Part shown: piece by piece, positions 1-64,000 of the stretch | Numbering within the stretch: the first letter of the stretch is position 1 | How the letters are laid out: each line of letters opens with the position of its first letter | Source: Bacteroidia bacterium | GTDB taxonomy: Bacteria > Bacteroidota > Bacteroidia > UKL13-3 | Direction of reading: 5' to 3' | Assembly: GCA_018058135.1 (NCBI GenBank) | Contig: JAGPCK010000009.1 | Location: forward strand, 2,843-66,842 | Length of the DNA stretch: 64,000 nucleotides | Notes under the pieces: generated by a model | Databases searched by the model: none | The model's input: the letters and a program-made list of their open reading frames with translations, nothing else | Told to the model about the DNA's origin: nothing | Made by a program: the position numbers and the translations under genes

Positions 1-222
1 ATATGTGCCCATGATAACCCGTTTAACAAAGCTGTTTTGCAAAACGGAGCGTTTTATTTCACTAAAACGACTCAGGTAAGTGAAGCTATTGAAGCAGCTT
101 TAAGCACCAACAAACGCAATGAAATACTGGAGATGAATAAACTCAGAATAACTGCTGAATTCAGTTGGAAGTCTGTTATTGATAAGTATGAAAAACTTTT
201 CCTTTCCACACTTCAACAATAA
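1..222 (+). CDS. glycosyltransferase, C-terminal fragment (5' end lies outside the window)
   Basis: Frame 1 is open from base 1 to TAA at 220-222 (ICAHDNPFNKAVLQNGAFYF...SWKSVIDKYEKLF). It heads a polysaccharide gene run. The fragment is too short for a family call. Confidence 0.5.
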   Translation: MCAHDNPFNKAVLQNGAFYFTKTTQVSEAIEAALSTNKRNEILEMNKLRITAEFSWKSVIDKYEKLFLSTLQQ

Positions 223-250
223 GAACAACTCACTTAAGGAGGTGATTTGG

Positions 251-1465
251 ATGCTTGCTGCAGCGAGTTTTGTGCTGCCTGTTGCTTGGAACAATATTTT
301 ACTGGCGATGGTGTTTATGGTGAATATTCTCACCGGCTCAAACAAAAGTTTTCAATCCAACATCCGCCAACCTGTTTTTTGGGTTCCAATGTTACTATTC
401 GGATGGTATGTTTTAAGTGTGCTCAACAGTACTCACACAACGGAGGCCTGGCATTATGCTGAGCGTAAACTTACACTTTTCCTGCTTCCGCTATCATTTG
501 CTTTTGTGTTAAAGTTGGAGGATAATGTTATTCAAAAAGTACTGAAATGCTACACCGGAAGTGTATTGCTGGCAGCTATGTATTGTCTTCAGCGCGCTTA
601 TGTAATGCACCAATTCACAGGCAGTACGGAATATTATTATTACCACAATTTATCCGATTTTATATCAGTGAATGCAATTTATTTCTCGGCTTACGTTGCT
701 TTTGCTATATCGTTGTTGTGGGTGAACCGAAGGTCTTGGCAACTCAATACTATTCTTTGGGCCGGTATACTACTTTTTCTGATCTGTATCCTATTTCTGC
801 TGGCGTCTAAGTTGGTACTTGTAGTTTTATTCCTGTTTTTGGCAGCTCAACAATTTATCACCGGTTGGTCACTTAAAAAACGGGTAATTGCCGGCATGGC
901 TACTGTTGTTTTAGTCCTGATTTTATTTTTATCCAATCAATTTGTATTGAAGCGATACCTGACAGAATGGAACACAGATTTTTCTGTGGTTAAACAGGAG
1001 CAGTATTTTTACAACACACCATTCAGTGGCAGTAGTTTGCGGTTGGTATTGTGGAAGCATTCGCTTCACATTATAAGGGAGCAACAGGCCTGGATAGCAG
1101 GTGTTGGAACAGGTGATTTTCAAGACTTATTAAATCAAAGGTATCTTGAATCAGGGATGTTTATGGGTGACCAACGCAGAGGGGATAAGGGGTATGAAGG
1201 TTACAACCCGCACAACCAGTATGTGGAGGCTTTTTTATCAACCGGGGCATTGGGTTTAAGTTGTCTTTTGTTTTGGTTGGTTTGTTTATTTCTGCAATCA
1301 TACAAGGTAAGAAAACCCGAATACTCATACTTAATTGTTTTTGTTTCAGTGCTTTGCCTTACAGAGTGTTTTCTTAGTGCGAATAAAGGAATAGTATGGT
1401 TTGTGTTTTTCAGCTACCTGTTGGTAAATACAAAACCAAATACGGTGAAAGGCGATTTAAAATAG
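251..1465 (+). CDS. O-antigen polymerase/ligase-like polytopic membrane protein (Wzy_C-type)
   Basis: About 10 hydrophobic helices plus a loop, AGVGTGDF...YNPHNQYVEAFLSTGALGL, typical of the O-antigen ligase/polymerase domain. The start at ATG 251 was chosen because it lies after the upstream stop (220-222); ATG 188 is an alternative. Confidence 0.65.
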   Translation: MLAAASFVLPVAWNNILLAMVFMVNILTGSNKSFQSNIRQPVFWVPMLLFGWYVLSVLNSTHTTEAWHYAERKLTLFLLPLSFAFVLKLEDNVIQKVLKCYTGSVLLAAMYCLQRAYVMHQFTGSTEYYYYHNLSDFISVNAIYFSAYVAFAISLLWVNRRSWQLNTILWAGILLFLICILFLLASKLVLVVLFLFLAAQQFITGWSLKKRVIAGMATVVLVLILFLSNQFVLKRYLTEWNTDFSVVKQEQYFYNTPFSGSSLRLVLWKHSLHIIREQQAWIAGVGTGDFQDLLNQRYLESGMFMGDQRRGDKGYEGYNPHNQYVEAFLSTGALGLSCLLFWLVCLFLQSYKVRKPEYSYLIVFVSVLCLTECFLSANKGIVWFVFFSYLLVNTKPNTVKGDLK

Positions 1466-1560
1466 CTTGATAATGTATTACTTTGCAGCACTTAACAGTA
1501 GTGAAAATATCAGAAGCATATAATATAAATGGGGAAGATGTTCCCGTACAATTGGTATTG

Positions 1561-2211
1561 ATGAAAAACCTAACAATTTATCAAGAAGAAAACAATCACT
1601 TGTCAATAGTCAGGTTCCCCGGTAGTTTTGTTAAAAGGGCTGCAGATATTGTGTTTTCTTTGCTGGTGATTGTTTTGCTACTCAGCTGGCTTCTTCCTTT
1701 ACTGGCTGTCTTAATTAAATTATCATCAAAAGGGCCGGTGTTTTTTGTGCAGCAAAGAACAGGGCGATACAATGTACCTTTTAACTGCTATAAACTGCGC
1801 TCCATGATAGTAAATGAGACATCTGATTTACAGCAGGCTTTTCATGGCGATCCACGTGTTACTCTTGTAGGTAAATTACTCAGAAAATTGAGTCTGGATG
1901 AATTGCCTCAGTTCTTCAATGTATTGGCCGGTGAGATGTCATTAGTTGGTCCAAGGCCACACATGTTGCACCACACCAACATTTACACACAGGATGTTGC
2001 TGAGTACCCTAAACGTTTGTTGGTGAGACCCGGCATAACCGGACTTTCACAGGTAGAAGGATACCGTGGTGAAATTCGCAACCACCGCATGATCAGGAAT
2101 AGGGTGGTACTTGATATATTTTACATTAAACGCTGGTCTATGTGGCTGGATTTAGTAATCATTCTAAAAACGATTAAGTTAGTTTTGTTTGGTGATGAAA
2201 AGGCTGTTTAA
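1561..2211 (+). CDS. undecaprenyl-phosphate sugar phosphotransferase (bacterial sugar transferase family, WbaP/WcaJ C-terminal type)
   Basis: One N-terminal TM helix, then DELPQFFNVLAGEMSLVGPRP and RPGITGLSQV signature blocks. ATG 1561 is preferred over the TTG at 1483 used by the ORF track. Confidence 0.9.
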   Translation: MKNLTIYQEENNHLSIVRFPGSFVKRAADIVFSLLVIVLLLSWLLPLLAVLIKLSSKGPVFFVQQRTGRYNVPFNCYKLRSMIVNETSDLQQAFHGDPRVTLVGKLLRKLSLDELPQFFNVLAGEMSLVGPRPHMLHHTNIYTQDVAEYPKRLLVRPGITGLSQVEGYRGEIRNHRMIRNRVVLDIFYIKRWSMWLDLVIILKTIKLVLFGDEKAV

Positions 2212-2245
2212 CAGACGTTAAATTTTTTTGACTTTCTTTATAGGG

Positions 2246-3817
2246 ATGATGAAACTGAATTTTGTAACTAAAGTGTATGCTTCTCTCTCCCATTTACTTA
2301 GAAGATTATTTCCTCAGCATCCGATCGAAGGTTTAACATCCGGATTTAATCGATTTTATTATGCACCTTTAGTTGTTGTTTTACTTGCGCTGGTCATAAA
2401 TTCCATTAATAAGCCAATAGGAGATTTCGGAAATTATTATTACGGATCTGCTTTTTTGCAGGATGGCCAGTTTGGCGACTGGGTATATAATCCATCACTT
2501 TTTAACCTCAAGATTTTTGAACTTGGACAGCGTGATTTTTTTCTAAACTATAACCCGCCCCCTTTAGTAGTCGTTTTTTATTTGCCATTCACATTTTTCA
2601 ATATCTTTTGGGCTAAAGCTGTATGGAATTTATTGAACTGTATGCTGCTTGTTGTTTGTCTATACAGAGTTCAAAAATCCTTTTTAGTTCAACCAATCAT
2701 AATAATGCTTATTCCTCTTTTATTTTTCTTGCCCATAAAGAGCAATATCATAGACGGACAGTCCTATTTTTTACTGTTATTTTTATTAGTTGAGGGGTTT
2801 ATCCAGTATCAAAAAGGCAACAGCTGGCTTATGGCCTTTTTGTGGTCTATTTCAATTCTGCTGAAAATATTTCCGGTATTTGTGATGCTGTTTTTATTTT
2901 TCAATAAAGAATACAAAGGTTTAATAAAGTTAATGGTATGCGTTGTTGGCTTAGTTATACTGTCACTGTCCATTGTTGATTATTCCGTATGGTATTATTA
3001 TGTAAAGACTATACTGCCCAAACTATTGGCTGGTGAAATTAACCATACTTATTCAACAAATTACCAGAGTTTACAGGTATTGCTTAAAACGGTTTTTGTG
3101 CCTGATAAGTTTCAGAATCAGCATGCATGGTTCAATAACCCGTATGTGTACCATAAGCTGTTGTTGGCTTTTAAAGTGGTTATTCTAAGCATTACTGTTT
3201 ATTCAACATTTTCGAAAATATCAAAACCGGCTAAATTCTCATTTTGGCTTTTAGCTAATTTTTTGGTTAGCGGACATGGAAATTCTTTTGGTTTAATTCT
3301 GCTGCTTATTCCTCTTGTTTTTGTTTTAAAGGATGTAGCAAAACCTAAACGTTCTGATCTTTTATTTATAATGTGTATTGTGCTGATACTAATAATGCCG
3401 TTTTATTGGTTTTCACATCTGCCACTGTTGTTGCAGTTTCCACGTTTATACTTATTACTTTTACTCTTTGGTTCTATGCTCTATCTGTATCAGGTTAAGC
3501 CCAACAGAGTTGTAGTACTTGTTATAGCCGGAAGCCTTTTTTTTCCTGTCTCCGGCAAAGTATATCCTCAAAACTATGCACTAGAACAGGATGTTTCAGG
3601 ATTGATATATGGTTTTACCTTGGATAAAGATACTTTTATTGTAAATGCATTTGACCGCTCAGGGCCATATGAAAAAAGAATTGCCTCGGTTAACAAAGGA
3701 ATAAAGAAAGTAACCTGGATTCAATTCAGGAAATCTTGTCAGATAAATGATTCTCTGGTTGTTTATTTATCGGATGAAGACAGAGGCTTTGGTTTTCAAA
3801 CGCTTCGTTTTAAATAA
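2246..3817 (+). CDS. large polytopic membrane protein, GT-C-like (DUF2029/GT87-like) candidate glycosyltransferase
   Basis: More than 10 predicted TM helices in a polysaccharide-locus context. No catalytic motif was verified by eye. Confidence 0.45.
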   Translation: MMKLNFVTKVYASLSHLLRRLFPQHPIEGLTSGFNRFYYAPLVVVLLALVINSINKPIGDFGNYYYGSAFLQDGQFGDWVYNPSLFNLKIFELGQRDFFLNYNPPPLVVVFYLPFTFFNIFWAKAVWNLLNCMLLVVCLYRVQKSFLVQPIIIMLIPLLFFLPIKSNIIDGQSYFLLLFLLVEGFIQYQKGNSWLMAFLWSISILLKIFPVFVMLFLFFNKEYKGLIKLMVCVVGLVILSLSIVDYSVWYYYVKTILPKLLAGEINHTYSTNYQSLQVLLKTVFVPDKFQNQHAWFNNPYVYHKLLLAFKVVILSITVYSTFSKISKPAKFSFWLLANFLVSGHGNSFGLILLLIPLVFVLKDVAKPKRSDLLFIMCIVLILIMPFYWFSHLPLLLQFPRLYLLLLLFGSMLYLYQVKPNRVVVLVIAGSLFFPVSGKVYPQNYALEQDVSGLIYGFTLDKDTFIVNAFDRSGPYEKRIASVNKGIKKVTWIQFRKSCQINDSLVVYLSDEDRGFGFQTLRFK

Positions 3818-3923
3818 GGTATTTTGCAGGTAAGCTGAATTTATAAATCAGAAATTGATATTGAAGCAGTTTGCCAGATGAATCAATTTAACTAGTGTTT
3901 TTCACATGGATTAAAACAATCTT

Positions 3924-5342
3924 TTAAACTTCAGTTAAACCTGTTGCATTAATTTTTGAACGTTCCTGGTAGTTATCATAATCTGTATTTACATCCCACA
4001 GGTTATGGTTGCTGTTTTGTATAATATTTTCAGCTGTCATAATCCCCATTAAAATGCTATGATCCTGGTTATTGTATTTGAATGAACCTGTTCTGCCAAT
4101 AACACTCAAATTGGCTATACTACTCAGGTATTTTTCTATTGGTTTAAGGTGGTCCTTATATTTCAGGTTATAAACGGGGTAACAATTTTGAATTTTGTAC
4201 ACATATCCGTCCAGTACTTTTACTCCATTAACCAGATTAATTTTCTTAAACTCATCTTTAGCCAATTCAATTAAAAAATCATCATTCGCATTCCACAGAG
4301 AGTCGGTGTTACTGCACCAATATTCCATTACAATTATGGTTGTTTTTTGTTCCCTGTTTATTTCAGGAACAAAGTTTCTGAAATTGGTTATTCGCCCCGT
4401 TTTAACATCTTCAGAGTGAACATAAATCCAATTATCTGGAAATAGGTCAGTTCCTTCCAGATTGAGATATACTAAAATGGTGTTGCGAAATGAAAGTTTA
4501 TTTATACAAGCTAAAGTATCATTTGGTGTATCGTGCCATTGTTTTACCAGATGAGTTATTGGCATGGTTGATACAACATGATCATAGTGTACTACTTCAT
4601 CATTTTGCAAAACAACACCGGTTACTACCTTATCTGTTTTTTGAACATACTTTATTGGGGTATTACACTTTACCTTCCCTCCGTTTTCATTGATATACTT
4701 TTGCATTCGCTCATATATCATTCCAGTACCCTCATGTGGGTAAGCAAACTGATCAACAAGTGTTTTGTGCTGCACAGAACCAATTCCCAAGGCTTTTTTA
4801 ACGGCCTCGCCCAAGGAAAACTTTTTTATACGTTGAGCTGCAAAATCTGCATCCAGTTCATTGCACTTTATTCCCCATAGTTTTTCACTGTATGATTTAA
4901 AGAATATCTCAAACATTCTTTTGCCAAATCTTTTTATTACCCAGCTTTCAAAAGTTCCGTTTTGTTTTGTTGGTTTGATTTTCTCCTTTAAATAGCTCAA
5001 TACACAGTATGCAGATGATACAAATCCCAGTTTACTCAAAACATCAAAAGCTTTTACAGGATACTGGTACAGTTTATTTTTATAATATATACGCGTCAAT
5101 CTGTTAACCATTCTGTAGTCAGTACCTGCAAGTTCCAACCATAAACTGTTTACACGAGTATCTTCACTAAAAAATCGATGAGGCCCCAAATCTACTCTTT
5201 GTCCCCATAAGTCTATTGTTTTAGCAAGCCCCCCAACCTGAGCGGATGTTTCATACAGATCTACTTCAACTCCCTGTTTTACCAATTGATAGGCACAAGT
5301 AATACCGGCTGGACCAGCACCTATAATGGCTACTTTTTTCAT
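3924..5342 (-). CDS. FAD/NAD(P)-binding oxidoreductase (amine-oxidase / UDP-galactopyranose-mutase-like fold)
   Basis: N-terminal dinucleotide-binding motif KVAIIGAGPAGITCAYQL...YETSAQVGGL. 472 aa. Confidence 0.8.
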   Translation of the reverse strand: MKKVAIIGAGPAGITCAYQLVKQGVEVDLYETSAQVGGLAKTIDLWGQRVDLGPHRFFSEDTRVNSLWLELAGTDYRMVNRLTRIYYKNKLYQYPVKAFDVLSKLGFVSSAYCVLSYLKEKIKPTKQNGTFESWVIKRFGKRMFEIFFKSYSEKLWGIKCNELDADFAAQRIKKFSLGEAVKKALGIGSVQHKTLVDQFAYPHEGTGMIYERMQKYINENGGKVKCNTPIKYVQKTDKVVTGVVLQNDEVVHYDHVVSTMPITHLVKQWHDTPNDTLACINKLSFRNTILVYLNLEGTDLFPDNWIYVHSEDVKTGRITNFRNFVPEINREQKTTIIVMEYWCSNTDSLWNANDDFLIELAKDEFKKINLVNGVKVLDGYVYKIQNCYPVYNLKYKDHLKPIEKYLSSIANLSVIGRTGSFKYNNQDHSILMGIMTAENIIQNSNHNLWDVNTDYDNYQERSKINATGLTEV

Positions 5343-5639
5343 TTACCTGATAGTTTATAACTAAGCAATAATAGTAAATTTATCATTACAATTATGCTGT
5401 TGTTTTTACTGTTTATTTTCAGGGTTTCATCTCTTTTATACCTACTATTTTCCGGTATCTTCATTGAAGCATTTGAATGAAAAGTGTACATTAATATTCA
5501 GTTTGCTTTCAATTATTCAACTCTTACGTGTTAAGGGGTTCAATATTTATTCCTTTTATTTGCACATATATTTATTTTCCCAAATGAATTCATTTTTTTC
5601 AAATAAGTATGGAAGGTTACTTTACTGCATTTATTTCTA

Positions 5640-6806
5640 ATGAGAAATTCTGATTATTTCTATAGTATATCAAGGAGTATTCTCGGGCCTTTGCAATTAT
5701 TTGTGCTTTCTCTGCTGGTTATACATTTTACTTCACTTTCCAATTGGGGCGCTTTTATCAGTATCTACCTGGTTTGGTCAGTTTGTGTATTACTTATCAA
5801 TTCCGGTACAAAAGAATTTCTCGTAAAATCAATCAGTTTAAATCCCTCATCCATTTGGCTTTTTGCATCAAACAATACCAGCATCAGGTTTATTTTCAGT
5901 ATACTTTCCGCACTGGTAGTCTTATTTATTCCACTGGGCAGCACCCCGGAAAAAGTGATGATGATGTCAGTAATTGTGCTCAGGGTATTCACTTCTACTT
6001 TTGAAGGACTAATTGTATATCAAAAAGTATTTAAGCAGTCTTTTTTTGCAGAGCTTTTATCCTTGCTGTTGATTTGTATTTTAACAGCCATTGGCAAATA
6101 CTATGGCTTTTTGCAACCCGTGTATATTCTCGCTTATATTGTTATGGGTGACATTTTTAAAATGGTTATCTATGAACATAATTTAAAACTCTTTAAAAAT
6201 TATTCTGTCAACTCATTTTCTGTTTTACAGAGCATAAAAGAATTGCTTCCGTTTTTAGGAGCCGGTATTCTTGGACTTGTTATGAACAAAGCCGACTTAT
6301 ATATATTCGGACTATTTGTAACCGATAGAGAACTTATTGCTCAATACCATATTTTAAACACGTTTAGTAACCTGCTTTTGATTACGGTAAGTGCGGCACT
6401 TTCAGTAAGAAATAAAGTGATCTTCAGGGTATCATTAAATAAACTCAAAACCATTCAACGGGTCTATCTGAAATATTCTTTGGGCTTAATTCTATCAGGG
6501 GGGATTTTCTTTTATCTGTTATCGCCTTTTTTGTTTCAGTATAAGATTACACTCGTTCAACTTTTGCTCATTATGCTTACTGTTTTACTGTTCAGTAGTT
6601 ATGCACTTTATATTTATGTTCTGCTCAGGGTAGATAAGATGAAACAGGTTAACTCTATGGTATTAGTAAGTGGAGTTACAAACGTTGTTTTGAATATATT
6701 GCTAATACCCTACTATCACATTGAAGGGGCCTTAATGGCAGTAACAATTTCAAATACGGTGATGCTTTTTTTAACCTATCGTAAAGTTAGAGCGTATATT
6801 TCATAA
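5640..6806 (+). CDS. polysaccharide flippase-like membrane protein (Wzx/MOP superfamily)
   Basis: About 12 hydrophobic helices across 388 aa. Located in the polysaccharide locus. Confidence 0.55.
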   Translation: MRNSDYFYSISRSILGPLQLFVLSLLVIHFTSLSNWGAFISIYLVWSVCVLLINSGTKEFLVKSISLNPSSIWLFASNNTSIRFIFSILSALVVLFIPLGSTPEKVMMMSVIVLRVFTSTFEGLIVYQKVFKQSFFAELLSLLLICILTAIGKYYGFLQPVYILAYIVMGDIFKMVIYEHNLKLFKNYSVNSFSVLQSIKELLPFLGAGILGLVMNKADLYIFGLFVTDRELIAQYHILNTFSNLLLITVSAALSVRNKVIFRVSLNKLKTIQRVYLKYSLGLILSGGIFFYLLSPFLFQYKITLVQLLLIMLTVLLFSSYALYIYVLLRVDKMKQVNSMVLVSGVTNVVLNILLIPYYHIEGALMAVTISNTVMLFLTYRKVRAYIS

Positions 6807-6820
6807 GGAGTGCGAACCGT

Positions 6821-8065
6821 TTACTTTGTTGGCTGTTTAATCTTCTCTAAAATCAGTTCTGCCAGCTTTTGATTCATCGCTTTTGAATAATGGGTAAGAT
6901 CAACATACGGGTGGGTACAAAGGTTATGAGCATACGATAAATCATAGTAATGGGGTAATAGTTGATGTTTAATAGCTGTGCTAACTGAATGATACACCGG
7001 TTTTACATTTTTGTAAAGCCGAACATCGTCTTTAAAGGCAACAGTATCTTTAATAAATGGATTACTGCCCAAAAACGGACCAATGGGTTGTATAAAAACA
7101 ACAAATTCGAATTGGTACGCTTTGCTCAGTGCTTCTAAGAGTAGGAGGTTTGATTGAAAGTATTGGATCAGCTTTTTTGAAGAGATGGATGTATTTTTAG
7201 GTTGATGCAACAGTATTTCGTTGGCATAATAATGTAATACGGGTTGTTGAGTATAAAGAGAGTTCACTTGAGTGAAATTACCCAACACTTGAGCGTTAAT
7301 GCTTCCGTTTTTAATCAAATACTGTGCGAGGTATTGGTAATATAACTTTACTACGGGCAGGGCATAAAATAAATTTTTATTTAAACCTATTGTGCCGATG
7401 CTAAAATTGTGTGCGTACGCATTAACAGATCTGTTGGGTGTTTCATGTGCCTCAAAATTACTTTCTGTTATCTTATACAAATCATTCAGTCCATCTAAGA
7501 AAATTACTTTTGACGGCCGGTACCCTTTTTGTAATAACAACAATAGTTTTTCAATTTCCAGTTTTTGGTGATTACTCAACCCGCCAAAATTGATATACGT
7601 GTTACCCGGGTCCATTTTATTTAAGAAATAAGGAATGGTTTCATCATCGGTTACACCATCGCCAAAAACTGTGCTTCCGCCAAATACCCAGGTGCTGTTA
7701 TTTATTTTAGCCTTAATGTTGTGTTGGTTAACTAAAGAGTTGTACCTGCAATTTTCAAAACCTACATGGTAAAAATTTCCTGAACAGGGCATGGTCATAA
7801 ACTCCATCATGGGGTGAGCGGTTACATTTGGTCGTTCCCGGTATATAGCCGCAATTTCTTCAGTTGCTTTTCCATCATGAATAGTACGGATCAAATCAGG
7901 ACTGTTTTTTAATAACTGCTCAGGAGTATAATATAAATTTTCTGCTTGGGTATCACTCACAGGCGAGGGGATGAAATAGGCAATTATATTAATCAGAAGG
8001 AAAAGAATGCAGGTATTGGCAAAAACAGTGGTAACAGTTGAATATGTTAGTTGTATTTTTTTCAT
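6821..8065 (-). CDS. membrane-anchored SGNH/GDSL-like hydrolase candidate
   Basis: N-terminal TM helix after MKKIQL. WVFGGSTVFGDG is block-I-like and FLDGLNDL is a GxND-like block. The start was trimmed to ATG 8065. Confidence 0.4.
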   Translation of the reverse strand: MKKIQLTYSTVTTVFANTCILFLLINIIAYFIPSPVSDTQAENLYYTPEQLLKNSPDLIRTIHDGKATEEIAAIYRERPNVTAHPMMEFMTMPCSGNFYHVGFENCRYNSLVNQHNIKAKINNSTWVFGGSTVFGDGVTDDETIPYFLNKMDPGNTYINFGGLSNHQKLEIEKLLLLLQKGYRPSKVIFLDGLNDLYKITESNFEAHETPNRSVNAYAHNFSIGTIGLNKNLFYALPVVKLYYQYLAQYLIKNGSINAQVLGNFTQVNSLYTQQPVLHYYANEILLHQPKNTSISSKKLIQYFQSNLLLLEALSKAYQFEFVVFIQPIGPFLGSNPFIKDTVAFKDDVRLYKNVKPVYHSVSTAIKHQLLPHYYDLSYAHNLCTHPYVDLTHYSKAMNQKLAELILEKIKQPTK

Positions 8066-8298
8066 TCTGTGGCAAGTTAATAAAATATCATTTAAGTAAA
8101 TTAATTGGAGTGGCCAAGGTTGTACAAAGCCGTTCGTCAATTTTGTAGGTTCGTATTTTGTTTAGTATCAACTTCATGGACTTACTTTTGCCTCAATAAT
8201 CACACAGTTTTCTTTCATAAAGATTACTTGCTTTTTGAGCACAAAAACATTTTCTTGCTTTACATTTACACAAGCTTATTTAATTCAAATCTACCGGG

Positions 8299-9465
8299 AT
8301 GAGGTCATTCGTATTTTTAACATTTACACTATTGCTTTGTGTTATTGTTACCGACTCCTGCAAGCATGAGTACGAAGAAACTGCCTTTAGTGATGAGGGA
8401 ATTACACTTAGATTGCGTTGGAACCCATCATATACCGGTGAAACAGCCGCAGATGCTGAAATTGCCCTTAAGTGGACGATCTCTTACCTGGGGGCTGAGT
8501 TGCCCAAAGGGAGTTTTGCCCGCACAGTAAAATGGGAAGATGACAGAATAATGCTGGTTAACCTCTCTCAAGCCGGTTTTAGTAAAAAGGCAGAGGTATT
8601 ACTGTTAAAACTAGTGCAGTTGCTTAAAATGTCGCAAGAGTATACGGTTAACAAGAGTATAGATTTGGGCCGTTTTATTTCCTTAACCATTGGTTCATCT
8701 CATCACTATTATCAAATAACTGATGTGGCTCCGCAATATTCCTCTTACAGAAGTAATTTTATTTTTGACATCAACCGTTATGCGCTTACTTCTTCTACCA
8801 TCAGTATAGAGCAACGTATGATTGAAGCAGGTATTTCCAATGTTTTGTCCCTTCCCGCATTTATTGCACATGAGGGCAGAGGTAGTTTGGCTAACGGTAC
8901 TTTCAATGTAAAAGAACAAGAGGTAATAGATGTTATGCGCAACGGCCAGGTGAGAGTTGCCATTTACAAAGCCGATGGTGGAACACTTGATGAAGCAGCC
9001 GACACAACCGTTTCTCTGGGAGGTAAACCAGCCAAATGTCTTTGGTGCCATGAGCTGTACTTTAACCCTTCCTTTTCCATAAATACCACAAATGTTCCCG
9101 GGTATTATACCTTTCAGCAATTTCAGCAAACTGTGGCTAACAGCATGAGCATTTTGAATCAATACCGCTCACAACTTAATGGTGACATTGATTTTGCTCA
9201 ACTTCAGGAACACGCTAAAATGGAAATTACTTACATCAGCTTTATGGAACCTTCGGCAAATAGATTAGCTTTGGAATGGAATAAAAGTATAGAAGAAGTA
9301 AAAACCATTATGGCCGGTTTGCCCACACATATTTATCCTGAATTTCCGTTTTTGGGGCAATTGTATTACCGAAGTGATGCTGATGCCAGATCTGCTTACA
9401 CTACCGTAAAAGTACCCGATTCAATCAGGGAGAAGTCAAATTATGAACCCGATTTACTGAAATGA
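8299..9465 (+). CDS. hypothetical lipoprotein with a single CxxCH motif
   Basis: Lipoprotein-type signal (LLLCVIVTDSC). CLWCH at nt 9037-9051. No other recognisable domain. Confidence 0.5.
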   Translation: MRSFVFLTFTLLLCVIVTDSCKHEYEETAFSDEGITLRLRWNPSYTGETAADAEIALKWTISYLGAELPKGSFARTVKWEDDRIMLVNLSQAGFSKKAEVLLLKLVQLLKMSQEYTVNKSIDLGRFISLTIGSSHHYYQITDVAPQYSSYRSNFIFDINRYALTSSTISIEQRMIEAGISNVLSLPAFIAHEGRGSLANGTFNVKEQEVIDVMRNGQVRVAIYKADGGTLDEAADTTVSLGGKPAKCLWCHELYFNPSFSINTTNVPGYYTFQQFQQTVANSMSILNQYRSQLNGDIDFAQLQEHAKMEITYISFMEPSANRLALEWNKSIEEVKTIMAGLPTHIYPEFPFLGQLYYRSDADARSAYTTVKVPDSIREKSNYEPDLLK

Positions 9466-10550
9466 GTTTAAGCACTAAATTATCAGGCCTTAACAGACGG
9501 TTATATCCGCAGCACCTTTTTTATGCTCCTGAGTGGCTGGTGTTGGGTGTAAACAATGTATGTAACCTGCATTGTAAAATGTGTGATGTAGGCATTGGGA
9601 ACAAAGAAACCAACTTTGCCCAAAACCTTACCGGAAGTAAGCCGTTGAACATGCCTTTGGAGTTAATTACAGATATTATTCAACAGGCGGGTAAGTATTA
9701 TCCTAAGGTTAAAATAGGGTATGCTTTTACTGAGCCTTTGGTATACCCTCATTTTATTGAATCGTTACATTTAGCCGGGCAAAACAATCTTTTTACCGCA
9801 GCCACAACTAACGCACTTACCTTACCGCAAAAGGCTGAGGGAATTTGCAAAGCAGGATTAAAAGAAATTAATATCTCACTTGACGGGCCGCAGGATATTC
9901 ATAATTACATTCGGGGAAACAAAAACTCTTTTCAAAAGGCCATTGAGGGTATAGAGAAATTGATAAGTTTTGATAAGCGACCTGATATCTCCGTATTTTG
10001 TGTAATAACGGAATGGAACGTTCCCTATCTGGTAGATTTTTTGAAAATATTTAATGCCTATCCGCTTAAGCAAATCGGGTTTATGCATACCAATTTTACC
10101 CCCGATTGGTTGGCCACAGAACACAACAAACAGTTTGGACATTTGTACCCCGCTACACTGTCCAATACGGAAGAGATTAATATAGAGAAAATGAACCTGG
10201 AGTTGTTGTGGGAACAATTGCAGGAAATTAAATCGACTGAATGGAATTTCCCGGTATCCTGCTCACCCGAAATTGGTTCCTTAACTAAACTGAAAGAGTT
10301 TTACTTAAATCCGGAGATTCCGTTTGGCAAAAAATGCAATGATGTGTTTCGAAACATCATGATTAAAACAGACGGTTCAGTTATACCGGCCCATGGCCGA
10401 TGCTTTAATCTTACTCTGGGCAATTTGCACCAACAAAGTTTACCCCAAATTTGGAACAGTGCGGTGTATTCTAAATTCCGTAAAACACTCAACAATGCCG
10501 GTGGCTTGTTCCCGGCTTGCAACAGGTGTTGCAGTGCTTTTAATGATTAA
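9462..10550 (+). CDS. radical SAM enzyme with Cys-rich C-terminal (SPASM-like) extension
   Basis: CNLHCKMC matches the CxxxCxxC cluster motif. The C-terminal Cys-rich tail reads GRCFNL...PACNRCCSAF. The start overlaps the upstream stop (ATGA at 9462-9465). Confidence 0.85.
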   Translation: MSLSTKLSGLNRRLYPQHLFYAPEWLVLGVNNVCNLHCKMCDVGIGNKETNFAQNLTGSKPLNMPLELITDIIQQAGKYYPKVKIGYAFTEPLVYPHFIESLHLAGQNNLFTAATTNALTLPQKAEGICKAGLKEINISLDGPQDIHNYIRGNKNSFQKAIEGIEKLISFDKRPDISVFCVITEWNVPYLVDFLKIFNAYPLKQIGFMHTNFTPDWLATEHNKQFGHLYPATLSNTEEINIEKMNLELLWEQLQEIKSTEWNFPVSCSPEIGSLTKLKEFYLNPEIPFGKKCNDVFRNIMIKTDGSVIPAHGRCFNLTLGNLHQQSLPQIWNSAVYSKFRKTLNNAGGLFPACNRCCSAFND

Positions 10551-10552
10551 CC

Positions 10553-11341
10553 ATGGGGTTTAACCTGCTCGACATTTTTGCAAAAGCCGGAGTTGACTAT
10601 CTGCACCCCGGAGGCAAAAAAAGCACCGCTTACCTTATCCAAAAAATAAAACCTGTTGATGGCATGAACGTGCTGGAAATAGGCTGCGGCACCGGTGCCA
10701 CATTGGCTCAACTTTCACAGCATACAGGCGTGCAATTATTCGGGGTTGATGTATCAGCAGAAATGTTAAAAACCGCAGAACAACGAATGGAGTATTGCGG
10801 CATTACTAAGGTAAGCCTGAAATGGATACAGCCGGGCGGGAAGCTGCCCTTTGAAGATAATTTTTTTGATGCGGTATATGCTGAATCAGTATTGGGTATA
10901 ATTGAGCCACCTGCTTTAAGTGTGTTACTGGCAGAAATTAAAAGAGTACTAAAACCGGCAGGTACATTTTTTTCGGTTGATGCTGTTTGGCAGTCAAACA
11001 CTCCTGTAGAAAAGATAAGAGAGATTAACCACCGCTGCAAAAAAGATTTCGGGATAATACAAAGCAATGAAAACCCCGGGGATGAAAATGAGTGGAAAGC
11101 CTTTTTTAGCCAAACGGGTTTTATCCATATAGCATCGCTTGAAATAAAGGAGATGAAAACGGATAACGAACACGTTCAATCTCTTTCTGATACGTTTACC
11201 AAGTATAAAAAGCGCACTGCCTTTCTCAACCCGGCCTTGGTAGCGGCTTATATAAGTTCTCTCGTACGGATAAAGTGTTTTCACCGGAATGACGGTAAAG
11301 ATTTGAAAAACTATTTCTTTCAAATGGAGAAAAGCGGGTAA
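10553..11341 (+). CDS. class I SAM-dependent methyltransferase
   Basis: Motif I VLEIGCGTGA, followed by the acidic-loop LFGVDVS. Confidence 0.85.
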   Translation: MGFNLLDIFAKAGVDYLHPGGKKSTAYLIQKIKPVDGMNVLEIGCGTGATLAQLSQHTGVQLFGVDVSAEMLKTAEQRMEYCGITKVSLKWIQPGGKLPFEDNFFDAVYAESVLGIIEPPALSVLLAEIKRVLKPAGTFFSVDAVWQSNTPVEKIREINHRCKKDFGIIQSNENPGDENEWKAFFSQTGFIHIASLEIKEMKTDNEHVQSLSDTFTKYKKRTAFLNPALVAAYISSLVRIKCFHRNDGKDLKNYFFQMEKSG

Positions 11342-11356
11342 TACACCTTGTTTTTA

Positions 11357-11595
11357 GCTCAGCGAAGCTAATCTCCCAAAACACAACGTCATTGCCTGCC
11401 TGCTGTGCGTATGCCAGTGCTCGGCAGGTAGGCGATCCCGATGGCTATCGGGAGAAGCAGTCCCCAAATGTGAGCACCATCCTTCCAATCAGGAGATCGC
11501 CACGTCATGAGTACATGACTCGCGATGGCGGTATATTTTTAATTCCATCCTCTAAATCCAACGTCATTGCGAGCTCAGCGAAGCTAATCTCCCAA
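11357..11595. repeat. short direct repeats (B-A ... A-B arrangement) bracketing a GC-richer, stem-rich segment of about 165 nt
   Basis: B = GCTCAGCGAAGCTAATCTCCCAA at 11357-11379 and 11573-11595. A = AACGTCATTGC at 11385-11395 and 11560-11570. The interior holds several perfect stems (TCCCGAT/ATCGGGA, GTCATG/CATGAC, GGCGATC/GATCGCC). Confidence 0.85.
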
Positions 11596-11799
11596 TAGGA
11601 GCACAATTTAAACTTGCACAATTACCAAAAACTTACTAATTTGCCTTTGAAAACCATTTACCTATGCAACCTAACCTGTACTTTTTCCCTATTACTTTCA
11701 GGCGCCTCGAAGGCCCCCCGCTTTTAAACAAATTACACTCCGGTTTACATTTTTTTAAAATGCAGCAGTATGGCACATCTTTACCCCAAAAACGGGTGG

Positions 11800-11824
11800 A
11801 TATGTGCCATAATGTGGCACATAT
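11800..11824. promoter_or_regulatory. perfect 10-bp inverted repeat (operator-like) upstream of the PNP-domain gene
   Basis: ATATGTGCCA-TAATG-TGGCACATAT is centred about 46 nt upstream of ATG 11858. A third TGGCACAT half-site lies at 11771-11778. Confidence 0.5.
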
Positions 11825-11857
11825 ATACTAGTTGGGCGTAACTTAAAACAGATCAGC

Positions 11858-13093
11858 ATGATTGAGATGTCACAAGAAAAGATTGAGTACTTTAAGCATA
11901 GCATAAGTGTGCTTCTTGTAACTGCTACTGATACAGAAGCAGCAGAATCAATCAATAATTTGAAACCGCTTCCAAATGAATCTGCAATCATTCAAATGTT
12001 CAGTGGAAGTCAAACTTATTATATAGGTACGCTAGGAATCTATGGAGTTGTTCTTGTGCAATCGGAAATGGGTTCTATTGGCCGAAATTCATCATTGCTG
12101 ACAACTTTACGAGCTATTGAAATATGGGAACCTAAGGCAATCATAATGGTTGGAGTTGCATTTGGTATTGACTCAAAAAAGCAACAAATAGGTGACGTTA
12201 TTGTTTCTAGTCACATAATTCCATATGAGAATTCAAGAATTGGCAAAGAGATTGTTTTTAGATCGGAACTTCCCCCTTCAAGCACAATTTTATTAAATAG
12301 AATTCGACAGATTAGAGATTGGAAGTTTCCAGTTAGTCATAACCAATTTGCAAAGCTGTATGTTGGACCAATACTGAGTGGAGAGAAATTAATTGATAAT
12401 ATTTCTTTTCGAAATGACTTAATCAGAGCGTTTCCTAATGCGATTGGTGGTGAAATGGAAAGTGTAGGTGTTTATGGGGCGGCTAACGAAAAGAAAATTG
12501 ACTGGTTAATAATAAAAAGTATTTGTGACTTTGCGGATGGTGAAAAAGGCAAATTCAAAAAGGAATTTCAATCTATTGCAATTAAGTCGGCAATAAGTTT
12601 TACCGAAAGGGTTTTGAATATTCGATCAGGGTTTGGTGAATTAGGCTTTAAACCTCTAAAAGAATCATCATCAACTGACCCTACTATAACATATAAAGAT
12701 AGGCTAAAAGACTTAATGGCATTGTTTGATGCCATCGCTACACAGCCAAAGGAGAAGGATGGAAATATATTTAAGGTTGCTGCTCGTCAAATAGTTCAGA
12801 CAGAAGTAGAGAGCAAATACGATTCTAATGTTTCAAGACTTCAGATGCTGATACCGAAAAATGTATTAGAATCCTTTGAAATGAGAATTGAGAGATGTTG
12901 GACAATGTATAATAAAGTCTTAGTCGCTGACAGGGAATATTTACCTGACGATATAGATGATTCTTCTTACGCACTACAAAAGTGCATATGCAGAGAACTT
13001 CAAAGACTTTTATTTGTTAATGGAGACATTCCTGACGGACTTATGCAACAATATTGGGATAAGTATAAATGTGAAACAAATAATCCAACGTAG
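11858..13093 (+). CDS. PNP/MTA-SAH-nucleosidase-fold (PNP_UDP_1-like) protein with an unassigned C-terminal domain of about 140 aa; candidate nucleotide-depleting immune effector
   Basis: SVLLVTATDTE, SEMGSIG, AIIMVGVAFG, GGEMESVGVYGAA (nt 12446-12484) and CDFADGEK follow the order of motifs in phosphorylase-family nucleosidases. Residues about 270-411 have no motif I recognise. Confidence 0.7.
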   Translation: MIEMSQEKIEYFKHSISVLLVTATDTEAAESINNLKPLPNESAIIQMFSGSQTYYIGTLGIYGVVLVQSEMGSIGRNSSLLTTLRAIEIWEPKAIIMVGVAFGIDSKKQQIGDVIVSSHIIPYENSRIGKEIVFRSELPPSSTILLNRIRQIRDWKFPVSHNQFAKLYVGPILSGEKLIDNISFRNDLIRAFPNAIGGEMESVGVYGAANEKKIDWLIIKSICDFADGEKGKFKKEFQSIAIKSAISFTERVLNIRSGFGELGFKPLKESSSTDPTITYKDRLKDLMALFDAIATQPKEKDGNIFKVAARQIVQTEVESKYDSNVSRLQMLIPKNVLESFEMRIERCWTMYNKVLVADREYLPDDIDDSSYALQKCICRELQRLLFVNGDIPDGLMQQYWDKYKCETNNPT

Positions 13094-13095
13094 CT

Positions 13096-13230
13096 GCGCC
13101 TAACAGCACATTTGCAATAGGCGGGGTTTCGTGCTCCGCAGACAGCTTTGTGGTAGCCGAAAGTTCAGTCCTCCGAATGAACATTTGTGCTGAAAATCCC
13201 GCCCATCGCAAATGTGCAAAACGTTATGCG
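13096..13230. repeat. attC-like / MITE-like inverted-repeat element between gene units
   Basis: The arm GCACATTTGCAATAGGCGGGG (13106-13126) pairs with CCCGCCCATCGCAAATGTGC (13198-13217). The outer GCCTAAC (13098-13104) pairs with GTTATGC (13223-13229). Confidence 0.85.
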
Positions 13231-13257
13231 TCAGCTTAAAGAACAACAATATTGACA

Positions 13258-14667
13258 ATGAAAATGAAAGTATTTATATCATATTCTGAAAGAGACAGAG
13301 AGTTTGCCTTGCTATTGAAAGAAAGACTTTCAAGCGAAAATAACATCAATATATTCTTTGATGAACACTCCTTAGAAATGGGTGGAAACATTGAACGAAT
13401 AATGATGAGAAAACTTGAGGAGTTTGATTACTATTTAATTGTAATGTCAAAATATTCTGTCAAATCTAAATATCTAATGATAGAGTTAGACAGAGTAATA
13501 TTTAGGGAAATTAAGAGTGAAAAGCAAACCATTATTCCAATTGCAATTGATGAATATGCATTGGACTTCCCTGTCATAAGAGAATTTTCTAGTAGGCAAT
13601 TAATTGATTTCTCTAAAAGTTTTGAAAACGGCTATAAAAACTTGATAAAACGCTTAAATCAAGACCAACAAAAAAAAATAGCCATTAAAGAATTCAACCC
13701 AGAAGAAACGAAGAAAATAAATGACAACTTTCTTAAGGAAATAAAAGAAGAGTTTAAAAAAGGTAGTTTATGTCTATTTTGTGGTGCTGGTGTTTCAATT
13801 AAGGCAGGAATACCGAATTGGAGTTTCCTTCTTAAAGGCTTGCTTCAAAATTTAGTGGACAAACAGCTTGGAGACTTTTCTATAGACCCTAAAAAACAAA
13901 GACAATTAGCAGAATTTTATTATGATGAGTTTGGTGTTTCGTCTTTAATTGTTGGTCAATATTTAAAAAATGGATTAGGAGAATCTTTTCTAGAAGATGT
14001 CAGAGATGCACTGTATCAAAATAACCCAACAGACAGTGATATCTTAAATACGATAGTCGAATTATGCCGTCCACAAAGAGAACGTAAGACTTTGAATTCA
14101 ATAATCACATTCAATTTTGACGATTTAATTGAAACCAACTTACAAAAAAACAGAATAAAGCATAGACCTATTCACAGTGAAGGACAAAGAGCCTTGAATT
14201 CTGAAATTCCAATATACCACCCTCATGGCTTCTTACCTAGAAAGCAAAAGCTTTCAGAGCAAAATGAAATCGTCTTTTCTGAAGACGCATATCACTCACA
14301 ATTTATTGAGCCGTTCAGTTGGAGCAATTTAGTCCAACTAAATCATTTAAATAATAATACTTGCTTACTTGTTGGAATTAGTTTGACTGATCCGAATTTA
14401 AGACGACTCCTTGATGTTTCGATGAGAAAGAACCCTGATAAACAATTAAGACACTACATATTTAAAAAACGTTACAGCACTGAGGAAATAAAGGAAAAAC
14501 TAGCTAAATCTGAATTGAGTGGTGATAAGAGTTTTTTTACCAACAACTTTATTTATATGACTGAACTTTTGGAGGAGCAAGACGCAAGAAAACTTGGACT
14601 AAACGTTATTTGGATAAAGGACTTTGAAGAAATAAATAATTTTCTAACACGGTTAAATGAAGAATAA
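13258..14667 (+). CDS. TIR domain - SIR2 (SIR2_2-type) domain fusion protein; candidate NAD+-consuming defence protein
   Basis: The N-terminus KVFISYSERDREFALLLKERL...VMSKYSVKSKYLMIELD is TIR_2-like. The C-terminal part has LFCGAGVSIKAGIPNW (GAG at 13783-13791), ITFNFDDL, IYHPHGF (His at 14224-14226) and LLVGISLTDPNLRRLL, the SIR2_2 motif order. ATG 13258 is preferred over TTG 13252. Confidence 0.8.
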   Translation: MKMKVFISYSERDREFALLLKERLSSENNINIFFDEHSLEMGGNIERIMMRKLEEFDYYLIVMSKYSVKSKYLMIELDRVIFREIKSEKQTIIPIAIDEYALDFPVIREFSSRQLIDFSKSFENGYKNLIKRLNQDQQKKIAIKEFNPEETKKINDNFLKEIKEEFKKGSLCLFCGAGVSIKAGIPNWSFLLKGLLQNLVDKQLGDFSIDPKKQRQLAEFYYDEFGVSSLIVGQYLKNGLGESFLEDVRDALYQNNPTDSDILNTIVELCRPQRERKTLNSIITFNFDDLIETNLQKNRIKHRPIHSEGQRALNSEIPIYHPHGFLPRKQKLSEQNEIVFSEDAYHSQFIEPFSWSNLVQLNHLNNNTCLLVGISLTDPNLRRLLDVSMRKNPDKQLRHYIFKKRYSTEEIKEKLAKSELSGDKSFFTNNFIYMTELLEEQDARKLGLNVIWIKDFEEINNFLTRLNEE

Positions 14668-14806
14668 AAGCCGAACGCATAACAGCACCTACAAGAAATT
14701 GGCGGTCCAGTGGTTACATAAAGCTTTGTGCTTCGTATCAAGTAAAGTGGTGGCAAACAGTTTAAGGCTTCGAAATCGCCAAACATTCTAGAATGATTTA
14801 ACTCCA

Positions 14807-15721
14807 ATGAAAAATCAAGATATAATTGACATCGTTGACATTAATCAAGAGTTTGATAAAATCAAGTCCCGTCTGCATTTGTTGTCTGACCGATTTCTTG
14901 CTGTGGCCATGGACTACAAACACTATGTGGATAGTTCATTTAAGGAGGACAGAATCTATGCACTTCGTGATAATGTTCAGTATAGGTTGTTCTCTGCAAA
15001 AATCCACTTAGAATTGTTGCTGCGACAACACATTTGGATCCAGGAAAGATTGGAGAAAGGATTTAATAATAATCCTAAAGTTGTAACAGACGATTACATT
15101 CCTATCAACCCCTACTTCGACATCTATCAAAAGGAAATTTCATCAATACTTGACAGTTTTGTTTATCACATTAGCTCAGTGTTTGACTATTTAAGCACTC
15201 TTACAAATTATATTGGCGGCTCAAATCGATACGACACCCTAATGTGGACACAACTCGCGAAATCAGTGAGGGACGGAAAGAACGCCTACAGTAAAAGACT
15301 GTTTGCCAGTACAATTGACAACATAGATCGGGACTTCGTTAGTAAGTTGTATGACCATCGAGCTTTTATAATTCACAGAAATGCCGATCCAAGTGGCTAT
15401 AGTGTAACTTTGTTTCTTGGACAAACTGAAAGGATTAAAGTCAATTTTCTTGCTGGCAAAAATCTTGTCAAGAATTTTAAAGAGTTAAAATCGCTAAGTA
15501 AGGAAAAGCACCCTACTGTGAAATACGTTGCCTTTTGGATGCTTAATAAATCAATTGACAAGGTGACTGATATTTTATTTGCACTTAAAAAGGAAATGGA
15601 ATTTGATCCCAAAGTAAAGACTCCATTTATGTACTATTTACATCCCGAGACAAAAAAGGCATTACCAGTTTCATCGATATACTGGCATGAAGATCTATAC
15701 TTAAAAGAGAATGGTGAATAG
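14807..15721 (+). CDS. hypothetical protein with an RX4H motif (possible HEPN-like RNase)
   Basis: 304 aa, helix-rich by composition. There is a single RAFIIH motif (Arg at 15359-15361, His at 15374-15376) in the context YDHRAFIIHRN. There is no other recognisable domain, so the call is tentative. Confidence 0.3.
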   Translation: MKNQDIIDIVDINQEFDKIKSRLHLLSDRFLAVAMDYKHYVDSSFKEDRIYALRDNVQYRLFSAKIHLELLLRQHIWIQERLEKGFNNNPKVVTDDYIPINPYFDIYQKEISSILDSFVYHISSVFDYLSTLTNYIGGSNRYDTLMWTQLAKSVRDGKNAYSKRLFASTIDNIDRDFVSKLYDHRAFIIHRNADPSGYSVTLFLGQTERIKVNFLAGKNLVKNFKELKSLSKEKHPTVKYVAFWMLNKSIDKVTDILFALKKEMEFDPKVKTPFMYYLHPETKKALPVSSIYWHEDLYLKENGE

Positions 15722-15731
15722 AAAACCCCTC

Positions 15732-15965
15732 CATCTAAGCGTAGGTTGCGCCTACGTTTACTCTTTTATGTAGCTTGCAGCTACAAACGCACACGGGTGG
15801 GTTAAATGGCATAAAATTATAGACTACCAAACTTTGTTTATAAGCCGTAACCCCCGCTCACCTCACACTGCAACCAAGTATTTTTCTACTTGCTTTTTCA
15901 GCTTTTTATCATCAGTTTTACATGGCAAATAGTGGATGATATTTTTCACACTCTGACATTGTGCG
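15732..15965 (+). repeat. about 235-bp direct repeat, copy A (its 3' third is an R1 intergenic element)
   Basis: Near-identical to 17102-17330 at a constant offset of 1370 bp over most of its length. It begins with the hairpins AAGCGTAGG-TTGCG-CCTACGTTT and TGTAGC-TTGCA-GCTACA. Confidence 0.9.
15737..15767 (+). terminator. terminator-like hairpin just after the stop of the 14807-15721 gene
   Basis: A 9-bp stem (AAGCGTAGG / CCTACGTTT, one mismatch) is followed by the T-rich ACTCTTTTA. The same structure, with a perfect stem, occurs at 17107-17137 in repeat copy B. Confidence 0.4.
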
Positions 15966-15986
15966 TCATATTAAAACAGAAAATAA

Positions 15987-17036
15987 ATGAAACTGATTAT
16001 TCTCTTAACGTTATCAATTTTATCAGCTTCTTGTAACTCACAAGGAAAGAGACTGAACACTAATAAAAAAAGTGATTCAGATAAAGTAGAAATTGAATCT
16101 CAAATTGGAGAATATGTTACAAGTGCATTTGAAGATTCGAAAGGTAATTTATGGTTTGGAACAAATGGAAATGGAATTGCAAGGTATGATGGTGAAAAAT
16201 TAAAGTATTTTACAACAAAGGATGGGTTACCATCTGATAGAGTTACTGCAATAAAAGAGGATTCAAATGGTATCTTTTGGTTAAATACGGGTGAGGGTTT
16301 AACCAAATATGATGGGAAGAATTTCACCAATTTTTTAGTAGGAACCAACTCCGGCAGCAATATGATTGCTAATTCACTTATTGATAGCAAGAACGTTTTT
16401 TGGGTTGGCACCTGGAATGGTGTCTATAAATTTGATGGACGAACGTTTCATCCATTTTCAGTTCCTTACCCAAAAGTAGATACCAAAATAAATGAAGATA
16501 CCAGGTATTGGATAATGGGTATCAGTGAAGATGCCGTGGGCAATATCTGGTTTCTAAGAGACGGCTATGGCGTTTGTAAGTATGATGGAAAGTCGTTTAC
16601 TCATTTTCTGAAAAAAGACGGGCTGCACTCAAATAATGTTACCCAAATAGAATTTGATAAAGATGGAAATGTTTGGATTGGAACGAGAGTGGCTGAAAGA
16701 GATGATCCTGACCCCAAAAAGCGATTTGGAAAGGGTGGAGTTAATAAAATGACAGGGAATGAGATTATTTCATTTCCGGAAATAGCAGGATTTAATGATG
16801 GTGATGTGTATCAAATCTACAAAGACAAATCTGATAATATATGGATAGGTACAGTAAAAAATGGTGTATATAGATATGATGGAAAAGGCTTTAAACACTA
16901 CGAAGTTCCAGTTTCAATTATGGGTATGCTGGAAGACCAAAAAGGAAATTTATGGTTATGTGGAGCAGGTGGATTATATAGAATTAATCAGAATGGCGAA
17001 GTTATAAACGTAACTACAAAAGGGCCTTGGAAATAA
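15987..17036 (+). CDS. lipoprotein with two-component-regulator-propeller (Reg_prop-like) beta-propeller repeats
   Basis: Signal plus Cys (LSILSASC). Recurrent modules read G..W.GT..G(I/V).(R/K)(Y/F)DG..F..F (IARYDG, LTKYDG, VYKFDG, VCKYDG, VYRYDG). Confidence 0.7.
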   Translation: MKLIILLTLSILSASCNSQGKRLNTNKKSDSDKVEIESQIGEYVTSAFEDSKGNLWFGTNGNGIARYDGEKLKYFTTKDGLPSDRVTAIKEDSNGIFWLNTGEGLTKYDGKNFTNFLVGTNSGSNMIANSLIDSKNVFWVGTWNGVYKFDGRTFHPFSVPYPKVDTKINEDTRYWIMGISEDAVGNIWFLRDGYGVCKYDGKSFTHFLKKDGLHSNNVTQIEFDKDGNVWIGTRVAERDDPDPKKRFGKGGVNKMTGNEIISFPEIAGFNDGDVYQIYKDKSDNIWIGTVKNGVYRYDGKGFKHYEVPVSIMGMLEDQKGNLWLCGAGGLYRINQNGEVINVTTKGPWK

Positions 17037-17101
17037 AAAATACGAACGCACAACACTGGTTTGGCAAAAAAGCGGGTTCCGTGTTTATATGAAGTTTTGC
17101 T

Positions 17102-17330
17102 CATCTAAGCGTAGGTTGCGCCTACGCTTACTCTTTTATGTAGCTTGCAGCTACAAACACACATGGCTGGGTTAAATTGCATAAAATTATAGACTACCAA
17201 ACTTTGATTATAAGCTGTAACTCACGCTAACTTAACTCATAAACTAAGGTTTTCTACTTGCTTTTACAGCTTTTTATCACCAGTTTTACATGGCAAAGTG
17301 TGGAGGAGTTTTTCACACTTTGCAGTTACT
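17102..17330 (+). repeat. about 235-bp direct repeat, copy B (its 3' third is an R1 element)
   Basis: See copy A. The two copies flank the 15987-17036 gene. Confidence 0.9.
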
Positions 17331-17369
17331 GGCAATTATTAAAAAAAGACTTTAATCTTAACTAAAAAT

Positions 17370-17837
17370 ATGGAAACAGATGACGGAAGCCCGGCAAGCA
17401 AAATATGGCCATTGGTAAAGTTTACTTTTGTAGTAGACCTGGGTGCAGGTATGAAAAGTGTGGCATTTCTAGAAGTTTCCGGATTGGATGCTGAAAACTC
17501 AACTATTGAATACCGTAAAAGTAATAGCCCGCTCTTCTCCACAGAAAAAATGCCGGGAATAGCTAAGTACCGTAATGTAACTCTGAAAAAAGGTGTATTT
17601 GTAAATGACAATGCTTTTTGGAATTGGTACAATCAAATAATGATGAATACGATTAAAAGGCAAACGATTTTAATAAAACTACTAGATGAAACCGGTGGCG
17701 TAGCCATGCAATGGCAATTAAATAATGCATGGCCAACAAAAATAACAAGCACCGATTTAAAATCTGATGGCAATGAAATAGCAGTTGATACACTTGAGAT
17801 TGCTCACGAACAACTTATCATATCGAATGGCTTGTAA
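17370..17837 (+). CDS. contractile-tail tube protein (T4 gp19 / Afp1-Pvc1-like family), orphan copy
   Basis: WPLVKFTFVVD...FLEVSGLDAENSTIEYRKSNSPLFSTEKMPGIAKYRNVTLKKGVF..DNAFWNWYN...ILIKLLDE...WQLNNAWPTKITSTDLKSDGNEIAVDTLEIAHEQL follows the conserved pattern of eCIS/phage tube proteins nearly block for block. Confidence 0.85.
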   Translation: METDDGSPASKIWPLVKFTFVVDLGAGMKSVAFLEVSGLDAENSTIEYRKSNSPLFSTEKMPGIAKYRNVTLKKGVFVNDNAFWNWYNQIMMNTIKRQTILIKLLDETGGVAMQWQLNNAWPTKITSTDLKSDGNEIAVDTLEIAHEQLIISNGL

Positions 17838-17875
17838 ATAGGGGCACACTTTGTCGTTACCAGGCATCCAAAAAA

Positions 17876-18502
17876 ATGACAACAAACTACTTAATTTCTG
17901 GACTCATAATTGGTTTTTCGGTAGCAGCTCCGGTTGGGCCAATTGGTGTGCTAACAATAAGACGTACATTAACGGAGGGGCGTATCTCAGGTTTTGTTAC
18001 CGGAATGGGAGCGGCAATGGCAGACACAGTTTACGGCATAATCGCAGGCTTCGGACTGACAGCAATTTCCTCATTTCTTTTGACACAAGAATTTTGGTTG
18101 AAATTAATCGGAGGATTGTTTTTACTTTTTTTAGGCATCAAATTTTTTGTAACTAAACCGGCATCAAAAGCTGCGAATGTTCAGAGTAATGGGCTTTTCA
18201 ATAATTTTATTTCAACTTTTTTCTTAACTGTTACTAACCCTACAACCATATTATCCTTCTTAGCCATATTTGCCGGACTTGGCTTAGGTACAACAAAAAC
18301 AGACTATTCATCATCCATCGCACTTGTACTTGGTGTATTTATTGGTTCTGCTTTATGGTGGTTAATATTAAGCTCTATAGTTAGTTTTTTTCAATCTAAA
18401 ATTACACCCGACAGATTGATTTGGATAAACAGACTTTCAGGTTTAATAATAATTTCATTTGGCCTCTTTGCTTTATATTCATGCATGACAATAAAACATT
18501 GA
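17876..18502 (+). CDS. LysE/RhtB-family amino-acid exporter
   Basis: Six hydrophobic helices. The N-terminal AAPVGPIGVLTIRRTL block is typical of the LysE family. Confidence 0.8.
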   Translation: MTTNYLISGLIIGFSVAAPVGPIGVLTIRRTLTEGRISGFVTGMGAAMADTVYGIIAGFGLTAISSFLLTQEFWLKLIGGLFLLFLGIKFFVTKPASKAANVQSNGLFNNFISTFFLTVTNPTTILSFLAIFAGLGLGTTKTDYSSSIALVLGVFIGSALWWLILSSIVSFFQSKITPDRLIWINRLSGLIIISFGLFALYSCMTIKH

Positions 18503-18592
18503 AATGCATTACCACTAAAAGAGACTAGGCAAAAGTGGGGGCTGTGTTTCGCAGACACATTTGAGGTGCTATCCTCATTCTGCGACTAAAGA

Positions 18593-18673
18593 TTCTTTAC
18601 ACTTGCTTTTGTTGCTTTTTATCACCAGTTTTACATTGCAAAGTGTGGGTGAGTTTTTCACACGCTGACGTTA
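18593..18673 (+). repeat. R1 intergenic element (copy c)
   Basis: TTCTTTACACTTGCTTTTGTTGCTTTTTATCACCAGTTTTACATTGCAAAGTGTGGGTGAGTTTTTCACACGCTGACGTTA. Confidence 0.9.
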
Positions 18674-18752
18674 GCGGTCATTGTAAAACGATACTTCAAA
18701 CATAAACTGACAGACAAATAACATTAACTTTGCCAATTAAAAAATTGAAACA

Positions 18753-19145
18753 ATGATAAATTTTGCATACACAATTCTCTATGTAAAAGACGTAGAAAAA
18801 TCCATTAATTTTTACGAAAAAGCATTTGGGTTTTCAAGAAAATTCGTAACACCTGAAAATGACTATGGCGAACTTTTGGTTGGCGAAACAACACTTTCTT
18901 TTTGCTCTTTGACTTTGGCTAACTCAAATTTTAAGGACGGTTTTATTGAAAGTAGTTTGACTAACAAACCTTTTGGAATTGAAATTGGCTTCACGACTGA
19001 CAATGTAGAAGAAACTGTAAAGACCGCAGTAAATGCAGGAGGGACAATACTTGAGCAACCAAAAACAAAACCTTGGGGACAAGTGGTTGCTTACATCCGA
19101 GACCTTGACGGATTTTTAATTGAAATATGCACACCAATGGGCTAA
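18753..19145 (+). CDS. VOC/glyoxalase-family protein
   Basis: The N-terminus INFAYTILYVKDVEKSINFYEKAFGF is typical of glyoxalase/bleomycin-resistance folds. 130 aa. Confidence 0.8.
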   Translation: MINFAYTILYVKDVEKSINFYEKAFGFSRKFVTPENDYGELLVGETTLSFCSLTLANSNFKDGFIESSLTNKPFGIEIGFTTDNVEETVKTAVNAGGTILEQPKTKPWGQVVAYIRDLDGFLIEICTPMG

Positions 19146-19552
19146 CAATGGAAAACCAAACATATAATTTAAATAGCGAAGTAACCAACTTTTTAGACGA
19201 ACTAAATCACCCGTTTAGAAAGGAAATTGAACATTTGCGACTTTGTATATTGACGGCAAATAATGAACTGACTGAAAACATAAAGTGGAATGGACCTAAC
19301 TACTGCTTTAACAATGAGGACAGGATTACGATGAGAGTCCAGCCTCCAACAAAGCAAGCCCAACTAATTTTCCATAGAGGAGCTAAAAAGCAAATTCAAC
19401 CCAAAGACAAACTAATCTCGAATAAAAGTAAAATGTTAGTGTGGAAAGAAATTGACCGAGCAATCGTAACGTTCAAAAGTATGCAAGACATCGAAAATGG
19501 GAAGGTAGAATTAACAAGCATAGTGACTGAGTGGATAAATGCCACGAAATAG
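19127..19552 (+). CDS. DUF1801 (YdhG-like) domain protein
   Basis: FLDELNHPFRKEIEHLRLCIL...ENIKWNGPNYCF. Overlaps the VOC gene by 19 nt. Confidence 0.65.
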   Translation: MHTNGLTMENQTYNLNSEVTNFLDELNHPFRKEIEHLRLCILTANNELTENIKWNGPNYCFNNEDRITMRVQPPTKQAQLIFHRGAKKQIQPKDKLISNKSKMLVWKEIDRAIVTFKSMQDIENGKVELTSIVTEWINATK

Positions 19553-19664
19553 CATAACGAACCACAACTGCCTACTACACTCAAGTTGGGTCGCGCGCTT
19601 CCATGAAAGTGAAGTACTAAATCCAAGCTCTGTACTAAAAGTTTTCCCTTCGTCACTCGACCAT

Positions 19665-19720
19665 GTTTATTTAAGTTGTTCATAAGATCGCTTCGCTTTG
19701 TTGTAACGCGGTTGCAAAAG
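19665..19720. repeat. R3 intergenic repeat, copy 1
   Basis: GTTTATTTAAGTTGTTCATAAGATCGCTTCGCTTTGTTGTAACGCGGTTGCAAAAG. Closely similar to 22317-22372. Confidence 0.85.
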
Positions 19721-19780
19721 AATTTCCGTTTGTTTTGAAAGAGCCCACCCTGCCTCTCTTAGACCTGCACTAATGTTTAT

Positions 19781-19860
19781 ATGCACTTGTTTTTGTTGCT
19801 TTTTATCACCAGTTTTACACTGCAAAGTGTGGGTGAGTTTATTCACACGCTGACGTTGTG
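19781..19860 (+). repeat. R1 intergenic element (copy d)
   Basis: ATGCACTTGTTTTTGTTGCTTTTTATCACCAGTTTTACACTGCAAAGTGTGGGTGAGTTTATTCACACGCTGACGTTGTG. Confidence 0.9.
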
Positions 19861-19909
19861 TTAATTTTATCACAGACCCAGGAAAATGATATTAGTTTAA
19901 TTCTTCAGT

Positions 19910-20863
19910 ATGAAGCAATATGTGTTTTACATTTTAATAGTGATTTTTACTTCTTGCCGTAATGGAGATTCTCACCATATTTCACCGGTTGCCAAAAGCT
20001 ATATTGATGAAGTTATTACTCTATTGCAGAATAATTCAATAAACAAAAACAAGATTAATTGGGAAGATTTTAGAAATGATGTTTATAGACACGCAAAAGG
20101 GTCGAGAACTATAGATCAGACTTATACTTCAATTACTTATGCAATAGACAAATTAGAAGACCATCATAGTTATTTTGCTGCAAATATAGTTTCACAAGAT
20201 ACAAGCGATTTAAAACCACTACCTATTTTGCAGGATGAAATTGTACCCGAAAACATTGGTTATATTAGAATTGGTTTTTGTATGGGTGACGAACAACAGA
20301 AAAATAACTATATCAATTCTATAGTAGACAAAATAGCAAAGCAAGATAAAATAAGACTAAAAGGCTGGATCGTAGATTTGAGGGGAAATTTTGGAGGAGA
20401 TATGGTACCCATGTTAGTCGCAATAGGTCCAATCTTGGGAGAAGGAATATTAGGTTATTTTTTCTATCCCGACAGTTCATTCTATACTTGGAACTATAAA
20501 AATGGATATCTATATGATGAAAATGGTATTTGGTGGGAGCAATCCACTAATTCCTATCATTTAAAATCCCCTAATCCATATGTTGCAATTCTAACAGATA
20601 ATGTTACAGCAAGTTCCGGAGAAGCAGTAGCGATAGCCTTTAAGGGGCGTAATAAAACCAAATCATTTGGAATACCAACATTTGGAGTTTCAACTAGTAA
20701 TCGTTCATATACTTTATCAGATGGTTCCAGAATAAATTTAACAGTAAGTGTATTTGCGGACAGGAATAAAATAAGATATGGAAGTTCCGTATATCCTGAT
20801 GTGGTGTGTGAGGAAAAGGAAACATTGGTAAAAGCGATAAATTGGATATCAACCAAACATTAA
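19910..20863 (+). CDS. S41-family (tail-specific/C-terminal processing type) serine peptidase, lipoprotein
   Basis: DLRGNFGGDM and TASSGEAVAIAFKG blocks. Signal plus Cys (VIFTSC). Confidence 0.75.
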   Translation: MKQYVFYILIVIFTSCRNGDSHHISPVAKSYIDEVITLLQNNSINKNKINWEDFRNDVYRHAKGSRTIDQTYTSITYAIDKLEDHHSYFAANIVSQDTSDLKPLPILQDEIVPENIGYIRIGFCMGDEQQKNNYINSIVDKIAKQDKIRLKGWIVDLRGNFGGDMVPMLVAIGPILGEGILGYFFYPDSSFYTWNYKNGYLYDENGIWWEQSTNSYHLKSPNPYVAILTDNVTASSGEAVAIAFKGRNKTKSFGIPTFGVSTSNRSYTLSDGSRINLTVSVFADRNKIRYGSSVYPDVVCEEKETLVKAINWISTKH

Positions 20864-21046
20864 AAACTACCACCAGCATGGGTTTGGCTTCGTTGATTTT
20901 CATTTGGCAAATGTAGGGCTTTGATGCAAGGCTGAATATTTGTACTTTCTATTAACTTTAGTTTTAAATTTGAGCCTAAGTACATTTTAACACCCACCTT
21001 CGACAAGCACAACCACGTTATGGCTTATTTTAAAAGACACGACCTA

Positions 21047-22174
21047 ATGAAAAAAACCGTTATATCAATATGGCTGATTCTGTTCTCTTTTTATTCAAAC
21101 AAGACCTTTGCACAGCAAACAAAAATTGATGTCACAATTCATTCAAGAGTTGATACAACGAACTTTGACATAAAGGAAGTAGCAATGCTTTGGATAAGTT
21201 ATTTGAACTCCAAACCCGACAGTTTATACGACAATCCCTATTGGAATAGTGCTGAAAAATTTAAGTTCAAACGTTTTGACTTTTCTATGGAATATTTGTA
21301 TCAGTTTCCATCAAGCCAACTGCTTAGGTATTACAAGCCGACTATACTATCAATTGAAAAGGAAGGTGATAATTACGGTATTCGGACTATTTTTTCAGCA
21401 GACGGACTTCCAGAAGAATACAGAAAGTCAAATCCTTGGTGTATCACAAAACTATATGCTGTTAAAGAAAATGGTAAGTGGAAACTTAAAAATTCACTTC
21501 CGATAATTGCAGAAAATTGGGAAAGAAAAACGTTAGGTAAAATAACTTTCATTTATCCACAGCATCATAAATTTAATGATGAGCTTGCTACAAAAGCAAG
21601 TCTGTTCTGTGATGAACTATCAAAAGAATATAAATTCTCCGAATGGCAGCCGTTTGATTTTTACATTACTGGTAGTGGAGATGAGTTAGGTAAACTCCTC
21701 AATTTCGACTTCTTTTATGCTGGCTATACAACAGGAATTGGAATGAATGACAACCGAATATTATTAAGTGGTATGGGTTCAGAATACTATCCACACGAAT
21801 TTATCCACTTAGTAGTTCCAAAACAAAACAGGCACTGGATTATTGAAGAAGGCTTTGCAACCTGGAAAGGTGGACAAGGTGGGAAAATATTTGAAGAAAG
21901 TGCTAAACTATTGGCTATTGAATTGGCTAAAAATGACACCGTAACCTTCTCTGACGTTCTAACCAAAAAATGGGGTTGGCAATATGCTGCATTCTATACA
22001 ACAGGAGCAGTATTTTGTAAAGCTGCCTATAAAAAAGGAGGTGTAGTTTTGGTAAAGAAACTATTGGAAATACCACCTGACGATGAGAAATTAATTGAAG
22101 CTATCTGTAATATATTTGAGATTAATGAAGTAGATATAGATAGTTTTTGGAAAAAAGAGGTATCAAAATTTTAA
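21047..22174 (+). CDS. secreted hypothetical protein with an HExxH motif (possible metallopeptidase)
   Basis: Signal peptide MKKTVISIWLILFSFYSNKTFAQQ. HEFIH at nt 21794-21808. No other recognised motif. An alternative start is ATG 21020. Confidence 0.4.
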   Translation: MKKTVISIWLILFSFYSNKTFAQQTKIDVTIHSRVDTTNFDIKEVAMLWISYLNSKPDSLYDNPYWNSAEKFKFKRFDFSMEYLYQFPSSQLLRYYKPTILSIEKEGDNYGIRTIFSADGLPEEYRKSNPWCITKLYAVKENGKWKLKNSLPIIAENWERKTLGKITFIYPQHHKFNDELATKASLFCDELSKEYKFSEWQPFDFYITGSGDELGKLLNFDFFYAGYTTGIGMNDNRILLSGMGSEYYPHEFIHLVVPKQNRHWIIEEGFATWKGGQGGKIFEESAKLLAIELAKNDTVTFSDVLTKKWGWQYAAFYTTGAVFCKAAYKKGGVVLVKKLLEIPPDDEKLIEAICNIFEINEVDIDSFWKKEVSKF

Positions 22175-22316
22175 ACTAACTAGTATTTGACAGAATAAAA
22201 ACGAGCCATATCGGGTGTTTGGCCAAAAAGCAGGCTGAATGCTTAATGTGCTTTATGCATCGTATCAAGTTCAGTGCTCCGTAATCCGCCACTGCGCAAA
22301 GCTCTCATTGGTCCAC

Positions 22317-22372
22317 GTTTATTCAGGTTGTTCATGAGATTTCTTCGCTTTGTTGTAAAGCGGTTGTAAAAA
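22317..22372. repeat. R3 intergenic repeat, copy 2
   Basis: GTTTATTCAGGTTGTTCATGAGATTTCTTCGCTTTGTTGTAAAGCGGTTGTAAAAA. Confidence 0.85.
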
Positions 22373-22417
22373 ATGTTTATTTGAAATAGAATTTTAAACC
22401 AATAGAATCTAAAATCC

Positions 22418-24040
22418 ATGATAAAAAAAATAGTACTATTAAACCTTTCCCTGATTTTTCTTCTTGCAACAAGTCATGCACAATTTAACTCAAATTCTAT
22501 CGATTGGAACATACCTGAATTAGAATTTAATCCTGAGGATATGGGGAGTGTGTATGGGCCGGGATACTCTCTTGTTGACTTAAACGGAGATGGATTCCCC
22601 GACATGGTTGATTCAAGAGATAATAATTCATCTACCGGCAGTGTTTGGCAAAACAGTTCCCAAAGGTATTGGAAAGTGTATTGGAATAACGGAACGTCAA
22701 TGAGTGCTACTGCTGTAAATTGGAATATACCAGATTTAGAATTTCAACCAGAGGATATGGGAGGCGTGTATGGAGAAGGTTACACGCTTGTTGACTTAAA
22801 TGGAGACGGATTCCCTGATTTGGTTGATTCAAGAGATAATAACTCATCAACCGGCAGTGTTTGGCAAAATGGTCTCCAAAGGTATTGGAAAGTGTATTGG
22901 AATAACGGAACGTCAATGAGTGCAACAGCTGTAAATTGGAACATACCGGATTTAGAATTTCAACCTGAGGATATGGGCGGTGTGAACGGGCCCGGATACG
23001 CACTTGTTGACCTGAACGGAGATGGATTACCTGATCTGGTTGATTCGAGAGATAATAACTCATCAACCGGCAGTGTTTGGCAAAATGGTCTCCAAAGGTA
23101 TTGGAAGGTGTATTGGAATAACGGAACTTCAATAAGTGCAACAGCTGTAGTTTGGAACATACCCGACTTAGAATTTCAACCTGAGGATATGGGAGGCGTG
23201 TATGGAGAAGGTCACACACTTATTGACTTGAACGGAGATGGATTCCCCGACTTGGTTGATACAAGAGATAATAATTCATCAATTGGCAGTGTTTGGCAAA
23301 ATGGTCTCCAAAGGTATTGGAAAGTGTATTGGAATAATGGAACTTCAATCACTGCAACAGCCATAAATTGGAACATACCTGAATTAGAATTTAACCCTGA
23401 AGATATGGGAAGCGTAAATGGGCCCGGATATGCGCTTTTTGACCTGAATGGAGATGGACATCCTGATCTGGTTGATTCAAGAGATAACAATTCATCAACA
23501 GGTAGTGTTTGGCAAAATAGCTCCCAAAGATATTGGAAAGTATATTGGAATAGCGGAACAGCTATAAGTTTAACAGCCATAAATTGGAACATCCCTGAAA
23601 TAGAATTTAACCCCGAGGATATGAGCGTTGTGTATGAACCGGGTTACACACTTGTTGACTTAAACGGAGACGGATTTCCCGATCTGGTTGATTCGAGAGA
23701 TAATAATTCATCAACCGGCAGTGTTTGGCAAAATAGTTCTCAAAGGTATTGGAAAGTGTATTGGAACTTATCTACTACAAGAGTGGAAGAATATGAGTTT
23801 TTTAATGTGAACGTTACGGTTTATCCTAACCCTACTAGCGGTGAGCTAAGTATTGATTTAGGTTCAAGCTACAATAATGTTTCAGTAATTATAAGTAATG
23901 CATTAGGGCAGGTAGTTCAAAGTCAAAATTTTAGTAACTCCAACGTATTGCAACTCAACATACCGGGAGAAGCCGGTGTGTACTTTATTGAAGTAAATTC
24001 CGGTGACAAAAAAGCACGATTAAAGGTGATGAAAAAGTAA
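22418..24040 (+). CDS. secreted protein with six 72-aa FG-GAP/VCBS-like repeats and a T9SS C-terminal sorting domain
   Basis: Signal peptide. Six copies of WNIP(E/D)LEF(N/Q)PEDMG.V.G.GY.LVDLNGDGFPDLVDSRDNNSSTGSVWQN..QRYWKVYWNNGTS. The C-terminus VTVYPNPTSGELSIDL...GVYFIEVNSGDKKARLKVMKK is a Por/T9SS CTD pattern. Confidence 0.8.
   Translation: MIKKIVLLNLSLIFLLATSHAQFNSNSIDWNIPELEFNPEDMGSVYGPGYSLVDLNGDGFPDMVDSRDNNSSTGSVWQNSSQRYWKVYWNNGTSMSATAVNWNIPDLEFQPEDMGGVYGEGYTLVDLNGDGFPDLVDSRDNNSSTGSVWQNGLQRYWKVYWNNGTSMSATAVNWNIPDLEFQPEDMGGVNGPGYALVDLNGDGLPDLVDSRDNNSSTGSVWQNGLQRYWKVYWNNGTSISATAVVWNIPDLEFQPEDMGGVYGEGHTLIDLNGDGFPDLVDTRDNNSSIGSVWQNGLQRYWKVYWNNGTSITATAINWNIPELEFNPEDMGSVNGPGYALFDLNGDGHPDLVDSRDNNSSTGSVWQNSSQRYWKVYWNSGTAISLTAINWNIPEIEFNPEDMSVVYEPGYTLVDLNGDGFPDLVDSRDNNSSTGSVWQNSSQRYWKVYWNLSTTRVEEYEFFNVNVTVYPNPTSGELSIDLGSSYNNVSVIISNALGQVVQSQNFSNSNVLQLNIPGEAGVYFIEVNSGDKKARLKVMKK
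22505..23800 (+). repeat. 6 x 216-bp in-frame tandem repeat inside the CDS
   Basis: The TGG of the WNIP motif recurs at 22505, 22721, 22937, 23153, 23369 and 23585, an exact 216-nt period. Confidence 0.95.
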
Positions 24041-24078
24041 CATTTACCAGCCAGTTAAAGCAATTAAAACCGGAATTA

Positions 24079-24162
24079 ACCTAACGGAAAATGAACTTGT
24101 CAGATATGTTGGATTACACCGATATTATTGCCTTAGGAAGGAACCTCCGGAACCAGTTAAGG
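24079..24162. repeat. 84-bp attC-like element bounded by integron-core-like inverted repeats
   Basis: ACCTAAC (24079-24085) fits RYYYAAC. GTTAAGG (24156-24162) fits GTTRRR. The wider arms TAACCTAAC / GTTAAGGTTA are inverted. Internal pairing is weak by eye. Confidence 0.4.
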
Positions 24163-24190
24163 TTATTGATGTTTAAATAAAAAAATAAAT

Positions 24191-24826
24191 ATGAGATGCA
24201 AAATCATTTTTATTATAATTGTGATAATGTCGATTTCTGGCAATAATTTATTTGGACAAAATCGAATAAATTCAAGACTATTCAGGTTAAAACCACCCCT
24301 CTATAATAGTAAATCAAAAGTTGAGCATATTGATTTATCTATATTCAATATTACAGTCAATAAACCGATTGATAACAGGAGCAAATTTTACGGTGAGATT
24401 GTATACAAGGATAAAAAAGTTCAACAACTGGATGAATTTTATCAATCCCCGACAATGATTGAGATTCAGAAGAAAATGGATTCTGATTTGAGAGCATTTG
24501 GGATGAACAATGCTTTAGATTCAACAAAACGCAAAGTGGAGATTAACACAATTGTAGAAGTCTTTTATCCCGATGTTCGTGGGTTTATTTGGATGAAGTC
24601 ATTTGCTAAAGTCAGATTAAGTATAACAGCAAAATCAAAAGACATTGAATTGATTAACAAAACCTATGAATCTTTCTATATCACAGATGGGAGAGACAAG
24701 GAATTTGAAGGTAGCATGATGATGACAATTGAACAAGGTGCAAATGTGACCATTGGTATTGCGTTAAGAAAAGCACTGGATGAATTTTATGCTGATTTAA
24801 AAGAGAGAATAAAAAACAACCGCTAA
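24191..24826 (+). CDS. hypothetical secreted/lipoprotein
   Basis: N-terminal hydrophobic signal. No recognisable domain. Confidence 0.5.
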   Translation: MRCKIIFIIIVIMSISGNNLFGQNRINSRLFRLKPPLYNSKSKVEHIDLSIFNITVNKPIDNRSKFYGEIVYKDKKVQQLDEFYQSPTMIEIQKKMDSDLRAFGMNNALDSTKRKVEINTIVEVFYPDVRGFIWMKSFAKVRLSITAKSKDIELINKTYESFYITDGRDKEFEGSMMMTIEQGANVTIGIALRKALDEFYADLKERIKNNR

Positions 24827-24856
24827 CACCCGGCTATCCTTAGTCTGTACTAAAGA

Positions 24857-24939
24857 TTTTTTACACTTGCTTTTTCAGCTTTTTATCGCCAGTTTTACAT
24901 TGCAAAGAGTGGAGGAGTTTTTTCACACTCTGGCGTTAC
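24857..24939 (+). repeat. R1 intergenic element (copy e)
   Basis: TTTTTTACACTTGCTTTTTCAGCTTTTTATCGCCAGTTTTACATTGCAAAGAGTGGAGGAGTTTTTTCACACTCTGGCGTTAC. Confidence 0.9.
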
Positions 24940-24954
24940 AAAATAATAAAAATC

Positions 24955-25785
24955 ATGAGATTAACATTTTGTTTAATTCTTACGTTCAATTTTTTTGCAT
25001 TGTTTGGACAAAGAACAGGGACTTTTTACTATTCTCCGGTTGGTGAATTGTGTAATAGTGATATAGCGAAGAAAAAGTGTGTGATTAATGCTTTAGATGA
25101 TAAGAATTTCAAAGAAGAAATTTATAACAGGTTTGAAAAAGAATGGAGCACGCCTAACTATTACAACACTTATGAATTCCTAACTGATTCAGTAATAATA
25201 ATCAAAACGTATGTAAATAATAGTTTACCATCCATTACCAAACGCATTTACAAAAAAATCAATGATAGTCTTTTCGCATTTACTGATTATTATAAGGATA
25301 CTGTTATTCGACAAATGGGTGAAGCTTCAAATATTTTACCGTTGATATTAAATGGGCAGGTAATAAACTATTTCAAAAATGGAAATATAAGTTGTAAAGC
25401 AAGATACAGAAATAATAGATTGATTAGTAATCAAAGTTGGAGTGAAAGCGGGGAAAAAGATGTTGAAAATGTTTTTGATTTTTATCAAGTTGAAGTGGAA
25501 CCTCAATTTAATGATGGTAAGTTAAGCGAATTTATTGGTAAGCAAATAAGTTATCCCAAAGAGGCAAGGAAGAACAACATAGCCGGACGAGTTGTAATTC
25601 AATTTATTATTATGGAAGATGGTTCGGTTGAACGTTTGAAAATCTTAAAAAGTATGCATCCTGCATTAGATGAAGAGGCCATTAGAGTTGTAAAATTGAC
25701 AAATAAGAAATGGTTGCCAGGAATTATAGATGCAATACCAGTTCGTGTGACTTTTGTTTTGCCAATTTTATTTAGCTTGGATTAA
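24955..25785 (+). CDS. TonB C-terminal-domain protein
   Basis: The C-terminal VEPQFNDGKLSEFIGKQISYPKEARKNNIAGRVVIQFIIMEDGSV...LDEEAIRVVKL..KWLPG matches the TonB_C pattern. The N-terminal part is unassigned. Confidence 0.75.
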   Translation: MRLTFCLILTFNFFALFGQRTGTFYYSPVGELCNSDIAKKKCVINALDDKNFKEEIYNRFEKEWSTPNYYNTYEFLTDSVIIIKTYVNNSLPSITKRIYKKINDSLFAFTDYYKDTVIRQMGEASNILPLILNGQVINYFKNGNISCKARYRNNRLISNQSWSESGEKDVENVFDFYQVEVEPQFNDGKLSEFIGKQISYPKEARKNNIAGRVVIQFIIMEDGSVERLKILKSMHPALDEEAIRVVKLTNKKWLPGIIDAIPVRVTFVLPILFSLD

Positions 25786-25850
25786 ATAATAACAATACAC
25801 AACACAGAGTATCAGTCATGCCTCTGCTTTGCTTACTCTGTTCATATGGA

Positions 25851-25868
25851 TTCTTTACACTTGCTTCT
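25851..25868 (+). repeat. truncated R1 element (5' end only) at the right edge of the accessory block
   Basis: TTCTTTACACTTGCTTCT matches the first about 15 nt of R1, and similarity is then lost. Confidence 0.6.
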
Positions 25869-26056
25869 AATACTCTCATTCCCAAAGCCCAGAATACTTT
25901 CCTTATCACACAGCGGATATTTCAGTTAACTGAATCAGGTTAACTATGCATTCAGTTCTGTCAACTACAAAGCGAAGCAAAATTGCCCGTAAATGTTACT
26001 TGTTTTTTCCTTTAACAAGCGCGGTAATCACTAAAAGCTTTCTTACATTTGTTTTG

Positions 26057-27553
26057 ATGAAAGTGCTTCTTTTTAACCCCCGTAGTGCCGATTACAAGTA
26101 CCGTGTGCCCATGTCTGTTTTGCAAGTAGCCGGATCTATTGAAGGTAAATATGATTGGGCAATAGTTGACGGAAACAGGGAAAATGATCCCTGGCACAAA
26201 TTAGCGGGATATTTGGATACCGGTGAGGTACAATATGTTGGTTTTACTGTGATGCCCGGCCCTCAGTTAAAGCAGGCCATACCTTTTGCTCAAAAAATTA
26301 AGGAAAAATATCCCCACATTAAAATGATTTGGGGAGGTTATTTTGCTTCCAACCAGCACAAATGTGTTTTGGAGTCGGGCTATGTGGATTATGTCATCAA
26401 CGGCCCCGGAGACTATGCTTTCCCCGCTTTGATTAACGCATTGGAAAACAACTTGCCGGTAGATGCCATTGAAAACCTTATTTATATCAAAGCAGGGGAA
26501 ATAATCAAAACACCTAAGGCCGAACTGGTAGATTATGATTTACTGCCCCCCTTGCCTTATGAAAAATTAGATAAGCTCTATTCCTTGGAGAAATATTTAG
26601 GTAAAACGTATCTGGGCACTAAAACCTTGGCTTACCACAGTAGTTTCGGTTGTCCGTTTACCTGTTCCTTTTGTGCCGTAGTGCCTATTTACGAAGCACG
26701 TTGGAAAGCAAAATCAGCACAAGGGGTTTATGATGATGTGAAATTTATCAAACAAAAATGGGGGGCTAATGCCATTGAATTTCACGACAACAACTTCTTT
26801 GTTTCTGAAAAAAGAGTGGTGGAATTTTCCAACCTGATCAAAAATGAAAACATGATTTGGTGGGGAGAGGGCCGCATTGATACCATTAACAAATACAAAG
26901 ATGAATCGCTGGCATTGATGCGTGAAGCCGGCTGCAAGATGATATTTTTTGGTGCCGAAACAGGCAATGATGAGGTGCTGAAAAAAATGGACAAAGGGGG
27001 CACGCAAACTGGTGAACAAATTGCTGCCTTTGCCGCCCGCATGAAAAAATTTGACATCATTCCCGAGTATTCTTTTGTATTGGGAACTCCGGGAGATACG
27101 CCTGAACAGGTAATGAAACAAATTGATGAAGACATTAACTTCATCAAACGCATTAAAGACATTAACCCCGATACGGAAATAATTATTTACGTATACAGTC
27201 CGGTGCCCACAGAAGGTTCTGATATGTACAATAAAGTATTGGAAAGCGGTTTCCGTTTTCCGCAAAAGCTGGGTGATTGGCTCAATAACGATTGGGCAAA
27301 TTTTGATCTGCGAAAAAATCCGCTTACTCCGTGGTTAACTCCGGAGATGATTGATAAAATCAAAAATTTCGAAACAGTATTAAATGCACATTATCCTACA
27401 GTTTCAGATATCAGGATGAGACCCTACCAGCGTACGTTGATTAAAAAACTTTCAGGTGTTCGCTACAGAAATAGTATTTACATGCTTCCGTATGAGTTGA
27501 AAGCATTGCAAAAAATATGGGGTTACCGCCAGCCGGAGATTCAGGGATTTTGA
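26057..27553 (+). CDS. B12-binding-domain radical SAM protein (paralog 1)
   Basis: N-terminal Rossmann-like B12-binding region (KVLLFNPRS...VGFTVMPGPQ...). CPFTCSFC cluster motif. The start was trimmed to ATG 26057. Confidence 0.85.
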   Translation: MKVLLFNPRSADYKYRVPMSVLQVAGSIEGKYDWAIVDGNRENDPWHKLAGYLDTGEVQYVGFTVMPGPQLKQAIPFAQKIKEKYPHIKMIWGGYFASNQHKCVLESGYVDYVINGPGDYAFPALINALENNLPVDAIENLIYIKAGEIIKTPKAELVDYDLLPPLPYEKLDKLYSLEKYLGKTYLGTKTLAYHSSFGCPFTCSFCAVVPIYEARWKAKSAQGVYDDVKFIKQKWGANAIEFHDNNFFVSEKRVVEFSNLIKNENMIWWGEGRIDTINKYKDESLALMREAGCKMIFFGAETGNDEVLKKMDKGGTQTGEQIAAFAARMKKFDIIPEYSFVLGTPGDTPEQVMKQIDEDINFIKRIKDINPDTEIIIYVYSPVPTEGSDMYNKVLESGFRFPQKLGDWLNNDWANFDLRKNPLTPWLTPEMIDKIKNFETVLNAHYPTVSDIRMRPYQRTLIKKLSGVRYRNSIYMLPYELKALQKIWGYRQPEIQGF

Positions 27554-27554
27554 T

Positions 27555-28235
27555 ATGTTCTACAAGCTGCTCCGTAAATCTGTAAATTTATTTCATCGTC
27601 CAAGGGCGTTGTTTCTCATTAGTGCTGACCGCAAGTACGAATGGAATGGATTGGAGCTGCTCATTAAAAAAGGCGTTTTTCATCCGGGATTATTTTACAG
27701 CACTAAGTTTTTGTTGCAGGTAATCCGAAAAGAAAATCTCACAGGCAAAACTTTTTTGGAGTTGGGTGCCGGTAGTGGTTTGCTCTCTTTTTATGCAGCC
27801 TCTGCAGGTGCAGTAGTTACTGCATCGGATATCAGTACAACGGCTATAGATGGTTTAAAAATAAATTTACGTCACCTGAAAGTGATGGGACACAAGCTGC
27901 AGTTACATATTTTGCAATCAGATTTATTTGACGCTATTCCAGAACAGCAGTTTGATTACATGGTAATTAACCCGCCTTATTATCCCAAAAAAGCAGGTAA
28001 TGAAGCAGAAATGGCCTGGTTTTGCGGAGAAAATTTTGAGTACTTCAGTAAATTATTTAAAGTGCTGGGTAAGTACATGCAACTAAACAGTAAAGTATTT
28101 ATGTCCTTATCAGAGGATTGTAATCTCGATAAGATTATGCAAATTGCCTCAATGAATCAACTAAAGTTAAATCTCTTTCGCAAAAAAAGAATTGGCGGAG
28201 AATTGAATTTTATATTTCAAGTAGTTAAAAACTAA
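27555..28235 (+). CDS. NPPY-motif SAM-dependent methyltransferase (HemK/PrmC-RsmC-like small-domain type)
   Basis: Motif I FLELGAGSGLLSF and motif IV VINPPYY. The start lies 1 nt after the upstream TGA. Confidence 0.8.
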   Translation: MFYKLLRKSVNLFHRPRALFLISADRKYEWNGLELLIKKGVFHPGLFYSTKFLLQVIRKENLTGKTFLELGAGSGLLSFYAASAGAVVTASDISTTAIDGLKINLRHLKVMGHKLQLHILQSDLFDAIPEQQFDYMVINPPYYPKKAGNEAEMAWFCGENFEYFSKLFKVLGKYMQLNSKVFMSLSEDCNLDKIMQIASMNQLKLNLFRKKRIGGELNFIFQVVKN

Positions 28236-29185
28236 TGAGCACGAAATCTATACTGCAAAATCAGCTTCTCAATCAACAAGAGTCAACAGTAATTGATACG
28301 CTGTTGTATTTTGATATTTTTCATTACCCTTTAACTTCACATGAAATACAGCAGTTTAGCGCAAACACGCAGATTAAAGATGAGCAGTTGCTCGAGCAGG
28401 TGCTCGATGCACTGGTAAGCAGAAAGCTAATTTATAAACTGGGCAAGTATTATTCGCTGGAAAGTGAGCATAGTCTTGTGCAAAGGCGGGAAGAAGGAAA
28501 CAGGAAGGCAGAAGAGATGATGAAAAAGGCAGTTAAATACTCTAACCTTATACATCATTTTCCCTTTGTTCGCAGCGTGTGCATTTCAGGTTCCTTGTCT
28601 AAGGGTTTTATAGATGAAAAAGGGGATGTGGATTATTTTATCATTACCACACCCAAACGTTTGTGGATTGCCCGCAGCTTGTTGATTCTGTTCAAAAAAA
28701 TAGTTCTGCTCAATAACCACAAATATTTTTGTGTCAATTATTTTGTTGATACCACTCATCTTGAGATTCCTGATAAGAATATTTTTACTGCCACAGAACT
28801 TCTTACCTTACTTCCTATGACCGGTAAAGAGATTCACCGCTCACTTATGGATAACAACCAATGGGCCTTAGCCTATCTGCCCAACTACACTAAAGAAACA
28901 GATACTAAAGAAAAGCAACATAAAAGAACAGTGAAACGCTTGTTGGAAAAACTACTGGATAATCAACTAGGTGATGCGCTTGACGATGTCTTTATGCGTT
29001 TAACCATTAAAAAGTGGCAAAATAAATTCAGACATTTTTCACAGGAGGAGTTAGAAACAGCACTCCGGTCAAGGAAATATGTCTCTAAACATCACCCACA
29101 GAATTTTCAAAAACGAGTGCTCGAAAAGTTTTCACAAAGCCGGAATCAATTTCAGCAACAGTTTAAGACTACGTTGCATGGCTGA
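28235..29185 (+). CDS. nucleotidyltransferase-fold (pol-beta-like) protein
   Basis: CISGSLSKGFIDEKGDVDYFIIT fits the G-S...D-x-D NTase pattern. The start ATG overlaps the upstream TAA (TAATG). Confidence 0.5.
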   Translation: MSTKSILQNQLLNQQESTVIDTLLYFDIFHYPLTSHEIQQFSANTQIKDEQLLEQVLDALVSRKLIYKLGKYYSLESEHSLVQRREEGNRKAEEMMKKAVKYSNLIHHFPFVRSVCISGSLSKGFIDEKGDVDYFIITTPKRLWIARSLLILFKKIVLLNNHKYFCVNYFVDTTHLEIPDKNIFTATELLTLLPMTGKEIHRSLMDNNQWALAYLPNYTKETDTKEKQHKRTVKRLLEKLLDNQLGDALDDVFMRLTIKKWQNKFRHFSQEELETALRSRKYVSKHHPQNFQKRVLEKFSQSRNQFQQQFKTTLHG

Positions 29186-30614
29186 TATCTTACTTACACA
29201 TTCTTATTTTCTTCGGTTTGATCCCAAACAATTTCGGGCGGGAACCCCTTACGCTCCGTTGGCCACCCTGTTTGCTGCTGCTGTATTAAAACAAAAGGGG
29301 TACACAGTCGCCTTCAAAGACAATATGTTCGCACAACGTGCCGATGAAACTGCACCTGTTATAGAGCAACACAGGCCTCAACTGTTTGTAATATACGATG
29401 ACGGGTTTAATTACCTTACCAAAATGTGCCTCACCAATATGCGTGATGCTGCTTTTGAAATGATACAACTGGCTAAAAAAGCCGGCTGTGTAGTGGCTAT
29501 ATCAAGCTCTGATTCAACCGACCATGCTGAGGACTATTTGAGCAAAGGAGCTGATTATGTGATTGCCGGAGAAGGGGAGCAAACACTGCTGGAGTTGGCT
29601 GATTACGTGGTGAAGAAAAACGGAAACATTGACAACATCAACGGCCTTATTTACCTGAAGAGCGGAAGTGTAGTACACACGCCAAAAAGAGAGAACCTGA
29701 GAGAGCTGGATACATTACCATTACCGGCCTGGGAGTTAATTGATATAATACCGTATAAAAAAATGTGGATGGAGCATAAAGGCTTTTTCTCCATTAATAT
29801 GGCTACTACACGAGGTTGCCCGTTTAAGTGTAACTGGTGTGCTAAGCCCATTTACGGTAATCGTTACAACTCACGTTCGCCCGAAAATGTAATCAGTGAG
29901 ATTAAACTGCTCAAAGAAAAATTTCAGATTCAACACATCTGGTTTGCCGATGATATATTTGGATTAAAGCCGGGCTGGGTAAAACATTTTGCTGAGTTGG
30001 TGCAAAAAGAAAAACTAAGCTTTAAGTTCAAGATTCAATCACGGGTTGACCTGTTACTGGAAGAAGACAATATTCGTAACTTGGCTATAGCCGGTTGTGA
30101 TGAAGTGTGGGTAGGGGCTGAAAGCGGTTCTCAAAAAATACTGGATGCTATGGATAAAGGCACCAAAGTAGAGCAAATTGAGCAGGCTACTTTGCTCATG
30201 AAACAACACCATATTCATCCCTGTTTCTTTTTACAATTTGGTTACCCGGGTGAAAATGTGGAAGACATTAAAAATACGATTTCGATGGTGGAAAAACTTT
30301 TACCACATGATATCGGTATTTCAGTTTCCTATCCGTTGCCCGGTACAAAGTTTTATGACAATGTAAAAGCCCAACTGAGCAACAAACAAAACTGGACTGA
30401 TTCGGATGAATTGCTGGTAATGTTTAAAGGCACATACCCGGCTGATTTTTACAAGCACCTGCAACGTTTGGTACATTACAAATTCAGAGCATGGAAGGCA
30501 ATAGAAGCCTGGAGAACCGCTCATAACGTTAAAAAAGTGTTATCTCTCGGATACCGCATTCCGCAAATTTGGCTGGCTCAACAGCGTGTAAAAAAACATG
30601 CAGCAATCAGCTGA
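29178..30614 (+). CDS. B12-binding-domain radical SAM protein (paralog 2)
   Basis: MADILLTHSYFLRFDPKQ... is the B12-like N-domain. CPFKCNWC cluster motif. ATGGCTGA overlaps the upstream stop. Confidence 0.85.
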   Translation: MADILLTHSYFLRFDPKQFRAGTPYAPLATLFAAAVLKQKGYTVAFKDNMFAQRADETAPVIEQHRPQLFVIYDDGFNYLTKMCLTNMRDAAFEMIQLAKKAGCVVAISSSDSTDHAEDYLSKGADYVIAGEGEQTLLELADYVVKKNGNIDNINGLIYLKSGSVVHTPKRENLRELDTLPLPAWELIDIIPYKKMWMEHKGFFSINMATTRGCPFKCNWCAKPIYGNRYNSRSPENVISEIKLLKEKFQIQHIWFADDIFGLKPGWVKHFAELVQKEKLSFKFKIQSRVDLLLEEDNIRNLAIAGCDEVWVGAESGSQKILDAMDKGTKVEQIEQATLLMKQHHIHPCFFLQFGYPGENVEDIKNTISMVEKLLPHDIGISVSYPLPGTKFYDNVKAQLSNKQNWTDSDELLVMFKGTYPADFYKHLQRLVHYKFRAWKAIEAWRTAHNVKKVLSLGYRIPQIWLAQQRVKKHAAIS

Positions 30615-30869
30615 TTCTGATGTCGGCCCGGCTTAAGAGTTTGCACACACATACATGCTGCATTGTAACCTCTCTTTCCTCTCCTGTATGTTCCTTCTCT
30701 AGTTTGAATAAAACACAGGACAAGCCCTTTTTTTCCACCTCTCCATTCATTGCCATTCCAAACGTATCCGTCTAATTGTACCGTATAATTAGGAGATAGA
30801 TTTTACGTTTACACACTTTTCCTTTTTTGCTGACTGTGCTCACCATACATTTGTACTATTCGAAAAGAA

Positions 30870-32270
30870 ATGAAAATACTATTTACCCACGGCTACTTTA
30901 TAGCAGAAGACCCGAAAGAGCAGGAGATCATGCGCCCGTATATGCCGCTGGGAATACTCTACATTTCAGCGTGGCTCGAGAAGCACGGGTACGATAATCA
31001 GGTATTCGATTCCACTTTTTCTTCTTTTGAAAATCAAAAACAAACCATACTTGCACAGCAGCCGGATATAGTGGCTGTGTACACTAACCTGATGACCAAA
31101 CTCAATGTATTGCGCCTTATTCAGTTCATAAAAAGTGAGCCCGCTCTTGCACACACTAAAATAATTTTGGGTGGACCGGAAGTGCGGAATCACGTACAGA
31201 AATTTCTGGAGCACGGGGCAGATTTTATTGTATTGGGAGAGGGTGAAGAAACCATGCTGGAGCTTACACAGTTCCTCGATGGACAGTTAAACAAGCCGGT
31301 AGCTGAAATTCCCGGTATGGCATTGCTGAACAATGCAGAGGTGCTATACACTCCTGAGCGTACTAAATTACGTGAGCTGGATAACCTGCCTTTACCTAAC
31401 CGCACCAAAGTAAATTTGCAATTGTATTTTGATGCCTGGAAATCGAAGCACGGTACCAGCGCCATATCCATTAACACCATGCGCGGTTGTCCCTACAGTT
31501 GCAAATGGTGTAGTCGTGCCGTGTACGGCCAAAGTTACCGCAGGCGCAGTGCCAAACATGTGGTAGATGAAATCGAATGGATTAAAACCAACTACAATGT
31601 AGACAGCATTTGGTTTGTAGACGATGTGTTTACCGTGAGTCACAAATGGCTTAAAGAATTTCGGGAAGAGATGGAAAGTCGGGGCATTCACTTTCCATAC
31701 GAATGCATTACACGTGCCGACAGGATGAGTGAAGAGGTGATAGATGATCTTAAAGCCACCGGTTGTTTTCGTGTGTGGATAGGAGCGGAGAGTGGCTCGC
31801 AAAAAGTGATTGACCTGATGGATCGCAGGGTAGATGTGATGCAGGTGCGTGATATGATTCGGAAAGCACAGGCCAAAGGCATACAAGCCGGAACGTTTAT
31901 CATGGTAGGTTATCCGGGAGAGACAGAGGATGATATTTTTGAAACGGTGCGTCACCTCAAAGAATCTGACCCCGATATTTTTACCATTACCGTAGCGTAC
32001 CCCATTAAAGGGACCCCATTGTATCAGGAGGTGGAGAACAACTTCATTGAGGACTTACCCTGGGAAACCTCTACCGATCGTGACATAGACTTTAAGCGTA
32101 CCTATTCACGTAAATACTACCAATACGCAGTAAATATGATTGTGAATGAGGTGAACGCTTTTAAAGCAGGTAAAAAGGGGAATTACTTAGGGATGTCGAA
32201 ACTTAAGGCTAAAGCATCCCTTGCCCGAGGTATGATGACTTTACAAAAAGTATTACCGGTGGTGGGTTAA
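30870..32270 (+). CDS. B12-binding-domain radical SAM protein (paralog 3)
   Basis: MKILFTHGYFIAEDPKEQ... N-domain. CPYSCKWC cluster motif. A GAESGSQKV block is shared with paralog 2. Confidence 0.85.
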   Translation: MKILFTHGYFIAEDPKEQEIMRPYMPLGILYISAWLEKHGYDNQVFDSTFSSFENQKQTILAQQPDIVAVYTNLMTKLNVLRLIQFIKSEPALAHTKIILGGPEVRNHVQKFLEHGADFIVLGEGEETMLELTQFLDGQLNKPVAEIPGMALLNNAEVLYTPERTKLRELDNLPLPNRTKVNLQLYFDAWKSKHGTSAISINTMRGCPYSCKWCSRAVYGQSYRRRSAKHVVDEIEWIKTNYNVDSIWFVDDVFTVSHKWLKEFREEMESRGIHFPYECITRADRMSEEVIDDLKATGCFRVWIGAESGSQKVIDLMDRRVDVMQVRDMIRKAQAKGIQAGTFIMVGYPGETEDDIFETVRHLKESDPDIFTITVAYPIKGTPLYQEVENNFIEDLPWETSTDRDIDFKRTYSRKYYQYAVNMIVNEVNAFKAGKKGNYLGMSKLKAKASLARGMMTLQKVLPVVG

Positions 32271-32323
32271 ATAACGACTCAGCTAACATAACAAATCATT
32301 TTATAAGCATATATCTTTGCACC

Positions 32324-32686
32324 ATGTCCAAAAAGACGCTCATCTTAGGTGCCACACCCAATAGTGACCGCTACGCTTACCGTGCGGCTCACATGCTTAC
32401 ACAGCATGGACACTCCATTGTGAATGTAGGAATTAAAAAGGGTGAGGTAGCCGGAGTACCCATTCTCAACGGGCATCCTGAAGTAGATGAGGTAGACAGT
32501 GTAACACTTTACATTGGTCCGGATAAACAACAAGACTATGAAGACTACATTCTTTCCCTGAAACCCAAGCGGGTTATTTTTAACCCGGGAACGGAGAATG
32601 CGGCTTTTGAGACGAAACTTGAACAACACGGTGTACAGGCATTGGAAGCCTGCACGTTGGTATTATTAAGCACAGGAAATTATTAA
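32324..32686 (+). CDS. CoA-binding domain protein (YccU-like)
   Basis: KTLILGATPNSDRYAYRAAHML..HGHSIVNVG. 120 aa. Confidence 0.75.
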   Translation: MSKKTLILGATPNSDRYAYRAAHMLTQHGHSIVNVGIKKGEVAGVPILNGHPEVDEVDSVTLYIGPDKQQDYEDYILSLKPKRVIFNPGTENAAFETKLEQHGVQALEACTLVLLSTGNY

Positions 32687-32690
32687 ACAA

Positions 32691-33221
32691 ATGAAGCGCA
32701 TACACGCAGTTAAACTTTTTATTGCAGTACTCAGTACGACACTCTTTTTCGCTTGCACCTCACCCAAAGATGAGGCTTTGCACAAAATCAAAAAGATTGA
32801 AGACAGCGATTCAACACTCAACAACCCCGCCTTGTTGGAAGAACTCACCGCTATGTACGTTGATTTTATTGCGAAATACCCCAAGGACCCCAACACGTGT
32901 GATTTTACGTTTAAAGCGGCTGAATCGTACCACATGCTCAGCAAGTTTGATGATGCCATAGGTATGTACGATGTATTTGCTAAAAATTACAGCAAAGACA
33001 AACGTGCTGAACATGCCTTATTTATGAAAGCTTTTGTGCAGGAAAACGGTTTGCAACAATTTGCCAAAGCCCGAAGCGATTACGAAGAATTTTTAAAAAA
33101 GTATCCAAACGGAGAACTGGCTGATGATGCCCGAGCTGCTTTAAACCTGATTGGCAAAAGTGATGAAGACATCATTAAGTTTTTGAAAGAGAAGGAAGCC
33201 TCAGGCGATTCAACTATGTAA
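32691..33221 (+). CDS. TPR-like lipoprotein
   Basis: Signal plus Cys (TLFFAC). Helical-repeat composition (YKLE..A...Y..F...YP-type blocks). Confidence 0.5.
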   Translation: MKRIHAVKLFIAVLSTTLFFACTSPKDEALHKIKKIEDSDSTLNNPALLEELTAMYVDFIAKYPKDPNTCDFTFKAAESYHMLSKFDDAIGMYDVFAKNYSKDKRAEHALFMKAFVQENGLQQFAKARSDYEEFLKKYPNGELADDARAALNLIGKSDEDIIKFLKEKEASGDSTM

Positions 33222-33226
33222 ATGTT

Positions 33227-33766
33227 ATGATAAGGTCTGCCTGCATTCTTTTTGTTTTTTGGAGTGTTATCAGTACACAAAGCAGTGCACAGATCTATGC
33301 AGCTCCCGGTATTTCTTTCGGTTATTGTTTTACCAGCAGAGGCATAGTAGCCGGGTTGGAATGTGATGTGGCACTCAGCCAGGGCCGCACAACAGAAGAC
33401 CAGTTGAACAAAGGTGTTTCTTTTGCCTACTCCTGGATTATGATTCGTAAAAACCGCAGGAGAGATATTCACCATTTGCGTAGTGTTAGTTTAATGATGG
33501 AAACCCGAACCCTGGATGTAAAAGCCGGTTGGGGCAGCATGCGAAAGCCTTGCGGTCATTCAGGCAACAAGAGTGCTTGCCGGGTAGGAGGTTTATGCTT
33601 AGATGTGAGTATGGGCGGCAGCAATTACAACTTTTTTAGGGGTGGAGTAAAAGGGTTTATTTACAACCGCACCAACTGGAATTGGTTTGATGCTCCTTAC
33701 CTTTCTGTTTACACAAAATATAAAAATGATTTAGGCCGCTCAGGTTTTCTAAAACCACTTAACTAA
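33227..33766 (+). CDS. hypothetical secreted protein
   Basis: Signal peptide ending SSAQ. No recognised domain. Confidence 0.4.
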   Translation: MIRSACILFVFWSVISTQSSAQIYAAPGISFGYCFTSRGIVAGLECDVALSQGRTTEDQLNKGVSFAYSWIMIRKNRRRDIHHLRSVSLMMETRTLDVKAGWGSMRKPCGHSGNKSACRVGGLCLDVSMGGSNYNFFRGGVKGFIYNRTNWNWFDAPYLSVYTKYKNDLGRSGFLKPLN

Positions 33767-33863
33767 TAGGTTCTTCGAGCACTTCTGGTGCTTCACCTGA
33801 AACATCCTTGTTAGGTTCATTTGAAAAAACAGGCATTCCAAATGTTCATCGCAATAGAGTTTA

Positions 33864-34838
33864 TTACCAGCCCAATATCCACGCGAACATCAGCGGAGCT
33901 ACAATGGTAGCGTCACTCTCCACGATGAACTTAGGTGTGTTGATGTCCAGCTTACCCCAGGTAATTTTTTCGTTGGGAACTGCGCCTGAGTAAGAGCCGT
34001 ACGAAGTAGTTGAATCACTTATTTGGCAGAAGTAGCCCCAGAAAGGAACATCGTGCCATTCTAAATCCTGGTACATCATTGGTACCACGCAAATAGGGAA
34101 GTCACCTGCAATACCGCCACCAATCTGAAAAAAGCCAACGCCTTTGCCTGATGAGTTGGCCCGGTACCATTCACTCAGCCACACCATGTATTCGATGCCG
34201 CTTTTCATGGTAGTAGCTTTTACATCGCCTTTAATAACGTATGATGCGAAGATGTTGCCCATAGTGCTGTCTTCCCAGCCCGGTACTACAATGGGTAAGT
34301 TTTTTTCTGCTGCGGCCAGCATCCACGAGTCCTTAGGGTCAATCTCATAGTACTGCTGTAACTCACCGCTCAGCAATATTTTGTACATGTATTCATGCGG
34401 AAAAAAACGTTCACCGGCAGTGTCGGCATCTTTCCATATTTTGTAAATGTGTTTCTGTAATCTGCGGAAAGCTTCTTCTTCCGGTATGCAGGTATCGGTT
34501 ACACGGTTGTAATGGTTTTCTAATAAATCCCACTCATCCTGCGGACTCAAATCACGGTAGTTGGGCACACGCTTGTAGTGCGAATGCGCCACCAGATTCA
34601 TGATGTCTTCTTCCAGATTGGCTCCTGTGCACGAGATAATGTCCACTTTGCCCTGACGGATCATTTCAGCCAGTGATTTACCCAACTCAGCGGTACTCAT
34701 GGCACCGGCCAGGGTAATCATCATTTTACCTCCTTCGGTTAAATGAGTTTCGTAACCTTTGGCTGCGTCAACCAACGCTGCGGCATTAAAGTGTTTGTAG
34801 TGTTTTTCTACAAATTGTGAAACCGGACCTTTGTTCAT
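33864..34838 (-). CDS. deoxyhypusine synthase-like protein (homospermidine-synthase-type)
   Basis: MNKGPVSQFVEKHYKHFNAA..., ISCTGANLEEDI and GGGIAGDFPICVVP blocks. The start was trimmed to ATG 34838 because the upstream extension runs into a tRNA gene. Confidence 0.8.
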   Translation of the reverse strand: MNKGPVSQFVEKHYKHFNAAALVDAAKGYETHLTEGGKMMITLAGAMSTAELGKSLAEMIRQGKVDIISCTGANLEEDIMNLVAHSHYKRVPNYRDLSPQDEWDLLENHYNRVTDTCIPEEEAFRRLQKHIYKIWKDADTAGERFFPHEYMYKILLSGELQQYYEIDPKDSWMLAAAEKNLPIVVPGWEDSTMGNIFASYVIKGDVKATTMKSGIEYMVWLSEWYRANSSGKGVGFFQIGGGIAGDFPICVVPMMYQDLEWHDVPFWGYFCQISDSTTSYGSYSGAVPNEKITWGKLDINTPKFIVESDATIVAPLMFAWILGW

Positions 34839-34855
34839 CGTGCAAATTAATTTTG

Positions 34856-34942
34856 CGGAGAGTGAGAGATTCGAACTCTCGATACGGTTTCCCGTATACA
34901 CACTTTCCAGGCGTGCTCCTTCAACCACTCGGACAACTCTCC
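34856..34942 (-). tRNA. tRNA-Ser (anticodon GGA)
   Basis: The reverse complement folds by hand. Acceptor stem GGAGAGT/ACTCTCC; 3-bp D stem; anticodon stem CACGC/GTGTG with loop CTGGAAA; long variable arm ATACGG-GAAA-CCGTAT; T arm GAGAG-TTCGAAT-CTCTC. CCA is not encoded. Confidence 0.9.
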
Positions 34943-34974
34943 GTTAAAGGACGGCAAAGATAAGGCTTTTGAAA

Positions 34975-35745
34975 TTATTTTAAACGGAAAAGCGTTCGGG
35001 CATTTTCGGTAGTTGCCGCAGCAATTTCATGCACTGTTTTATTGTACACGGTTGCCAGCTTTTCTGCCACCAGCAAGGTATATGCACTCTCGTTACGTTT
35101 ACCGCGATGAGGTACCGGTGTGAGGTAAGGTGAATCAGTTTCCAGTACAAGGCTGCTGAGAGGGATGTTTTGCAAAGTGTCGGGAAGGTTAGTGTTTTTA
35201 TAAGTCAGCACCCCGCCAATGCCCAGGTACATGTTCAGTTTAAGAATTTCAGCGGCTTCTTCGACACTGCCGGTAAAACAATGGAACACCCCGCGTAAAC
35301 CATTAAATTCTTTTTCCTTTAGTATTTCTATAATACGGTAGGTGGCATTGCGTGAGTGAATGGCTACGGGCAAGTCCAGTTCCATTGCCCAGCGGCATTG
35401 CAAACGAAAAGCTTCTTCCTGCTCAGGGATATACGTTTTATCCCAGTAAAAATCTAAGCCGATTTCTCCTACAGCAATGTAATTTCCGGTGCGCAATTCC
35501 TGTTCGGCCAAAGCCAATTCTTCTTTGTAATTCTGCACAATGGAACACGGGTGAACCCCCATCATCGGTAAACAATGGTCAGGAAATTCACTACACAATT
35601 TTTTTAAACCGTCAAGGGTGGTTGAATCAACATTGGGCAGCAATAGTAAACTTACTCCGGCATCAATAGCCCGCATTATCATGGCTGAGCGGTCGGCATC
35701 AAATTGTTTATCGTACAGGTGGCAATGGGTATCTATAATCTGCAT
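34975..35745 (-). CDS. tatD: TatD-family metal-dependent hydrolase/DNase
   Basis: [10 protein letters not shown] start, with later GEIGLDFYW and FHCFTGS blocks. Confidence 0.85.
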
Positions 35746-35746
35746 G

Positions 35747-36811
35747 TTAATAGTACCTGTTTTTCCAGGCAAACTTAAAGGGTAAATAATAAAACACAGC
35801 CACGCACAAGCTCAGCGCCATGCTGTAAAACTGATGAACAATCAACAACAGGAATGCAGTAGGTTGCTGTAAACGGAGCAGTTGACGATTGATAATAGCA
35901 GCCTCAAATATAAATTTAAGCAGCCAGCATTTTATTGCCAAAGTCGGTTGTGTGAAAAGTAAAAATAAAATGGCCGGGTAAAACAAACCGAACACAAACA
36001 GCATAAGCCACCAGTATATAGGCAGCTCTTTGCCTCCCGTTAACCAACGTTTGCGTTGGTGCAATACGGACTTAAAATCAGGGAGTGTTTTGGTGAAATG
36101 AAAGCTGCCCGGGGTAGCAATGTTCTTGGTTTTCCATTTCAGTTTTCTTACAGCGGCATAAAGTTTATAATCTTCTGTTACGGAGAAATCCAACGCTTCA
36201 TAACCTCCGGTGGCAAAGTATGCTTTGCGTGAAATAACCATGTTGTTGCCAACCGCTGTGCAGGGTATGCCCATGTTGGTAGTAGCAGTGAGCACAGCGT
36301 TAAAATAAGTCCAATCAAGTGCCTGTAGTTTTTCAAAAAAGTTGTTTCCCTTTCCGATGGTGATGCCTGAAACGATGGCGGTTTCGTCATCAAAACGTAC
36401 GAGCATACTTTGTATCCAATTCGGGTTCACTTGTATATCGGCATCGGTGATAAAAAAATACTCTCCCGTAGCCACATGTGCCAGATTGGCCAGTACGTTG
36501 GCTTTACCGCGAGCCTTGCCCAGTTGCTCTGTTATGTGGTGCAGTTGAAACTGGTGATACTTTTTCAGCAAAGGCTCAATCAAGCCTACGGTTCCATCGG
36601 TTGATTGATCATTGCCAATAAGTATTTCTATTTTATTAGTTGGATAATCCAATTTACTTAAAGCCTCTACACACTCCGTAATGTTATCTTTTTCGTTCCG
36701 TACAGCCAGCAACACCGATACTTTAGGTTGAACTACTGCAGGTTGGTCATGGTACTCGTTGATGGTTAACCCCAGCCACACCAGCATTTGTATGAGGTAG
36801 TGCAGCACCAT
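35747..36811 (-). CDS. family-2 glycosyltransferase with a QxxRW motif (processive-type)
   Basis: VSVLLAVRNE...IGNDQSTDGT, FITDADIQ and HQRKRW. C-terminal TM helices. The start is uncertain: ATG 36811 is the first one downstream of the neighbouring gene's stop. Confidence 0.75.
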   Translation of the reverse strand: MVLHYLIQMLVWLGLTINEYHDQPAVVQPKVSVLLAVRNEKDNITECVEALSKLDYPTNKIEILIGNDQSTDGTVGLIEPLLKKYHQFQLHHITEQLGKARGKANVLANLAHVATGEYFFITDADIQVNPNWIQSMLVRFDDETAIVSGITIGKGNNFFEKLQALDWTYFNAVLTATTNMGIPCTAVGNNMVISRKAYFATGGYEALDFSVTEDYKLYAAVRKLKWKTKNIATPGSFHFTKTLPDFKSVLHQRKRWLTGGKELPIYWWLMLFVFGLFYPAILFLLFTQPTLAIKCWLLKFIFEAAIINRQLLRLQQPTAFLLLIVHQFYSMALSLCVAVFYYLPFKFAWKNRYY

Positions 36812-36843
36812 CAGGCTTAGTGCAGCAAATATGATGTAATCTG

Positions 36844-37452
36844 TTACAGACAATTGAATGAATATCCTTTTGCTGAAAAATGTTCTAGTAGCTGAGGCAG
36901 CATCAGCATCAAATTTTTTTCGCTTTTTTCGCTGTCGTGGAAAACCACTAATGACCCCGGCCGTATTTTTCTGAATATAGTTTTCAGTGCTTTTTCGGCA
37001 TCCAAATTTTTCTCGTAGTCTCGGGTGAGTATGTCCCACATCACCAGAGTGTAGTCTTTTTTCAAAACGTTTATTTGAGCAGGGGTAATACGTCCGTAAG
37101 GAGGGCGAAACAGGCGGCTTTTTACTAAAGCAGCACATTCATTAATGTTGGTGATATATCTATCCGTAGGAGTTGTCCACCCCTTCAGGTGGTTTTGTGT
37201 GTGATTGCCTGTACTATGACCCGCTGCCAATATATTGGCGTATGTTTCAGGGAAACGTTCAACGTTTTCGCCTACACAAAAAAATGTTGCCTTGGCGTTA
37301 TATATCTGCAACGTTTGCAGCACCCAATCGGTTATATAGGGGTGAGGTCCATCATCAAAAGTAAGGTAGATATCAGGTTGTTGCGTGTTTACCCGCCACA
37401 GCAATTGAGGGAAAAGGCTTGGTAGTATGTCGGGAACCTTAAATCGGAACAT
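36844..37452 (-). CDS. polysaccharide deacetylase (NodB homology domain)
   Basis: LTFDDGPHP, then FFCVGENV and HSTGNHTQNH blocks. Confidence 0.85.
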   Translation of the reverse strand: MFRFKVPDILPSLFPQLLWRVNTQQPDIYLTFDDGPHPYITDWVLQTLQIYNAKATFFCVGENVERFPETYANILAAGHSTGNHTQNHLKGWTTPTDRYITNINECAALVKSRLFRPPYGRITPAQINVLKKDYTLVMWDILTRDYEKNLDAEKALKTIFRKIRPGSLVVFHDSEKSEKNLMLMLPQLLEHFSAKGYSFNCL

Positions 37453-37554
37453 TGATGCTATTGGTCGAATAATGGATGAACATTTCGGATGGAATCAAAT
37501 ATACTGATAACTTCGCTGCACGAAAATTGATAAAAAATACGGGTTAAAAAATTC

Positions 37555-38973
37555 ATGGGGAAAAAAATATTGTTTGCATTGCTGCTCTCAGCCGTTTCAG
37601 GAATAGCCAATGCCCAAAAGGCGTGGACATTGCAGGAGTGTATTGATTATGCCACCAAAAATAATCTGAGTATTCAGCAAAGTGGGTTGAATGTGAAAGA
37701 TGCACGTACTACCCGAGACCAATCCATGCTCAATACCCTGCCTACAGTAAACGGGTTTGCTACCAATAACTACAACTTTGGCCGTAGTATTGACCCCTTT
37801 ACCAATTCGTTTTCCAATCAGCAAATCAGAAATAACAGTTTTGGGGTAAGCAGTTCGGTTACCTTGTTCGGTGGTTTACAAAATATTCAGAATATCAAGC
37901 AGCAGGAATTGTTGTACAAAGCCAGTATGTATGACATGGACAATAGTATGAACAACCTGTCACTCTCTGTTGCCAATGCATTTCTCACTGTACTGCTGAA
38001 TGAGGAGATACTTTCAGCAGCCCGCCTGCAATCAGAAAATACTATTTCTCAACTTGACCGTGCTGAAAAACTTTATGCAGCAGGAAGCATTAACATCAGT
38101 AATGTGTTGGATCTAAAAGCACAGAAAGCAAACGAAGAGTTGAGTATTGTGAATGCACAAAATCAACTACAATTAGCCTACCTGAGTTTGTGGCAGTTGC
38201 TTGAAATGCCATACGATGACAAGAATACCGTTTCCAAACCTAAACTGGATGCACCTAAAGTAGTGGAAGAACCATTAGTCGGTCAACTTTTTAGTAGTTA
38301 TTCCGGAAGGGGACCAGATATTCAGGCAGCACAAACAAGGGCGTTGGCGGCCAGATATTCACTCCGTGCGGCTCAGGCTGGCAGAAGTCCGCGGCTTACA
38401 CTTAACGGAAACATTAATACCACTTATTCAGAATCGTTTTTGCAATCAACAGGTTCACAACAAATAGGTACACAGGTTTTGTATATTGATAACAATGGCA
38501 ATCCCGTTACAGTGCCATATTCCATTCCCACCGGATACGAGATAACGCCTTTCAATACTCAATTGAGCAATAACCTGGGTAAATCCCTGGGTTTTACTTT
38601 ATCTGTTCCTATATTGAATAACTGGAGTGTAAACAGCAATGTTCAAAGGGCAAAGGTAAACATGCAACGCAGTAAACTCAATGAACAGCAGGTACGTAAT
38701 CAGGTGTACAGAACCATTACACAAGCCACCACAGATTTAAAAGCAGCCAAAGCCCGGTATGAAGCAGCCAAAAATAGTTTTGATGCAGCAGGTAACAGCT
38801 TTAGAAATGCCGATCAGCGCTTTAAACTGGGAGCAATGAATTTTACAGATTATTCACTGGCCAAAAACAATCATACAAGGGCAGAGACCACTATGATACA
38901 AGCCAAATACGAATTGATATTTCGTATGAAGGTTGTGGATTTTTATAACGGTAAACCTATCACATTACAATAA
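37555..38973 (+). CDS. TolC-family outer-membrane efflux protein
   Basis: Signal peptide. Two long coiled-coil repeats. N-terminal WTLQECIDYATKNNLSIQ typical of the OEP family. Confidence 0.85.
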   Translation: MGKKILFALLLSAVSGIANAQKAWTLQECIDYATKNNLSIQQSGLNVKDARTTRDQSMLNTLPTVNGFATNNYNFGRSIDPFTNSFSNQQIRNNSFGVSSSVTLFGGLQNIQNIKQQELLYKASMYDMDNSMNNLSLSVANAFLTVLLNEEILSAARLQSENTISQLDRAEKLYAAGSINISNVLDLKAQKANEELSIVNAQNQLQLAYLSLWQLLEMPYDDKNTVSKPKLDAPKVVEEPLVGQLFSSYSGRGPDIQAAQTRALAARYSLRAAQAGRSPRLTLNGNINTTYSESFLQSTGSQQIGTQVLYIDNNGNPVTVPYSIPTGYEITPFNTQLSNNLGKSLGFTLSVPILNNWSVNSNVQRAKVNMQRSKLNEQQVRNQVYRTITQATTDLKAAKARYEAAKNSFDAAGNSFRNADQRFKLGAMNFTDYSLAKNNHTRAETTMIQAKYELIFRMKVVDFYNGKPITLQ

Positions 38974-38981
38974 ATATATTC

Positions 38982-40370
38982 ATGAACCAGCCGAAAAAAA
39001 AGAAGTCGAAATTACTGTTGTATTTAGGCATAGCTACCGGAGCACTAATTCTGTTTTTTATTGTGGGGAAACAGGCAGGCTGGGTAGGAAAGGTAGAACC
39101 CATCAAGGTTACGGTAGAACTTCCGGTTAAAAGAACCATCATTGAGACTGTTTCTGCCAACGGAAAAATTCAGCCTGAAAAGGAAGTGAAAATAAGCTCT
39201 GACGTATCGGGAGAGATAGTGGAGTTGTATGTTATAGAAGGTGATTCAGTAGTAAAGGGGCAGTTGTTGTGCAAAATAAATCCGGAGATTTACCTTACCA
39301 CGCTCGACCGTTCCAATGCTTCCTTAAATAATGCACGAGCACAATTGGCCAGTTCAAAAGCACGCTTGTTACAGGCAGAAGCTCGTTTCACTGAAGTAAA
39401 ACTCACCTTTGACAGAAACAAAAAATTGTATGAACAAAAAGTATTGTCGGATGCAGAGTTTGAAACCTCACGTTCAGCTTACCTGAATGCACAGGCAGAA
39501 GTAGAAGCTACAAAACAATCCATCAAAGCGGCAGAGTATACTGTGGCCAGTTTTGAAGCAACAGTAAATGAAGCACAGAAAAGTTTAGGTCGCACTACTA
39601 TATATGCTCCCGTTAACGGAATCGTTTCGCGGTTAAATGTAGAAAAAGGGGAGCGTGTGGTAGGTACCTCTCAAATGGCAGGTACTGAGATGATGCGTAT
39701 AGCTAACCTGAATGACATGGAAGCGCGGATTGAAGTAAATGAAAATGATATTGTAAGAGTAAGTGTGGGCGACACAGCGTTGGTTGAAGTTGATGCTTAC
39801 CTGAACAGAAAGTTTAAAGGAGTGGTTACCGAGGTGGCTAATTCAGCGAATTTAACAGGTGTTTCAGCCGATCAGGTAACCAACTTTACCGTAAAAGTTC
39901 GGTTAATAAAATCATCTTATGTTGATTTATTAAGTAAAAAGAAAGCCCCTTTTCGTCCGGGTATGAGTGCATCTGTAGAGGTGCAAACAGATGTGGTTTA
40001 TGATGCATTATCTATTCCGGTGGAAGCCGTAACCACCCGCGATAAAGAAAACAAAAAAGACAAAAAGAATGTGAAGGGGCAAGATGAGGCAAACAAAGAA
40101 AAGAGTACTGATATGGACGATTTACTTGAAGTAGTGTTTGTTCACAATGCCGGTAAAACGGAAATGCGTGTAGTAGAGTACGGTATTCAGGATGATAAAT
40201 ACATACACATTACTAAAGGAGTAAATGATAAAGAGGAAGTAATTACAGGGCCCTACTCAGTTGTTTCAAAGAAGTTGAAAGACGGAGAAACTGTGGTAAA
40301 GGTTTCTGAAAAAGAACTTTTTGATGCAGCCAAAAAGAAAGGATCAAAGGGGGAAGAATCAGCTGAATAA
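38982..40370 (+). CDS. efflux periplasmic adaptor (HlyD/MacA-like membrane fusion protein)
   Basis: N-terminal TM helix, a biotinyl-lipoyl-like segment (SGEIVELYVIEGDSVVKGQLL), a coiled-coil hairpin, and APVNGIVS. Confidence 0.85.
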   Translation: MNQPKKKKSKLLLYLGIATGALILFFIVGKQAGWVGKVEPIKVTVELPVKRTIIETVSANGKIQPEKEVKISSDVSGEIVELYVIEGDSVVKGQLLCKINPEIYLTTLDRSNASLNNARAQLASSKARLLQAEARFTEVKLTFDRNKKLYEQKVLSDAEFETSRSAYLNAQAEVEATKQSIKAAEYTVASFEATVNEAQKSLGRTTIYAPVNGIVSRLNVEKGERVVGTSQMAGTEMMRIANLNDMEARIEVNENDIVRVSVGDTALVEVDAYLNRKFKGVVTEVANSANLTGVSADQVTNFTVKVRLIKSSYVDLLSKKKAPFRPGMSASVEVQTDVVYDALSIPVEAVTTRDKENKKDKKNVKGQDEANKEKSTDMDDLLEVVFVHNAGKTEMRVVEYGIQDDKYIHITKGVNDKEEVITGPYSVVSKKLKDGETVVKVSEKELFDAAKKKGSKGEESAE

Positions 40371-40411
40371 AAATTCCCCTGATTTTTAACTAAAAATCGC
40401 ATATTTGTCGT

Positions 40412-41434
40412 GTGTTGAAAGCGGCAAAAAACATAGCAGTTATAGGAGCAGGTAGCTGGGGTACAGCACTTGTTAAAATACTCAGCGATAATATTCCTTA
40501 TAATTCGCATTTGGTGTCAGGTATACACTGGTGGGTTAGGGGCGAGGAAACTGCTTCTCACATCAGGCAGTACCGACATAATCCGCGTTATCTCAGTTCA
40601 GTAGAAATTCATCCTGAACTGGTTCAGGTAAGTGCAGATTTGCAGCATACCATTCGTGTTGCAGACGTATTGATTTTTGCTATACCATCGGCTTTCCTTC
40701 ACGATACACTAGCGTCTCTTACTCAAGACGAATTAAAAGGTAAAACCATAGTTTCAGCTATAAAAGGTATTGTGCCGCAACAAAGTTGTTTGGTAGCCGA
40801 ATATTTTCAGGAACGATTTGCTGCTGATAAAAATCAATTGTTGGTTATTACAGGCCCTTGCCATGCAGAAGAAGTGGCTCTTGAAAAATTGTCATACCTC
40901 ACCGTTGCCGGAACTGATGGTAATCGCTGTGCATATATTGCTTCTATTATCAAAGGACGTTACATTAAGACGGTTCAAAGCGAAGATGTTTTCGGAACTG
41001 AGTATGCTGCAGTACTTAAAAATATCTATGCCATTGCAAGTGGAATATGTCACGGTATAGGATACGGGGATAATTTTCAAGCAGTTCTTATTGCTAATGC
41101 TATAAAAGAAATTGAACGGTTTATTGACAAGGTTTTTCCTCAGCACCGCAAAGTAACCGATTCAGCTTACCTGGGTGATTTGTTGGTTACTGCGTATTCG
41201 CAATTCAGCCGTAATCGTACATTTGGCAACATGTTGGGGAAAGGATATTCAGTAAAAGCAGCACAACTGGAAATGAGTATGATTGCTGAAGGGTATTTTG
41301 CCACTAAATCCATGCACAGCATCAATGAAAAGTACGGAGTTGATATGCCCATACTCAATGCCGTTTATCGTATTATATATTCTCAGGCTGACGCCAGAAC
41401 AGAAATCAAAAACCTGACAGATTCTTTGAGTTAG
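40412..41434 (+). CDS. gpsA: NAD(P)H-dependent glycerol-3-phosphate dehydrogenase
   Basis: IAVIGAGSWGTAL, PSAF and ITGPCHAEEVA. The start is GTG/TTG. Confidence 0.9.
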   Translation: MLKAAKNIAVIGAGSWGTALVKILSDNIPYNSHLVSGIHWWVRGEETASHIRQYRHNPRYLSSVEIHPELVQVSADLQHTIRVADVLIFAIPSAFLHDTLASLTQDELKGKTIVSAIKGIVPQQSCLVAEYFQERFAADKNQLLVITGPCHAEEVALEKLSYLTVAGTDGNRCAYIASIIKGRYIKTVQSEDVFGTEYAAVLKNIYAIASGICHGIGYGDNFQAVLIANAIKEIERFIDKVFPQHRKVTDSAYLGDLLVTAYSQFSRNRTFGNMLGKGYSVKAAQLEMSMIAEGYFATKSMHSINEKYGVDMPILNAVYRIIYSQADARTEIKNLTDSLS

Positions 41435-41563
41435 TTATACACCTGTTGATTTTTGTTTTATATTTAAATTCAGCTACTTCGTTATATATTGTGAAGTTAG
41501 CTCCCATATTAACTGATCTTTTGGAAAGATAATTGCAATAGAGTATTCATTAACAATATAACT

Positions 41564-41788
41564 ATGCGCTCATCCATGTTGAATTACTGTAAAAAAATTC
41601 TGAAAAGTGTAAGCTTTGATAAAGAGTTGTTTGAAAAAGAATTAAAAAAGGCAGTGAGAAATTTGTTGTTGAATGATGAAGTGATGGCACTTCGAAAGTG
41701 GTGTTTGCGTAAATTCAGCAATTCTTACAAACAGATTATCGAAAAAGTTTTTAGTGAATTTAATTCACAACAGAAACTACCTGTTTAG
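41564..41788 (+). CDS. small hypothetical protein
   Basis: 74-aa ORF with no recognisable motif. Confidence 0.3.
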   Translation: MRSSMLNYCKKILKSVSFDKELFEKELKKAVRNLLLNDEVMALRKWCLRKFSNSYKQIIEKVFSEFNSQQKLPV

Positions 41789-41803
41789 GTATTTTTCTTG
41801 AAT

Positions 41804-42982
41804 TTACTTCTCAGCTTGCCTGCGTTTTAACTCAGTTTTAATAAGCGATAATTCGCGACCTGTTTGTCCCTTTACACTAGTATTCTCCTGTGCTCTGCGC
41901 ACCAGATAAGGTAATACTGCCTTAACCGGTCCGTAAGGAACATACTTAGCAACGTTGTAACCGGCATGGCTCAGGTTATAGCTTAAGTGGTCACTCATAC
42001 CCAATAGTTGTGAAAAATATATCCGCTTATCGTTTGGAGCAATATTGTTTTCCTGCATCAAATCAACCAATAGCTGGCTACTGTCTTCATTATGGGTGCC
42101 TGCACAAAATGCAATTATATCAATATGTTTGATGCAAAAACGTAATGCTTCGTTATAGTCTCTGTCGGTTGAAGTTTTATTAGGCTGTATCGGAGAGTCA
42201 TATACTTTGTCATCTGCACGTTCACGCTCCTTTTCCATGTAAGCTCCTCTAACCAATTTTGTCCCCAAATAGTAGTGGTTAATTTTAGCATCAGAAAAGC
42301 TCCTTTTCAAAAACTCCAATCTATCATGACGGTAAAGTTGAATAGTGTTGTATACAATAGGTTTTTCTTTGTTGTACTTAAGCATCATTGCTCTGGATAA
42401 ACTGTCAATTGTTTCTTGTATCCAGCTTTCTTCAGCATCAATAAATAAGCGAACATTATTGTCATGAGCTGCTTTACATATCTTGTCTAAACGTTCTTTT
42501 ACCCTGTTGTACTCTTCCGTCTCTTTTTGTTCGAGTTGGTTGTGAGAGTTTATACGAAACAACAGATGAAAACGTGCAATGCCCGTCATTTTAAATACAC
42601 TGAAAGGAATTTTCTCGTTTCCGGCCGCTTTTTGAATAGTTAGTATTATTTCTTCAGTGGTAGCATCAAAAACCTCTTCTTTTTCTTCTCCTTCAACTGA
42701 ATAGTCGAGTATAGTTCCAATTTTGTAGTTCCACAACTCATTAATCGTATTTTCACAATCATCGATAGATTCACCTCCGCAAAACTGTTTAAAAATGGTT
42801 TTGCGAATAATTCCTTCAATTGGTAAACGTAAGGCATATGATAACTGTACTAGCCCTGGACCCATTTGTACCAACCAGTTATGCCCTATGGCCTTAAAAA
42901 GCATGTGAGCTCTTTTTAAATCATCGTTGCTTCTGGATTCAAATGCAATGGCGGTATTTGAAAAAGATAATGGCGAACTCAT
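41804..42982 (-). CDS. proline dehydrogenase (monofunctional)
   Basis: KLVRGAYMEKE, FSQLLGMSD and YVPYGP...YLVRRAQEN blocks. Confidence 0.85.
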   Translation of the reverse strand: MSSPLSFSNTAIAFESRSNDDLKRAHMLFKAIGHNWLVQMGPGLVQLSYALRLPIEGIIRKTIFKQFCGGESIDDCENTINELWNYKIGTILDYSVEGEEKEEVFDATTEEIILTIQKAAGNEKIPFSVFKMTGIARFHLLFRINSHNQLEQKETEEYNRVKERLDKICKAAHDNNVRLFIDAEESWIQETIDSLSRAMMLKYNKEKPIVYNTIQLYRHDRLEFLKRSFSDAKINHYYLGTKLVRGAYMEKERERADDKVYDSPIQPNKTSTDRDYNEALRFCIKHIDIIAFCAGTHNEDSSQLLVDLMQENNIAPNDKRIYFSQLLGMSDHLSYNLSHAGYNVAKYVPYGPVKAVLPYLVRRAQENTSVKGQTGRELSLIKTELKRRQAEK

Positions 42983-43040
42983 GTTAAATTTTTTGAATAA
43001 GTGGTAAACGTATTGTTAAATCAAAGCTAATCATTCAACT

Positions 43041-44159
43041 TTGCCGTGCAAAGGTAACAATAATACATACTTGAAAGTTTACGAGTCAAAAGAGTACAAC
43101 ATTTACAGCGGAAATTCTACGTTGGAGTTTCTTTTTCAATATATTATTGAAGAGGACTACTCCTCTGTATTTGTATTGGCTGATACACACACCAAGTTAC
43201 TCTGCCTGCCCGAATTGAGTAGTAATCTCATTGATTTTAAGCTTATTGAAATAGAGGCGGGTTCCAATGCCAAAAACCTAAAGAACTGCGAAGTTATTTG
43301 GGGTGAACTGGCATCCCATTATGCCGACCGTAAATCGGTACTCATTAATCTGGGCGGAGGATCTGTTACTGATATAGGTGGCTTTTGCGCGGCAACTTAC
43401 AAACGTGGTATAGACTTTATCAATATGCCCACTACACTATTGGGTATGGTTGACGCTTCCATTGGAGGAAAGGTTGGTATCGACCTGAATTTTTATAAGA
43501 ATTCGGTTGGGGCATTTAGCCACCCTAAAGCAATTTTCATTTATCCTCCTTTTTTGCAAACATTAGACAAACGTCAGTTTGTTGCGGGAATAGCTGAAAT
43601 GGCTAAACATGCATTAATCAGCGACAGGGAAGACTGGAACAAGTTCAAAAAAATGAGGCTACAGTTGGATGACAAGCTGGAGAATATGATTAACCGCTCT
43701 GTAAAAACGAAACGCGAAATTGTTAACAAAGACCCGCAGGAGAAAGGATTGCGTAAAGTGCTCAACTTTGGTCATACCATTGGTCATGCCATAGAATCCT
43801 ATTCCATGCGCCATGATACACATGCTTTGTTGCATGGTGAGGCCATTGCTGTTGGTATGGTATGTGAAGCATGGTTATCGCATGAACTTTGCGGTTTATC
43901 AAAGGATGATTTGCAGGAAATCACCACATACATTTTCACAAATTTTCCGGTTTATCAGCTTCACAAAGCAGATAAAAACGAATTGTTGGATCTGATGCGT
44001 AACGATAAAAAGAATGAAGAAGACCTGATTCATTTCAGCCTGCTCAAAAAAATAGGAAAACCCGTGATTAATCAAACCACATCTGAGAGTATTATCTTAG
44101 ATTCGTTGCACTATTACCAGCAACAATATGCGGCTAACCAAACCGGAGCATCCGCTTAA
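43041..44159 (+). CDS. aroB: 3-dehydroquinate synthase
   Basis: LGGGSVTDIGGFCAATYKRGI, PTTLLGMVDASIGGK and NFGHTIGHAIE...LHGEAIAVGM. The start is uncertain: there is no near-5' ATG, and TTG 43041 or TTG 43071 are candidates. Confidence 0.9.
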   Translation: MPCKGNNNTYLKVYESKEYNIYSGNSTLEFLFQYIIEEDYSSVFVLADTHTKLLCLPELSSNLIDFKLIEIEAGSNAKNLKNCEVIWGELASHYADRKSVLINLGGGSVTDIGGFCAATYKRGIDFINMPTTLLGMVDASIGGKVGIDLNFYKNSVGAFSHPKAIFIYPPFLQTLDKRQFVAGIAEMAKHALISDREDWNKFKKMRLQLDDKLENMINRSVKTKREIVNKDPQEKGLRKVLNFGHTIGHAIESYSMRHDTHALLHGEAIAVGMVCEAWLSHELCGLSKDDLQEITTYIFTNFPVYQLHKADKNELLDLMRNDKKNEEDLIHFSLLKKIGKPVINQTTSESIILDSLHYYQQQYAANQTGASA

Positions 44160-45369
44160 CTATACCGTTCAACTTCCGCTTTCTAAAAGTGTGCTCAACC
44201 GTGAGCTCATCATCAAACACCTGGCAGGTGATGATATTTCCGAAATATTACATCAGTTCAATAAAAAGGATATAGCCAATGATTCTCTAGTGTTGCACCG
44301 TGCATTAACAGGAGTTGATGAAACCAAGCAAGTGGAAGATGCCGGAACAGCATTGCGTTTTTTAACAGCAGCTTTTACACTCACTGCAAATCCCGTTCTG
44401 ATAACCGGAACAAAGCGCCTGCATGAAAGGCCTATAGAACCACTGATTAGTGCACTGCGTCAATGCGGGGCACAGATTAAATATACCAATAGGGAAGGTT
44501 TTGCTCCTTTACATATTTCACCTGCACATATGCGTGGGGGAGAAATAAATATACCGGCCAATATCAGCAGCCAGTTTGTTTCAGCTTTGTTGATGGCGGC
44601 CCCTTATTTTGAGCAAGGCTTGATACTTCATTTGAACGGAAACCAGGTTTCTGCTTCGTACACACAACTTACTGTAATGGTAATGTCTCGCTTTGGCGTG
44701 CAAGTGACACAAGAAAAAAATAAACTTGTAGTAAGCCCTCAGAAGTATAAAACAGGCATTCCGATCTCTGGAGAGCGCGATTGGTCCTCCGCTGTGTTTT
44801 GGTATATACTGGCTGCAGTGTTGCCTACGGAACAGCTCAGTTTTGCAGGCCTTCGTCTTAGTTCTGCACAAGGTGATGCAGCCGTTGCTATTATTATGAG
44901 AAATTTCGGAATCATAACTCAAGAAAATTCACAGGGACTGGTGTTATCGAGAGTAAAGTTACCACCCCCCACTAATTGGAAATATAACTTTAATTCAGCA
45001 CCAGATTTGGTGCCGGCCATGGCTGCATTGTGTGCAGTGAAAAAAGTAACTGCAGAATTACAGGGTGTGGCTCATTTGCGTATAAAAGAAAGTGACCGTA
45101 TTGAAGCTTTGCATAATGAATTATTTAAAGTGGGTTGTAGATTAAGTGTTACAGAACCCGACAAATTCACCTTATCCTATCCCAACAAACCTGTCATGGA
45201 TTTTTCAGACTTTAAAACTTACCAAGATCACCGTTTGGCTATGAGTTGGAGTGCTTTTACTGCATTGGCAGAAAGTGTTGTTATTCAGGATCCTGAGGTT
45301 GTTCAAAAGTCTTATCCGGCTTTTTGGCAGCAATTGCAGGAGGCAGGTTTTTTGTACAATGAACTCTGA
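44128..45369 (+). CDS. aroA: 3-phosphoshikimate 1-carboxyvinyltransferase (EPSP synthase)
   Basis: LPLSKSVLNRELII, DAGTALRFL and LRIKESDRI blocks. Overlaps the aroB 3' end. Confidence 0.9.
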   Translation: MRLTKPEHPLNYTVQLPLSKSVLNRELIIKHLAGDDISEILHQFNKKDIANDSLVLHRALTGVDETKQVEDAGTALRFLTAAFTLTANPVLITGTKRLHERPIEPLISALRQCGAQIKYTNREGFAPLHISPAHMRGGEINIPANISSQFVSALLMAAPYFEQGLILHLNGNQVSASYTQLTVMVMSRFGVQVTQEKNKLVVSPQKYKTGIPISGERDWSSAVFWYILAAVLPTEQLSFAGLRLSSAQGDAAVAIIMRNFGIITQENSQGLVLSRVKLPPPTNWKYNFNSAPDLVPAMAALCAVKKVTAELQGVAHLRIKESDRIEALHNELFKVGCRLSVTEPDKFTLSYPNKPVMDFSDFKTYQDHRLAMSWSAFTALAESVVIQDPEVVQKSYPAFWQQLQEAGFLYNEL

Positions 45370-45392
45370 TAGCGTATGTTTGTTTACAGTTT

Positions 45393-46475
45393 ATGGGTTC
45401 AAATTCATTTGGAAAAAATTTTACCGTTACCTCATTTGGTGAATCGCATGGTTCAGGTGTGGGGGTGGTTATTGATGGCTGCCCTGCCGGACTTGGTGTT
45501 GACGAGTCGTTTATTGCTGCTGAATTAAGCCGCAGAAAAACGGCACAAACTTCTTTTGCTTCATCTAGAAATGAAAAGGATGAGTTTCAAATTTTATCCG
45601 GAGTATTTGAAGGTAAGAGTACCGGAGCACCTATCACTATATTTATCCCGAATACAGATGCCCGGCCTAAAGATTATGAAACAATAAAAGATAAGTTTCG
45701 TCCATCGCATGCTGATTTTACTTATGAAACAAAATATGGTGTGCGTGACTATCGTGGTGGCGGACGCTCATCTGCTCGTATTACCGCAGGATGGGTTGCT
45801 GCCGGAGCCATTGCCAAGTTATTACTCATTAAACAGGGTATAAACATAAAGGCATATGTTTCGCAAATAGGAGAGATACAGCTGCAGAAAAAATATACTG
45901 AAGTCAACCTCAGTGAAACAGATAACAGTTTGGTGTGTTGTCCTGATAAAGAAACATCAACTCGCATGTCGGCTTATCTGGATGAAATAAAAACACAAGG
46001 AGATACCTGTGGCGGAGTGATTACAGGAGTAATTCTTAATACTACTGTTGGACTTGGTGAACCACTTTTCGATAAACTACAGGCTAATTTGGCCAAGGCT
46101 ATGCTGAGTTTAAATGCAGTAAAAGGCTTTGAGTACGGATCGGGTTTTGCCGCTGCTGCCATGAGGGGGTCAGAACATAATGATGCATTTATGTTTAAAG
46201 AGGGTAAAATAACAACCACGACAAATTTTTCCGGTGGCATACAAGGTGGTATATCAAACGGTAGCGACATCTACTTCAGGGTTGCATTTAAACCGGTTGC
46301 AACCATTATGCTTCCACAGGAGTCTGTTAACAATAAGGGGGAAGATGTGGTAATGCAATTAGGAGGCAGGCACGATGCCTGTGTGGTGCCAAGGGCTGTA
46401 CCTATTGTTGAAGCACTTTCAGCATTGGTTGTAGCAGATGCTTTTTTACTCAATAAACTCTCGAAATTGGAATAA
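45393..46475 (+). CDS. aroC: chorismate synthase
   Basis: FGESHG, RPSHADFTYE.KYG.RDYRGGGRSSAR and GGRHDACVVPRAVPI. Confidence 0.95.
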   Translation: MGSNSFGKNFTVTSFGESHGSGVGVVIDGCPAGLGVDESFIAAELSRRKTAQTSFASSRNEKDEFQILSGVFEGKSTGAPITIFIPNTDARPKDYETIKDKFRPSHADFTYETKYGVRDYRGGGRSSARITAGWVAAGAIAKLLLIKQGINIKAYVSQIGEIQLQKKYTEVNLSETDNSLVCCPDKETSTRMSAYLDEIKTQGDTCGGVITGVILNTTVGLGEPLFDKLQANLAKAMLSLNAVKGFEYGSGFAAAAMRGSEHNDAFMFKEGKITTTTNFSGGIQGGISNGSDIYFRVAFKPVATIMLPQESVNNKGEDVVMQLGGRHDACVVPRAVPIVEALSALVVADAFLLNKLSKLE

Positions 46476-46538
46476 CGTATTGAAAATCTGTATTTTTTTA
46501 ATTTATTAACTTGACTATTTTTGCTCGTTTTAAAATTT

Positions 46539-48413
46539 ATGATGAAGTATACATTAACACTTTTTTCCGCTTTAACGTTTACAGTTACCAGCTTGTTAGC
46601 GCAAGAAGCAAAAAATCCGCACCGTTGTTTAACCGATCATGTCTATGAACAACAGGTTGCCGCTAATCCGGCCATAAAACTGGAAGAGGAAAGGTTTACC
46701 AAGGAAGCACTAGCCAACGCTAATGTTAAATCAAAATCCAATGGTACAGTACGAATTATTCCCGTAGTTTTCCACGTTATTCATGTGAATGGAAGGGAGA
46801 ATATCTCCAAAGAACAGATTGATGACCAAATGCGAATTCTGAACGAAGATTTCAGATTACTCAACCCCAACAAAACTTCTATTGACCCAATGTTTGCTCC
46901 TCTTGCGGCTGATTGTGAAATTGAGTTTCGTTTAGCCAACAGGGACCCCAGCGGCAACTGCTTTGATGGAGTTAACCGGGTTTACTCGACACTTTCTACG
47001 AATGCCAGCGATAATGTAAAGTCTTTGGTTCCCTCTAACTGGAGAAACGGAAAGTACTTTAATATTTTTGTTGTAGCTCAGATTGAAGACCGTGACAATG
47101 ACCCGAACACTACAACGCTTGGATATGCACAGTTTCCATGGTCAGGAGCAGGGTCAACCCGCGGTGTAGTAATCAGGGCAGACTATGTAGGCACTATTGG
47201 TACCAGTTCCAAAGCAAAAGGAGGCCGCACACTTACCCATGAAGTAGGACATTGTTTTAGTTTGTTTCACACATTTCAGGATGGATGTTCCAGTTCCTTT
47301 CAGGGAGGTGATGCAGTTGGGGATACTCCACCAGCAGCAGATCAAAACTTTGGCAGTTGTTCGCCTTCCCGAAATACCTGTACCAATGACCCGGGTGGAG
47401 ATAAGCCGGATATGTTACAGAATTACATGGATTATACTGATGGTGATTGTCAGGCTCTTTTCACAATTGGGCAGCGCGATAGGATGAATACATCACTGTC
47501 TACCTATTATGCTACACTATACTCCGCTTCCAACCTTACCGCCACAGGTGTTCAGGGATATACAGTCCCTGCCAGCACGGCTATCCCTCCTGTAAATGAA
47601 GGATTTGAAAGTTTGGCCAATGGCTTTAACCTTACATCCAATTGGGAATTAGAAAATCTTGGCGGTAATGCCTATGGTTGGAGAGTTACGGACTCTGCCA
47701 GTTATAACGGACTTAAATGTATATACTTGCCTTCTTTTTACCACCCTTCTTCTTGGACCAGGTACACCTATAATTTTTATACTCCTTCAACCAACTATTC
47801 AGTAGTTAATAATCTGTATTTTAATTTTAATGTAGCCTATACCCAAAGAACAGCATCTTTTTCTGATACATTATCAGTATACGTTAGCAACAACTGCGGT
47901 TTGACTTGGGTGAATATTTTGAGAGTTGGTAGCGGACAATTAAACACTAGTGCAATACAAACGTCAGCGTTCTACCCTACATCAAAATCACAATGGAAAT
48001 CCTTTACACTTAATGCAACTCCTTATAAAACCAACAATGTAATGTTTAGGGTGGAGTTCACCTATCAAAGAGGGAACAATATTTTTATTGATGATATAAA
48101 TATTGGAAATGTAAAAGTAGGTACTGAGTTTGTAGAGCCTTTGTTGAATAATGTACAGGTATTTCCAAATCCTACTGCCGGTGATGCCGAAGTGCATTAC
48201 AATCTTATTTCACAACAAAATGTAAAGGCTGTTGTATACAACATGACAGGCATTGAAGTTGGTAACATTGATTTGGGAAACCAACAACCGGGTAAACAGG
48301 GGGTAAAACTTAGTGATATAATACATGGTGCGGTATTGCCTGAAGGCGTATATTTGATCCGCCTACAGGCAGGAGCACAACAACATATTTCTAAACTGTT
48401 GATTTCCAGATAA
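46539..48413 (+). CDS. M43-type (pappalysin/cytophagalysin-like) zinc metalloprotease with a T9SS C-terminal sorting domain
   Basis: HEVGHCFSLFHTF is the extended zinc motif, followed by NYMDYTDD-like NYMDYTDGDC. The C-terminus reads VQVFPNPTAGDAEVHY...GVYLIRLQAG...KLLISR. Confidence 0.85.
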   Translation: MMKYTLTLFSALTFTVTSLLAQEAKNPHRCLTDHVYEQQVAANPAIKLEEERFTKEALANANVKSKSNGTVRIIPVVFHVIHVNGRENISKEQIDDQMRILNEDFRLLNPNKTSIDPMFAPLAADCEIEFRLANRDPSGNCFDGVNRVYSTLSTNASDNVKSLVPSNWRNGKYFNIFVVAQIEDRDNDPNTTTLGYAQFPWSGAGSTRGVVIRADYVGTIGTSSKAKGGRTLTHEVGHCFSLFHTFQDGCSSSFQGGDAVGDTPPAADQNFGSCSPSRNTCTNDPGGDKPDMLQNYMDYTDGDCQALFTIGQRDRMNTSLSTYYATLYSASNLTATGVQGYTVPASTAIPPVNEGFESLANGFNLTSNWELENLGGNAYGWRVTDSASYNGLKCIYLPSFYHPSSWTRYTYNFYTPSTNYSVVNNLYFNFNVAYTQRTASFSDTLSVYVSNNCGLTWVNILRVGSGQLNTSAIQTSAFYPTSKSQWKSFTLNATPYKTNNVMFRVEFTYQRGNNIFIDDINIGNVKVGTEFVEPLLNNVQVFPNPTAGDAEVHYNLISQQNVKAVVYNMTGIEVGNIDLGNQQPGKQGVKLSDIIHGAVLPEGVYLIRLQAGAQQHISKLLISR

Positions 48414-48512
48414 GAAGTAGAGGTGCTTTAACCTATTTTTTAAAATTTACAAGTTGGGTAAATAAACAAATACTGTTTATTTGCCCTTTTTAGTTTTAAT
48501 AACATAAACCGA

Positions 48513-50951
48513 ATGGCCAAAAATTTAGTGATTGTTGAGTCGCCTGCAAAGGCAAAAACCATAGAGAAGTTTCTTGGTAAGGACTTTACTGTAAAGTCAT
48601 GCTACGGCCATATTCGCGACTTGGCAAAAGGCGATAGTGCTATTGATATTAAGAACAATTTTCTACCTTCTTATGAAGTTGATCCGGAGAAGAAGCAGTT
48701 GGTAAAAGAACTGAAAAAACTGGCAGATGATAGTGACCTGATTTGGCTGGCATCGGACGAGGACCGTGAAGGAGAGGCCATATCCTGGCATTTGAGTCAG
48801 GTGCTTGAGTTAAAAGAGTCAAAAACCCGCAGAATTGTTTTTCATGAAATTACCAAGCCGGCCATTTTAAAAGCCATTGATAACCCACGCAGTATTGATA
48901 TGCATTTGGTTAATGCACAACAGGCCCGCAGGGTGCTGGATCGTCTGGTGGGTTTTGAAATATCTCCTATACTTTGGAAAAAAGTAAAGCCAAGCCTTTC
49001 AGCCGGTCGTGTGCAATCTGTTGCGGTACGATTGATTGTGGAACGCGAAAGGGAAATACAAAATTTCAATACCGTTTTCAGCTACAAAGTGACAGCAGAG
49101 TTTTTGTTAACTGACGGTTCAGGTAAGAAATTAAAAGCTGAGTTACCTAAACGCTTCAATAATTTTGAAGATGCACGCATCTTGCTGGAGAAATGTAAAG
49201 GGGCAGTATACAACATCAAAAATCTGGAGACAAAACCGGGGAAAAAATCACCCGCTCCACCTTTTACCACATCTACATTGCAACAAGAAGCCAGTCGTAA
49301 ACTTGGTTTTTCTGTGTCGCAAACCATGACCATTGCGCAGAAGTTATATGAGGCGGGTTTAATTACCTACATGCGTACTGATTCAGTGAACCTTTCAGAG
49401 TTAGCCATTGATGCTTCACGAAAAGAAATTCAGTCGCATTACGGGCCTGATTTTGCACAAACAAGAAGATATACCACCAAATCATCGGGTGCTCAGGAAG
49501 CACACGAAGCCATACGTCCAACGTATTTTGAAAATCACACCATTGATGGAGATTCAGGTGCTAAGCGTTTGTATGACCTTATATGGAAGCGCACAGTAGC
49601 TTCACAAATGGCGGATGCACAACTGGAAAAAACAGTGGCGACAATCAGTATTTCCACCACATCAGAAGAGTTTGTAGCAACTGGTGAAGTCCTCAAATTT
49701 GAAGGTTTTTTGAAAGCATACATGGAGTCGAAAGATGATGACAATGCTGATGAAGAAAGTGCCGGTATGTTGCCACCGCTCAAAGTAGGAGACAAGTTGA
49801 ATTTGGAAGAGATGACCGCCATACAGAAATTTTCCCGTCCTGCTCCGCGTTACACCGAAGCCAGTCTGGTGAAAAAATTGGAAGAACTTGGTATTGGCCG
49901 TCCTTCAACGTATGCACCAACTATTTCTACTATTCAAAAGAGAGGATATGTAGTAAAAGAAGATCGCGAGGGAAAGGAACGCACGTTTCAACAACTAACT
50001 CTGAAAAAAGAAACCATTACTGAAGAAGTAAAGACAGAAGTATACGGTTCAGAAAAGTCAAAACTCTTCCCGAGTGACATAGGTTCAGTAGTGAATGATT
50101 TTTTGGTGAAACATTTTGATGCCATAATGGATTATCATTTTACGGCCAAAGTTGAGAAAGAGTTTGACGAGATTGCACAAGGTCAGCTTCAATGGAATCG
50201 TATGATTGAGGAGTTCTATGGTCCCTTTCATTCTATAGTAGAGAAAACAACAGAAACAGCCGAGAAACAAACAGGTGAGCGCTTGCTAGGAAAACATCCT
50301 GAAAGCGGAAAAAATGTGTACGTAAAAATTGGACGTTACGGACCATTGGCACAAATCGGGGAAAATGCTACCGAGGATGAAAAGCCGCAGTATGCAGGTT
50401 TACGTGGTACACAAACCATCGAAACTATTTCTCTGGAAGAGGCAATTGATTTGTTTAAACTTCCACGAATTGCAGGTCAGTTCGAAGATAAAGACATCAA
50501 AGTATCTATCGGTAAATTTGGCCCGTATTTACTTCATGATAATAAATTTGTGTCTTTACCTAAAACGGATGATCCTTATGAGGTAAATGAACAACGTGCA
50601 ATCGAACTTATTGAAGCCAAACGAAAATCGGATGCAGAGAAACTAATTGCTACATATAACTCAGGTGAACACACCATTCAGCTGCTGAATGGCCGCTGGG
50701 GACCTTACATAAGTGTTGGTAAACAAAATTTCAAAATTCCAAAAGGTACAGAAGCAAAGAATCTTACTCTGGAAGAGTGTATGGAGCTTATACAGAAACA
50801 GGGAGGAATAAAAGAAGAGAAAAAGGCGGTGAAAGCGGCAGCTAAAAAGACTGCTCCCAAAAAATCGGCTGTGAAAAAAGCTACCGCCAAAAAGAGCCCC
50901 GCCAAAAAGACCGCAACAAAAAAAGCAGCTGCGAAAACAACTAAAAAATAA
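48513..50951 (+). CDS. topA: DNA topoisomerase I
   Basis: The TOPRIM start LVIVESPAKAKTIEKFLG, DEDREGEAISWH, and active-site region ITYMRTDS. The C-terminal tail is Lys/Ala-rich. Confidence 0.95.
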   Translation: MAKNLVIVESPAKAKTIEKFLGKDFTVKSCYGHIRDLAKGDSAIDIKNNFLPSYEVDPEKKQLVKELKKLADDSDLIWLASDEDREGEAISWHLSQVLELKESKTRRIVFHEITKPAILKAIDNPRSIDMHLVNAQQARRVLDRLVGFEISPILWKKVKPSLSAGRVQSVAVRLIVEREREIQNFNTVFSYKVTAEFLLTDGSGKKLKAELPKRFNNFEDARILLEKCKGAVYNIKNLETKPGKKSPAPPFTTSTLQQEASRKLGFSVSQTMTIAQKLYEAGLITYMRTDSVNLSELAIDASRKEIQSHYGPDFAQTRRYTTKSSGAQEAHEAIRPTYFENHTIDGDSGAKRLYDLIWKRTVASQMADAQLEKTVATISISTTSEEFVATGEVLKFEGFLKAYMESKDDDNADEESAGMLPPLKVGDKLNLEEMTAIQKFSRPAPRYTEASLVKKLEELGIGRPSTYAPTISTIQKRGYVVKEDREGKERTFQQLTLKKETITEEVKTEVYGSEKSKLFPSDIGSVVNDFLVKHFDAIMDYHFTAKVEKEFDEIAQGQLQWNRMIEEFYGPFHSIVEKTTETAEKQTGERLLGKHPESGKNVYVKIGRYGPLAQIGENATEDEKPQYAGLRGTQTIETISLEEAIDLFKLPRIAGQFEDKDIKVSIGKFGPYLLHDNKFVSLPKTDDPYEVNEQRAIELIEAKRKSDAEKLIATYNSGEHTIQLLNGRWGPYISVGKQNFKIPKGTEAKNLTLEECMELIQKQGGIKEEKKAVKAAAKKTAPKKSAVKKATAKKSPAKKTATKKAAAKTTKK

Positions 50952-50975
50952 GATTACTGTTTCTTTACAGCGTAC

Positions 50976-51941
50976 ATGATTAACGAGAACGAATTACAAT
51001 CACTTCTAACGCTACTCGATGATACCGACAGAGAAGTAGTAGAGCATGTAGAACAACGCATTCTGTCTTTCGGAGAAGAAGTAATTCCGATGTTGGAGAA
51101 TCAATGGCAGATTAATTACAATGAGGTATTACAACACCGTCTTGAACGCCTTATTCAACGCATAAGATTTGACGGTCTGGTAGCCGATTTGAAAAAATGG
51201 CATTTAAGCGAATTTCCTGATTTGCTGGAAGGGGTGTGGTTAATTGCACGTTACCGCTACCCGTCACTTAAGTTAGATGATGTGGAAGCAGAGATTGATC
51301 GCATTAAGCTGGATGTATGGCTCGAAATGCATAACGTGCTTAGCGCATTGGAAAAAGTTCGTGTAATTAATCATGTAATATACAGTGTGCATGGTTTTAA
51401 AGGCAATACTAAAAATTACCATGCTCCTCAAAATTCGTTTATCAATGATGTGATAGCATCCAGAAGCGGTAACCATATTGGTATGAGTATTGTTTATGCT
51501 CTTGTGGCACAACGTCTTAACTTACCCGTTTACGGCATTAATTTACCCAATCACTTTCTGTTGTGTTATAAAGAGGAGAATGATAACTGGCATTATGAGC
51601 AGGAATCGTTTAATACCAAACATGAGTTAGATTATAAGCAGGGAGATGTGCTGTTTTACATTAATGCATTTAATAACGGCATATTACTTACACGCAAAAA
51701 CCTAGATCAGTTCTTGAAACAAATGCATCTTGAAAATAAGCAGGAGTATTTCGAGCCTTGTTCTAATATTGATATTGTGAAACGCGTTTTACGTAACCTG
51801 TTTCATGCATACGATGATTTGAATGATGAAACACGATGCGATGAAGTTAATTTATTGTTTAGCGCTTTGGATGAGTTGCCCATGCAACGTCAGCCTAAAG
51901 AACCTGATGCAGCAAACGATGAAGGCGATGCAGAGGAGTAA
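50976..51941 (+). CDS. transglutaminase-like / SirB1 (UPF0162) family protein
   Basis: SRSGNHIGMSIVYALVAQRLNLPVYGINLPNHFLL is the conserved core. Confidence 0.65.
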   Translation: MINENELQSLLTLLDDTDREVVEHVEQRILSFGEEVIPMLENQWQINYNEVLQHRLERLIQRIRFDGLVADLKKWHLSEFPDLLEGVWLIARYRYPSLKLDDVEAEIDRIKLDVWLEMHNVLSALEKVRVINHVIYSVHGFKGNTKNYHAPQNSFINDVIASRSGNHIGMSIVYALVAQRLNLPVYGINLPNHFLLCYKEENDNWHYEQESFNTKHELDYKQGDVLFYINAFNNGILLTRKNLDQFLKQMHLENKQEYFEPCSNIDIVKRVLRNLFHAYDDLNDETRCDEVNLLFSALDELPMQRQPKEPDAANDEGDAEE

Positions 51942-51991
51942 ATGAGTTTCAACCCATCTTCCCGCACAGCGGGTTTCAAACCCAGTATTTT

Positions 51992-52393
51992 TTATTCAAC
52001 GGTTCCGAACAACTCCATCAACTTTTCTTTCTTAAGTGGTTTAGAAATGAAGTCAATTACGTGCGGGTCACTTTTGGCTTTATCCATGTCACGTTGATCT
52101 ACGGAGGAAGAAAGAATATAAATATCAAATTGCTCTACTACAGCGAGGTTCATTTGTTTCAGTTCTGCTAAAAACTCCCAACCATTCAGTACCGGCATAT
52201 TAATATCAAGCAAAAGTGTTGTTTTTTCAGTATCTTCTCTGGGATAGTTAGTCGTGATGTAGGCAAGAGCATCCACAGGTTTTTCAAAAGCAGTAATCTG
52301 TGAATTTTTGTAAGTGTTTTTGAGTGTAATGTTACAAATGAAATTATTCATGTGGTCATCATCTACAATCATAAAATGTCGATGGTTATTCAT
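51992..52393 (-). CDS. stand-alone response-regulator receiver domain protein
   Basis: MIVDDD..., LLLDINMPVLNGWEFL and SKPL. Confidence 0.85.
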   Translation of the reverse strand: MNNHRHFMIVDDDHMNNFICNITLKNTYKNSQITAFEKPVDALAYITTNYPREDTEKTTLLLDINMPVLNGWEFLAELKQMNLAVVEQFDIYILSSSVDQRDMDKAKSDPHVIDFISKPLKKEKLMELFGTVE

Positions 52394-52696
52394 GTTCTAA
52401 TTTTATTACTGGATTTATTAGCTTGAGGTTCTCTATATCCATTTTACTATTTATTATTCTGAAATATCGCCAAATTCTAACTCTATTCATTTTGAAAAAT
52501 TTCTAAGATCAAAAATAAGTTTGGTGTTCAAACTCAAGTGAATATTGACAAGATGGGTAAAGGAAATTTGCAAGATGTCGTGCATCTATAGTTTTATTTT
52601 CCTGTATGATGAAATTTATATGCATAAGATAGATATTATCATTGGTTTATGATGTAAATGTCGTGTTTATTGTGGAAAAAGAAAATAAAAATGCTG

Positions 52697-52728
52697 CAAA
52701 AAAGCCCGCTTTATAGCGGGCTTTTTTG
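52697..52728. terminator. bidirectional rho-independent terminator downstream of accC
   Basis: AAAAAAGCCCGC-TTTATA-GCGGGCTTTTTT, a perfect GC stem flanked by an A-run and a T-run. Confidence 0.8.
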
Positions 52729-52746
52729 CAGAAATAAAATGTCTAT

Positions 52747-54093
52747 CTATTTATTTATATCAAAAGTATTCATGAAGGCAGTTGTGAAGTTGCCGCTTTT
52801 GAAATCTTCATTTTGCATAAGTTTCATTTGTAAAGGTATGGTAGTGTGCAGTCCAGGACCTTCAATTATAAACTCACTGAGGGCACGTTCCATTTTTATA
52901 ATGGCCTCTTCGCGGGTTTGGGCACACACAATCAACTTAGCCACCATAGAGTCATAGTTGGAAGGAATAGTGTAACCAGCATAGATGTGGGTATCAACAC
53001 GTACACCATGTCCTCCCGGTTTGTGCAGGTTCACAATTTTTCCGGGTGTAGGGCGAAAGTTATTGAAAGGGTCTTCAGCGTTTATGCGGCACTCAATAGC
53101 ATGCTTAATAGGGTAGTGATTTTTACCACTGATAGGTATGCCTGCAGCAATAAGAATCTGTTCTTTCACCAAATCATAATTTATTACTTCTTCGGTTACC
53201 GGATGCTCCACTTGAATGCGGGTATTCATTTCCATAAAGTAGAAGTTGCGGTGTTTGTCCACCAGAAACTCTACTGTACCCAATCCTTCATATTTAATAG
53301 CTTCAGCCGCAGCAATGGCAGCATTGCCCATTTTCTCCCGCAATTCAGGGGTAACAAATGGAGAAGGGGCCTCTTCCACTAATTTTTGATGTCTACGCTG
53401 TATGGAACAATCGCGCTCACTCAGGTGGCATACTTTGCCGTATTGGTCACCGGCTACCTGTATCTCAATGTGGCGAGGCTCTTCAATGTACTTTTCCAGG
53501 TATACACCAGCGTTTCCAAAGGCAGCCCCTGCTTCTTGTGTGGCTGAATCCCAGGCAGCTTCAAATTCTTCTGACTTCCATATGATTCGCATACCTCTGC
53601 CACCACCACCGGCAGTAGCCTTTAGTATTACAGGGTAACCAATTTTTTCAGCAATGCCCACACCTTCTTTTACGTCTTTCAATAAGCCATCAGAGCCCGG
53701 TATGGTTGGTACACCGGCTTTTTTCATGGTATCTTTGGCGTTACTTTTATCGCCCATAGAATTAATTTGCTCAGGTGTAGCACCGATAAATTTAATTCCG
53801 TGGTCGCGGCAAATTTCAGAGAACTTGGCGTTTTCTGACAGGAAACCATAACCCGGATGAATGGCATCGGCATTGGTAATTTCAGCAGCGGCAATAATAT
53901 TGGCCATGCTCAGATAGCTTTGCTGACTTGGAGGCGGGCCTATGCACACGGCCTCATCGGCAAAACGCACGTGTAAACTTTCTTTATCAGCAGTAGAGTA
54001 AACGGCAACAGTCTTAATGCCCATTTCTTTACAAGTGCGAATGATACGCAGGGCAATTTCTCCGCGGTTAGCAATCAGTATTTTTTTGAACAT
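52747..54093 (-). CDS. accC: acetyl-CoA carboxylase, biotin carboxylase subunit
   Basis: [27 protein letters not shown] and [14 protein letters not shown]. Confidence 0.95.
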
Positions 54094-54159
54094 AAAATAA
54101 TTTACGTTAAATGAACGGTTAAAGGTTGCCTGTAGTAAACAGGTGGCAGATCAACCGGT

Positions 54160-54633
54160 TTATGCAGGTTCAACCAAAAATAAAGGCTGATCATATTCTA
54201 CCGGAGATGCATTGTTCACCAGTATTTTTACAATCCGTCCTGATACCTCTGATTCAATCTCATTGAACAATTTCATGGCTTCAATGATACATACCACTTT
54301 GCCTGCTTTTATTTCATCTCCTACATTTACAAAAACGGGTTTGTCGGGTGAAGGAGAAGAATAATACGTTCCAATCATGGGTGATTTAATGGTAATCAGA
54401 TTGGTTGGTGTATGAGCGGGTTCAGCAGGTGCAGCAACAATTTGAGGTGCAGCAGGAGCAACGGGTTGTGCAACAGGAGCTACAGGTATTTGCATTACAG
54501 GAGCGGCAGTATGAATAACGCCTTCTCCGGTTTTCTTAATAGCAATCTTGAAATCTCCTTTTTCCACTTCCACTTCACTCACTCCGTAGTCGGCTACCAG
54601 TTTAATGAGTTCTTTAATCTCTTTTAATTCCAT
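54160..54633 (-). CDS. accB: biotin carboxyl carrier protein
   Basis: Pro/Ala-rich linker followed by the biotinylation motif [13 protein letters not shown]. Confidence 0.95.
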
Positions 54634-54712
54634 GATATTAATGTCTGTTTAGAAATTTAAAGGTATGTAAATTTGATTTGTTTGAGCAAATAAAAACAAA
54701 ATTTGTGGAGAA

Positions 54713-55711
54713 TTACTTGCTGTCGTAAGCCCAGCGAATGTACACAGAACCCCAGGTGAATCCTCCGCCAAAAGCAGAAAGCACAAGGTTATCGCCTTTT
54801 TTCAGTTTATTCTCCCACTCCCAAAGTAACAGGGGTAAGGTGCCGTTGGTAGTATTGCCAAAACGGTCAATATTAATCATTATTTTATCGCGGCCAATGC
54901 CCATGCGCTCAGCTGTTGCGTCAATAATGCGAAGGTTAGCCTGGTGTGGTACCAGCCAATCAACATTTTCCGCAGTCAACTGATTGCGTTCCATTATTTC
55001 GTAAGATACCTGAGCCATGTTGGTTACGGCAAATTTGAATACCGTTTTACCATCCTGATAAACAAAATGTTCCCGGGCATCAATAGTTTCATGTGTAGGT
55101 GGCTTAACAGAACCTCCTGCTTTTTGATGCAGGTAGTGGCGTCCGGCTCCGTCAATGTGAAGTATAGAGTCTACAATACCCATTCCTTCTGTATCCGGTT
55201 CCAGCAACACACAACCTAATCCGTCTCCGAAAATGATGCAGGTATTGCGGTCGGTATAATCGATGATGGAGCTCATTTTATCTCCACCAATAACCAATAC
55301 ATTTTTGTATTTCCCTGATTCAATGAATTTCGAACCGGTTTCTAACCCGAACAAAAAACCTGAACAGGCTGCTGAAAGATCAAATCCCCAGGCATTTTTA
55401 GCGCCAATTTTATCGGCTACCACACATGCAGTGGACGGGAAAATCATGTCACCTGTAACGGTGGCACAAATTATTACTTCTATATCATTTGCGGTAATTC
55501 CGCGTTTGCGCAAAAGTTCTTCAACAGCCGGTACGGCCATATCTGATAAACCTTTGTTTTCACCTTTTAATATTCTCCGCTCTTTAATGCCCGTTCGGGT
55601 CATTATCCATTCGTCAGAGGTTTCTACCATTTTTTCCAAGTCAGCGTTGGACAACACATCAGGGGGCACATAGCCTCCTACAGCGGTAATGGCAGCGGTT
55701 ATTTTACTCAT
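54713..55711 (-). CDS. fabH: 3-oxoacyl-ACP synthase III
   Basis: AACSGF with the active-site Cys, PHQAN and GNTTNGTLP. Confidence 0.95.
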
Positions 55712-56676
55712 AACGGGGTGGTTGAAGAAGAAAGAGAATGGAAGGCATCTTTAATCAATTGCACCAGGCGGCTTTCTACCACATCCTGTGCCTGCAGTAT
55801 CAGATTTTTAAAGGCCAAGGCATTAGAAATACCATGACCAATAATTACGGGGGCATTCACGCCCAATACGGGTGTACCTCCGTAGTTTTCATAGTTGAAG
55901 CGGGCAAAGTAATCATCGGTAATCTTACGCTTATGCATAATGTAAAAAATGCTTTCGCATGATTTAAGCACTACGTTACCGGTGAAACCATCGCATACAA
56001 TCACATCGGCTTTGTCATTAAAAAGATCACGGCCCTCAGCGTTGCCCACAAAGTTTATCAGTTTGTTTTCAGCTAACAGTTGGTGTGCTGCCAGAGTAAG
56101 AATATTACCTTTCTCTTTTTCGGCACCTATGCTCAACAAGGCAACCTTAGGGTTATCTCTCTTGAACACATGCTGGCTGTAAAGTGAGCCCAGGATGGCA
56201 AATTGGTTGAGCATTTCAGGCTTGCAGTCAGCATTGGCTCCCACATCCAGTAAAATACCGTTAGAGCCATCTGCTTTCGGAAGTACACTCAAAATGCAGG
56301 GGCGGCTTACACCCTCAATTGGTTTAACTGAAAAAATAGAACCCACCATCATGGCTCCGGTATTTCCGGCACTGATGAACGCATCTATTTTTCCTGTAGC
56401 CAACAGGTGAAAGCCAACAGCAATACTGGAATCTTTCTTAGATTGAAGGGCTTTGGTAGGGTGTTCACCCATTTCAATGACCTCAGTGGTATGAATAAAT
56501 TCACATTGAGAGGTATCGGTACCGTGTTCAGCAAATAATGCTTTTACCACGGACTCATCACCAATAAGCACCAATTTAGATGTCGGGCCAAGTAAAGGCA
56601 AGGCATCTATACAACCAATAACTGACTGTGCGGGTGCGAAATCGCCACCCATCATGTCAAGACCTATTCTGATCAT
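55708..56676 (-). CDS. plsX: phosphate acyltransferase PlsX
   Basis: [19 protein letters not shown] and GFTGNV. Confidence 0.95.
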
Positions 56677-56694
56677 CTATGACTCAAATAGAGA

Positions 56695-56880
56695 CTAAGC
56701 TTCAGCTTCTTTTCCGGGAAGTACTTTTTTGCCTTTGTAGTACCCGTTGGCTGTAACTCTGTGGTAAAGGTGGGTTTCACCTGAAGTAGGGTCAACAGCG
56801 ATGGTAGGTGCTGTAGCTTTGTAATGCGTTCTTCTCTTGTCTCTGCGAGCGTTAGAGAGTTTTCGTTTTGGATTTGGCAT
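56695..56880 (-). CDS. rpmF: 50S ribosomal protein L32
   Basis: [21 protein letters not shown]. Confidence 0.95.
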
Positions 56881-56893
56881 TGTTCGCTAAATA

Positions 56894-57430
56894 TTAATTG
56901 TTACTAAATAAATCTTTCAATTTGTCCCATCGTTCATCACCTTTTTCCGGCTCGTCTTCGGTAATTCCTGCTGAAAGTTCTTCCAGCTTTTTCAGCGTGT
57001 CTTTGTCACACTCCGGTGTGTTTCCCGGATTACCGCAATTACGTGCCAGAGGCAGTGCCAGCATCACATAGTCATACAGGTGCTGCCTGATGTTAAACAC
57101 ATGGTCTTGTCTCGACAGGTAAATAATGTCATCGTCATCCGTATCGGCTGGTTCATCAGTGATTTTTACCACCAACAAACCCGCAGTGTTTATTTGCTGC
57201 GGATAATTACTCAAACATTTTTCACAATCGAGGGTAAGGTCTCCCTGAACAGTGAAGTTAACGTTAATTAACGTTTCCCCCTTATCCAGCTCAGCCACTA
57301 CCTGCAATCGGGACGCGCGGATTGAGTTATTTTCAAACGATTCAAAAAACGGTAAGCCCAACGAATACTCATATCGGTTGGTGCCATTACGCAGTTTGGA
57401 CAGTTCAATATCAAACTCTTTCAACTTCAC
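56894..57430 (-). CDS. yceD: YceD/DUF177 family protein
   Basis: Conserved position upstream of rpmF, 178 aa, acidic C-terminus. Confidence 0.75.
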   Translation of the reverse strand: MKLKEFDIELSKLRNGTNRYEYSLGLPFFESFENNSIRASRLQVVAELDKGETLINVNFTVQGDLTLDCEKCLSNYPQQINTAGLLVVKITDEPADTDDDDIIYLSRQDHVFNIRQHLYDYVMLALPLARNCGNPGNTPECDKDTLKKLEELSAGITEDEPEKGDERWDKLKDLFSNN

Positions 57431-57518
57431 CCTTTTCGCATTTAAGCCCGCAAAGATATGAAGATTGAATTAAAATCGAAACAAAATGATGTAATTGGCT
57501 TGAAAGCAGGGATAAAAC

Positions 57519-58598
57519 CTAAAAATCTATTCTGAAACGCTCTCTTCTGAGGGGGGTAAAGGGCAGAGGGTTGGCCGTAATTTCATCGCTATTGTGGCGA
57601 TGGCGGATAATATCTACTGCTGCGTAAAGGGCATTTCGGAAAGAAATTTCGCTGGCCTGATTTTTTCCGGCCAGGTTGTAGCCAGTTCCATGGTCGGGAG
57701 AGGTGCGAACCGCTGCCAGCCCGGCTGTATAGTTTACCCCCTCTTCAAAAGCAAGATGTTTAAACGGAATGAGACCCTGATCATGGTACATAGCCATTAC
57801 TGCATCAAAAGATTTGTACTGGCGCGAACCAAAGAAGCCATCAGCAGGGTAGGGCCCGAAAGCATATATGTTTTCGTTTTGGGCCGCTTCTGCCGCTTTT
57901 GCTATAATGTCTTTGTCTTCTGTTCCTAAAAGTCCGTTATCGCCTGCATGGGGGTTGAGTCCGAGCAAGGCTATGCGTGGTTTGCTTATGCCAAAGTCAC
58001 TGAACAGGCTCTTTTTCATTACCCGTAGTTTCGATACGATTTTTTCTACAGATAATTTACCAGCAACCTCTTTAAGTGGCAGGTGGCCGGTAGCCAGTCC
58101 CATTTTGAGTTCACTGCTCAGCAAGAACATCAGGTGCTCAGGCGCACTTAATGCATGAGCCAAATATTCTGTGTGCCCTATAAATTTTTCTCCGCTTTGA
58201 GCTGCGGGTATGTTGTGTTTGTTTAATGGTGCCGTAAGTAAACCGTCAATTTTGCCTTCTTTTAAATCGGCTGTGGCCAGTTCCAATGAGCGTAGAGCAT
58301 ATTTTCCGGCTATATCGGTTACCTCTCCCGGTTTAATTTCTATTTCTTCTTCCCAGCATACCAACACATTGGGGCGTTTGGCATTCAACTGGTCAACCCC
58401 TTTGGCAATAAATAAATTGAACTCGTTGTACCCTAGAAGTTTTTTATAGAATGAAAATATTTTGGGTGAAGCATACACTACCGGAATACAAAATTCAGTG
58501 ATGCGCTGATCCATTAAGGTTTTAATGATTACCTCGGGCCCTACACCATTTACATCGCCCAGTGTTATGCCGATTATCGGAGTTTTGCTTCTGTTCAT
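57519..58598 (-). CDS. pdxA: 4-hydroxythreonine-4-phosphate dehydrogenase
   Basis: GHTEYLA, GLNPHAGDNGLLG and SPDHGTGYNLAGKN. Confidence 0.9.
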   Translation of the reverse strand: MNRSKTPIIGITLGDVNGVGPEVIIKTLMDQRITEFCIPVVYASPKIFSFYKKLLGYNEFNLFIAKGVDQLNAKRPNVLVCWEEEIEIKPGEVTDIAGKYALRSLELATADLKEGKIDGLLTAPLNKHNIPAAQSGEKFIGHTEYLAHALSAPEHLMFLLSSELKMGLATGHLPLKEVAGKLSVEKIVSKLRVMKKSLFSDFGISKPRIALLGLNPHAGDNGLLGTEDKDIIAKAAEAAQNENIYAFGPYPADGFFGSRQYKSFDAVMAMYHDQGLIPFKHLAFEEGVNYTAGLAAVRTSPDHGTGYNLAGKNQASEISFRNALYAAVDIIRHRHNSDEITANPLPFTPLRRERFRIDF

Positions 58599-60037
58599 TA
58601 CTTCGCGCTGTTGAGAATAAAATCAAATAATAATCTTACGCCTACTCCGGTGCCGTTTTTTACACGGTAGCCATCGTTACTGCTGGTAAAGGCAGGACCG
58701 GCTATATCAAAATGCATCCAGTCGTAATCGGTATAATATTCCAAAAATTTCCCTGCGGTAATGGCTCCTGCAACCGGCCCGCCAATATTTTTCATATCGG
58801 CAATGTCTGATTTAATCAGATTTTTGTATTCATCCCAGAAAGGAAATTCCACTAAACGTTCGTATACATTGTTACCGCTTTTCTTCAGTTGATTTTTGGT
58901 TTTTTCCTCCGCTGTTCCCATGCACACTATGCCATACTGGCCAATGGCTGCGGCAGCTGCACCGGTTAAGGTAGCAAAGTCGAGCACCAACTCAGGTTTG
59001 TATTTTTTAGCATAAGCCAAAGCATCAGCCAATAGCATTCTACCTTCTGCATCAGTATTCAGTACTTCCACAGTTTTGCCGCTGTACATTTCAATTACAT
59101 CACCTGGAGTGTATGCATTTTCACCGGGGCGGTTATCCGTTGCAGGTACCAAAGCAACTACGTGGTATTTTAATTTAGCTTTAGCAACAGCATACATGGC
59201 ACAAGCTACAGCTGCGGCTCCGGCCATATCGCACTTCATGGTGTCCATGCTATTGGGTGTAGGCTTGAGGCTTAAACCTCCGGTGTCATAAACAACTCCT
59301 TTACCTACCAGTACCAGCGGCTTTTTGTTTTTAGCACCTTTGGGCTTATACTCCATAATGCTGAATGTAGGAGGAGTTTGGCTGCCTTTGTTTACAGCTA
59401 ACAGCCCACCCATTTTTAATGCTTCAATTTTTGCTTTGGTTAATACCTCTACATGAAAACCGGCTTCTTCACCCATTTTTTGGATTTCTTCAGCCAGTTT
59501 AGGTGCGCTTAGATAGGATTGAGGCTCATTAACCAAAGTACGTGCTTTGCAGGTAGCCTCTGTCAATATGGTCAACTGATCGAGTTCTTTTTTGTCCAGC
59601 TTTTTGCTGTTTACTGCAATAGTTTCCAGAGTATTTTTTTCTTTGGCAGCATCACTACGGTACTTTAAAAACTGATAATTGCTCAGGGCAATACCTTCAA
59701 CAATGGCCAAAGCGGCATCACTGTCATTCAACACATCTTCCACAATTACTTGTTTTTGTTTGTGTGAGTTTAAAGCCGCACATATTTTACTACCTGCCAT
59801 GCGCATATCTTCCAATTGAGCGTAGCGTTCTTTTTTATCTTTGGGAATAACAATGCATACCAGTCTATCAAACTGATTAACGGTGATTAATTTTTCATCG
59901 TCTTTCAACTTGCGGGTAATGTAGGCCACTTCCTTTTCGGTAAACTGATAGACCGACCACTTGGTCTTTTTATCGGCCAGCAACACAATTGATGTGTCAG
60001 AAGTAGCTTTTGAAGCTTTTTGGATGGATACTGCCAT
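58598..60037 (-). CDS. pepA: leucyl aminopeptidase (M17)
   Basis: VGKGVVYDTGGLSLKP, MKCDMAGAAAV and the NTDAEGRMLLADAL signature. Confidence 0.95.
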   Translation of the reverse strand: MAVSIQKASKATSDTSIVLLADKKTKWSVYQFTEKEVAYITRKLKDDEKLITVNQFDRLVCIVIPKDKKERYAQLEDMRMAGSKICAALNSHKQKQVIVEDVLNDSDAALAIVEGIALSNYQFLKYRSDAAKEKNTLETIAVNSKKLDKKELDQLTILTEATCKARTLVNEPQSYLSAPKLAEEIQKMGEEAGFHVEVLTKAKIEALKMGGLLAVNKGSQTPPTFSIMEYKPKGAKNKKPLVLVGKGVVYDTGGLSLKPTPNSMDTMKCDMAGAAAVACAMYAVAKAKLKYHVVALVPATDNRPGENAYTPGDVIEMYSGKTVEVLNTDAEGRMLLADALAYAKKYKPELVLDFATLTGAAAAAIGQYGIVCMGTAEEKTKNQLKKSGNNVYERLVEFPFWDEYKNLIKSDIADMKNIGGPVAGAITAGKFLEYYTDYDWMHFDIAGPAFTSSNDGYRVKNGTGVGVRLLFDFILNSAK

Positions 60038-60102
60038 AGGTTAACTATTTTCGAGGCCTCAAAAATACATTATTTGCACCAACTTGCTAACGTTGCCTTC
60101 CG

Positions 60103-60876
60103 ATGGAAAAAGTAAAAGCTAAAAAACACCTGGGTCAGCATTTTTTGCGGGACGAAAATATTGCCCTGAAAATTGTTGATGCACTTATGGAAGCTCACAA
60201 CGGCAAAACCATACTGGAAGTGGGGCCGGGCATGGGAGTGTTAACCAAATACCTGTTGGAGCGTTTACCTGAGCAGGTGTATGTAGCTGAGGTAGATACT
60301 GAATCAGTAAAGTATCTTAAAGAGCATTACCCTATTCTGGCTCCCCATATTCTCGAAGAAGATTTTTTGCAAATTGATTTTAACCGCCTGTCAACACCGG
60401 TTTCAGTAATAGGCAATTTTCCCTACAACATTTCTTCACAAATAGTTTTTCATATTATTGAACAAAAAGACATTACACCACTAATGGTGGGCATGTTTCA
60501 ACGTGAGGTGGCCCAAAGGTTTGTGGCTATACCCCGCACAAAAGCGTACGGTATCCTATCTGTTATCACCCAGGCTTATTATGATGTGGAGTATTTGTTT
60601 ACAGTAAACGAAGGAGTATTTCAGCCACCACCTAAAGTAAAATCTGCGGTGGTGAGGTTTAAAAGAAAAAACACCGTGCTGAATTGCGATGAAAAGTTAT
60701 TTTTGCGCGTAGTAAAAGCAGGTTTTAATCAGCGGAGGAAGATGTTGCGAAATGCATTATCGGTGTTGGGTAGTTTAGATGTGTTACAAGAAACACCCTA
60801 TTTAACCCAACGTGCCGAGGAACTTTCTTTGCAGGATTTTGAGCAGCTTACTGTGTTGTTGCAAAACAGAACGTAG
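60103..60876 (+). CDS. rsmA: 16S rRNA (adenine1518/1519-N6)-dimethyltransferase
   Basis: KKHLGQHFL, EVGPGMGVLT and GNFPYNISS. Confidence 0.95.
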   Translation: MEKVKAKKHLGQHFLRDENIALKIVDALMEAHNGKTILEVGPGMGVLTKYLLERLPEQVYVAEVDTESVKYLKEHYPILAPHILEEDFLQIDFNRLSTPVSVIGNFPYNISSQIVFHIIEQKDITPLMVGMFQREVAQRFVAIPRTKAYGILSVITQAYYDVEYLFTVNEGVFQPPPKVKSAVVRFKRKNTVLNCDEKLFLRVVKAGFNQRRKMLRNALSVLGSLDVLQETPYLTQRAEELSLQDFEQLTVLLQNRT

Positions 60877-60924
60877 TGCAACTAAATTTTATATTTGTGC
60901 ATCTATTAAATTGAGAACTTTCAA

Positions 60925-62286
60925 ATGTCAAATTTCACTGTAACGAAAGAGTTCATTGCTGAGTTAAAGATAGCGGTGGAAGCCAGGCAAACCGAGCAGG
61001 TACGTAATTTACTTGCTGATTTGCATCCGGAGGACGTGGCTGAAATGTTGTATGATTTTAACACAGAAGATTCCAAATTTGTTATTGCATTATTTGAAGG
61101 GGAGTATGCTGTTAAAATTCTGATTGAAATTGATGAAGATACCCGCGATAAATTTCTTACCAACTATTCTTCTGAAGAAATAGCTCACCAGTTTATTGAG
61201 TTTATGGATACGGATGACGTGGTGGCCATTATCCGATCGTTTCCGCCCAAGTTAAAAGATGAAATTATTGCGCATGTAACAGATCACACCTTTGCGGCCA
61301 ACATTATCTCCCTGCTTAATTTTGATGAAGATACTGCCGGTGGTTTGATGGCCAAAGAATTGGTGAAGGTGAATGAAAACCGCAACGTGGCTCAGTGTAT
61401 TGATGAAATTAGGGCTCAAGCCGAAGAGGTGAACAATGTGTACACTGTTTATGTGGTAGACGATAATGACCGTTTAAAAGGACTCATCTCACTTAAAAGT
61501 TTAATACTTGCCCGTGCTAATGAACGTATAACCAACATTATGATTCATGATGTGGTGGCTGTTCCTACTCATGCAGCCAGTGAAGAAGTAAGTTCTATCA
61601 TGGATAAATACAATCTGGTGGTGCTGCCTGTGGTAGATGCTATAGGGCGATTGGTGGGTCGCATTACCATTGATGATGTGGTGGAGGTGATTAAAGAAGA
61701 AGCGGAGAAAGATTACGAGTTGATGTCGGGTATCACGGAGAGTGTTGAATCAACGGATAAGGTGTGGGTGCTATCACGTGCGCGTTTACCCTGGTTGCTC
61801 ATAGGTTTATTGGGGGGTATCATCAGCTCCAGAGTTATCGGAGTGTATGAAAACCAATTGAAGATTCATCCCGAGATGGCTTTTTTTATACCGCTTATAG
61901 CCGCTATGGGTGGCAATGCAGGGGTACAATCATCTGCAATTATTGTAAAAGGTTTGGCCAACAACACACTAGGCACAAGAGACATCTTTCCTAAAATTGC
62001 CAAAGAGTTTATGGTAGCGCTCATTAACGGATTAGTGTGTTCCATCATTATACTTACCTACAACTTGTTCATGAGTGATTCCATTGATTTGAGTCTTACC
62101 GTAAGTGTGGCGCTTATCACCGTTATTATTTTTGCTTCCATACTGGGTACGTTTGTTCCGATGTTATTAGACAGAATGAAAATAGACCCTGCTTTAGCAA
62201 CAGGTCCGTTTATTACAACTACGAACGATTTACTGGGTTTGGCTGTATACTTTTTAGTAGGCAGGTTATTGTATGCTACATTTTAA
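60925..62286 (+). CDS. mgtE: magnesium transporter MgtE
   Basis: MgtE N-domain (LHPEDVAEML), a CBS pair, and a C-terminal TM domain with GGNAGVQSS. Confidence 0.95.
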   Translation: MSNFTVTKEFIAELKIAVEARQTEQVRNLLADLHPEDVAEMLYDFNTEDSKFVIALFEGEYAVKILIEIDEDTRDKFLTNYSSEEIAHQFIEFMDTDDVVAIIRSFPPKLKDEIIAHVTDHTFAANIISLLNFDEDTAGGLMAKELVKVNENRNVAQCIDEIRAQAEEVNNVYTVYVVDDNDRLKGLISLKSLILARANERITNIMIHDVVAVPTHAASEEVSSIMDKYNLVVLPVVDAIGRLVGRITIDDVVEVIKEEAEKDYELMSGITESVESTDKVWVLSRARLPWLLIGLLGGIISSRVIGVYENQLKIHPEMAFFIPLIAAMGGNAGVQSSAIIVKGLANNTLGTRDIFPKIAKEFMVALINGLVCSIIILTYNLFMSDSIDLSLTVSVALITVIIFASILGTFVPMLLDRMKIDPALATGPFITTTNDLLGLAVYFLVGRLLYATF

Positions 62287-62288
62287 TT

Positions 62289-63248
62289 ATGCATAAGGTA
62301 CTGATTATAGACGATGTTCATCCGTTGCTTCTGGAGAATTTGCAGAAAGATAACATTGCGTATGATTATTATCCTGAGATTGATAGATCCGGAGTGCTGG
62401 ACATCATTGCACAATACACGGGCTTGGTGGTACGCAGCAAAACACGTATTGATGCCGAGTTAATACATGCCGGAACTAAACTTAAGTTTATTGCCCGTGC
62501 AGGCTCTGGTATGGACAACGTAGACGAGACCACAGCTCAATCCAAAGGCATACAACTGATTAATGTGCCTGAAGCCAACAGTGATGCTGTAGGGGAACAT
62601 ACAGTAGGTATGCTGTTGATGTTGCTCAATAACCTTAATCGGGCCGACCAGGAAGTACGCAACCACATTTGGAAGCGGGAAGCCAACAGAGGGATGGAAC
62701 TGAAAGGCAAAACAGTGGCTATTATAGGCTACGGGCACACAGGAATGGCAGTGGCAAAAAAGCTATCAGGATTTGATTGCCGGCTTATTGCTTACGATAA
62801 GTACAAAAATAATTTTACCGATAATTATGTAAGCGAAGTTGATATGGCTACTGTTTTTCAGGAGGCTGATATTATCAGTTTTCATATTCCGCTTACTGAT
62901 GAAACCTTTTATCTGGTAAATGATGACTACATCAATATGTTCAGCAAAAACATTGTGCTGCTTAACCTGTCGCGCGGTAAAGTGGTTAAGCTCAATGCAC
63001 TGGTAGAGGCCATTCGCAAAGGAAAAATTGTTGCCAGTGGGCTTGATGTACTGGAAAACGAACGGTTAGATACCCTTTCAGTGGAACAACAAAGGTGGTT
63101 TGACTACCTTATTCACTCCAACCAAACGGTGCTTACCCCCCACATCGGGGGGTGGACAAACGAGTCATATGAAAAAATATCCTTTTTTTTATCGAATAAA
63201 ATCAGCTATTTAGCGAACGGATTAGAGAAAAAGGATTTGAAGATGTAA
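62289..63248 (+). CDS. D-isomer-specific 2-hydroxyacid dehydrogenase (phosphoglycerate-dehydrogenase-like)
   Basis: GKTVAIIGYGHTGMAVAKKL NAD motif, LSRG and TPHIGG. Confidence 0.85.
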   Translation: MHKVLIIDDVHPLLLENLQKDNIAYDYYPEIDRSGVLDIIAQYTGLVVRSKTRIDAELIHAGTKLKFIARAGSGMDNVDETTAQSKGIQLINVPEANSDAVGEHTVGMLLMLLNNLNRADQEVRNHIWKREANRGMELKGKTVAIIGYGHTGMAVAKKLSGFDCRLIAYDKYKNNFTDNYVSEVDMATVFQEADIISFHIPLTDETFYLVNDDYINMFSKNIVLLNLSRGKVVKLNALVEAIRKGKIVASGLDVLENERLDTLSVEQQRWFDYLIHSNQTVLTPHIGGWTNESYEKISFFLSNKISYLANGLEKKDLKM

Positions 63249-63326
63249 ACCAAAACTTGACAATTATTTTAAAATACCCTTACCTTTATCCGATTGTAAA
63301 ATACTTTGCAAACACAAAACCGACAG

Positions 63327-64000
63327 ATGATGAATAGAAAAGTTTACTTGCTGTTAGTAGCGCTACTTGGATTTCTCCATATCGCTAATGCCCAAACAGG
63401 CTTTGGCGAAATAAGAGGAAAGTTGATTGATGAGAAATCAAGAAAACCTCTTGATTTTGCCAGCGTTCAGGTTAAGCTCAATGGTGAGGTGAGAGGCGCT
63501 GCCTACACTGATGAAGACGGAAATTTCGTTTTAAAAACCCTTACTCCGGGAAAATATGTTGTTGAAGCATCAACATTGGGTTACCAAAAGGTAGAGATGA
63601 CCAATGTGGTTGTAAACGCTGATAAGATAACATTTATCAATATCTCATTAACACCAATAGAGGGTGGAGTTCAACTTCCTGAAGTTAAAAAGATAGAGCG
63701 CAAAACGCCTATCATTGATCCAAAAGGAACAAGTGGGGAAAGCTTTGATGCAGAAGATATTATCAAAATGCCTACCCGTAATGTTAACAATATAGCCAAT
63801 ACAGTAGCCGGTGTAACCTCAGTTAACGGTGGTACACCCACATTCCGGGGTGCACGTGCAGATGGTACTGCTTATTATATAGATGGAGTGCGTGTGAACT
63901 TCGGGTCAACCGGTGTTCCCCAAAACATGATTAACCAGATTCAGATTATTACAGCAGGTGTTCCTGCTCAATACGGTGACTTTACGGGTGGTGCCATCTC
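63327..64000 (+). CDS. TonB-dependent receptor, N-terminal part (3' end lies outside the window)
   Basis: Signal peptide, a carboxypeptidase-regulatory-like domain (IRGKLIDEKSRKPLDFASVQV...DGNFVLKTLTPGKYVV), then the start of the plug (ITAGVPAQYGDFTGGAI). The frame is open to the window end. Confidence 0.8.
   Translation, partial: MMNRKVYLLLVALLGFLHIANAQTGFGEIRGKLIDEKSRKPLDFASVQVKLNGEVRGAAYTDEDGNFVLKTLTPGKYVVEASTLGYQKVEMTNVVVNADKITFINISLTPIEGGVQLPEVKKIERKTPIIDPKGTSGESFDAEDIIKMPTRNVNNIANTVAGVTSVNGGTPTFRGARADGTAYYIDGVRVNFGSTGVPQNMINQIQIITAGVPAQYGDFTGGAI

What the first reader, a model, noticed from the sequence alone, without database searches (positions are those of the whole stretch)
11342..25900. 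Uniformly oriented array of about 11 gene units separated by related structured repeats with attC-like ends: possible integron-type cassette array with no integrase in the window
Seen in sequence:
- From 11.8 to 25.8 kb all 14 genes are on the + strand.
- They form units of one or two genes: PNP; TIR-SIR2; RX4H; Reg_prop lipoprotein; tail tube plus LysE; VOC plus DUF1801; S41 peptidase; HExxH protein; FG-GAP/T9SS protein; lipoprotein; TonB-C protein.
- Spacers of 110-360 bp separate the units and share mosaic repeat modules.
- Right after several stop codons there is a GCAYAAC-type motif: GCCTAAC 13098, GCATAAC 14677, GCACAAC 17048, GCATAAC 19552, CGCTAAC 24821. ACCTAAC also occurs at 11669 and 24079.
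- Shortly before the next start codon there is a GTTA-type motif: GTTGGGC 11831, GTTATGC 13223, GTTACTG 17325, GTTAGCG 18670, GTTGTGT 19855, GTTATGG 21017, GTTAAGG 24156, GTTACAA 24935.
- GTTATGC is the exact reverse complement of GCATAAC.
- Two spacers (13096-13230 and 24079-24162) are bounded by clear inverted repeats.
- In spacer 17037-17369, ACTGGT..AAAAAAGC (17055-17073) is complementary to GCTTTTT..ACCAGT (17269-17285).
- The block looks AT-richer than its flanks by eye (not computed). Its cargo is of a kind often seen in accessory cassettes: VOC, DUF1801, LysE, many unknowns and defence-like genes.

Established knowledge:
- Integron attC sites run from R'' (RYYYAAC) to R' (GTTRRRY) and sit downstream of promoterless cassette ORFs in one orientation.
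- Arrays without a nearby integrase (CALINs) exist.
- Chromosomal integron cassettes are known to carry phage-defence genes.

Inference and caveat: this may be such an array, or a different cassette-shuffling system. Several spacers are longer than typical attC sites and do not fold into one clean hairpin by eye.
Basis: partly seen in the sequence, partly recalled or inferred. Interest (0 to 1): 0.75.

Follow-up and report, generated by a model that had tools for sequence, protein, structure and literature searches.

The report
Integron-like defence-gene cassette array in Bacteroidia
A 14-kb block of same-direction accessory and anti-phage genes, inserted in a conserved operon of an uncultured Bacteroidia bacterium, swaps genes between close relatives at shared repeat modules ending in GTT; it behaves like an integron array but lacks integron-type sites and a nearby recombinase.

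Summary
Window 11.7-26.0 kb holds 14 co-oriented genes in about 11 units (GC 0.35, right flank 0.41), separated by mosaic repeats found nowhere else in the window.

A distant relative has the two flanking genes 184 nt apart, so the block is an insertion. Relatives 93-98% identical in the flanks carry different cassettes at five or more positions. Unalignable sequence always starts within a few bases of a GTTR at the end of a repeat module.

I found a roughly 95-nt structured entry module (LE, 11738-11834, ending AGTTG). Nine of 19 stem pairs change compensatorily. It marks array starts at three chromosomal loci, followed directly by defence systems (PNP plus TIR-SIR2, PDC-M60, DRT3, AAA ATPase).

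It is not a canonical integron:
- The dominant spacer (Q hairpin plus D2, about 120 nt) is conserved in sequence and has no consensus fold.
- Strict RYYYAAC is not enriched.
- Only 13098-13229 is attC-like.
- No recombinase lies in 64 kb or beside the other arrays.

Best reading (0.5): a new integron-like cassette system with an unidentified trans-acting recombinase. Main rival (0.27): homologous recombination between terminator-promoter modules. Closest known: integrons and CALINs, and Bacteroidales rAID-1.

The parts
11342..11737 (+). Conserved non-coding stretch after the methyltransferase gene. It contains REP-like repeats (GCTCAGCGAAGCTAATCTCCCAA x2, AACGTCATTGC x2). It is flank, not part of the array.
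   Evidence: About 95% identical in relatives L055 and L053. Homology with the more distant L059 ends at about 11750, where the LE module starts.
11738..11834 (+). LE, the array entry module. It has a T-run (ATTTTTTTAAAA), a B1-B2 hairpin, a B3 box (TGGCACAT), and ends in ACTAGTTG. The variable cassettes start at 11835.
   Evidence: Consensus fold -21.8 kcal/mol, with 9 of 19 pairs changed compensatorily across loci. Covariance model R1 finds it only at array starts at three loci, including L013, which was not in the training set (75 bits). The junction with relatives is exactly after GTTG. DNA fold z-score -2.7.
11858..13093 (+). Cassette 1 ORF: PNP_UDP_1 phosphorylase-family protein (defence effector-like).
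   Evidence: Pfam 2e-19. PADLOC PDC-M60C 3.5e-18 and PN-superfamily effector. Absent from relatives L055 and L053, which carry other cassettes here.
13098..13229 (+). sp2-type hairpin element, the only attC-like site. GCCTAAC ... 24-bp imperfect stem ... AAAAC GTTATGC.
   Evidence: Inverted repeat I2. Fold z-scores -4.9 and -6.0. The only intergenic hit of the rule-based attC scan. A second member with a different stem sequence and the same GTTATGCG end is at L055 8287-8415.
13252..14667 (+). Cassette 2 ORF: TIR-SIR2 protein (ThsA-like).
   Evidence: Pfam TIR_2 6e-20 and SIR2_2 4e-20. PADLOC ThsA 6e-23.
14668..14806 (+). P-type 3' tail (CGAAC GCATAAC AGCAC...). It looks like a degenerate 5' half of an sp2-type element.
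   Evidence: An 85%-identical copy lies after an unrelated ORF in L014 at 1542-1639. Sequences compared.
14807..15721 (+). Cassette 3 ORF, 304 aa, no family hit.
   Evidence: Replaced together with cassettes 1-2 in the relatives.
15732..15975 (+). D4 (two terminator-like hairpins) plus D2 copy 1. The site equivalent to GTT is ATTG at 15958.
   Evidence: Terminator-like hairpin at 15736-15760. nhmmer score 79.6 bits.
15987..17036 (+). Cassette ORF: Reg_prop beta-propeller protein.
   Evidence: Pfam 4e-30. Replaced by 166-aa and 247-aa ORFs in L053, and broken into small ORFs in L052.
17037..17343 (+). P tail (GCACAAC at 17048), then D4, then D2 copy 2 (GTTAC at 17325).
   Evidence: Identity to L027 and L055 is 85-93% up to the GTT and 100% after it.
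17370..18502 (+). Two-gene cassette: gp19-type tail tube protein (17370-17837) and LysE translocator (17876-18502).
   Evidence: Pfam 8.5e-41 and 1.2e-23. Conserved in L027 and L055.
18503..18688 (+). P tail, Q hairpin (18568-18595) and D2 copy 3 (GTTAG at 18670). The cassette swap with L027 starts here.
18753..19552 (+). Two-gene cassette: VOC/glyoxalase (18753-19145) and DUF1801 (19127-19552).
   Evidence: Pfam. Replaced in L027 by an unrelated VOC (24% identity) and a 162-aa ORF.
19553..19872 (+). P' tail, D5 (19653-19719) and D2 copy 4 (GTTG at 19855).
   Evidence: Identity to L027 is only 76-88% here, against 97% in spacers between shared cassettes, and rises to 97% a few bases past the GTT.
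19910..24040 (+). Three cassettes without D2 between them: S41 peptidase (19910-20863), a 384-aa ORF (21020-22174) and an FG-GAP/T9SS protein (22418-24040). Spacer 20864-21019 begins with a P-like stretch. Spacer 22175-22417 holds a P-like stretch and a D5 copy.
   Evidence: Pfam. Repeats D5 and D6. 97-99.5% identical to L027, spacers included.
24191..24826 (+). Cassette ORF, 211 aa, no family hit.
24827..24952 (+). Minimal inter-cassette element: Q hairpin (24833-24859) plus D2 copy 5 (GTTAC at 24935). The stop codon sits inside CGCTAAC.
   Evidence: The swap with L062 begins at 24932.
24955..25785 (+). Last cassette ORF: TonB_C protein.
   Evidence: Pfam 7e-18. Replaced by an unrelated 243-aa ORF in L062-L064.
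25786..25999 (+). Degenerate terminal element: ACACAACA (25797), Q' (25824-25853), the first 13 nt of D2 (25854-25866), and ...ATGTTAC (25995-25999). The conserved flank begins after it.
   Evidence: Identity to L062 is 18-81% here and 99% or more from about 25996. Truncated D2.
26057..27553 (+). Right flank: B12-binding radical SAM gene. The probable true start is 26057, not the 25946 of the longest ORF.
   Evidence: Homologs are 497-500 aa and cover 93% of the 535-aa ORF. In L060 this gene lies 184 nt after the methyltransferase gene.

Best explanation
This is an integron-like gene-cassette array of a type not described before. It sits in the chromosome of an uncultured Bacteroidia lineage. 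It works like an integron array but is not a member of the integron family.

Anatomy (shown):
- A structured entry module (LE) ends in AGTTR.
- It is followed by n cassettes. Each cassette has a short 5' leader, 1-3 ORFs and a 3' tail that often starts YAACA.
- After most cassettes comes a junction element. This is a terminator-like hairpin (Q or D4, sometimes with D5) plus the roughly 90-nt sequence-conserved D2 module, which ends in GACGTTR.
- Three junctions in the window (after the S41, 384-aa and FG-GAP genes) lack D2.
- A second, hairpin-type junction element (sp2 type, ending GTTATGC) also occurs.

Proposed mechanism (inferred):
- Cassettes are inserted and exchanged by site-specific recombination at or a few bases before the GTTR of LE, D2 or sp2 sites.
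- The recombinase is encoded elsewhere in the genome and has not been identified.
- Each insertion leaves the incoming cassette's own junction element in front of the previous first cassette.
- This would explain why every gene unit is preceded by LE or D2, and why the last element next to the flank is decayed.
- Q and D4 probably terminate the upstream gene.
- D2 probably carries a promoter and a 5' leader. The invariant TTG lies 20 nt before the invariant CAGTTTTA, as in the Bacteroidetes -33/-7 layout. If so, cassettes are expressed individually, unlike most integron cassettes.
- Homologous recombination and gene conversion between the repeated modules also reshuffle the array.

Biological role (partly shown): a store of accessory genes, with anti-phage systems in the entry-proximal positions.
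For: 1. It is an insertion. In L060 (rSAM gene 83% identical) the methyltransferase and B12-rSAM genes are 184 nt apart. In the window they are 14.6 kb apart.

2. The repeats are clustered and oriented.
- All D2 copies in the window lie within a 10-kb stretch of the array, on the gene strand, 3-65 nt before the next start codon, and none lies elsewhere in the 64 kb.
- The same holds in the arrays L018/L065, L027, L033 and L034.
- One diverged partial copy (L010) lies 180 nt before its ORF.

3. Cassettes turn over at one locus among relatives 93-98% identical in shared genes.
- First block: PNP/TIR-SIR2/304 aa against 300+91 aa/PDC-M60ABC/CsbD.
- Reg_prop against 166-aa and 247-aa ORFs.
- VOC+DUF1801 against another VOC plus a 162-aa ORF.
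- TonB_C against a 243-aa ORF.

4. Junctions sit at GTTR sites.
- In every comparison, unalignable sequence begins within a few bases of the GTTR (or the position it occupies in D2) at the end of LE or D2.
- The next junction element aligns only at reduced identity: 76-88%, or 57-81% at the terminal element, against 97% in control spacers.
- In those two comparisons identity rises to 97-99% at or within about 10-15 nt after that element's own GTTR.

5. Three unrelated module types (LE, D2, sp2) share one end architecture. Each has a hairpin 3' arm, then 5-9 nt, then GTTR.

6. LE is conserved in structure, with 9 of 19 compensatory pairs.
- It marks array starts at three different loci.
- Locus 2 gives an independent junction comparison, L013 against L018.

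7. The genes right after LE are defence systems in four arrays.

8. A relative with an 88%-identical E1 gene (L066) lacks both LE and D2 at locus 2.
Against: - No recombinase of any family lies in the 64-kb window, nor within about 4-10 kb of the arrays in L033 and L065. The key enzyme is therefore hypothetical.
- Breakpoints are not base-exact at G|TT.
  - In two swaps one partner lacks GTT (L027 ACTTTT, L062 ACCTAA).
  - In L027 the last 13 nt before the GTT go with the downstream cassette.
  - Chimeric D2 copies and a truncated-D2+Q+D2 tandem in L065 point to homologous recombination or gene conversion.
- Shared modules necessarily end where homology ends. A junction at a module end is therefore weaker evidence than it looks.
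- The last cassette is not followed by an intact D2. This also fits D2 belonging to the downstream gene as its promoter.
- No cassette was seen at two different positions or loci, and no circular cassette was seen.
- All same-species MAGs have identical content.
- The promoter assignment rests on a partial consensus match only.
Confidence: 0.5

Rival explanations
1. A modular accessory and defence island reshuffled only by homologous recombination.
- Q and D4 are terminators, and LE and D2 are promoter-plus-leader modules of a co-regulated gene set.
- Their sequence similarity gives imported DNA from related strains the homology needed to replace one gene unit by another.
- No dedicated recombinase or specific crossover site exists.
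For: - D2 is conserved in sequence, not structure.
- D2 always sits just upstream of an ORF. The last cassette lacks an intact D2.
- Q and D4 hairpins are followed by T-runs.
- Breakpoints vary by several bases, D2 copies are chimeric, and there are signs of gene conversion between copies.
- In L053 against L055, sequence changes begin inside the CsbD gene. This fits a homologous crossover with a diverged donor.
- No recombinase lies near any array.
Against: - It does not explain how unrelated low-GC genes came to be flanked by the same 120-270-nt modules at about 80-95% identity.
- It does not explain why three unrelated module types all end in GTTR a few bases after a hairpin arm.
- It does not explain why LE keeps a hairpin through compensatory changes.
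- It does not explain why whole arrays appear as insertions at three unrelated chromosomal loci.
- Members of an ordinary regulon share short operator motifs, not long near-identical spacers.
Confidence: 0.27
2. A canonical integron cassette array (CALIN).
- The spacers are attC sites recombined by an IntI-type integrase encoded elsewhere in the genome.
- LE is its attI site.
For: - The cassettes are co-oriented and low in GC.
- GTTR occurs at site ends, and the entry site ends in GTTG or GTTA, like the GTTA cleavage site of Vibrio attI quoted in 10.1101/2024.07.02.601686.
- One good attC-like hairpin is present, with GCCTAAC and GTTATGC ends. A second one with a different stem sequence is in L055.
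- Integrons have been reported in Bacteroidota.
- Defence cargo matches that of sedentary chromosomal integrons.
Against: - Ten or more of the 12 spacers are not attC-like. They have no R''/R' pairing beyond AAC/GTT, no consensus hairpin and no extrahelical bases.
- RYYYAAC is not enriched.
- attC sites are conserved in structure and not sequence. D2 is the opposite.
- No intI lies next to LE at any of three loci, although attI normally abuts intI.
- Spacers reach 250-357 nt.
Confidence: 0.08
3. A generic family of REP- or MITE-like intergenic repeats that happens to be dense in this region, with no link to gene organisation or cassette exchange.
For: - Single D2 copies exist outside long arrays in another MAG (L010).
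- The Q hairpin is an IS target (L022).
- True REP-like repeats lie just upstream, at 11342-11700.
Against: - There are no copies in the other 49 kb of the window.
- Orientation with respect to genes is strict.
- The variation seen is swapping of whole gene units, not presence or absence of the repeat.
- I saw no obvious terminal inverted repeats or target duplications, though I did not search for them systematically.
- Apart from two repeat-containing loci on one contig of another Bacteroidia MAG, exact-core scans of the genome collection found only chance matches. The metagenome scan found copies only in a few related sample sets. The viral collection gave none.
Confidence: 0.05

Closest known systems
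Sedentary chromosomal integrons and CALINs (IntI / attI / attC systems)
   Same: - A one-directional array of small, AT-rich accessory cassettes.
- A fixed entry site ending in GTTR, with the newest or most variable cassettes next to it.
- A junction element after each cassette whose conserved part ends at GTTR.
- Rapid cassette turnover between close relatives.
- Cargo rich in phage-defence systems, as reported for Vibrio integrons (10.1101/2024.07.02.601686).
- One junction element (13098-13229) looks like an attC hairpin.
   Different: - No intI lies next to the entry site at any of three loci.
- The dominant junction element is conserved in sequence and has no conserved hairpin, R''-R' pairing or extrahelical bases.
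- It appears to bring a terminator and a promoter, so cassettes are probably not promoterless.
- Spacers reach 357 nt and are mosaics of several modules.
- The entry module itself is a covarying hairpin.
rAID-1, recombinase-associated acquired interbacterial defence clusters of gut Bacteroidales (Ross et al. 2019, bioRxiv 10.1101/471110; PMC12247911)
   Same: - Same bacterial class.
- Arrays of co-oriented, low-GC short genes.
- Conserved repetitive intergenic sequences that the authors call 'reminiscent of integrons'.
- A defensive role.
- The mechanism of array growth is still unknown (PMC12247911).
   Different: - rAID-1 is defined by a XerD-like tyrosine recombinase gene at the 5' end of the array. 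Here the 5' neighbour is a methyltransferase (locus 1) or a 2-oxoacid dehydrogenase E1 gene (locus 2).
- rAID cargo is T6SS orphan immunity genes. Here it is anti-phage systems and mixed accessory genes.
- I could not compare the intergenic motifs because no rAID sequence was available to the tools.
Modules that use a recombinase encoded elsewhere (IMEX elements at dif; pdif modules of Acinetobacter plasmids). This comparison is from my own knowledge and was not tested.
   Same: Gene modules bounded by short recombination sites and moved by an enzyme not encoded next to them, so arrays build up without a local integrase.
   Different: - By eye I saw no convincing dif-like site (two 11-bp arms around a 6-bp spacer).
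- The LE inverted boxes have variable spacing of 5, 9 and 13 nt.
- pdif sites alternate in orientation, whereas all sites here point one way.

Membership tests
Integron (complete) | An intI tyrosine recombinase gene next to the cassette array and attI | tested here: not met
   Pfam scans covered the non-overlapping ORFs of 150 aa or more in the 64-kb window and found no Phage_integrase or other recombinase domain. None was found beside LE in L033, L013 or L065. The rest of the genome could not be searched.
Integron / CALIN | attC sites: imperfect hairpins R''-L''...L'-R', conserved in structure and not in sequence, 57-141 nt long | tested here: not met
   Nineteen Q+D2 copies have no consensus fold (-0.05 kcal/mol). 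Covariation is weak. Fold z-scores are -1.2 to -2.2. The rule-based scan finds one intergenic site, 13098-13229. A CALIN needs at least two attC sites.
Integron / CALIN | A hit to the IntegronFinder attC covariance model | not testable with these tools
   The attC model is not in Rfam and could not be loaded. Rfam found nothing in the region even at E up to 5. Only my proxy scan was run.
Integron / CALIN | An R'' box (RYYYAAC) after the ORF and an R' box (GTTRRRY) at the 3' end of each site | tested here: inconclusive
   The GTT at the R' position is present in most module ends; four of 19 aligned D2 copies read ATT and one TTT. Strict RYYYAAC is not enriched (1 of 13 against 3 of 39), but YAACA is (7 of 13 against 4 of 39). 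R''/R' complementarity beyond AAC/GTT is absent in most spacers on manual comparison of the sequences.
Integron / CALIN | Co-oriented cassettes whose presence, absence and order vary between strains, with junctions at the recombination sites | tested here: met
   At least four cassette-level differences at one locus, all bounded by LE or D2 ends to within a few bases of the GTTR. A second locus behaves the same way.
rAID-1 (Bacteroidales) | A XerD-like tyrosine recombinase gene at the 5' end, at least 44% identical to BF9343_RS08045 | tested here: not met
   The 5' neighbours are a methyltransferase and an E1 dehydrogenase. No recombinase domain is in the window.
rAID-1 (Bacteroidales) | Two or more co-oriented downstream genes with GC of 41% or less, and conserved intergenic motifs | tested here: met
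   Fourteen co-oriented genes, GC 0.353, repeated intergenic modules. Whether the motifs are the same as in rAID-1 could not be tested because no rAID sequence was available.
REP / MITE-type dispersed repeats | Many copies dispersed through intergenic regions, independent of gene organisation. MITEs also have terminal inverted repeats and target-site duplications. | tested here: not met
   No copies in the 49 kb outside the array. All copies share the orientation of the downstream gene. I saw no obvious terminal inverted repeats or duplications but did not search for them systematically. A whole-genome census was not possible.

The most novel reading that the evidence does not exclude
A Bacteroidia lineage carries a previously unrecognised gene-capture system that parallels integrons.
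- A structured entry site (LE) and sequence-conserved junction sites (D2) that also act as terminator-promoter units let a recombinase encoded elsewhere, of unknown family, stack independently expressed cassettes.
- Anti-phage systems sit in the first positions.
- Arrays occur at several chromosomal loci in the same genome.
- This would be a second, independently evolved solution to the integron's task. It may be related to the unexplained rAID arrays of gut Bacteroidales.
Probability: 0.4. Interest if true: 0.85.

Novelty: new variant of a known kind. Interest (0 to 1): 0.72.

Why it matters
- Integrons are the textbook gene-capture platform, yet complete integrons are very rare in Bacteroidota. 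IntegronFinder 2.0 reported only one, in Salinibacter ruber.
- How the integron-like rAID arrays of gut Bacteroidales grow is still unknown (PMC12247911).
- This locus offers a tractable comparative data set:
  - an entry module and junction modules that can each be recognised by a model;
  - three insertion loci;
  - several natural cassette swaps.
- If a dedicated recombinase is found, this would be a new class of cassette platform in which each cassette brings its own expression signals.
- It would also be a practical marker for finding defence systems in uncultured Bacteroidia.
- If none is found, it is a clear example of a defence island whose modular promoter and terminator repeats drive gene-unit exchange by homologous recombination.

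Tried and rejected
- **Rfam.** No hits at gathering thresholds on the whole window, nor at E up to 5 on 11.0-26.5 kb.
- **Sigma-70 promoter and terminator scan.** Counts were at shuffle level. Only the D4 hairpins stood out.
- **Exact D2-core scans.**
  - The genome collection gave one other Bacteroidia MAG plus chance hits.
  - The metagenome collection gave 22 loci, about half of them chance matches.
  - The viral contigs gave nothing for D2 or Q.
- **Recombinase hidden among the unannotated cassette proteins.** The 304-aa ORF (window) and the 300-aa ORF (L055) are unrelated to each other and have no family hit.
- **D2 as an attC-type hairpin, or long-range P-D2 pairing.** Rejected. There is no consensus fold and only weak covariation. 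Many cassettes lack P altogether.
- **LE B2-B3 boxes as a dif-like or recombinase core site.** Unlikely. The box spacing varies (5, 9 and 13 nt) and the box sequences covary between loci, which points to nucleic-acid structure rather than a fixed protein-binding sequence.
- **L022 as a cassette swap.** Rejected. It is an IS4-family insertion upstream of D2.
- **L053 against L055 as proof that D2 travels with the downstream gene.** Rejected. Divergence begins inside CsbD, so it is compatible with either model.
- **Identity steps as proof of the crossover point.** Weakened, because D4-D2 copies within and between genomes are all about 86-95% alike, a sign of concerted evolution.
- **tRNA-linked integration.** The only tRNA gene (Ser, 34855-34942) is far from the array.
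- **Shared cassettes between different loci.** None found in the loci held.
- **Apparent similarity between the D2 core CAGTTTTACAT and GGTTTACAT in the window's LE.** Not conserved in LE at the other loci, so dropped.

Full report
**1. What is in the window**

From 11858 to 25785 there are 14 ORFs, all on the + strand.
- PNP_UDP_1
- TIR+SIR2
- Reg_prop
- gp19 tail tube
- LysE
- VOC
- DUF1801
- S41 peptidase
- FG-GAP with a T9SS tail
- TonB_C

Three ORFs have no family hit. GC is 0.353 in the block, 0.412 in the right flank and 0.369 in the left flank.

The block lies between two parts of one radical-SAM cluster. On the left are an unknown gene, an rSAM-SPASM gene and a methyltransferase gene. 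On the right are a B12-rSAM gene, a methyltransferase gene, an unknown gene and two more B12-rSAM genes.

I scanned the non-overlapping ORFs of 150 aa or more in the 64 kb with Pfam. None has a recombinase or transposase domain. The only tRNA gene is far away.

**2. The repeats**

The spacers are mosaics of a few modules:

- **D2** is about 90 nt long, with five full copies and one truncated copy. It always lies on the gene strand, 3-65 nt before the next start codon.
- **Q** is a 10-bp hairpin (ATCCTTAGTC/GACTAAGGAT) followed by a T-run.
- **D4** is 152 nt and starts with two hairpins. The terminator scan picks up the first.
- **D5** is 67 nt.
- **P** is a stop-proximal tail that often begins YAACA.

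The smallest complete spacer is a stop codon, about 10 nt, Q and then D2. That totals 120-130 nt (for example 24827-24952).

None of these modules occurs elsewhere in the window. The D2 core gives 5 hits against 0.01 expected.

Spacer 13094-13251 is of a different kind. It is a long hairpin bounded by GCCTAAC and GTTATGC.

**3. Is it an attC array?**

No, by every test I could run.

- An alignment of 19 distinct Q+D2 copies has no consensus fold (-0.05 kcal/mol).
- A hand-specified structure shows only weak covariation.
- DNA fold z-scores are -1.2 to -2.2 for Q+D2, against -4.9 and -6.0 for the 13098-13229 hairpin.
- A rule-based attC scan required RYYYAAC and GTTRRRY with one deviation allowed, at least 5 of 7 complementary bases, paired ends and 50-160 nt length. 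It returns only 13098-13229 among the spacers, plus two hits inside the FG-GAP repeats. The rest of the window gives four hits.
- Strict RYYYAAC after stop codons is not enriched (1 of 13 against 3 of 39). The looser YAACA is enriched (7 of 13 against 4 of 39).
- Rfam finds nothing.

The IntegronFinder attC model itself was not available, so this part rests on proxies.

**4. Where the sequence comes from, and related arrays**

Exact-protein look-ups place the window in Bacteroidia MAGs (GCA_017996105.1, GCA_020047435.1, GCA_017986975.1) and in many short metagenome contigs. All of these have the same cassette order.

A scan of species-representative genomes with the D2 core found one other Bacteroidia MAG. 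The metagenome scan found about a dozen true loci. A D2 profile shows several same-strand copies per contig:
- three each in L027, L018 and L033;
- five in L065;
- two each in four short contigs.

Cargo in these arrays is again mixed: MORN, diacylglycerol kinase, NAGPA, RibD_C, a SIR2-like protein, an AAA ATPase, a CDP-alcohol transferase, TPR and an S9 peptidase. No recombinase lies beside them.

**5. The block is an insertion**

In a more distant relative (L060, GCA_051715425.1; rSAM gene 83% identical) the same cluster is uninterrupted. The methyltransferase gene ends 184 nt before the B12-rSAM gene.

**6. Cassette turnover at this locus**

Relatives whose flanking genes are 93-98% identical differ in whole gene units.

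- **(a) First block.** L055, L057 and L052 have [300 aa + 91 aa][PDC-M60 A/B/C][CsbD] where the window has [PNP][TIR-SIR2][304 aa]. Both then continue with Reg_prop, tube and LysE.
- **(b) After CsbD.** L053 is 100% identical to L055 over 7.3 kb. After CsbD it carries 166-aa and 247-aa ORFs instead of Reg_prop.
- **(c) The VOC unit.** L027 replaces VOC+DUF1801 by an unrelated VOC (24% identity) plus a 162-aa ORF. It also has a different gene before the tube cassette.
- **(d) The last unit.** L062-L064 replace TonB_C by a 243-aa ORF.

**7. Where the breaks fall**

Left boundary:
- Window and L055 are 95% identical through the 516-nt non-coding stretch, up to ...CACATATATACTAGTTG. They are unalignable from the next base, 11835.

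Inside the arrays, unalignable sequence starts at the end of a D2:
- ...CACACGCTGACGTTAGCG against L027 ...CACACGCTAACTTTTCC;
- ...CACACTCTGGCGTTAC against L062 ...CACACTTTGACCTAAGCG;
- L055 ...CTGACGTTG against L053 ...GTGAAGTTA.

The spacer after a swapped cassette can still be aligned, because all spacers are related. Its identity is lower:
- 76-88% before S41 in L027, against 97% in spacers between shared cassettes;
- 57-81% in the terminal element in L062.

In those two comparisons identity returns to 97-99% at or within about 10-15 nt after that spacer's own GTTR (19855 and 25995). In the third swap (window against L055) there is almost no step. D4 is 92% identical, D2 up to the G is 97%, and the 31 nt after it are 97%.

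This pattern is what an integron-type unit would give, that is, 5' leader, ORF, tail, junction element, G|TT.

Three cautions apply:
- Breaks scatter over about 13 nt.
- Two partners lack GTT at the site.
- D4-D2 copies are all 86-95% alike within and between genomes. Concerted evolution and homologous crossovers clearly occur.

**8. A structured entry module**

The last 95 nt or so before the first cassette form a module, LE. Similar sequences precede the first cassette of arrays at other chromosomal loci.

| Source | Sequence at the LE end |
|---|---|
| Window | ...ATATGTGCCATAATGTGGCACATATATACTAGTTG |
| L018 | ...ATATGCGAAGATTTATATCGCATATAAGCTAGTTA |
| L033 | ...ATATGCGAAGGTATGTTGAGCATATGAGCAAGTTA |

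- RNAalifold gives a consensus hairpin of -21.8 kcal/mol. Nine of its 19 pairs are kept through changes on both sides.
- A covariance model built from these sequences finds one more copy that was not in the training set, L013 3827-3943 (75 bits, E = 2e-11).
- It finds nothing inside arrays or elsewhere.

The three loci are:
- locus 1, between the methyltransferase and rSAM genes;
- locus 2, after a 2-oxoacid dehydrogenase E1 gene (L013, L018, L065);
- locus 3, between a bestrophin-like gene and alanine dehydrogenase (L033).

At locus 2, L013 and L018 are about 94% identical through the E1 gene and LE. They become unalignable right after AGTTG/AGTTA. A relative with an 88%-identical E1 gene has neither LE nor D2.

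JGI sample 3300056599 contains both a locus-1 array and a locus-2 array. One genome may therefore carry several.

LE, D2 and the sp2-type hairpin (a second example is L055 8287-8415) share one end layout. Each has the 3' arm of a hairpin, then 5-9 nt, then GTTR.

**9. Cargo**

The genes directly after LE are defence systems in four arrays:
- window: PNP (PDC-M60C-like, PN-superfamily effector) and TIR-SIR2 (ThsA-like, 6e-23);
- L055: PDC-M60 A, B and C (7e-66, 8e-33, 4e-17);
- L013: DRT3a and DRT3b (5e-125, 1e-227);
- L018/L065: an AAA ATPase of the HEC-04/PtuA/AriA kind (9e-32).

**10. Interpretation**

Shown:
- The block is an inserted, one-directional cassette array.
- It has defined entry and junction modules.
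- Cassettes turn over rapidly, and the changes are bounded by those modules.
- Entry-proximal cargo is phage defence.

Inferred:
- Insertion and exchange occur by site-specific recombination near GTTR, catalysed by an enzyme encoded elsewhere.
- Q and D4 act as terminators.
- D2 acts as a promoter plus leader. Its two most invariant blocks are TTG and CAGTTTTA, 20 nt apart. This resembles the Bacteroidetes -33 TTG / -7 TAnnTTTG layout, which I cite from my own knowledge. The match to the -7 consensus is only partial.

The main rival needs no special enzyme. Under it, the repeated terminator-promoter modules let homologous recombination swap gene units between strains. It explains the fuzzy breakpoints and the lack of a recombinase. 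It does not explain three things:
- how unrelated genes acquired the modules;
- why three module types share the GTTR end;
- why LE keeps a covarying hairpin.

I put the integron-like, site-specific reading at 0.50. Within that reading, homologous recombination still acts as a second process. I put homologous recombination alone at 0.27, a canonical integron or CALIN at 0.08, and generic REP/MITE repeats at 0.05. The remainder is for something not considered.

**11. Comparison with known systems**

Function and layout resemble two known kinds of system:
- sedentary chromosomal integrons that store defence cassettes (10.1101/2024.07.02.601686);
- the rAID-1 arrays of gut Bacteroidales. [quoted passage not shown] How they grow is still unknown (PMC12247911).

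Membership fails for both:
- no intI, and junction elements that are not attC-like;
- no 5' recombinase.

I found no description of the LE and D2 modules in four full-text searches. I rate it a new variant of a known kind, the cassette array or integron-like platform. It could prove to be a separate class if its recombinase is new.

Noticed in passing
window 11342-11700: REP-like repeats in the non-coding stretch after the methyltransferase gene: GCTCAGCGAAGCTAATCTCCCAA x2 and AACGTCATTGC x2, with several short GC-rich hairpins between them. Their number and order differ in relatives L055 and L059, which have the variant GTCATTGCGAGGAACGAAGCAA.
   Followed up: partly
window 8299-11341 and 26057-32270: The array splits a conserved cluster: an unknown 388-aa gene, rSAM-SPASM, a methyltransferase, then a B12-rSAM gene, an MTS methyltransferase, an unknown 316-aa gene and two more B12-rSAM genes. 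The cluster is contiguous in L060 and conserved across many Bacteroidota. Its product is unknown.
   Followed up: partly
window 25946-26056: The longest ORF of the B12-rSAM gene (535 aa) probably starts too early. Homologs are 497-500 aa, and high identity to relatives begins only at about 25996. The likely start is the ATG at 26057.
   Followed up: yes
window 22497-23876: The FG-GAP/T9SS gene contains six tandem copies of a 216-nt (72-aa) repeat, 66-86% identical to the first copy.
   Followed up: no
L022 405-1580 and L013 7410-7440: An IS4-family transposase (DUF4372 + DDE_Tnp_1) is inserted just upstream of the D2 before the tube gene in L022, apparently in the loop of a Q hairpin. L013 has what looks like a lone copy of the same IS end (GACTATTGCTGTCCGG) at the matching point of its Q hairpin. 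The Q hairpin may be a preferred IS target.
   Followed up: partly
window 19653-19719 and 22305-22371: Both copies of module D5 carry a conserved mini-ORF on the minus strand (MNNLNKHGRV / MNNLNKRGPM). It could be chance or a remnant of a gene start.
   Followed up: no
L065 17402-17660: A D2 cut off at ...GAGTTTTTTC is followed directly by CCTCT, Q and a full D2, with no ORF between them. This may be an 'empty cassette' or the scar of a deletion. It hints that the joining point may lie near TTC|ACAC, upstream of the GTT.
   Followed up: no
L033 4650-4695 (minus strand): The last cassette of the L033 array is followed by a perfect small palindrome, GACAACAGTACCTGTTGTAC (AAC...GTT), and then an ordinary terminator before the alanine dehydrogenase gene.
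   Followed up: no
window 34855-34942: A tRNA-Ser (GGA) gene on the minus strand overlaps the 5' end of the longest ORF of the deoxyhypusine synthase-like gene (33864-34928). That ORF's start is probably overcalled.
   Followed up: no
L052 18478-19527: In one relative the Reg_prop cassette is broken into five small ORFs (a pseudogene), while its flanking D4-D2 modules are intact.
   Followed up: no

Follow-up and report, generated by a model that had tools for sequence, protein, structure and literature searches.

Candidate defence genes of a Bacteroidia genome as likely cassettes of a decaying integron-type array

Compact defence genes are known to be stored in cassettes of both sedentary chromosomal and mobile integrons (Darracq et al, 10.1101/2024.07.02.601686; Kieffer et al, 10.1101/2024.07.02.601719), and the carriage of such genes on cassettes is an already described phenomenon. 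Integrons have been reported in Bacteroidota (PMC8618304). PNP domains of the Cap17 clade have ATP nucleosidase activity (10.1101/2023.01.24.525353), and bSEFIR depletes NAD+ (10.1101/2024.02.11.579819); the bSEFIR set was limited to proteins with a SEFIR match stronger than their TIR match (10.1101/2022.05.11.491447). Here we analysed a 64-kb stretch of DNA, called the window throughout, in which a sequence-only reading had noted three consecutive plus-strand genes. The open reading frames are indeed there:

11858-13093, plus strand: gene 1, 411 aa, a PNP/MTA-SAH-nucleosidase-fold domain (residues 19-253) followed by a helical C-terminal module
13258-14667, plus strand: gene 2, a 469-aa TIR-SIR2 fusion and candidate single-protein NADase
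14807-15721, plus strand: gene 3, a 304-aa all-helical protein in a slot between two verified cassette boundaries

The three genes had been placed in an AT-richer block. GC does fall from ~0.42 to 0.33-0.36 past 12 kb, but an equally high AT content is seen across the window's first 9 kb. Polysaccharide-synthesis, radical-SAM and methyltransferase genes lie 5′ of gene 1. Purifying selection on each of the three genes is strong, with 0.04-0.22 non-synonymous differences per site against 0.74-0.89 synonymous differences per site, the latter at or near saturation. We consider it likely that genes 1 and 2, the propeller gene that follows (gene 4) and, by position, probably gene 3 are integron-type cassettes that move individually and stand in a short decaying array, a CALIN-like remnant.

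The spacers between genes 1, 2 and 3 are cassette recombination sites, one intact and one decayed, and their attC form is the point that had been missed when a structured repeat was described between each pair of genes. That description holds for the 164-bp gap 3′ of gene 1, which folds far better than shuffled sequences (-58.7 kcal/mol, z = -4.8). It does not hold for the 139-bp gap (z = +1.0 versus shuffles), where the left arm is all that is kept of the element (CGCATAACAGCAC at 14676). Sites of this type were located in the window as follows, one of them intact and the remainder relics:

13098-13229, plus strand: intact attC-type site of the gene 1 cassette, a 132-nt imperfect palindrome with a long hairpin
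14675-14806, plus strand: decayed attC of the gene 2 cassette, R′′ and left arm kept (ACGCATAAC-AGCACCTACAAGAAATTGGCGG), right arm gone, no folding
17046-17090, plus strand: left arm of the attC in the cassette of propeller gene 4, truncated by the second copy of repeat D1/D2
20903-21007, plus strand: attC relic 3′ of an S41 peptidase gene (covariance model 32.5 bits, E = 1e-6)

The intact site runs from R′′ GCCTAAC (13098-13104) to R′ GTTATGC (13223-13229), the form of an integron attC. Its length of 132-133 nt and its ends are common to the window and to at least six copies in the loci L016-L019. In the family alignment AAC and GTT are invariant, and compensatory changes occur at 16 of the 36 predicted pairs. 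A covariance model scored the intact site at 105 bits (E = 1e-25), the site itself being one of the seven copies used for building, and it missed the decayed site at 14675-14806. In L016 the model found seven same-strand copies within ~10 kb; if a more degenerate palindrome at 6520-6720 is counted in, the element lies in or partly fills every short-gene gap of that locus. The relic 3′ of the peptidase gene marks an older, longer array.

Cassette ends could be placed at the following positions:

11831-11839, plus strand: candidate 5′ core of the gene 1 cassette, GTTGGGCGT
13224-13231, plus strand: 5′ boundary of the gene 2 cassette, TTATGCGT
15959-15966, plus strand: 5′ boundary of the gene 4 cassette, TTGTGCGT

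For gene 2, the propeller gene and a 71% identical gene 1 homolog in locus L099, the pre-AAC bases of the gene's own 3′ site, reverse-complemented, reproduce the 5′ end TTnnnnnn exactly. TTATGCGT is the exact reverse complement of ACGCATAA, which stands before the last C of AAC in the site 3′ of gene 2 (8 of 8 bases, or 9 of 9 with the G counted), and TTGTGCGT is that of ACGCACAA, which makes up bases 1-8 of the ACGCACAAC found at 17046-17054. Among the 24 plus-strand genes tested, only genes 2 and 4 had an 8/8 match. We found 9/9 matches in four other distinct cassettes, namely those of the TIR-SIR2, EFTU_D3 and 253-aa genes of L016 and one in L017; two of these were read by eye from aligned sequences, R′′ having been misassigned by the script. 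The gene 1 homolog of L099 also matches at 9/9 and its cassette has the exact GTTAGGCGC, 68 nt 5′ of the ATG. In gene 1 itself, GTTGGGCGT agrees with the reverse complement of its own R′′ (GCGCCTAAC) at 7 of 9 bases, which alone is not significant, and a rival site with one mismatch lies at 11698. Capture would have been a separate event for each cassette, with recombination between the G and the TT of an attC site.

Other repeats are interspersed with these elements:

11800-11824, no strand: perfect palindrome ATATGTGCCA-TAATG-TGGCACATAT with 10-bp arms
15732-15945, plus strand: repeat D1/D2, in the place expected for the attC of gene 3

The palindrome had been reported to precede the genes and reads as described; its arms extend imperfectly (I2, I12). 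It ends 6 nt 5′ of the candidate gene 1 core and therefore lies outside the gene 1 cassette, and at its position L099 has only ATATATACnnGTT in common. A second D1/D2 copy (17102-17313, 88% identical) interrupts the attC of gene 4, and further repeats lie at 11356 and 11572. These families would suit the idea that the spacers are ordinary REP- or MITE-like terminator palindromes and that a conventional defence island was assembled by other means. So would the finding that the extrahelical bases of a canonical attC are not obvious in the 132-133-nt family, and the lack of an integrase nearby: no integron integrase, attI or Pc promoter was detected within the 64-kb window, and tblastn with approximate IntI1 and XerC queries returned no tyrosine recombinase in the window or in L016-L019. 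We nevertheless regard this explanation as unlikely, as it leaves unaccounted for the gene-specific match between post-GTT (5′) and pre-AAC (3′) bases, and the elements, one to each gene, all point the same way and keep to a length of 133 nt.

We then considered what the cassettes encode. The PNP_UDP_1 fold proposed for gene 1 was recovered with Pfam (2.3e-19 over residues 19-253), with ~150 aa after it free of any Pfam family match. PADLOC matched gene 1 to PDC-M60C (3.5e-18) and to a CBASS PN-superfamily effector (4.6e-14) and gave no named system for its architecture. E27, GGEME (197-201) and CDFAD (223-227) are invariant in the family. The helical C-terminal module (residues ~316-407, ~90 aa) has conserved cysteines C347, C376, C378 and C405; it was also used alone as a profile-search query, it matched no Pfam family, and no partner protein with such a module is encoded nearby. 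Gene 1 would cut the N-glycosidic bond of ATP or dATP, as Cap17-clade PNP effectors do, and the four-cysteine module may be a regulatory or docking part.

The fusion of TIR and SIR2_2 domains in gene 2, whose start is called at ATG 13258 or 13264 in other assemblies, was likewise supported by Pfam (TIR_2, 5.9e-20, residues 7-132; SIR2_2, 3.7e-20, residues 283-419). Its matches were ThsA, Dsr1, LmuA and bSEFIR in PADLOC and ThsA, KomC and AbTIR-type TIR domains in the PDB. Across more than 120 full-length relatives the TIR residue E76 is at least 90% conserved, and GAGxS, N286, D288, H321 and H323 are invariant. Gene 2 may use its SIR2 and/or TIR active site to deplete NAD+, and the TIR domain would probably make the protein oligomerise in response to a trigger, in place of the SLOG-mediated signalling of Thoeris.

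Gene 3 belongs to a small, mainly Bacteroidota family. The single RX4H motif noted earlier is present and invariant (R185-x4-H190, 31 of 31 members), as is a second polar cluster (D116, S117, H121, S124, D127, Y128), but the HEPN assignment found no support from profile or fold searches. Pfam, PADLOC, NCBIfam and PHROG gave zero matches with gene 3, at E ≤ 1 no HEPN-family Pfam model matched a single one of the 31 members, and PADLOC offered no named system for the architecture. A PDB sequence search gave no match, nor did a fold search of PDB and BFVD at E ≤ 0.001 with the structural model (pLDDT 90.4), in which a long helix bears the motif at its C-terminal end. The motif is the one basis for a putative HEPN identity. 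Gene 3 may be a helical enzyme or toxin, RNase activity through RX4H being one possibility. Position is also what makes it probably a cassette; no attC of the 132-133-nt family was found beside its homologs.

A defence role for the three proteins is a reasonable expectation from their homology and from the neighbours of their homologs, which include type I and MmeI restriction systems, AbiH, a SIR2-STAND protein, HEPN genes and a Mu-like prophage. Toxin-type cassettes abound in chromosomal integron arrays, and the PNP domain of gene 1 scores about equally against housekeeping MtnN (4e-18; 66 bits, cut-off 169) and defence models. Both points would fit real cassettes whose products are array-stabilising addiction toxins, effectors of inter-bacterial conflict or enzymes of NAD or nucleoside metabolism. 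We give this low odds, in view of the restriction and Abi genes beside the homologs, the use of such TIR and SIR2 domains as effectors in Thoeris, DSR, Kongming (KomC) and bSEFIR-like systems, and the immune-type architectures of the nearest PNP-domain relatives (40-50% identity), which are fused to EAD1/7/8/11, GAAD, nSTAND2/6, TIR, TPR or REC.

The sequence-only reading had left a choice between one three-gene system and three independent single-gene cassettes, and had proposed looking for conserved co-occurrence and order in unrelated genomes. No independent genome contained the trio. Neither gene 2 nor gene 3 homologs occur beside any of 76 metagenome loci with PNP-domain relatives of gene 1 (three of them with full-length relatives), and a PNP or TIR-SIR2 gene was never found beside gene 3 homologs (40-88% identity). 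TIR-SIR2 genes 94% and 69% identical to gene 2 have entirely different neighbours, and DNA similarity to each foreign locus ends at or just past the gene itself. The 94% identical gene stands in another genome in a same-strand array in which an attC-family element at least partly fills every gap. A single system with a common trigger for a co-encoded ATP nucleosidase, NADase and RNase is very improbable: adjacency, a shared strand, short gaps and the trio's presence in three assemblies speak for it, yet those assemblies represent one organism and are 100% identical, the 94% homolog occurs alone as a cassette, cassette borders fall between the genes, and an intact recombination site with a strong hairpin parts genes 1 and 2. 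Since the homologs are never together elsewhere and the spacers are of attC type, we favour a decayed attC array of independent, separately mobile cassettes, each with its own candidate cell-suicide enzyme, over one defence system. The attC form of the spacers explains why three sensor-less effector genes stand side by side, and every cassette would supply one self-contained abortive-infection candidate.

Among known effectors, HEPN abortive-infection RNases share with gene 3 the R-x4-H motif and an all-helical protein, and the occurrence of gene 3 homologs within restriction operons and beside other HEPN genes is a HEPN-like setting. Gene 3 differs in its extra invariant polar cluster and in matching no HEPN profile or structure despite a confident model. 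Gene 1 shares the PNP fold and conserved catalytic motifs with the effectors Cap17 (CBASS), DtcC (Detocs) and EAD-STAND PNPases (10.1101/2023.01.24.525353; PMC8195603), but has a four-cysteine C-terminal module and no SAVED, TPALS, REC, STAND or EAD domain. Gene 2 has the TIR and SIR2_2 domains of type I Thoeris, in which ThsA is SIR2-SLOG and the TIR protein ThsB is separate; the ThsA SIR2 domain is the best PADLOC and PDB match for the gene 2 SIR2, and NAD+ depletion is expected in both. Unlike Thoeris, gene 2 has both domains in one protein and is without SLOG, and therefore has no evident receptor for a TIR-made signal; the ThsA profile was matched only at positions 104-276 of 478. Like bSEFIR (Millman et al, 10.1101/2022.05.11.491447), gene 2 has its TIR-superfamily domain at the N terminus of a single protein, and alignment of the PADLOC bSEFIR profile to residues 3-418 (profile 35-364 of 412, E = 2e-11) suggests a common two-part layout. 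The N-terminal domain of gene 2, in contrast to that of bSEFIR, is a plain TIR (TIR_2, 5.9e-20) with no Pfam SEFIR match. By literature text searches, the products of genes 1-3 match no system tested by Darracq et al or Kieffer et al, whose hosts were Vibrio or plasmids, whereas the host here is a Saprospiraceae-like Bacteroidia metagenome genome; their cassettes also contrast with an array that has decayed to one intact site and relics, within 64 kb devoid of integrase, attI and Pc. The locus nevertheless shares with those integron defence cassettes one compact gene per cassette, a same-strand array with attC sites between genes, complementary ends, and the occurrence of each gene alone elsewhere.

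The genes of this block have the anatomy of integron-type cassettes, and each has moved separately. The three plus-strand ORFs of the sequence-only reading are present: gene 1, a PNP nucleosidase (11858-13093), gene 2, a TIR-SIR2 fusion (ATG at 13258, end at 14667), and gene 3, a protein with an RX4H motif (14807-15721). The palindrome noticed 5′ of gene 1 is also real (11800-11824). Contigs of a Bacteroidia metagenome-assembled genome match the window (GCA_017996105.1, GCA_018061185.1), and comparison with homologs indicated strong purifying selection on all three genes. That reading had further placed a structured repeat in each gap between the genes. This holds for the 164-bp gap 3′ of gene 1, which forms a long hairpin (z = -4.8), but not for the gap 3′ of gene 2, where hairpin folding is lost.

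We defined an attC, the recombination site of integron cassettes, as an imperfect palindrome of 57-141 nt running from an R′′ core (RYYYAAC) to an R′ core (GTTRRRY). With a covariance model, two stretches of the window were recognized as sites of this kind or as their remains:

13098-13229, + strand: intact attC-type site, GCCTAAC to GTTATGC, 132 nt, beginning five bases past the gene 1 stop
20903-21007, + strand: attC relic 3′ of an S41 peptidase gene, 32.5 bits with the covariance model

The site at 13098-13229 is a palindrome bounded by both cores, with an R′ that agrees with GTTRRRY at 6/7 positions and has a T at one purine position. When seven copies of the element were aligned, AAC and GTT were invariant in all of them (7/7) and compensatory changes were found in 16/36 predicted stem pairs. 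A covariance model built from these seven elements gave the intact window site, itself one of the seven, a score of 105 bits, and it identified seven copies in L016, a homolog locus from another genome that carries a 94%-identical TIR-SIR2 gene. There, the gaps of an array of short same-strand genes contain such elements, mostly 132-133 nt from core to core. Throughout L016-L019 an attC follows each short ORF of a tandem same-strand array, with one remaining gap that holds a more degenerate palindrome instead of a covariance-model copy. The window array is degraded to a single intact site, two relics that are left arms and one internal relic; behind the stop codons of gene 2 (14676) and of gene 4 (17047), a propeller gene downstream of gene 3, only left arms remain. 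Rfam returned no match over 11000-18000, and a scan for sigma-70 promoters and terminators gave counts not above those of shuffled sequences. Judging by the relic behind the S41 peptidase gene, the whole stretch between ~11.8 and 21 kb would be what erosion has left of an old cassette array.

The L016 array (5663-15571; GCA_963853265.1, contig CAWKWH010000037.1) has at least seven attC copies and contains, besides the TIR-SIR2 gene, genes for HEPN_MAE_28990/RiboL-PSP, DUF4253 and EF-Tu-domain-3 proteins and an inserted rve transposase. The public gene call at 9492-10244 of this locus has its start within an attC and is likely overextended. PADLOC found no match among the remaining cassette proteins of L016 and L017. 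At L099, a locus with a 71%-identical gene 1 homolog, the attC of gene 1 is retained over its initial ~55 nt (3380-3434, 96% identity), after which the similarity breaks off abruptly, and the truncated site adjoins a SIR2-STAND gene and a type I restriction system.

We then compared the two ends of each cassette. Reverse-complemented, the bases that follow GTT 5′ of a gene are identical to those that precede AAC 3′ of the same gene, so that each 5′ end is complementary to its own R′′, as in attC cassettes, where this reflects the circular intermediate. The core sequence varies among most cassettes; the core of window gene 4 is the same as that of the L016 TIR-SIR2 gene.

Table. Cassette 5′ cores, R′′ sequences and matching positions. 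For two of the four L016/L017 cassettes, including L016 TIR-SIR2, the R′′ match was read by eye from aligned sequences.
Window gene 2: 5′ core GTTATGCGT; R′′ ACGCATAAC; 9/9
L016 TIR-SIR2: 5′ core GTTGTGCGT; R′′ ACGCACAAC; 9/9
L016 EFTU_D3: 5′ core GTTACCTGC; R′′ GCAGGTAAC; 9/9
L016 253-aa gene: 5′ core GTTAGTGGC; R′′ GCCACTAAC; 9/9
L017 cassette: 5′ core GTTAGCAGC; R′′ GCTGCTAAC; 9/9
L099 gene 1 homolog: 5′ core GTTAGGCGC; R′′ GCGCCTAAC; 9/9
Window gene 4: 5′ core TTGTGCGT; R′′ ACGCACAA; 8/8

Among 24 plus-strand genes of the window, an 8/8 match is limited to genes 2 and 4. Gene 1 has a candidate 5′ core at 11831-11839 with only 7/9, and by eye we saw no attC-type hairpin ending at this core. 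Gene 3 fills the interval that opens where the gene 2 cassette ends and closes where the gene 4 cassette begins, and the position of its 3′ site is taken by another repeat. Read from the sequences, the complementarity of the ends is the product expected from excision and insertion of circular cassettes with exchange between the G and TT of the core. An island with tRNA-linked borders was rejected, the sole tRNA lying at 34855, and an origin of the elements as REP sequences or MITEs does not explain end complementarity that is specific to each cassette.

The repeat behind gene 3, which we call D1/D2, was found with a second full copy; a phage-type gene was also noted:

15732-15945 and 17102-17313: D1/D2 repeat, ~215 nt, 88% identity between the full copies
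17370-17837: T4 gp19-like tail-tube gene (Pfam Phage_T4_gp19; PHROG tail tube, 5e-12)

D1/D2 takes the place in which an attC would have its right half, behind gene 3 in one copy and within the gene 4 attC in the other. Partial copies lie near 18601, 19798 and 24865, and the stretch 17845-17860 is grouped with the repeat. At the right end of D1/D2, CACACTYTGNN-[A/G]TT is followed by cassette-specific bases, and the final ~65 nt of the repeat are seen again 23-111 nt 5′ of several plus-strand genes. D1/D2 may represent another type of attC, or else a small element with attC sites as its targets. The tail-tube gene is bordered by 16-nt direct repeats (CACACTTTGNNGTTAC), with no further phage-tail genes adjoining. 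A separate, REP-like family is represented in the 516-bp gap 5′ of gene 1 by identical 24-nt direct repeats at 11356-11379 and 11572-11595 (AGCTCAGCGAAGCTAATCTCCCAA), with AACGTCATTGC adjoining.

Neither the window nor L016-L019 yielded a tyrosine recombinase in tblastn searches with IntI1 and XerC queries, and a complete integron, with intI and adjacent attI and Pc, was not seen in either. The genes 5′ of gene 1 (polysaccharide synthesis, radical-SAM, methyltransferase) are unrelated. Because no integrase was found near the array, the locus, judged on the 64-kb window, would be a partly decayed attC cluster without integrase, that is, a CALIN-/SALIN-type remnant.

The sequence-only reading had left undecided whether the three genes form one system or independent cassettes; independence is favored, as their homologs are never side by side elsewhere. 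Among gene 3 homologs, the one of Adhaeribacter (L007) is embedded in a type I restriction operon; others adjoin an MmeI-type enzyme (L014) or a helicase-nuclease (L010), another is close to a HEPN_Cthe2314 gene (L011), further contexts occur too, and in no case is a PNP or TIR-SIR2 gene adjacent. TIR-SIR2 genes of 94% and 69% identity each have unrelated neighbors. The gene 1 homolog of L099 adjoins a NOV_C gene, a SIR2-STAND protein and a type I restriction system, and that of L102 adjoins two AbiH genes and a Mu-like prophage. No homolog of gene 2 or gene 3 was found at any of 76 metagenome loci with PNP-domain relatives. DNA similarity to each foreign locus stops at the end of the gene or slightly past it.

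The PNP fold proposed for gene 1 was borne out by Pfam (PNP_UDP_1, 2.3e-19, residues 19-253), with ~150 C-terminal residues left without a family match. E27, GGEME and CDFAD are retained in 18 full-length relatives (42-82% identity), as are C347, C376, C378, C405, R343, R379, E380, R383, N388, P392 and W400 of the C-terminal part. Outside this small family the nearest PNP domains have 40-50% identity and are fused to EAD1, EAD7, EAD8, EAD11, GAAD, nSTAND2, nSTAND6, TIR_2, TPR or receiver domains. Such partners form the effector repertoire of the conflict systems of Kaur et al. (PMC8195603) and of the Cap17/Detocs ATP-nucleosidase clade (10.1101/2023.01.24.525353). PADLOC matched gene 1 to PDC-M60C and to a CBASS PN-superfamily effector; MtnN models score its PNP domain similarly to defense-type profiles, and the solved structures among its relatives are MTA/SAH nucleosidases only. 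Model quality is good over the PNP part but no more than moderate over the C-terminal module:

12803-13078, + strand: four-cysteine module, gene 1 residues ~316-407, ~90 aa, without Pfam family

A profile of the C-terminal 150 residues matched 174 representative proteins out of 1.84 billion, which share the four-cysteine module of ~90 residues, always at the C-terminus. Most carriers are stand-alone proteins of 130-150 aa with an N-terminal hydrophobic helix; in others the module follows a Ser/Thr kinase, pentapeptide repeats, ORF6N, SH3, PNP or a membrane region. Among the 150 matches listed, carriers have at most 505 aa. EAD-type adaptors are small non-catalytic domains that are fused to varied effectors and recur on a neighboring NTPase. 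An HMM of the four-cysteine module detected no second copy in the window or any fetched homolog locus and so gave no sign of EAD-style pairing there. The module may represent a novel kind of sensor or adaptor domain with wide occurrence. At L024 (9274-15416), a 46%-identical gene 1 homolog is followed 38 nt on by a 1616-aa ORF without Pfam match and then by a second, 430-aa PNP-domain protein.

Gene 2 is the fusion it was said to be (Pfam TIR_2, 5.9e-20; SIR2_2, 3.7e-20). Its family has 2247 matches, and the best 120, almost all full-length (440-500 aa), include a few from named sources (Bacteroidota, Desulfotalea, Chlorobium and Capsulimonadaceae). The TIR residue E76 is at least 90% conserved, and SIR2 GAGxS, N286, D288, H321 and H323 are invariant. 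The top matches were the SIR2 part of ThsA, followed by Dsr1, LmuA, KomC and AbTIR-type TIR domains. In type I Thoeris, ThsA combines SIR2 with SLOG and ThsB is a separate TIR protein, whereas gene 2 carries both domains on one polypeptide; ThsA profiles matched in the SIR2 part only and SLOG was not found. Gene 2 is therefore not Thoeris, as the sequence-only reading had held. The PADLOC bSEFIR profile spans both halves (residues 3-418), but a bSEFIR needs an N-terminal SEFIR scoring above TIR, and Pfam gave TIR_2 and no SEFIR family. Literature searches returned no match for a TIR-SIR2 fusion in either domain order. Gene 2 may be a "Thoeris in one chain": its TIR part would sense infection and trigger the SIR2 NADase without a diffusible signal. 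Compared with its L016 counterpart (13264-14667 versus 8001-9404), the protein is 94% identical and the DNA only 82%; synonymous sites are saturated (pS 0.75), and pN of 0.039 indicates unusually strong constraint.

For gene 3 we collected 91 relatives, all named ones from Bacteroidota; a genome-collection scan with a narrower alignment gave 4 loci only. The RX4H motif on which a HEPN assignment had been based is present, with R185-x4-H190 invariant in 31/31 sequences in agreement with the R-x4-6-H pattern; D116, S117, H121, S124, D127 and Y128 are invariant as well. The assignment itself gained no support: Pfam, PADLOC, NCBIfam and PHROGs gave no family match, none of the 31 aligned members matched a HEPN Pfam profile, the PDB profile search was negative, and hhalign against two neighboring HEPN proteins gave probabilities below 1%. 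The structure model, a confident one (pLDDT 90.4), is all-helical plus two small hairpins. In Foldseek it matched nothing at E ≤ 0.001 in PDB or BFVD, and the best 50 PDB matches included no HEPN structure. HEPN is therefore a motif-level guess. The protein may have a novel enzyme fold with an RX4H site. A conserved upstream partner was discarded, the upstream genes differing at every locus.

By family knowledge, gene 1 would degrade ATP/dATP and gene 2 NAD+, and in both a non-catalytic or second domain would keep the enzyme off until a trigger. Homology and the neighbors of the homologs are the observations that suggest a defense role. The puzzle of three suicide chemistries without a sensor is resolved by integron-type stacking: the genes adjoin because such a platform stacked them and not because they function jointly, and each is therefore a clean, compact candidate for single-gene tests. 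It is possible, but on the whole unlikely, that at least one of the three proteins, by one of the readings named above (a Thoeris in one chain, a novel sensor or adaptor module, a novel RX4H fold), is an immune effector of a new type that works as a single, self-contained protein. The attC family offers a handle for mining more cassettes in related genomes.

Neither the four-cysteine module nor the gene 3 family has a family or fold match, and we flag both, the latter as a protein family without detectable fold relatives and the former as undescribed, together with the widespread TIR-SIR2 family. Compact defense genes have already been described on integron cassettes (10.1101/2024.07.02.601686; 10.1101/2024.07.02.601719) and integrons have been reported from Bacteroidota (PMC8618304). 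The arrangement is thus of a known kind, and the proteins are variants of candidate function; the locus is a further case, from Bacteroidota, for the recent idea that integron arrays store streamlined defense genes.

Follow-up and report, generated by a model that had tools for sequence, protein, structure and literature searches.

The window analysed here (the whole stretch of 64,000 nucleotides) carries on its + strand a gene whose product joins a TIR domain and a SIR2 domain in a single chain. The gene occupies positions 13258 to 14667 and encodes 469 aa plus a stop, as given by the open reading frame list (extent 13252/13258 to 14667, + strand) and by the public annotation, which starts at ATG 13258 and recurs identically in public assemblies. 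An alternative start, ATG 13264 (M3), is equivalent to the start of most homologs in the homolog alignment. The GC content of the gene is 31.3 % versus 39.2 % for the whole window. A PNP/MTAN-like protein of 411 aa is encoded upstream and an orphan protein of 304 aa downstream, and no second TIR or SIR2 homolog was found within the 64-kb window. Directly upstream of the gene lies a palindromic intergenic element of ~120 nt (13104 to 13225, assigned to neither strand) with inverted-repeat arms at 13106-13129 and 13194-13217 and an RNA fold of -58.7 kcal/mol (z = -4.8). The palindrome has no match in Rfam; scanning the surroundings of the gene for Rfam families and tRNAs returned nothing, and the counts of a sigma-70 promoter and terminator scan, in a host that is a Bacteroidota, did not exceed those of shuffled sequence.

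Profile searches and the AF2 model divide the protein into three parts. A TIR domain with a flavodoxin-like beta-alpha fold spans aa 3-135 (13264-13662, + strand; Pfam, PDB sequence matches and AF2), in good agreement with the aa 5-135 proposed in a previous sequence-only reading of this DNA. It is followed by an inter-domain linker at aa 136-147 (13663-13698, + strand), delimited by AF2 and family identity, and by a predicted SIR2_2 or 'SIRim' NADase domain at aa 148-469 (13699-14664, + strand; Pfam, PADLOC and Foldseek). AF2 models the linker without regular secondary structure, and mean pairwise identity within the family is 0.12 for the linker, 0.40 for TIR and 0.54 for SIR2. Every one of the 469 residues thus falls into TIR, the linker of 12 aa or SIR2.

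The N-terminal half is matched by Pfam TIR_2 at aa 5-130 (72.4 bits, cut-off 28, E 5.8e-20) and by Pfam TIR at 26.9 bits. Its matches in the PDB sequence search include AbTIR (7uwg/8g83) and SPARTA TIR-APAZ (8fex); AbTIR, SPARTA and Cat1 are the closest solved structures, and the cyclase-type AbTIR is the most similar TIR. The putative catalytic glutamate, E76 (13483-13485, + strand), aligns with the Glu of 'WTNYELD' in AbTIR and with that of SPARTA TIR-APAZ, and its position is Glu in 141 of 148 homologs. Four residues before it, Y72 (13471-13473) sits where AbTIR has a conserved Trp, a position held by Trp or Tyr in 112/148 homologs. Judged from these aligned residues, the putative catalytic Glu with an aromatic at -4, the N-terminal half would be an enzymatic bacterial TIR of the AbTIR/SPARTA type. 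Since the catalytic Glu is near-universal in the family, the TIR appears to be more than a mere scaffold, and what it makes as an enzyme could serve as a signal. The BB-loop region (aa 39-44; 13372-13389, + strand) contains the conserved residues G42 and N44 (131 and 124 of the 148 homologs, respectively); AF2 pLDDT is below 50 across aa 38-44, which is expected because such a loop is mobile.

The C-terminal half is matched by Pfam SIR2_2 at aa 281-417 (72.8 bits, cut-off 24.5, E 4e-20), and among the PADLOC profiles ThsA scored 80.9 bits on this half versus 45 for LmuA and 43 for Dsr1. With both Pfam domains far above their thresholds and a ThsA-like SIR2, the occurrence of TIR and SIR2 in one polypeptide, as initially read from the letters, was borne out. 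Foldseek retrieved ThsA, KomC and DSR2, with BcThsA as the best match (E 2.4e-13); superposition onto stand-alone SIR2 domains extended over ~325-340 columns (TMt 0.74-0.79 for KomC), and the best SIR2 matches were structures of ThsA and KomC in helical or filament form. The NAD-binding glycine motif G176-A177-G178 (13783-13791, + strand) aligns with 'FAGAGLS' of ThsA and is conserved in 148, 147 and 148 of 148 homologs at its three positions. In N286-F287-D288 (14113-14121, + strand), N286 is the equivalent of the catalytic N112 of ThsA and N107 of KomC, and is retained in 147/148 homologs, D288 being invariant (148/148). Within H321-P322-H323 (14218-14226, + strand) it is H323, and not H321, that pairs with the known catalytic His in alignments to 6lhx, 8bto and 8zsf (H152 of ThsA, H146 of KomC); H323 is found in 145 of the 148 homologs, and H321 is an additional His present in all of them. 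No CxxC pair occurs in aa 148-469. The SIR2 half fits the SIR2_2 or SIRim immune sirtuins, with a Rossmann fold, the GAG motif and the Asn/His residues, and without the zinc CxxC module. This class is described in PMC12700824, where a figure legend mentions a TIR domain in some SIR2_2 proteins.

The SIR2 domain is real, but the bounds of aa 165-400 first ascribed to it had to be extended to ~148-469. Similarly, the Lys/Glu-rich string that had been taken for the linker is present, but its second half, ETKKINDNFLKEIKEEFKKGS, constitutes the first SIR2 helix (AF2 helix 148-168), leaving ~136-147 as the true linker; the N-terminal helix region of SIR2 aligns with ThsA residues 7-51, and the domain also includes a helical insert at aa 188-270. 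The ~70 aa that had been regarded as a tail after SIR2 belong instead to its fold according to AF2, the ThsA profile, Foldseek and conserved residues. The elements modelled there (beta 399-404, alpha 408-416, alpha 424-445, beta 448-453 and alpha 457-467) make up the closing beta-alpha-beta-alpha segment of the Rossmann fold of SIR2, the region contains the near-invariant family residues D442, G447 and W452, and the ThsA profile alignment ends at position 276/478, the SIR2/SLOG boundary, which coincides with the C-terminus of the protein. A SLOG-like or other binding domain in the C-terminal 70 aa was excluded by how far the ThsA profile match reaches, by AF2 and by Foldseek. Because aa ~148-469 form one ThsA/KomC/DSR2-like SIR2 domain, the protein has no space for SLOG, and no SLOG, SAVED, Macro, APAZ or any further domain was detected in it by Pfam, NCBIfam, PADLOC, PDB sequence search or Foldseek; the earlier statement that a receptor or ligand-binding domain (SLOG, SAVED) is absent holds on all these counts. 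Three findings that could have spoken against that reading, namely halves that are not TIR or SIR2, a SLOG in the tail and missing catalytic residues, were checked and none was encountered, with E76, N286 and H323 in place on proper alignment.

The architecture is not confined to this genome. A survey of the kind earlier proposed recovered at least 264 matching stretches in species-representative genomes, from many bacterial phyla and from methanogens, with a patchy spread across bacteria and archaea, and a TIR N-terminus was present in 36 of the best 150 representatives of 50 %-identity clusters. The fusion is stable across phyla and forms a widespread, horizontally mobile and apparently uncharacterised family. 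Values of dN are ~0.04-0.05 in the TIR and SIR2 halves alike, with synonymous sites saturated, and each half is under strong purifying selection. The distance matrices of TIR and SIR2 correlate with r = 0.77, compared to 0.86 in a within-SIR2 control (Mantel 0/500); the two halves co-evolve nearly as tightly as two halves of SIR2. The same SIR2 clade is also found with a PD-(D/E)xK-like module or with a bare N-terminus, so that the TIR is one of several interchangeable N-terminal modules, and the conserved SIR2 motifs recur in sister proteins that lack a TIR, both SIR2-only and nuclease-SIR2. The PD-(D/E)xK-SIR2 sister (~500 aa) shares 36-40 % identity with the SIR2 of the fusion over aa ~145-466, along with common clade-specific motifs, and likewise consists of a small N-terminal module followed by SIR2 and no more; its module, an alpha-beta-beta-beta-alpha-beta arrangement with a D...E-x-K signature, stands where the fusion has TIR and has no annotation in Pfam or PADLOC. 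The higher conservation of SIR2 (0.54) relative to TIR (0.40) is usual for a constant effector coupled to a variable trigger module.

Systematic clustering of 997 ORFs (all-vs-all) from 80 loci of the family in many phyla revealed no conserved partner gene. The sole recurrent neighbour, encoded at +1 in eight Clostridia/Methanobrevibacter loci, is a protein of ~200 aa for which no PADLOC match was obtained. Housekeeping genes make up most of the immediate surroundings at the 80 loci, for which reason the association with defence islands appears only partial; some loci have the known or candidate defence neighbours MADS, PD-T7-1, PbeA, NsnAB, PDC-S31, ThsB or ThsA. The DNA common to the window and its 93-94 %-identical relative is restricted to the gene and the upstream palindrome, and the window's neighbours have no remote relationship to the orphan genes flanking this closest relative, in whose island a HEPN gene occurs together with an integrase. 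At the locus of the closest relative (L001) the same palindrome precedes the orthologue with compensatory changes in its arms, and another copy is found at L001; the element may belong to the mobile cassette or act as a structured leader at the 5' end. Full-length copies are present on three IMG/VR viral contigs, and none was found in plasmid or cultured-phage collections. The gene moves alone, in a cassette-like manner.

Comparison with characterised systems places the protein nearest to, but outside of, type I Thoeris. Both combine TIR and SIR2, the SIR2 half is nearest to ThsA in sequence and fold, the catalytic Asn/His of ThsA are aligned in the fusion, its TIR has a Glu like the signal-producing TIRs, and NAD+ depletion would be the expected output of either. 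However, ThsA has an N-terminal SIR2 followed by SLOG, whereas the fusion starts with TIR in one chain and lacks SLOG; Thoeris has a separate thsB, whereas none occurs in the window and none is conserved in the family. Although its SIR2 is of the ThsA type, assignment to type I Thoeris was therefore rejected, and since the fusion lacks both SLOG and a separate thsB, the gcADPR-to-SLOG relay cannot run as in Thoeris. The terms 'producer' for TIR and 'effector' for SIR2, as used in the sequence-only reading, are to be taken as an analogy to that system.

None of the PADLOC profiles for named defence systems spans the full TIR-SIR2 protein. bSEFIR, a single-gene system for which NAD+ depletion has been reported and whose N-terminal domain is required to score higher as SEFIR than as TIR (Millman et al. 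2022), resembles the fusion as a single gene with a STIR-clan domain at the N-terminus. The PADLOC bSEFIR profile matches the N-terminal 138 aa of the fusion (E 1.2e-10, profile positions 36-185/412), Pfam SEFIR PF08357 has no match in the fusion at E <= 1, and the bSEFIR profile has none in the SIR2 half alone. A bSEFIR with a hidden SIR2 was rejected, the full-length match being an envelope artefact that disappears when the halves are scanned separately. KomC, the SIR2 domain of DSR2 and FAM118B are immune NADases with the same fold and the same catalytic Asn/His, and are activated by or work as oligomers or filaments (PDB titles; PMC12700824). KomC depends on KomA/KomB and dITP, and DSR2 uses a sensor exceeding 700 aa to bind the phage tail tube, whereas the fusion has only TIR beside its SIR2. 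An identity with DSR1/DSR2 was likewise rejected, as the protein ends with SIR2 at aa 469 and the Dsr1 profile is matched in its first ~256 positions only. In SPARTA/SPARSA, the TIR of TIR-APAZ aligns over its full length with that of the fusion, catalytic Glu included, and the NADase effector is turned on by oligomerisation, the same logic as is proposed below. Membership was rejected here too: APAZ/PNTD is absent, the Aga_TIR-PNTD profiles cover TIR only (3-141), and no short pAgo was seen among the neighbours of the gene or in the family loci.

From these observations, a defence role, NADase activity, activation driven by oligomerisation and a division of labour between the domains are inferred. 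We give about an even chance to the proposal that the fusion is an autonomous, single-protein, NAD+-depleting abortive-infection effector activated by self-assembly. The C-terminal ThsA-like SIR2 would be the conserved NAD+ glycohydrolase, and the TIR would replace the SLOG, APAZ or large sensor domains of other SIR2 systems as trigger and self-assembly module, probably also furnishing a second NAD+-cleaving site. A phage-derived cue would be sensed directly by the fusion protein; head-to-tail TIR-TIR association would then build higher-order oligomers or filaments, within which SIR2 and TIR would acquire competent active sites, that of TIR being composite, and the ensuing collapse of NAD+ would abort phage replication. 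Neither a diffusible second messenger nor a receptor domain would be required. Assembly is suggested by analogy, as the solved structures nearest to each half (ThsA and KomC for SIR2; AbTIR, SPARTA and Cat1 for TIR) are as a rule of proteins activated in this way, and by a BB-loop that is conserved yet modelled as mobile. The ecology is defence-like, with a patchy spread, low GC, some defence neighbours, the HEPN/integrase island of the relative and the copies on viral contigs. The earlier suggestion of a different activation logic stands as far as the missing receptor is concerned, and is strengthened by the lack of a partner gene, by solo mobility and by the purifying selection and co-evolution seen in the two halves; it may take the form of TIR-SIR2 allostery, of oligomerisation or of two independent NADases.

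Other explanations draw on the same evidence. The conserved catalytic Glu and -4 aromatic, a TIR nearest to cyclase-type AbTIR and a ThsA-like SIR2 would also suit a 'short-circuited Thoeris', in which the triggered TIR would produce an NAD-derived signal, of the cADPR-isomer type or another, to which the SIR2, in cis or in a neighbouring molecule, would respond via a non-SLOG pocket; ThsB/PDC-S66-type TIR genes or true ThsA lie within five genes in 5/80 loci. This explanation is possible but rather unlikely, as SLOG, Macro, SAVED and other ligand-binding folds are absent, the C-terminal 320 aa can be superposed in their entirety on bare SIR2 domains, the TIR-free sisters (SIR2-only and nuclease-SIR2) carry the same SIR2 motifs, and fusing producer to receiver forfeits the amplification gained from a diffusible signal. 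It is also unlikely that TIR and SIR2 are two independent NADases, each hydrolysing NAD(P)+ uncoupled from the other and offering redundancy against phage inhibitors or a wider range of substrates. Catalytic centres conserved in both halves, a short and unconserved linker and the proven NADase activity of TIR and SIR2 in other defence systems in the literature would be compatible with it; against it speak a co-evolution of the halves almost as tight as within SIR2 and the retention of the fusion across phyla, and even a constitutively independent pair still requires a common trigger. It also overlaps with self-assembly, where TIR catalysis is allowed.

A further reading, which we regard as distinctly improbable, treats the TIR as a prokaryotic signalling adaptor, instead of or besides being an enzyme, with SIR2 activated by direct TIR-TIR scaffold assembly; contacts would be homotypic once a phage component has been sensed, or would involve separately encoded sensor TIRs of the ThsB/PDC-S66 type as heterotypic partners. 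In a stricter and very doubtful version the gene is non-autonomous, its TIR serving for homotypic docking through which separately encoded ThsB/PDC-S66-like sensor TIRs recruit the SIR2. PDC-S66/ThsB-type TIR genes do occur near members of the family, at -1 in L059, +1 in L069 (beside a SIR2-only member), +3 in L001 and -4 in L044; such a gene or a true ThsA is, however, at most five genes away in ~5/80 loci only, none is present in the 64-kb window, there is no conserved neighbour overall, and a pure adaptor would not require a conserved catalytic Glu. A non-immune protein, be it an NAD-dependent deacylase or ADP-ribosyltransferase with a housekeeping or regulatory function or an inter-bacterial or toxin-antitoxin toxin, is quite improbable. 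Many loci have housekeeping neighbours only, and some public sources label homologs as 'NAD-dependent SIR2 family protein deacetylase'; but the SIR2_2 class lacks the CxxC zinc module of deacetylase sirtuins, the nearest relatives are all immune NADases, the distribution is patchy as after horizontal transfer, and no conserved antitoxin-like neighbour is found. Least credible is a three-gene system with the PNP/MTAN-like and 304-aa neighbours, to which we assign hardly any probability. The trio shares one strand, short gaps and a low-GC stretch, it recurs in two assemblies carrying an identical TIR-SIR2 protein, and matches of the PNP protein include a PADLOC candidate component and a class of CBASS effectors; both neighbours are nonetheless missing from the 80 related loci (0/80 by tblastn) and do not adjoin the 94 %-identical P0001 on its six contigs, and DNA similarity to the closest relative stops at the gene borders.

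A TIR-SIR2 fusion was not found by name in the literature searched, which took in works other than Burroughs et al. 2015 (NAR), a study reportedly cataloguing such effector fusions. As the architecture is not rare, its novelty is that of an uncharacterised rather than an unusual protein.

NAD+-depleting immunity uses few effector domains, namely TIR, SIR2, SEFIR, RES and NIR, and in every characterised case of which we know the effector is wired to a recognisable sensor or receptor. The TIR-SIR2 family, by comparison, presents two effector domains alone, in a large family of many phyla with no conserved partner gene. Should the adaptor reading be true, a messenger-free relay would switch on a sirtuin NADase, which would be a bacterial counterpart of TLR/MyD88-style TIR scaffolding with an enzymatic death effector and would place the family between scaffold-type and signal-type TIR immunity as an evolutionary intermediate. 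If, as the self-assembly proposal holds, the fusion defends alone, sensing and activation must be built into its TIR and/or SIR2. The family offers a minimal system for how TIR and SIR2 NADases are switched on and could tell whether TIR catalysis or TIR scaffolding is needed. Together with the nuclease-SIR2 sister family, it would supply a model that is missing from defence-annotation tools, and it bears on how Thoeris-type two-component signalling could have arisen from, or collapsed into, such a fusion.

The TIR-SIR2 gene (window 13258-14667, + strand) is an unbroken open reading frame of 469 codons that matches the gene call of the public assemblies exactly, and the alignment of homologs places the start of most of them at the equivalent of its third codon (ATG 13264). 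The fusion of a TIR and a SIR2 domain in one polypeptide, proposed in the sequence-only reading, was borne out by Pfam, with TIR_2 assigned to aa 5-130 (72.4 bits, cut-off 28, E 5.8e-20) and SIR2_2 to aa 281-417 (72.8 bits, cut-off 24.5, E 4e-20); the matches in NCBIfam and PADLOC, to defence proteins that contain TIR or SIR2, are all partial, and no model there spans the full length. The structure prediction of the monomer suggested with that reading was done in AlphaFold2 with 38 homologs as input and returned a confident two-domain model (mean pLDDT 82, pTM 0.80), in which a TIR fold (aa 3-133) is followed by an unstructured linker (about aa 134-147) and a single continuous Rossmann-type domain that begins with helix 148-168 and closes with the C-terminal helix 457-467. 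The Lys/Glu-rich linker described between the domains is accordingly half unstructured linker, its other half being the first SIR2 helix.

Foldseek against the PDB aligned ~325-340 columns, which is all of aa ~148-469, with the SIR2 domains of BcThsA (E 2.4e-13), SeThsA, EcThsA, KomC and DSR2, and the superposition on KomC reached TMt 0.74-0.79, so that the entire 264-aa stand-alone KomC SIR2 is covered. The alignment to the PADLOC ThsA profile reaches aa 468, corresponding to profile position 276 of 478, the SIR2/SLOG boundary. The 70-aa tail formerly placed after the SIR2 domain was therefore a misreading of the end of the SIR2 fold, and family-invariant residues (D442, G447 and W452 in the homolog alignment) lie inside these last ~70 aa. 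No SLOG, SAVED, Macro or APAZ domain was detected in the protein by Pfam, NCBIfam, PADLOC or Foldseek, and with aa ~148-469 being wholly SIR2 fold, the reported absence of a SLOG, SAVED or other binding domain stands. The earlier observation is correct apart from its domain boundaries.

Proper alignment also placed the catalytic residues of both domains. In residue-level alignments, N286 (TFNFDD) corresponds to ThsA N112 and KomC N107, and H323 (the 'HG' of YHPHG) to ThsA H152 and KomC H146; the Glu of AbTIR 'W-T-N-Y-E-L-D' and that of the SPARTA TIR-APAZ both line up with E76, and Y72 sits at the position of a conserved Trp. Conservation was counted over 148 full-length homologs: on the TIR side E76 is retained in 141, W or Y at position 72 in 112, and the BB-loop residues G42 and N44 in 131 and 124, respectively; on the SIR2 side G176, G178, D378, N380, R382, R383 and H321, an extra His beside H323, are each found in 148/148, A177 and N286 in 147 and H323 in 145. 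The two active sites are thus both under selection.

The gene is an ordinary member of a large family. Upwards of 2,240 relatives came out of a word-indexed search; of the best 120, nearly all are proteins of ~395-500 aa with TIR_2 and SIR2_2 from many lineages, a few shorter partial proteins being the exceptions. When HMMER was run exhaustively over 1.84 billion 50 %-identity representatives, there were 6,033 matches with E <= 1e-3, 544 of them with E <= 1e-30. The survey of architecture frequency and neighbours envisaged by the sequence-only reading found, with one GTDB genome per species, at least 264 stretches encoding a relative in many phyla and, in the best 80 loci, no conserved neighbour family; 70 of these 80 encode a full-length TIR-SIR2. 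These loci belong to Bacteroidota, Pseudomonadota, Desulfobacterota, Bacillota, Chloroflexota, Actinomycetota, Planctomycetota, Acidobacteriota, Cyanobacteria, Chlorobiota, Armatimonadota and Caldisericota, as well as to the archaea Methanospirillum and Methanobrevibacter. Full-length copies occur on three viral contigs of IMG/VR and SIR2-half relatives on ten; the three PLSDB plasmid matches are all SIR2-half only, and cultured phages gave no match.

Compared with the closest relative (L001; 93-94 % protein and 82 % DNA identity), the Nei-Gojobori estimate of dN is 0.050 (TIR) and 0.037 (SIR2), with synonymous sites saturated, and strong purifying selection acts on both halves. Across the family, mean pairwise identity is higher for SIR2 (0.54) than for TIR (0.40) and falls to 0.12 in the linker. 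The correlation between the TIR and SIR2 distance matrices is r = 0.77, close to the r = 0.86 of a control between the two halves of SIR2, and was not reached in any of 500 Mantel permutations. The fusion is an old one that evolves as a unit.

The SIR2 clade itself is modular. In the set of the 150 best 50 %-cluster representatives, the N-terminus is TIR (~143 aa) in 36, another module of ~175 aa in 73, and a small or absent extension in ~30; genuine SIR2-only genes of ~320 aa include those of loci L030, L032 and L077. The ~175-aa module has no Pfam or PADLOC match, bears a conserved D...G...E-[IV]-K signature and is modelled very confidently (AF2, pLDDT 92) with alpha-beta-beta-beta-alpha-beta topology, probably a PD-(D/E)xK nuclease-like fold. 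The ~500-aa sister family that joins it to the same SIR2 clade (P0143-P0267) outnumbers TIR-SIR2 among cluster representatives. Since the clade-specific SIR2 motifs SPL..A[QR]Y, C.P.R, FSE[ED].YH....DP[FY].WSNL.QLN and DPNLRRLL are common to both architectures, they belong to the SIR2 module and not to a TIR-specific interface. A 978-aa relative in an Acidimicrobiia MAG (L064:5393-8329) has ~540 additional residues ahead of TIR-SIR2, a candidate sensor extension.

Clustering of 997 ORFs from the best 80 loci revealed no conserved neighbour family. The partner found most often at a fixed position is a protein of ~200 aa whose N-terminus forms a hydrophobic helix, encoded at +1 in 8 loci of the most divergent Clostridia/Methanobrevibacter subclade (L071-L079, e.g. 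L076:2071-2688); in three of these loci an ORF of ~109 aa lies upstream as well. PADLOC recognises neither of the two, and this subclade may constitute a two-gene system. Histidine kinases, ABC transporters, SDRs and similar make up the other clusters that recur. In the window, the gene is flanked on the same strand by a 411-aa PNP/MTAN-like protein (11858-13093, +) and a 304-aa orphan (14807-15721, +) devoid of Pfam, NCBIfam, PADLOC or PDB-sequence matches, and both are absent from all 80 loci. P0001, a protein of 94 % identity, sits in different surroundings on six contigs, with a 314-aa orphan on its upstream side and a GTP_EFTU_D3-like gene on its downstream side, and with a HEPN gene and an integrase further along in one contig; the orphans that flank the two loci are not related to each other. 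Between the window and L001, similarity at the DNA level is limited to the gene and ~150 nt upstream, and the gene is a compositional outlier (31.3 % GC vs 39.2 % for the window). From its unshared flanks, confined similarity and outlying GC, the gene behaves as a single-gene cassette.

Several further features of the locus were recorded. The three genes form a low-GC stretch (34.7 %). The 411-aa protein has an MTA/SAH-nucleosidase (PNP_UDP_1)-like N-terminal domain (PDB matches at 3e-14), matches the PADLOC PDC-M60C and CBASS 'PN-superfamily' effector models, leaves its C-terminal ~160 aa without annotation, and may be an independent nucleosidase-type defence effector. Directly upstream of TIR-SIR2 lies a ~120-nt palindromic element (13104-13225; 24-nt arms, RNA fold z = -4.8) with no Rfam match; it recurs in L001 (~6836-6960 and ~4660-4800), upstream of the orthologue with compensatory changes between arms and in one further copy, and it may serve as a structured leader or as a cassette boundary of the REP/MITE type. 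At 9462-11341 (+), shortly before the low-GC stretch, a radical-SAM/SPASM protein, whose weak pVip-profile similarity probably reflects the generic radical-SAM core, precedes a class I methyltransferase matching the PADLOC mad2 profile (E 1.3e-20). A lone Phage_T4_gp19 (tail-tube-like) gene (17370-17837, +) stands amid the housekeeping genes LysE, glyoxalase and DUF1801.

PADLOC scanning of 144 immediate neighbours (+/-1, +/-2) from 74 loci gave strong matches to a wide range of defence proteins, known or candidate (MADS mad3/mad8, PD-T7-1, PD-T7-5, PbeA, TmtA, NsnA/B, PDC-S31/S42/S57/S18, PDC-M50A and CARF), and Pfam assigned the same neighbours mostly to housekeeping families; defence-island association, judged from these raw neighbour matches, is real for a subset of loci. 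Thoeris-type genes lie near family members in five loci: PDC-S66/ThsB1-type TIR proteins at -1 (L059:6071-6982, E 1.7e-110), +1 (L069:7912-8844), +3 (L001:10390-11166) and -4 (L044:4253-5455), and a complete bona fide ThsA at +5 (L078:11872-13299, E 4e-143). The L069 gene adjoins a SIR2-only member, the two forming a SLOG-less Thoeris-like pair. The 64-kb window holds no second TIR or SIR2 gene.

With type I Thoeris the protein shares its domain types and a ThsA-like SIR2; it lacks the defining SLOG domain and a separate thsB gene. The single-gene layout and STIR-clan N-terminus are common to bSEFIR, but Pfam identifies the N-terminus as TIR_2 and not SEFIR, and assignment to bSEFIR was rejected, its profile having no match to the SIR2 half. 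The large sensor of DSR1/2 and the APAZ/pAgo parts of SPARTA/SPARSA are likewise missing. The suggestion that the missing receptor implies a different activation logic is reasonable and is strengthened by the lack of a conserved partner and the cassette behaviour. The best-supported model, to which we give about an even chance, is an autonomous abortive-infection protein in which TIR self-association switches on the SIR2 NADase, because it has two NADase-type sites, no receptor, no conserved partner and a conserved SIR2 with interchangeable N-terminal modules, and because the nearest solved relatives are switched on by assembly: ThsA and KomC as helical filaments for SIR2 (Foldseek), and AbTIR, SPARTA and Cat1, all filament- or oligomer-forming, for TIR. 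Its main rival, a short-circuited Thoeris in which the TIR product activates SIR2 through a non-SLOG site, agrees with the 95 % conservation of the TIR Glu (E76) and is in our estimate improbable. Under the self-association model, a phage cue would favour TIR-mediated self-association, by which the SIR2 NADase, and probably the composite TIR site as well, would be assembled and switched on, and the active sites would collapse NAD+ and abort the infection; the defence role, NADase activity, trigger and assembly step are what we infer.

Fusions among such effector domains were reportedly catalogued by Burroughs et al. in 2015. A TIR-SIR2 fusion under such a name was not found in the literature searched, and reviews treat TIR and SIR2 as partners residing in separate proteins. 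Within that literature, a TIR domain on some SIR2_2 proteins is mentioned only by the legend of Extended Data Fig. 2 in the FAM118 paper (PMC12700824), and the architecture is visible in precomputed Pfam annotations; as far as can be told, TIR-SIR2 is therefore a catalogued architecture that is uncharacterised. Overall, the family is a new candidate variant in the familiar class of immune proteins that deplete NAD+.
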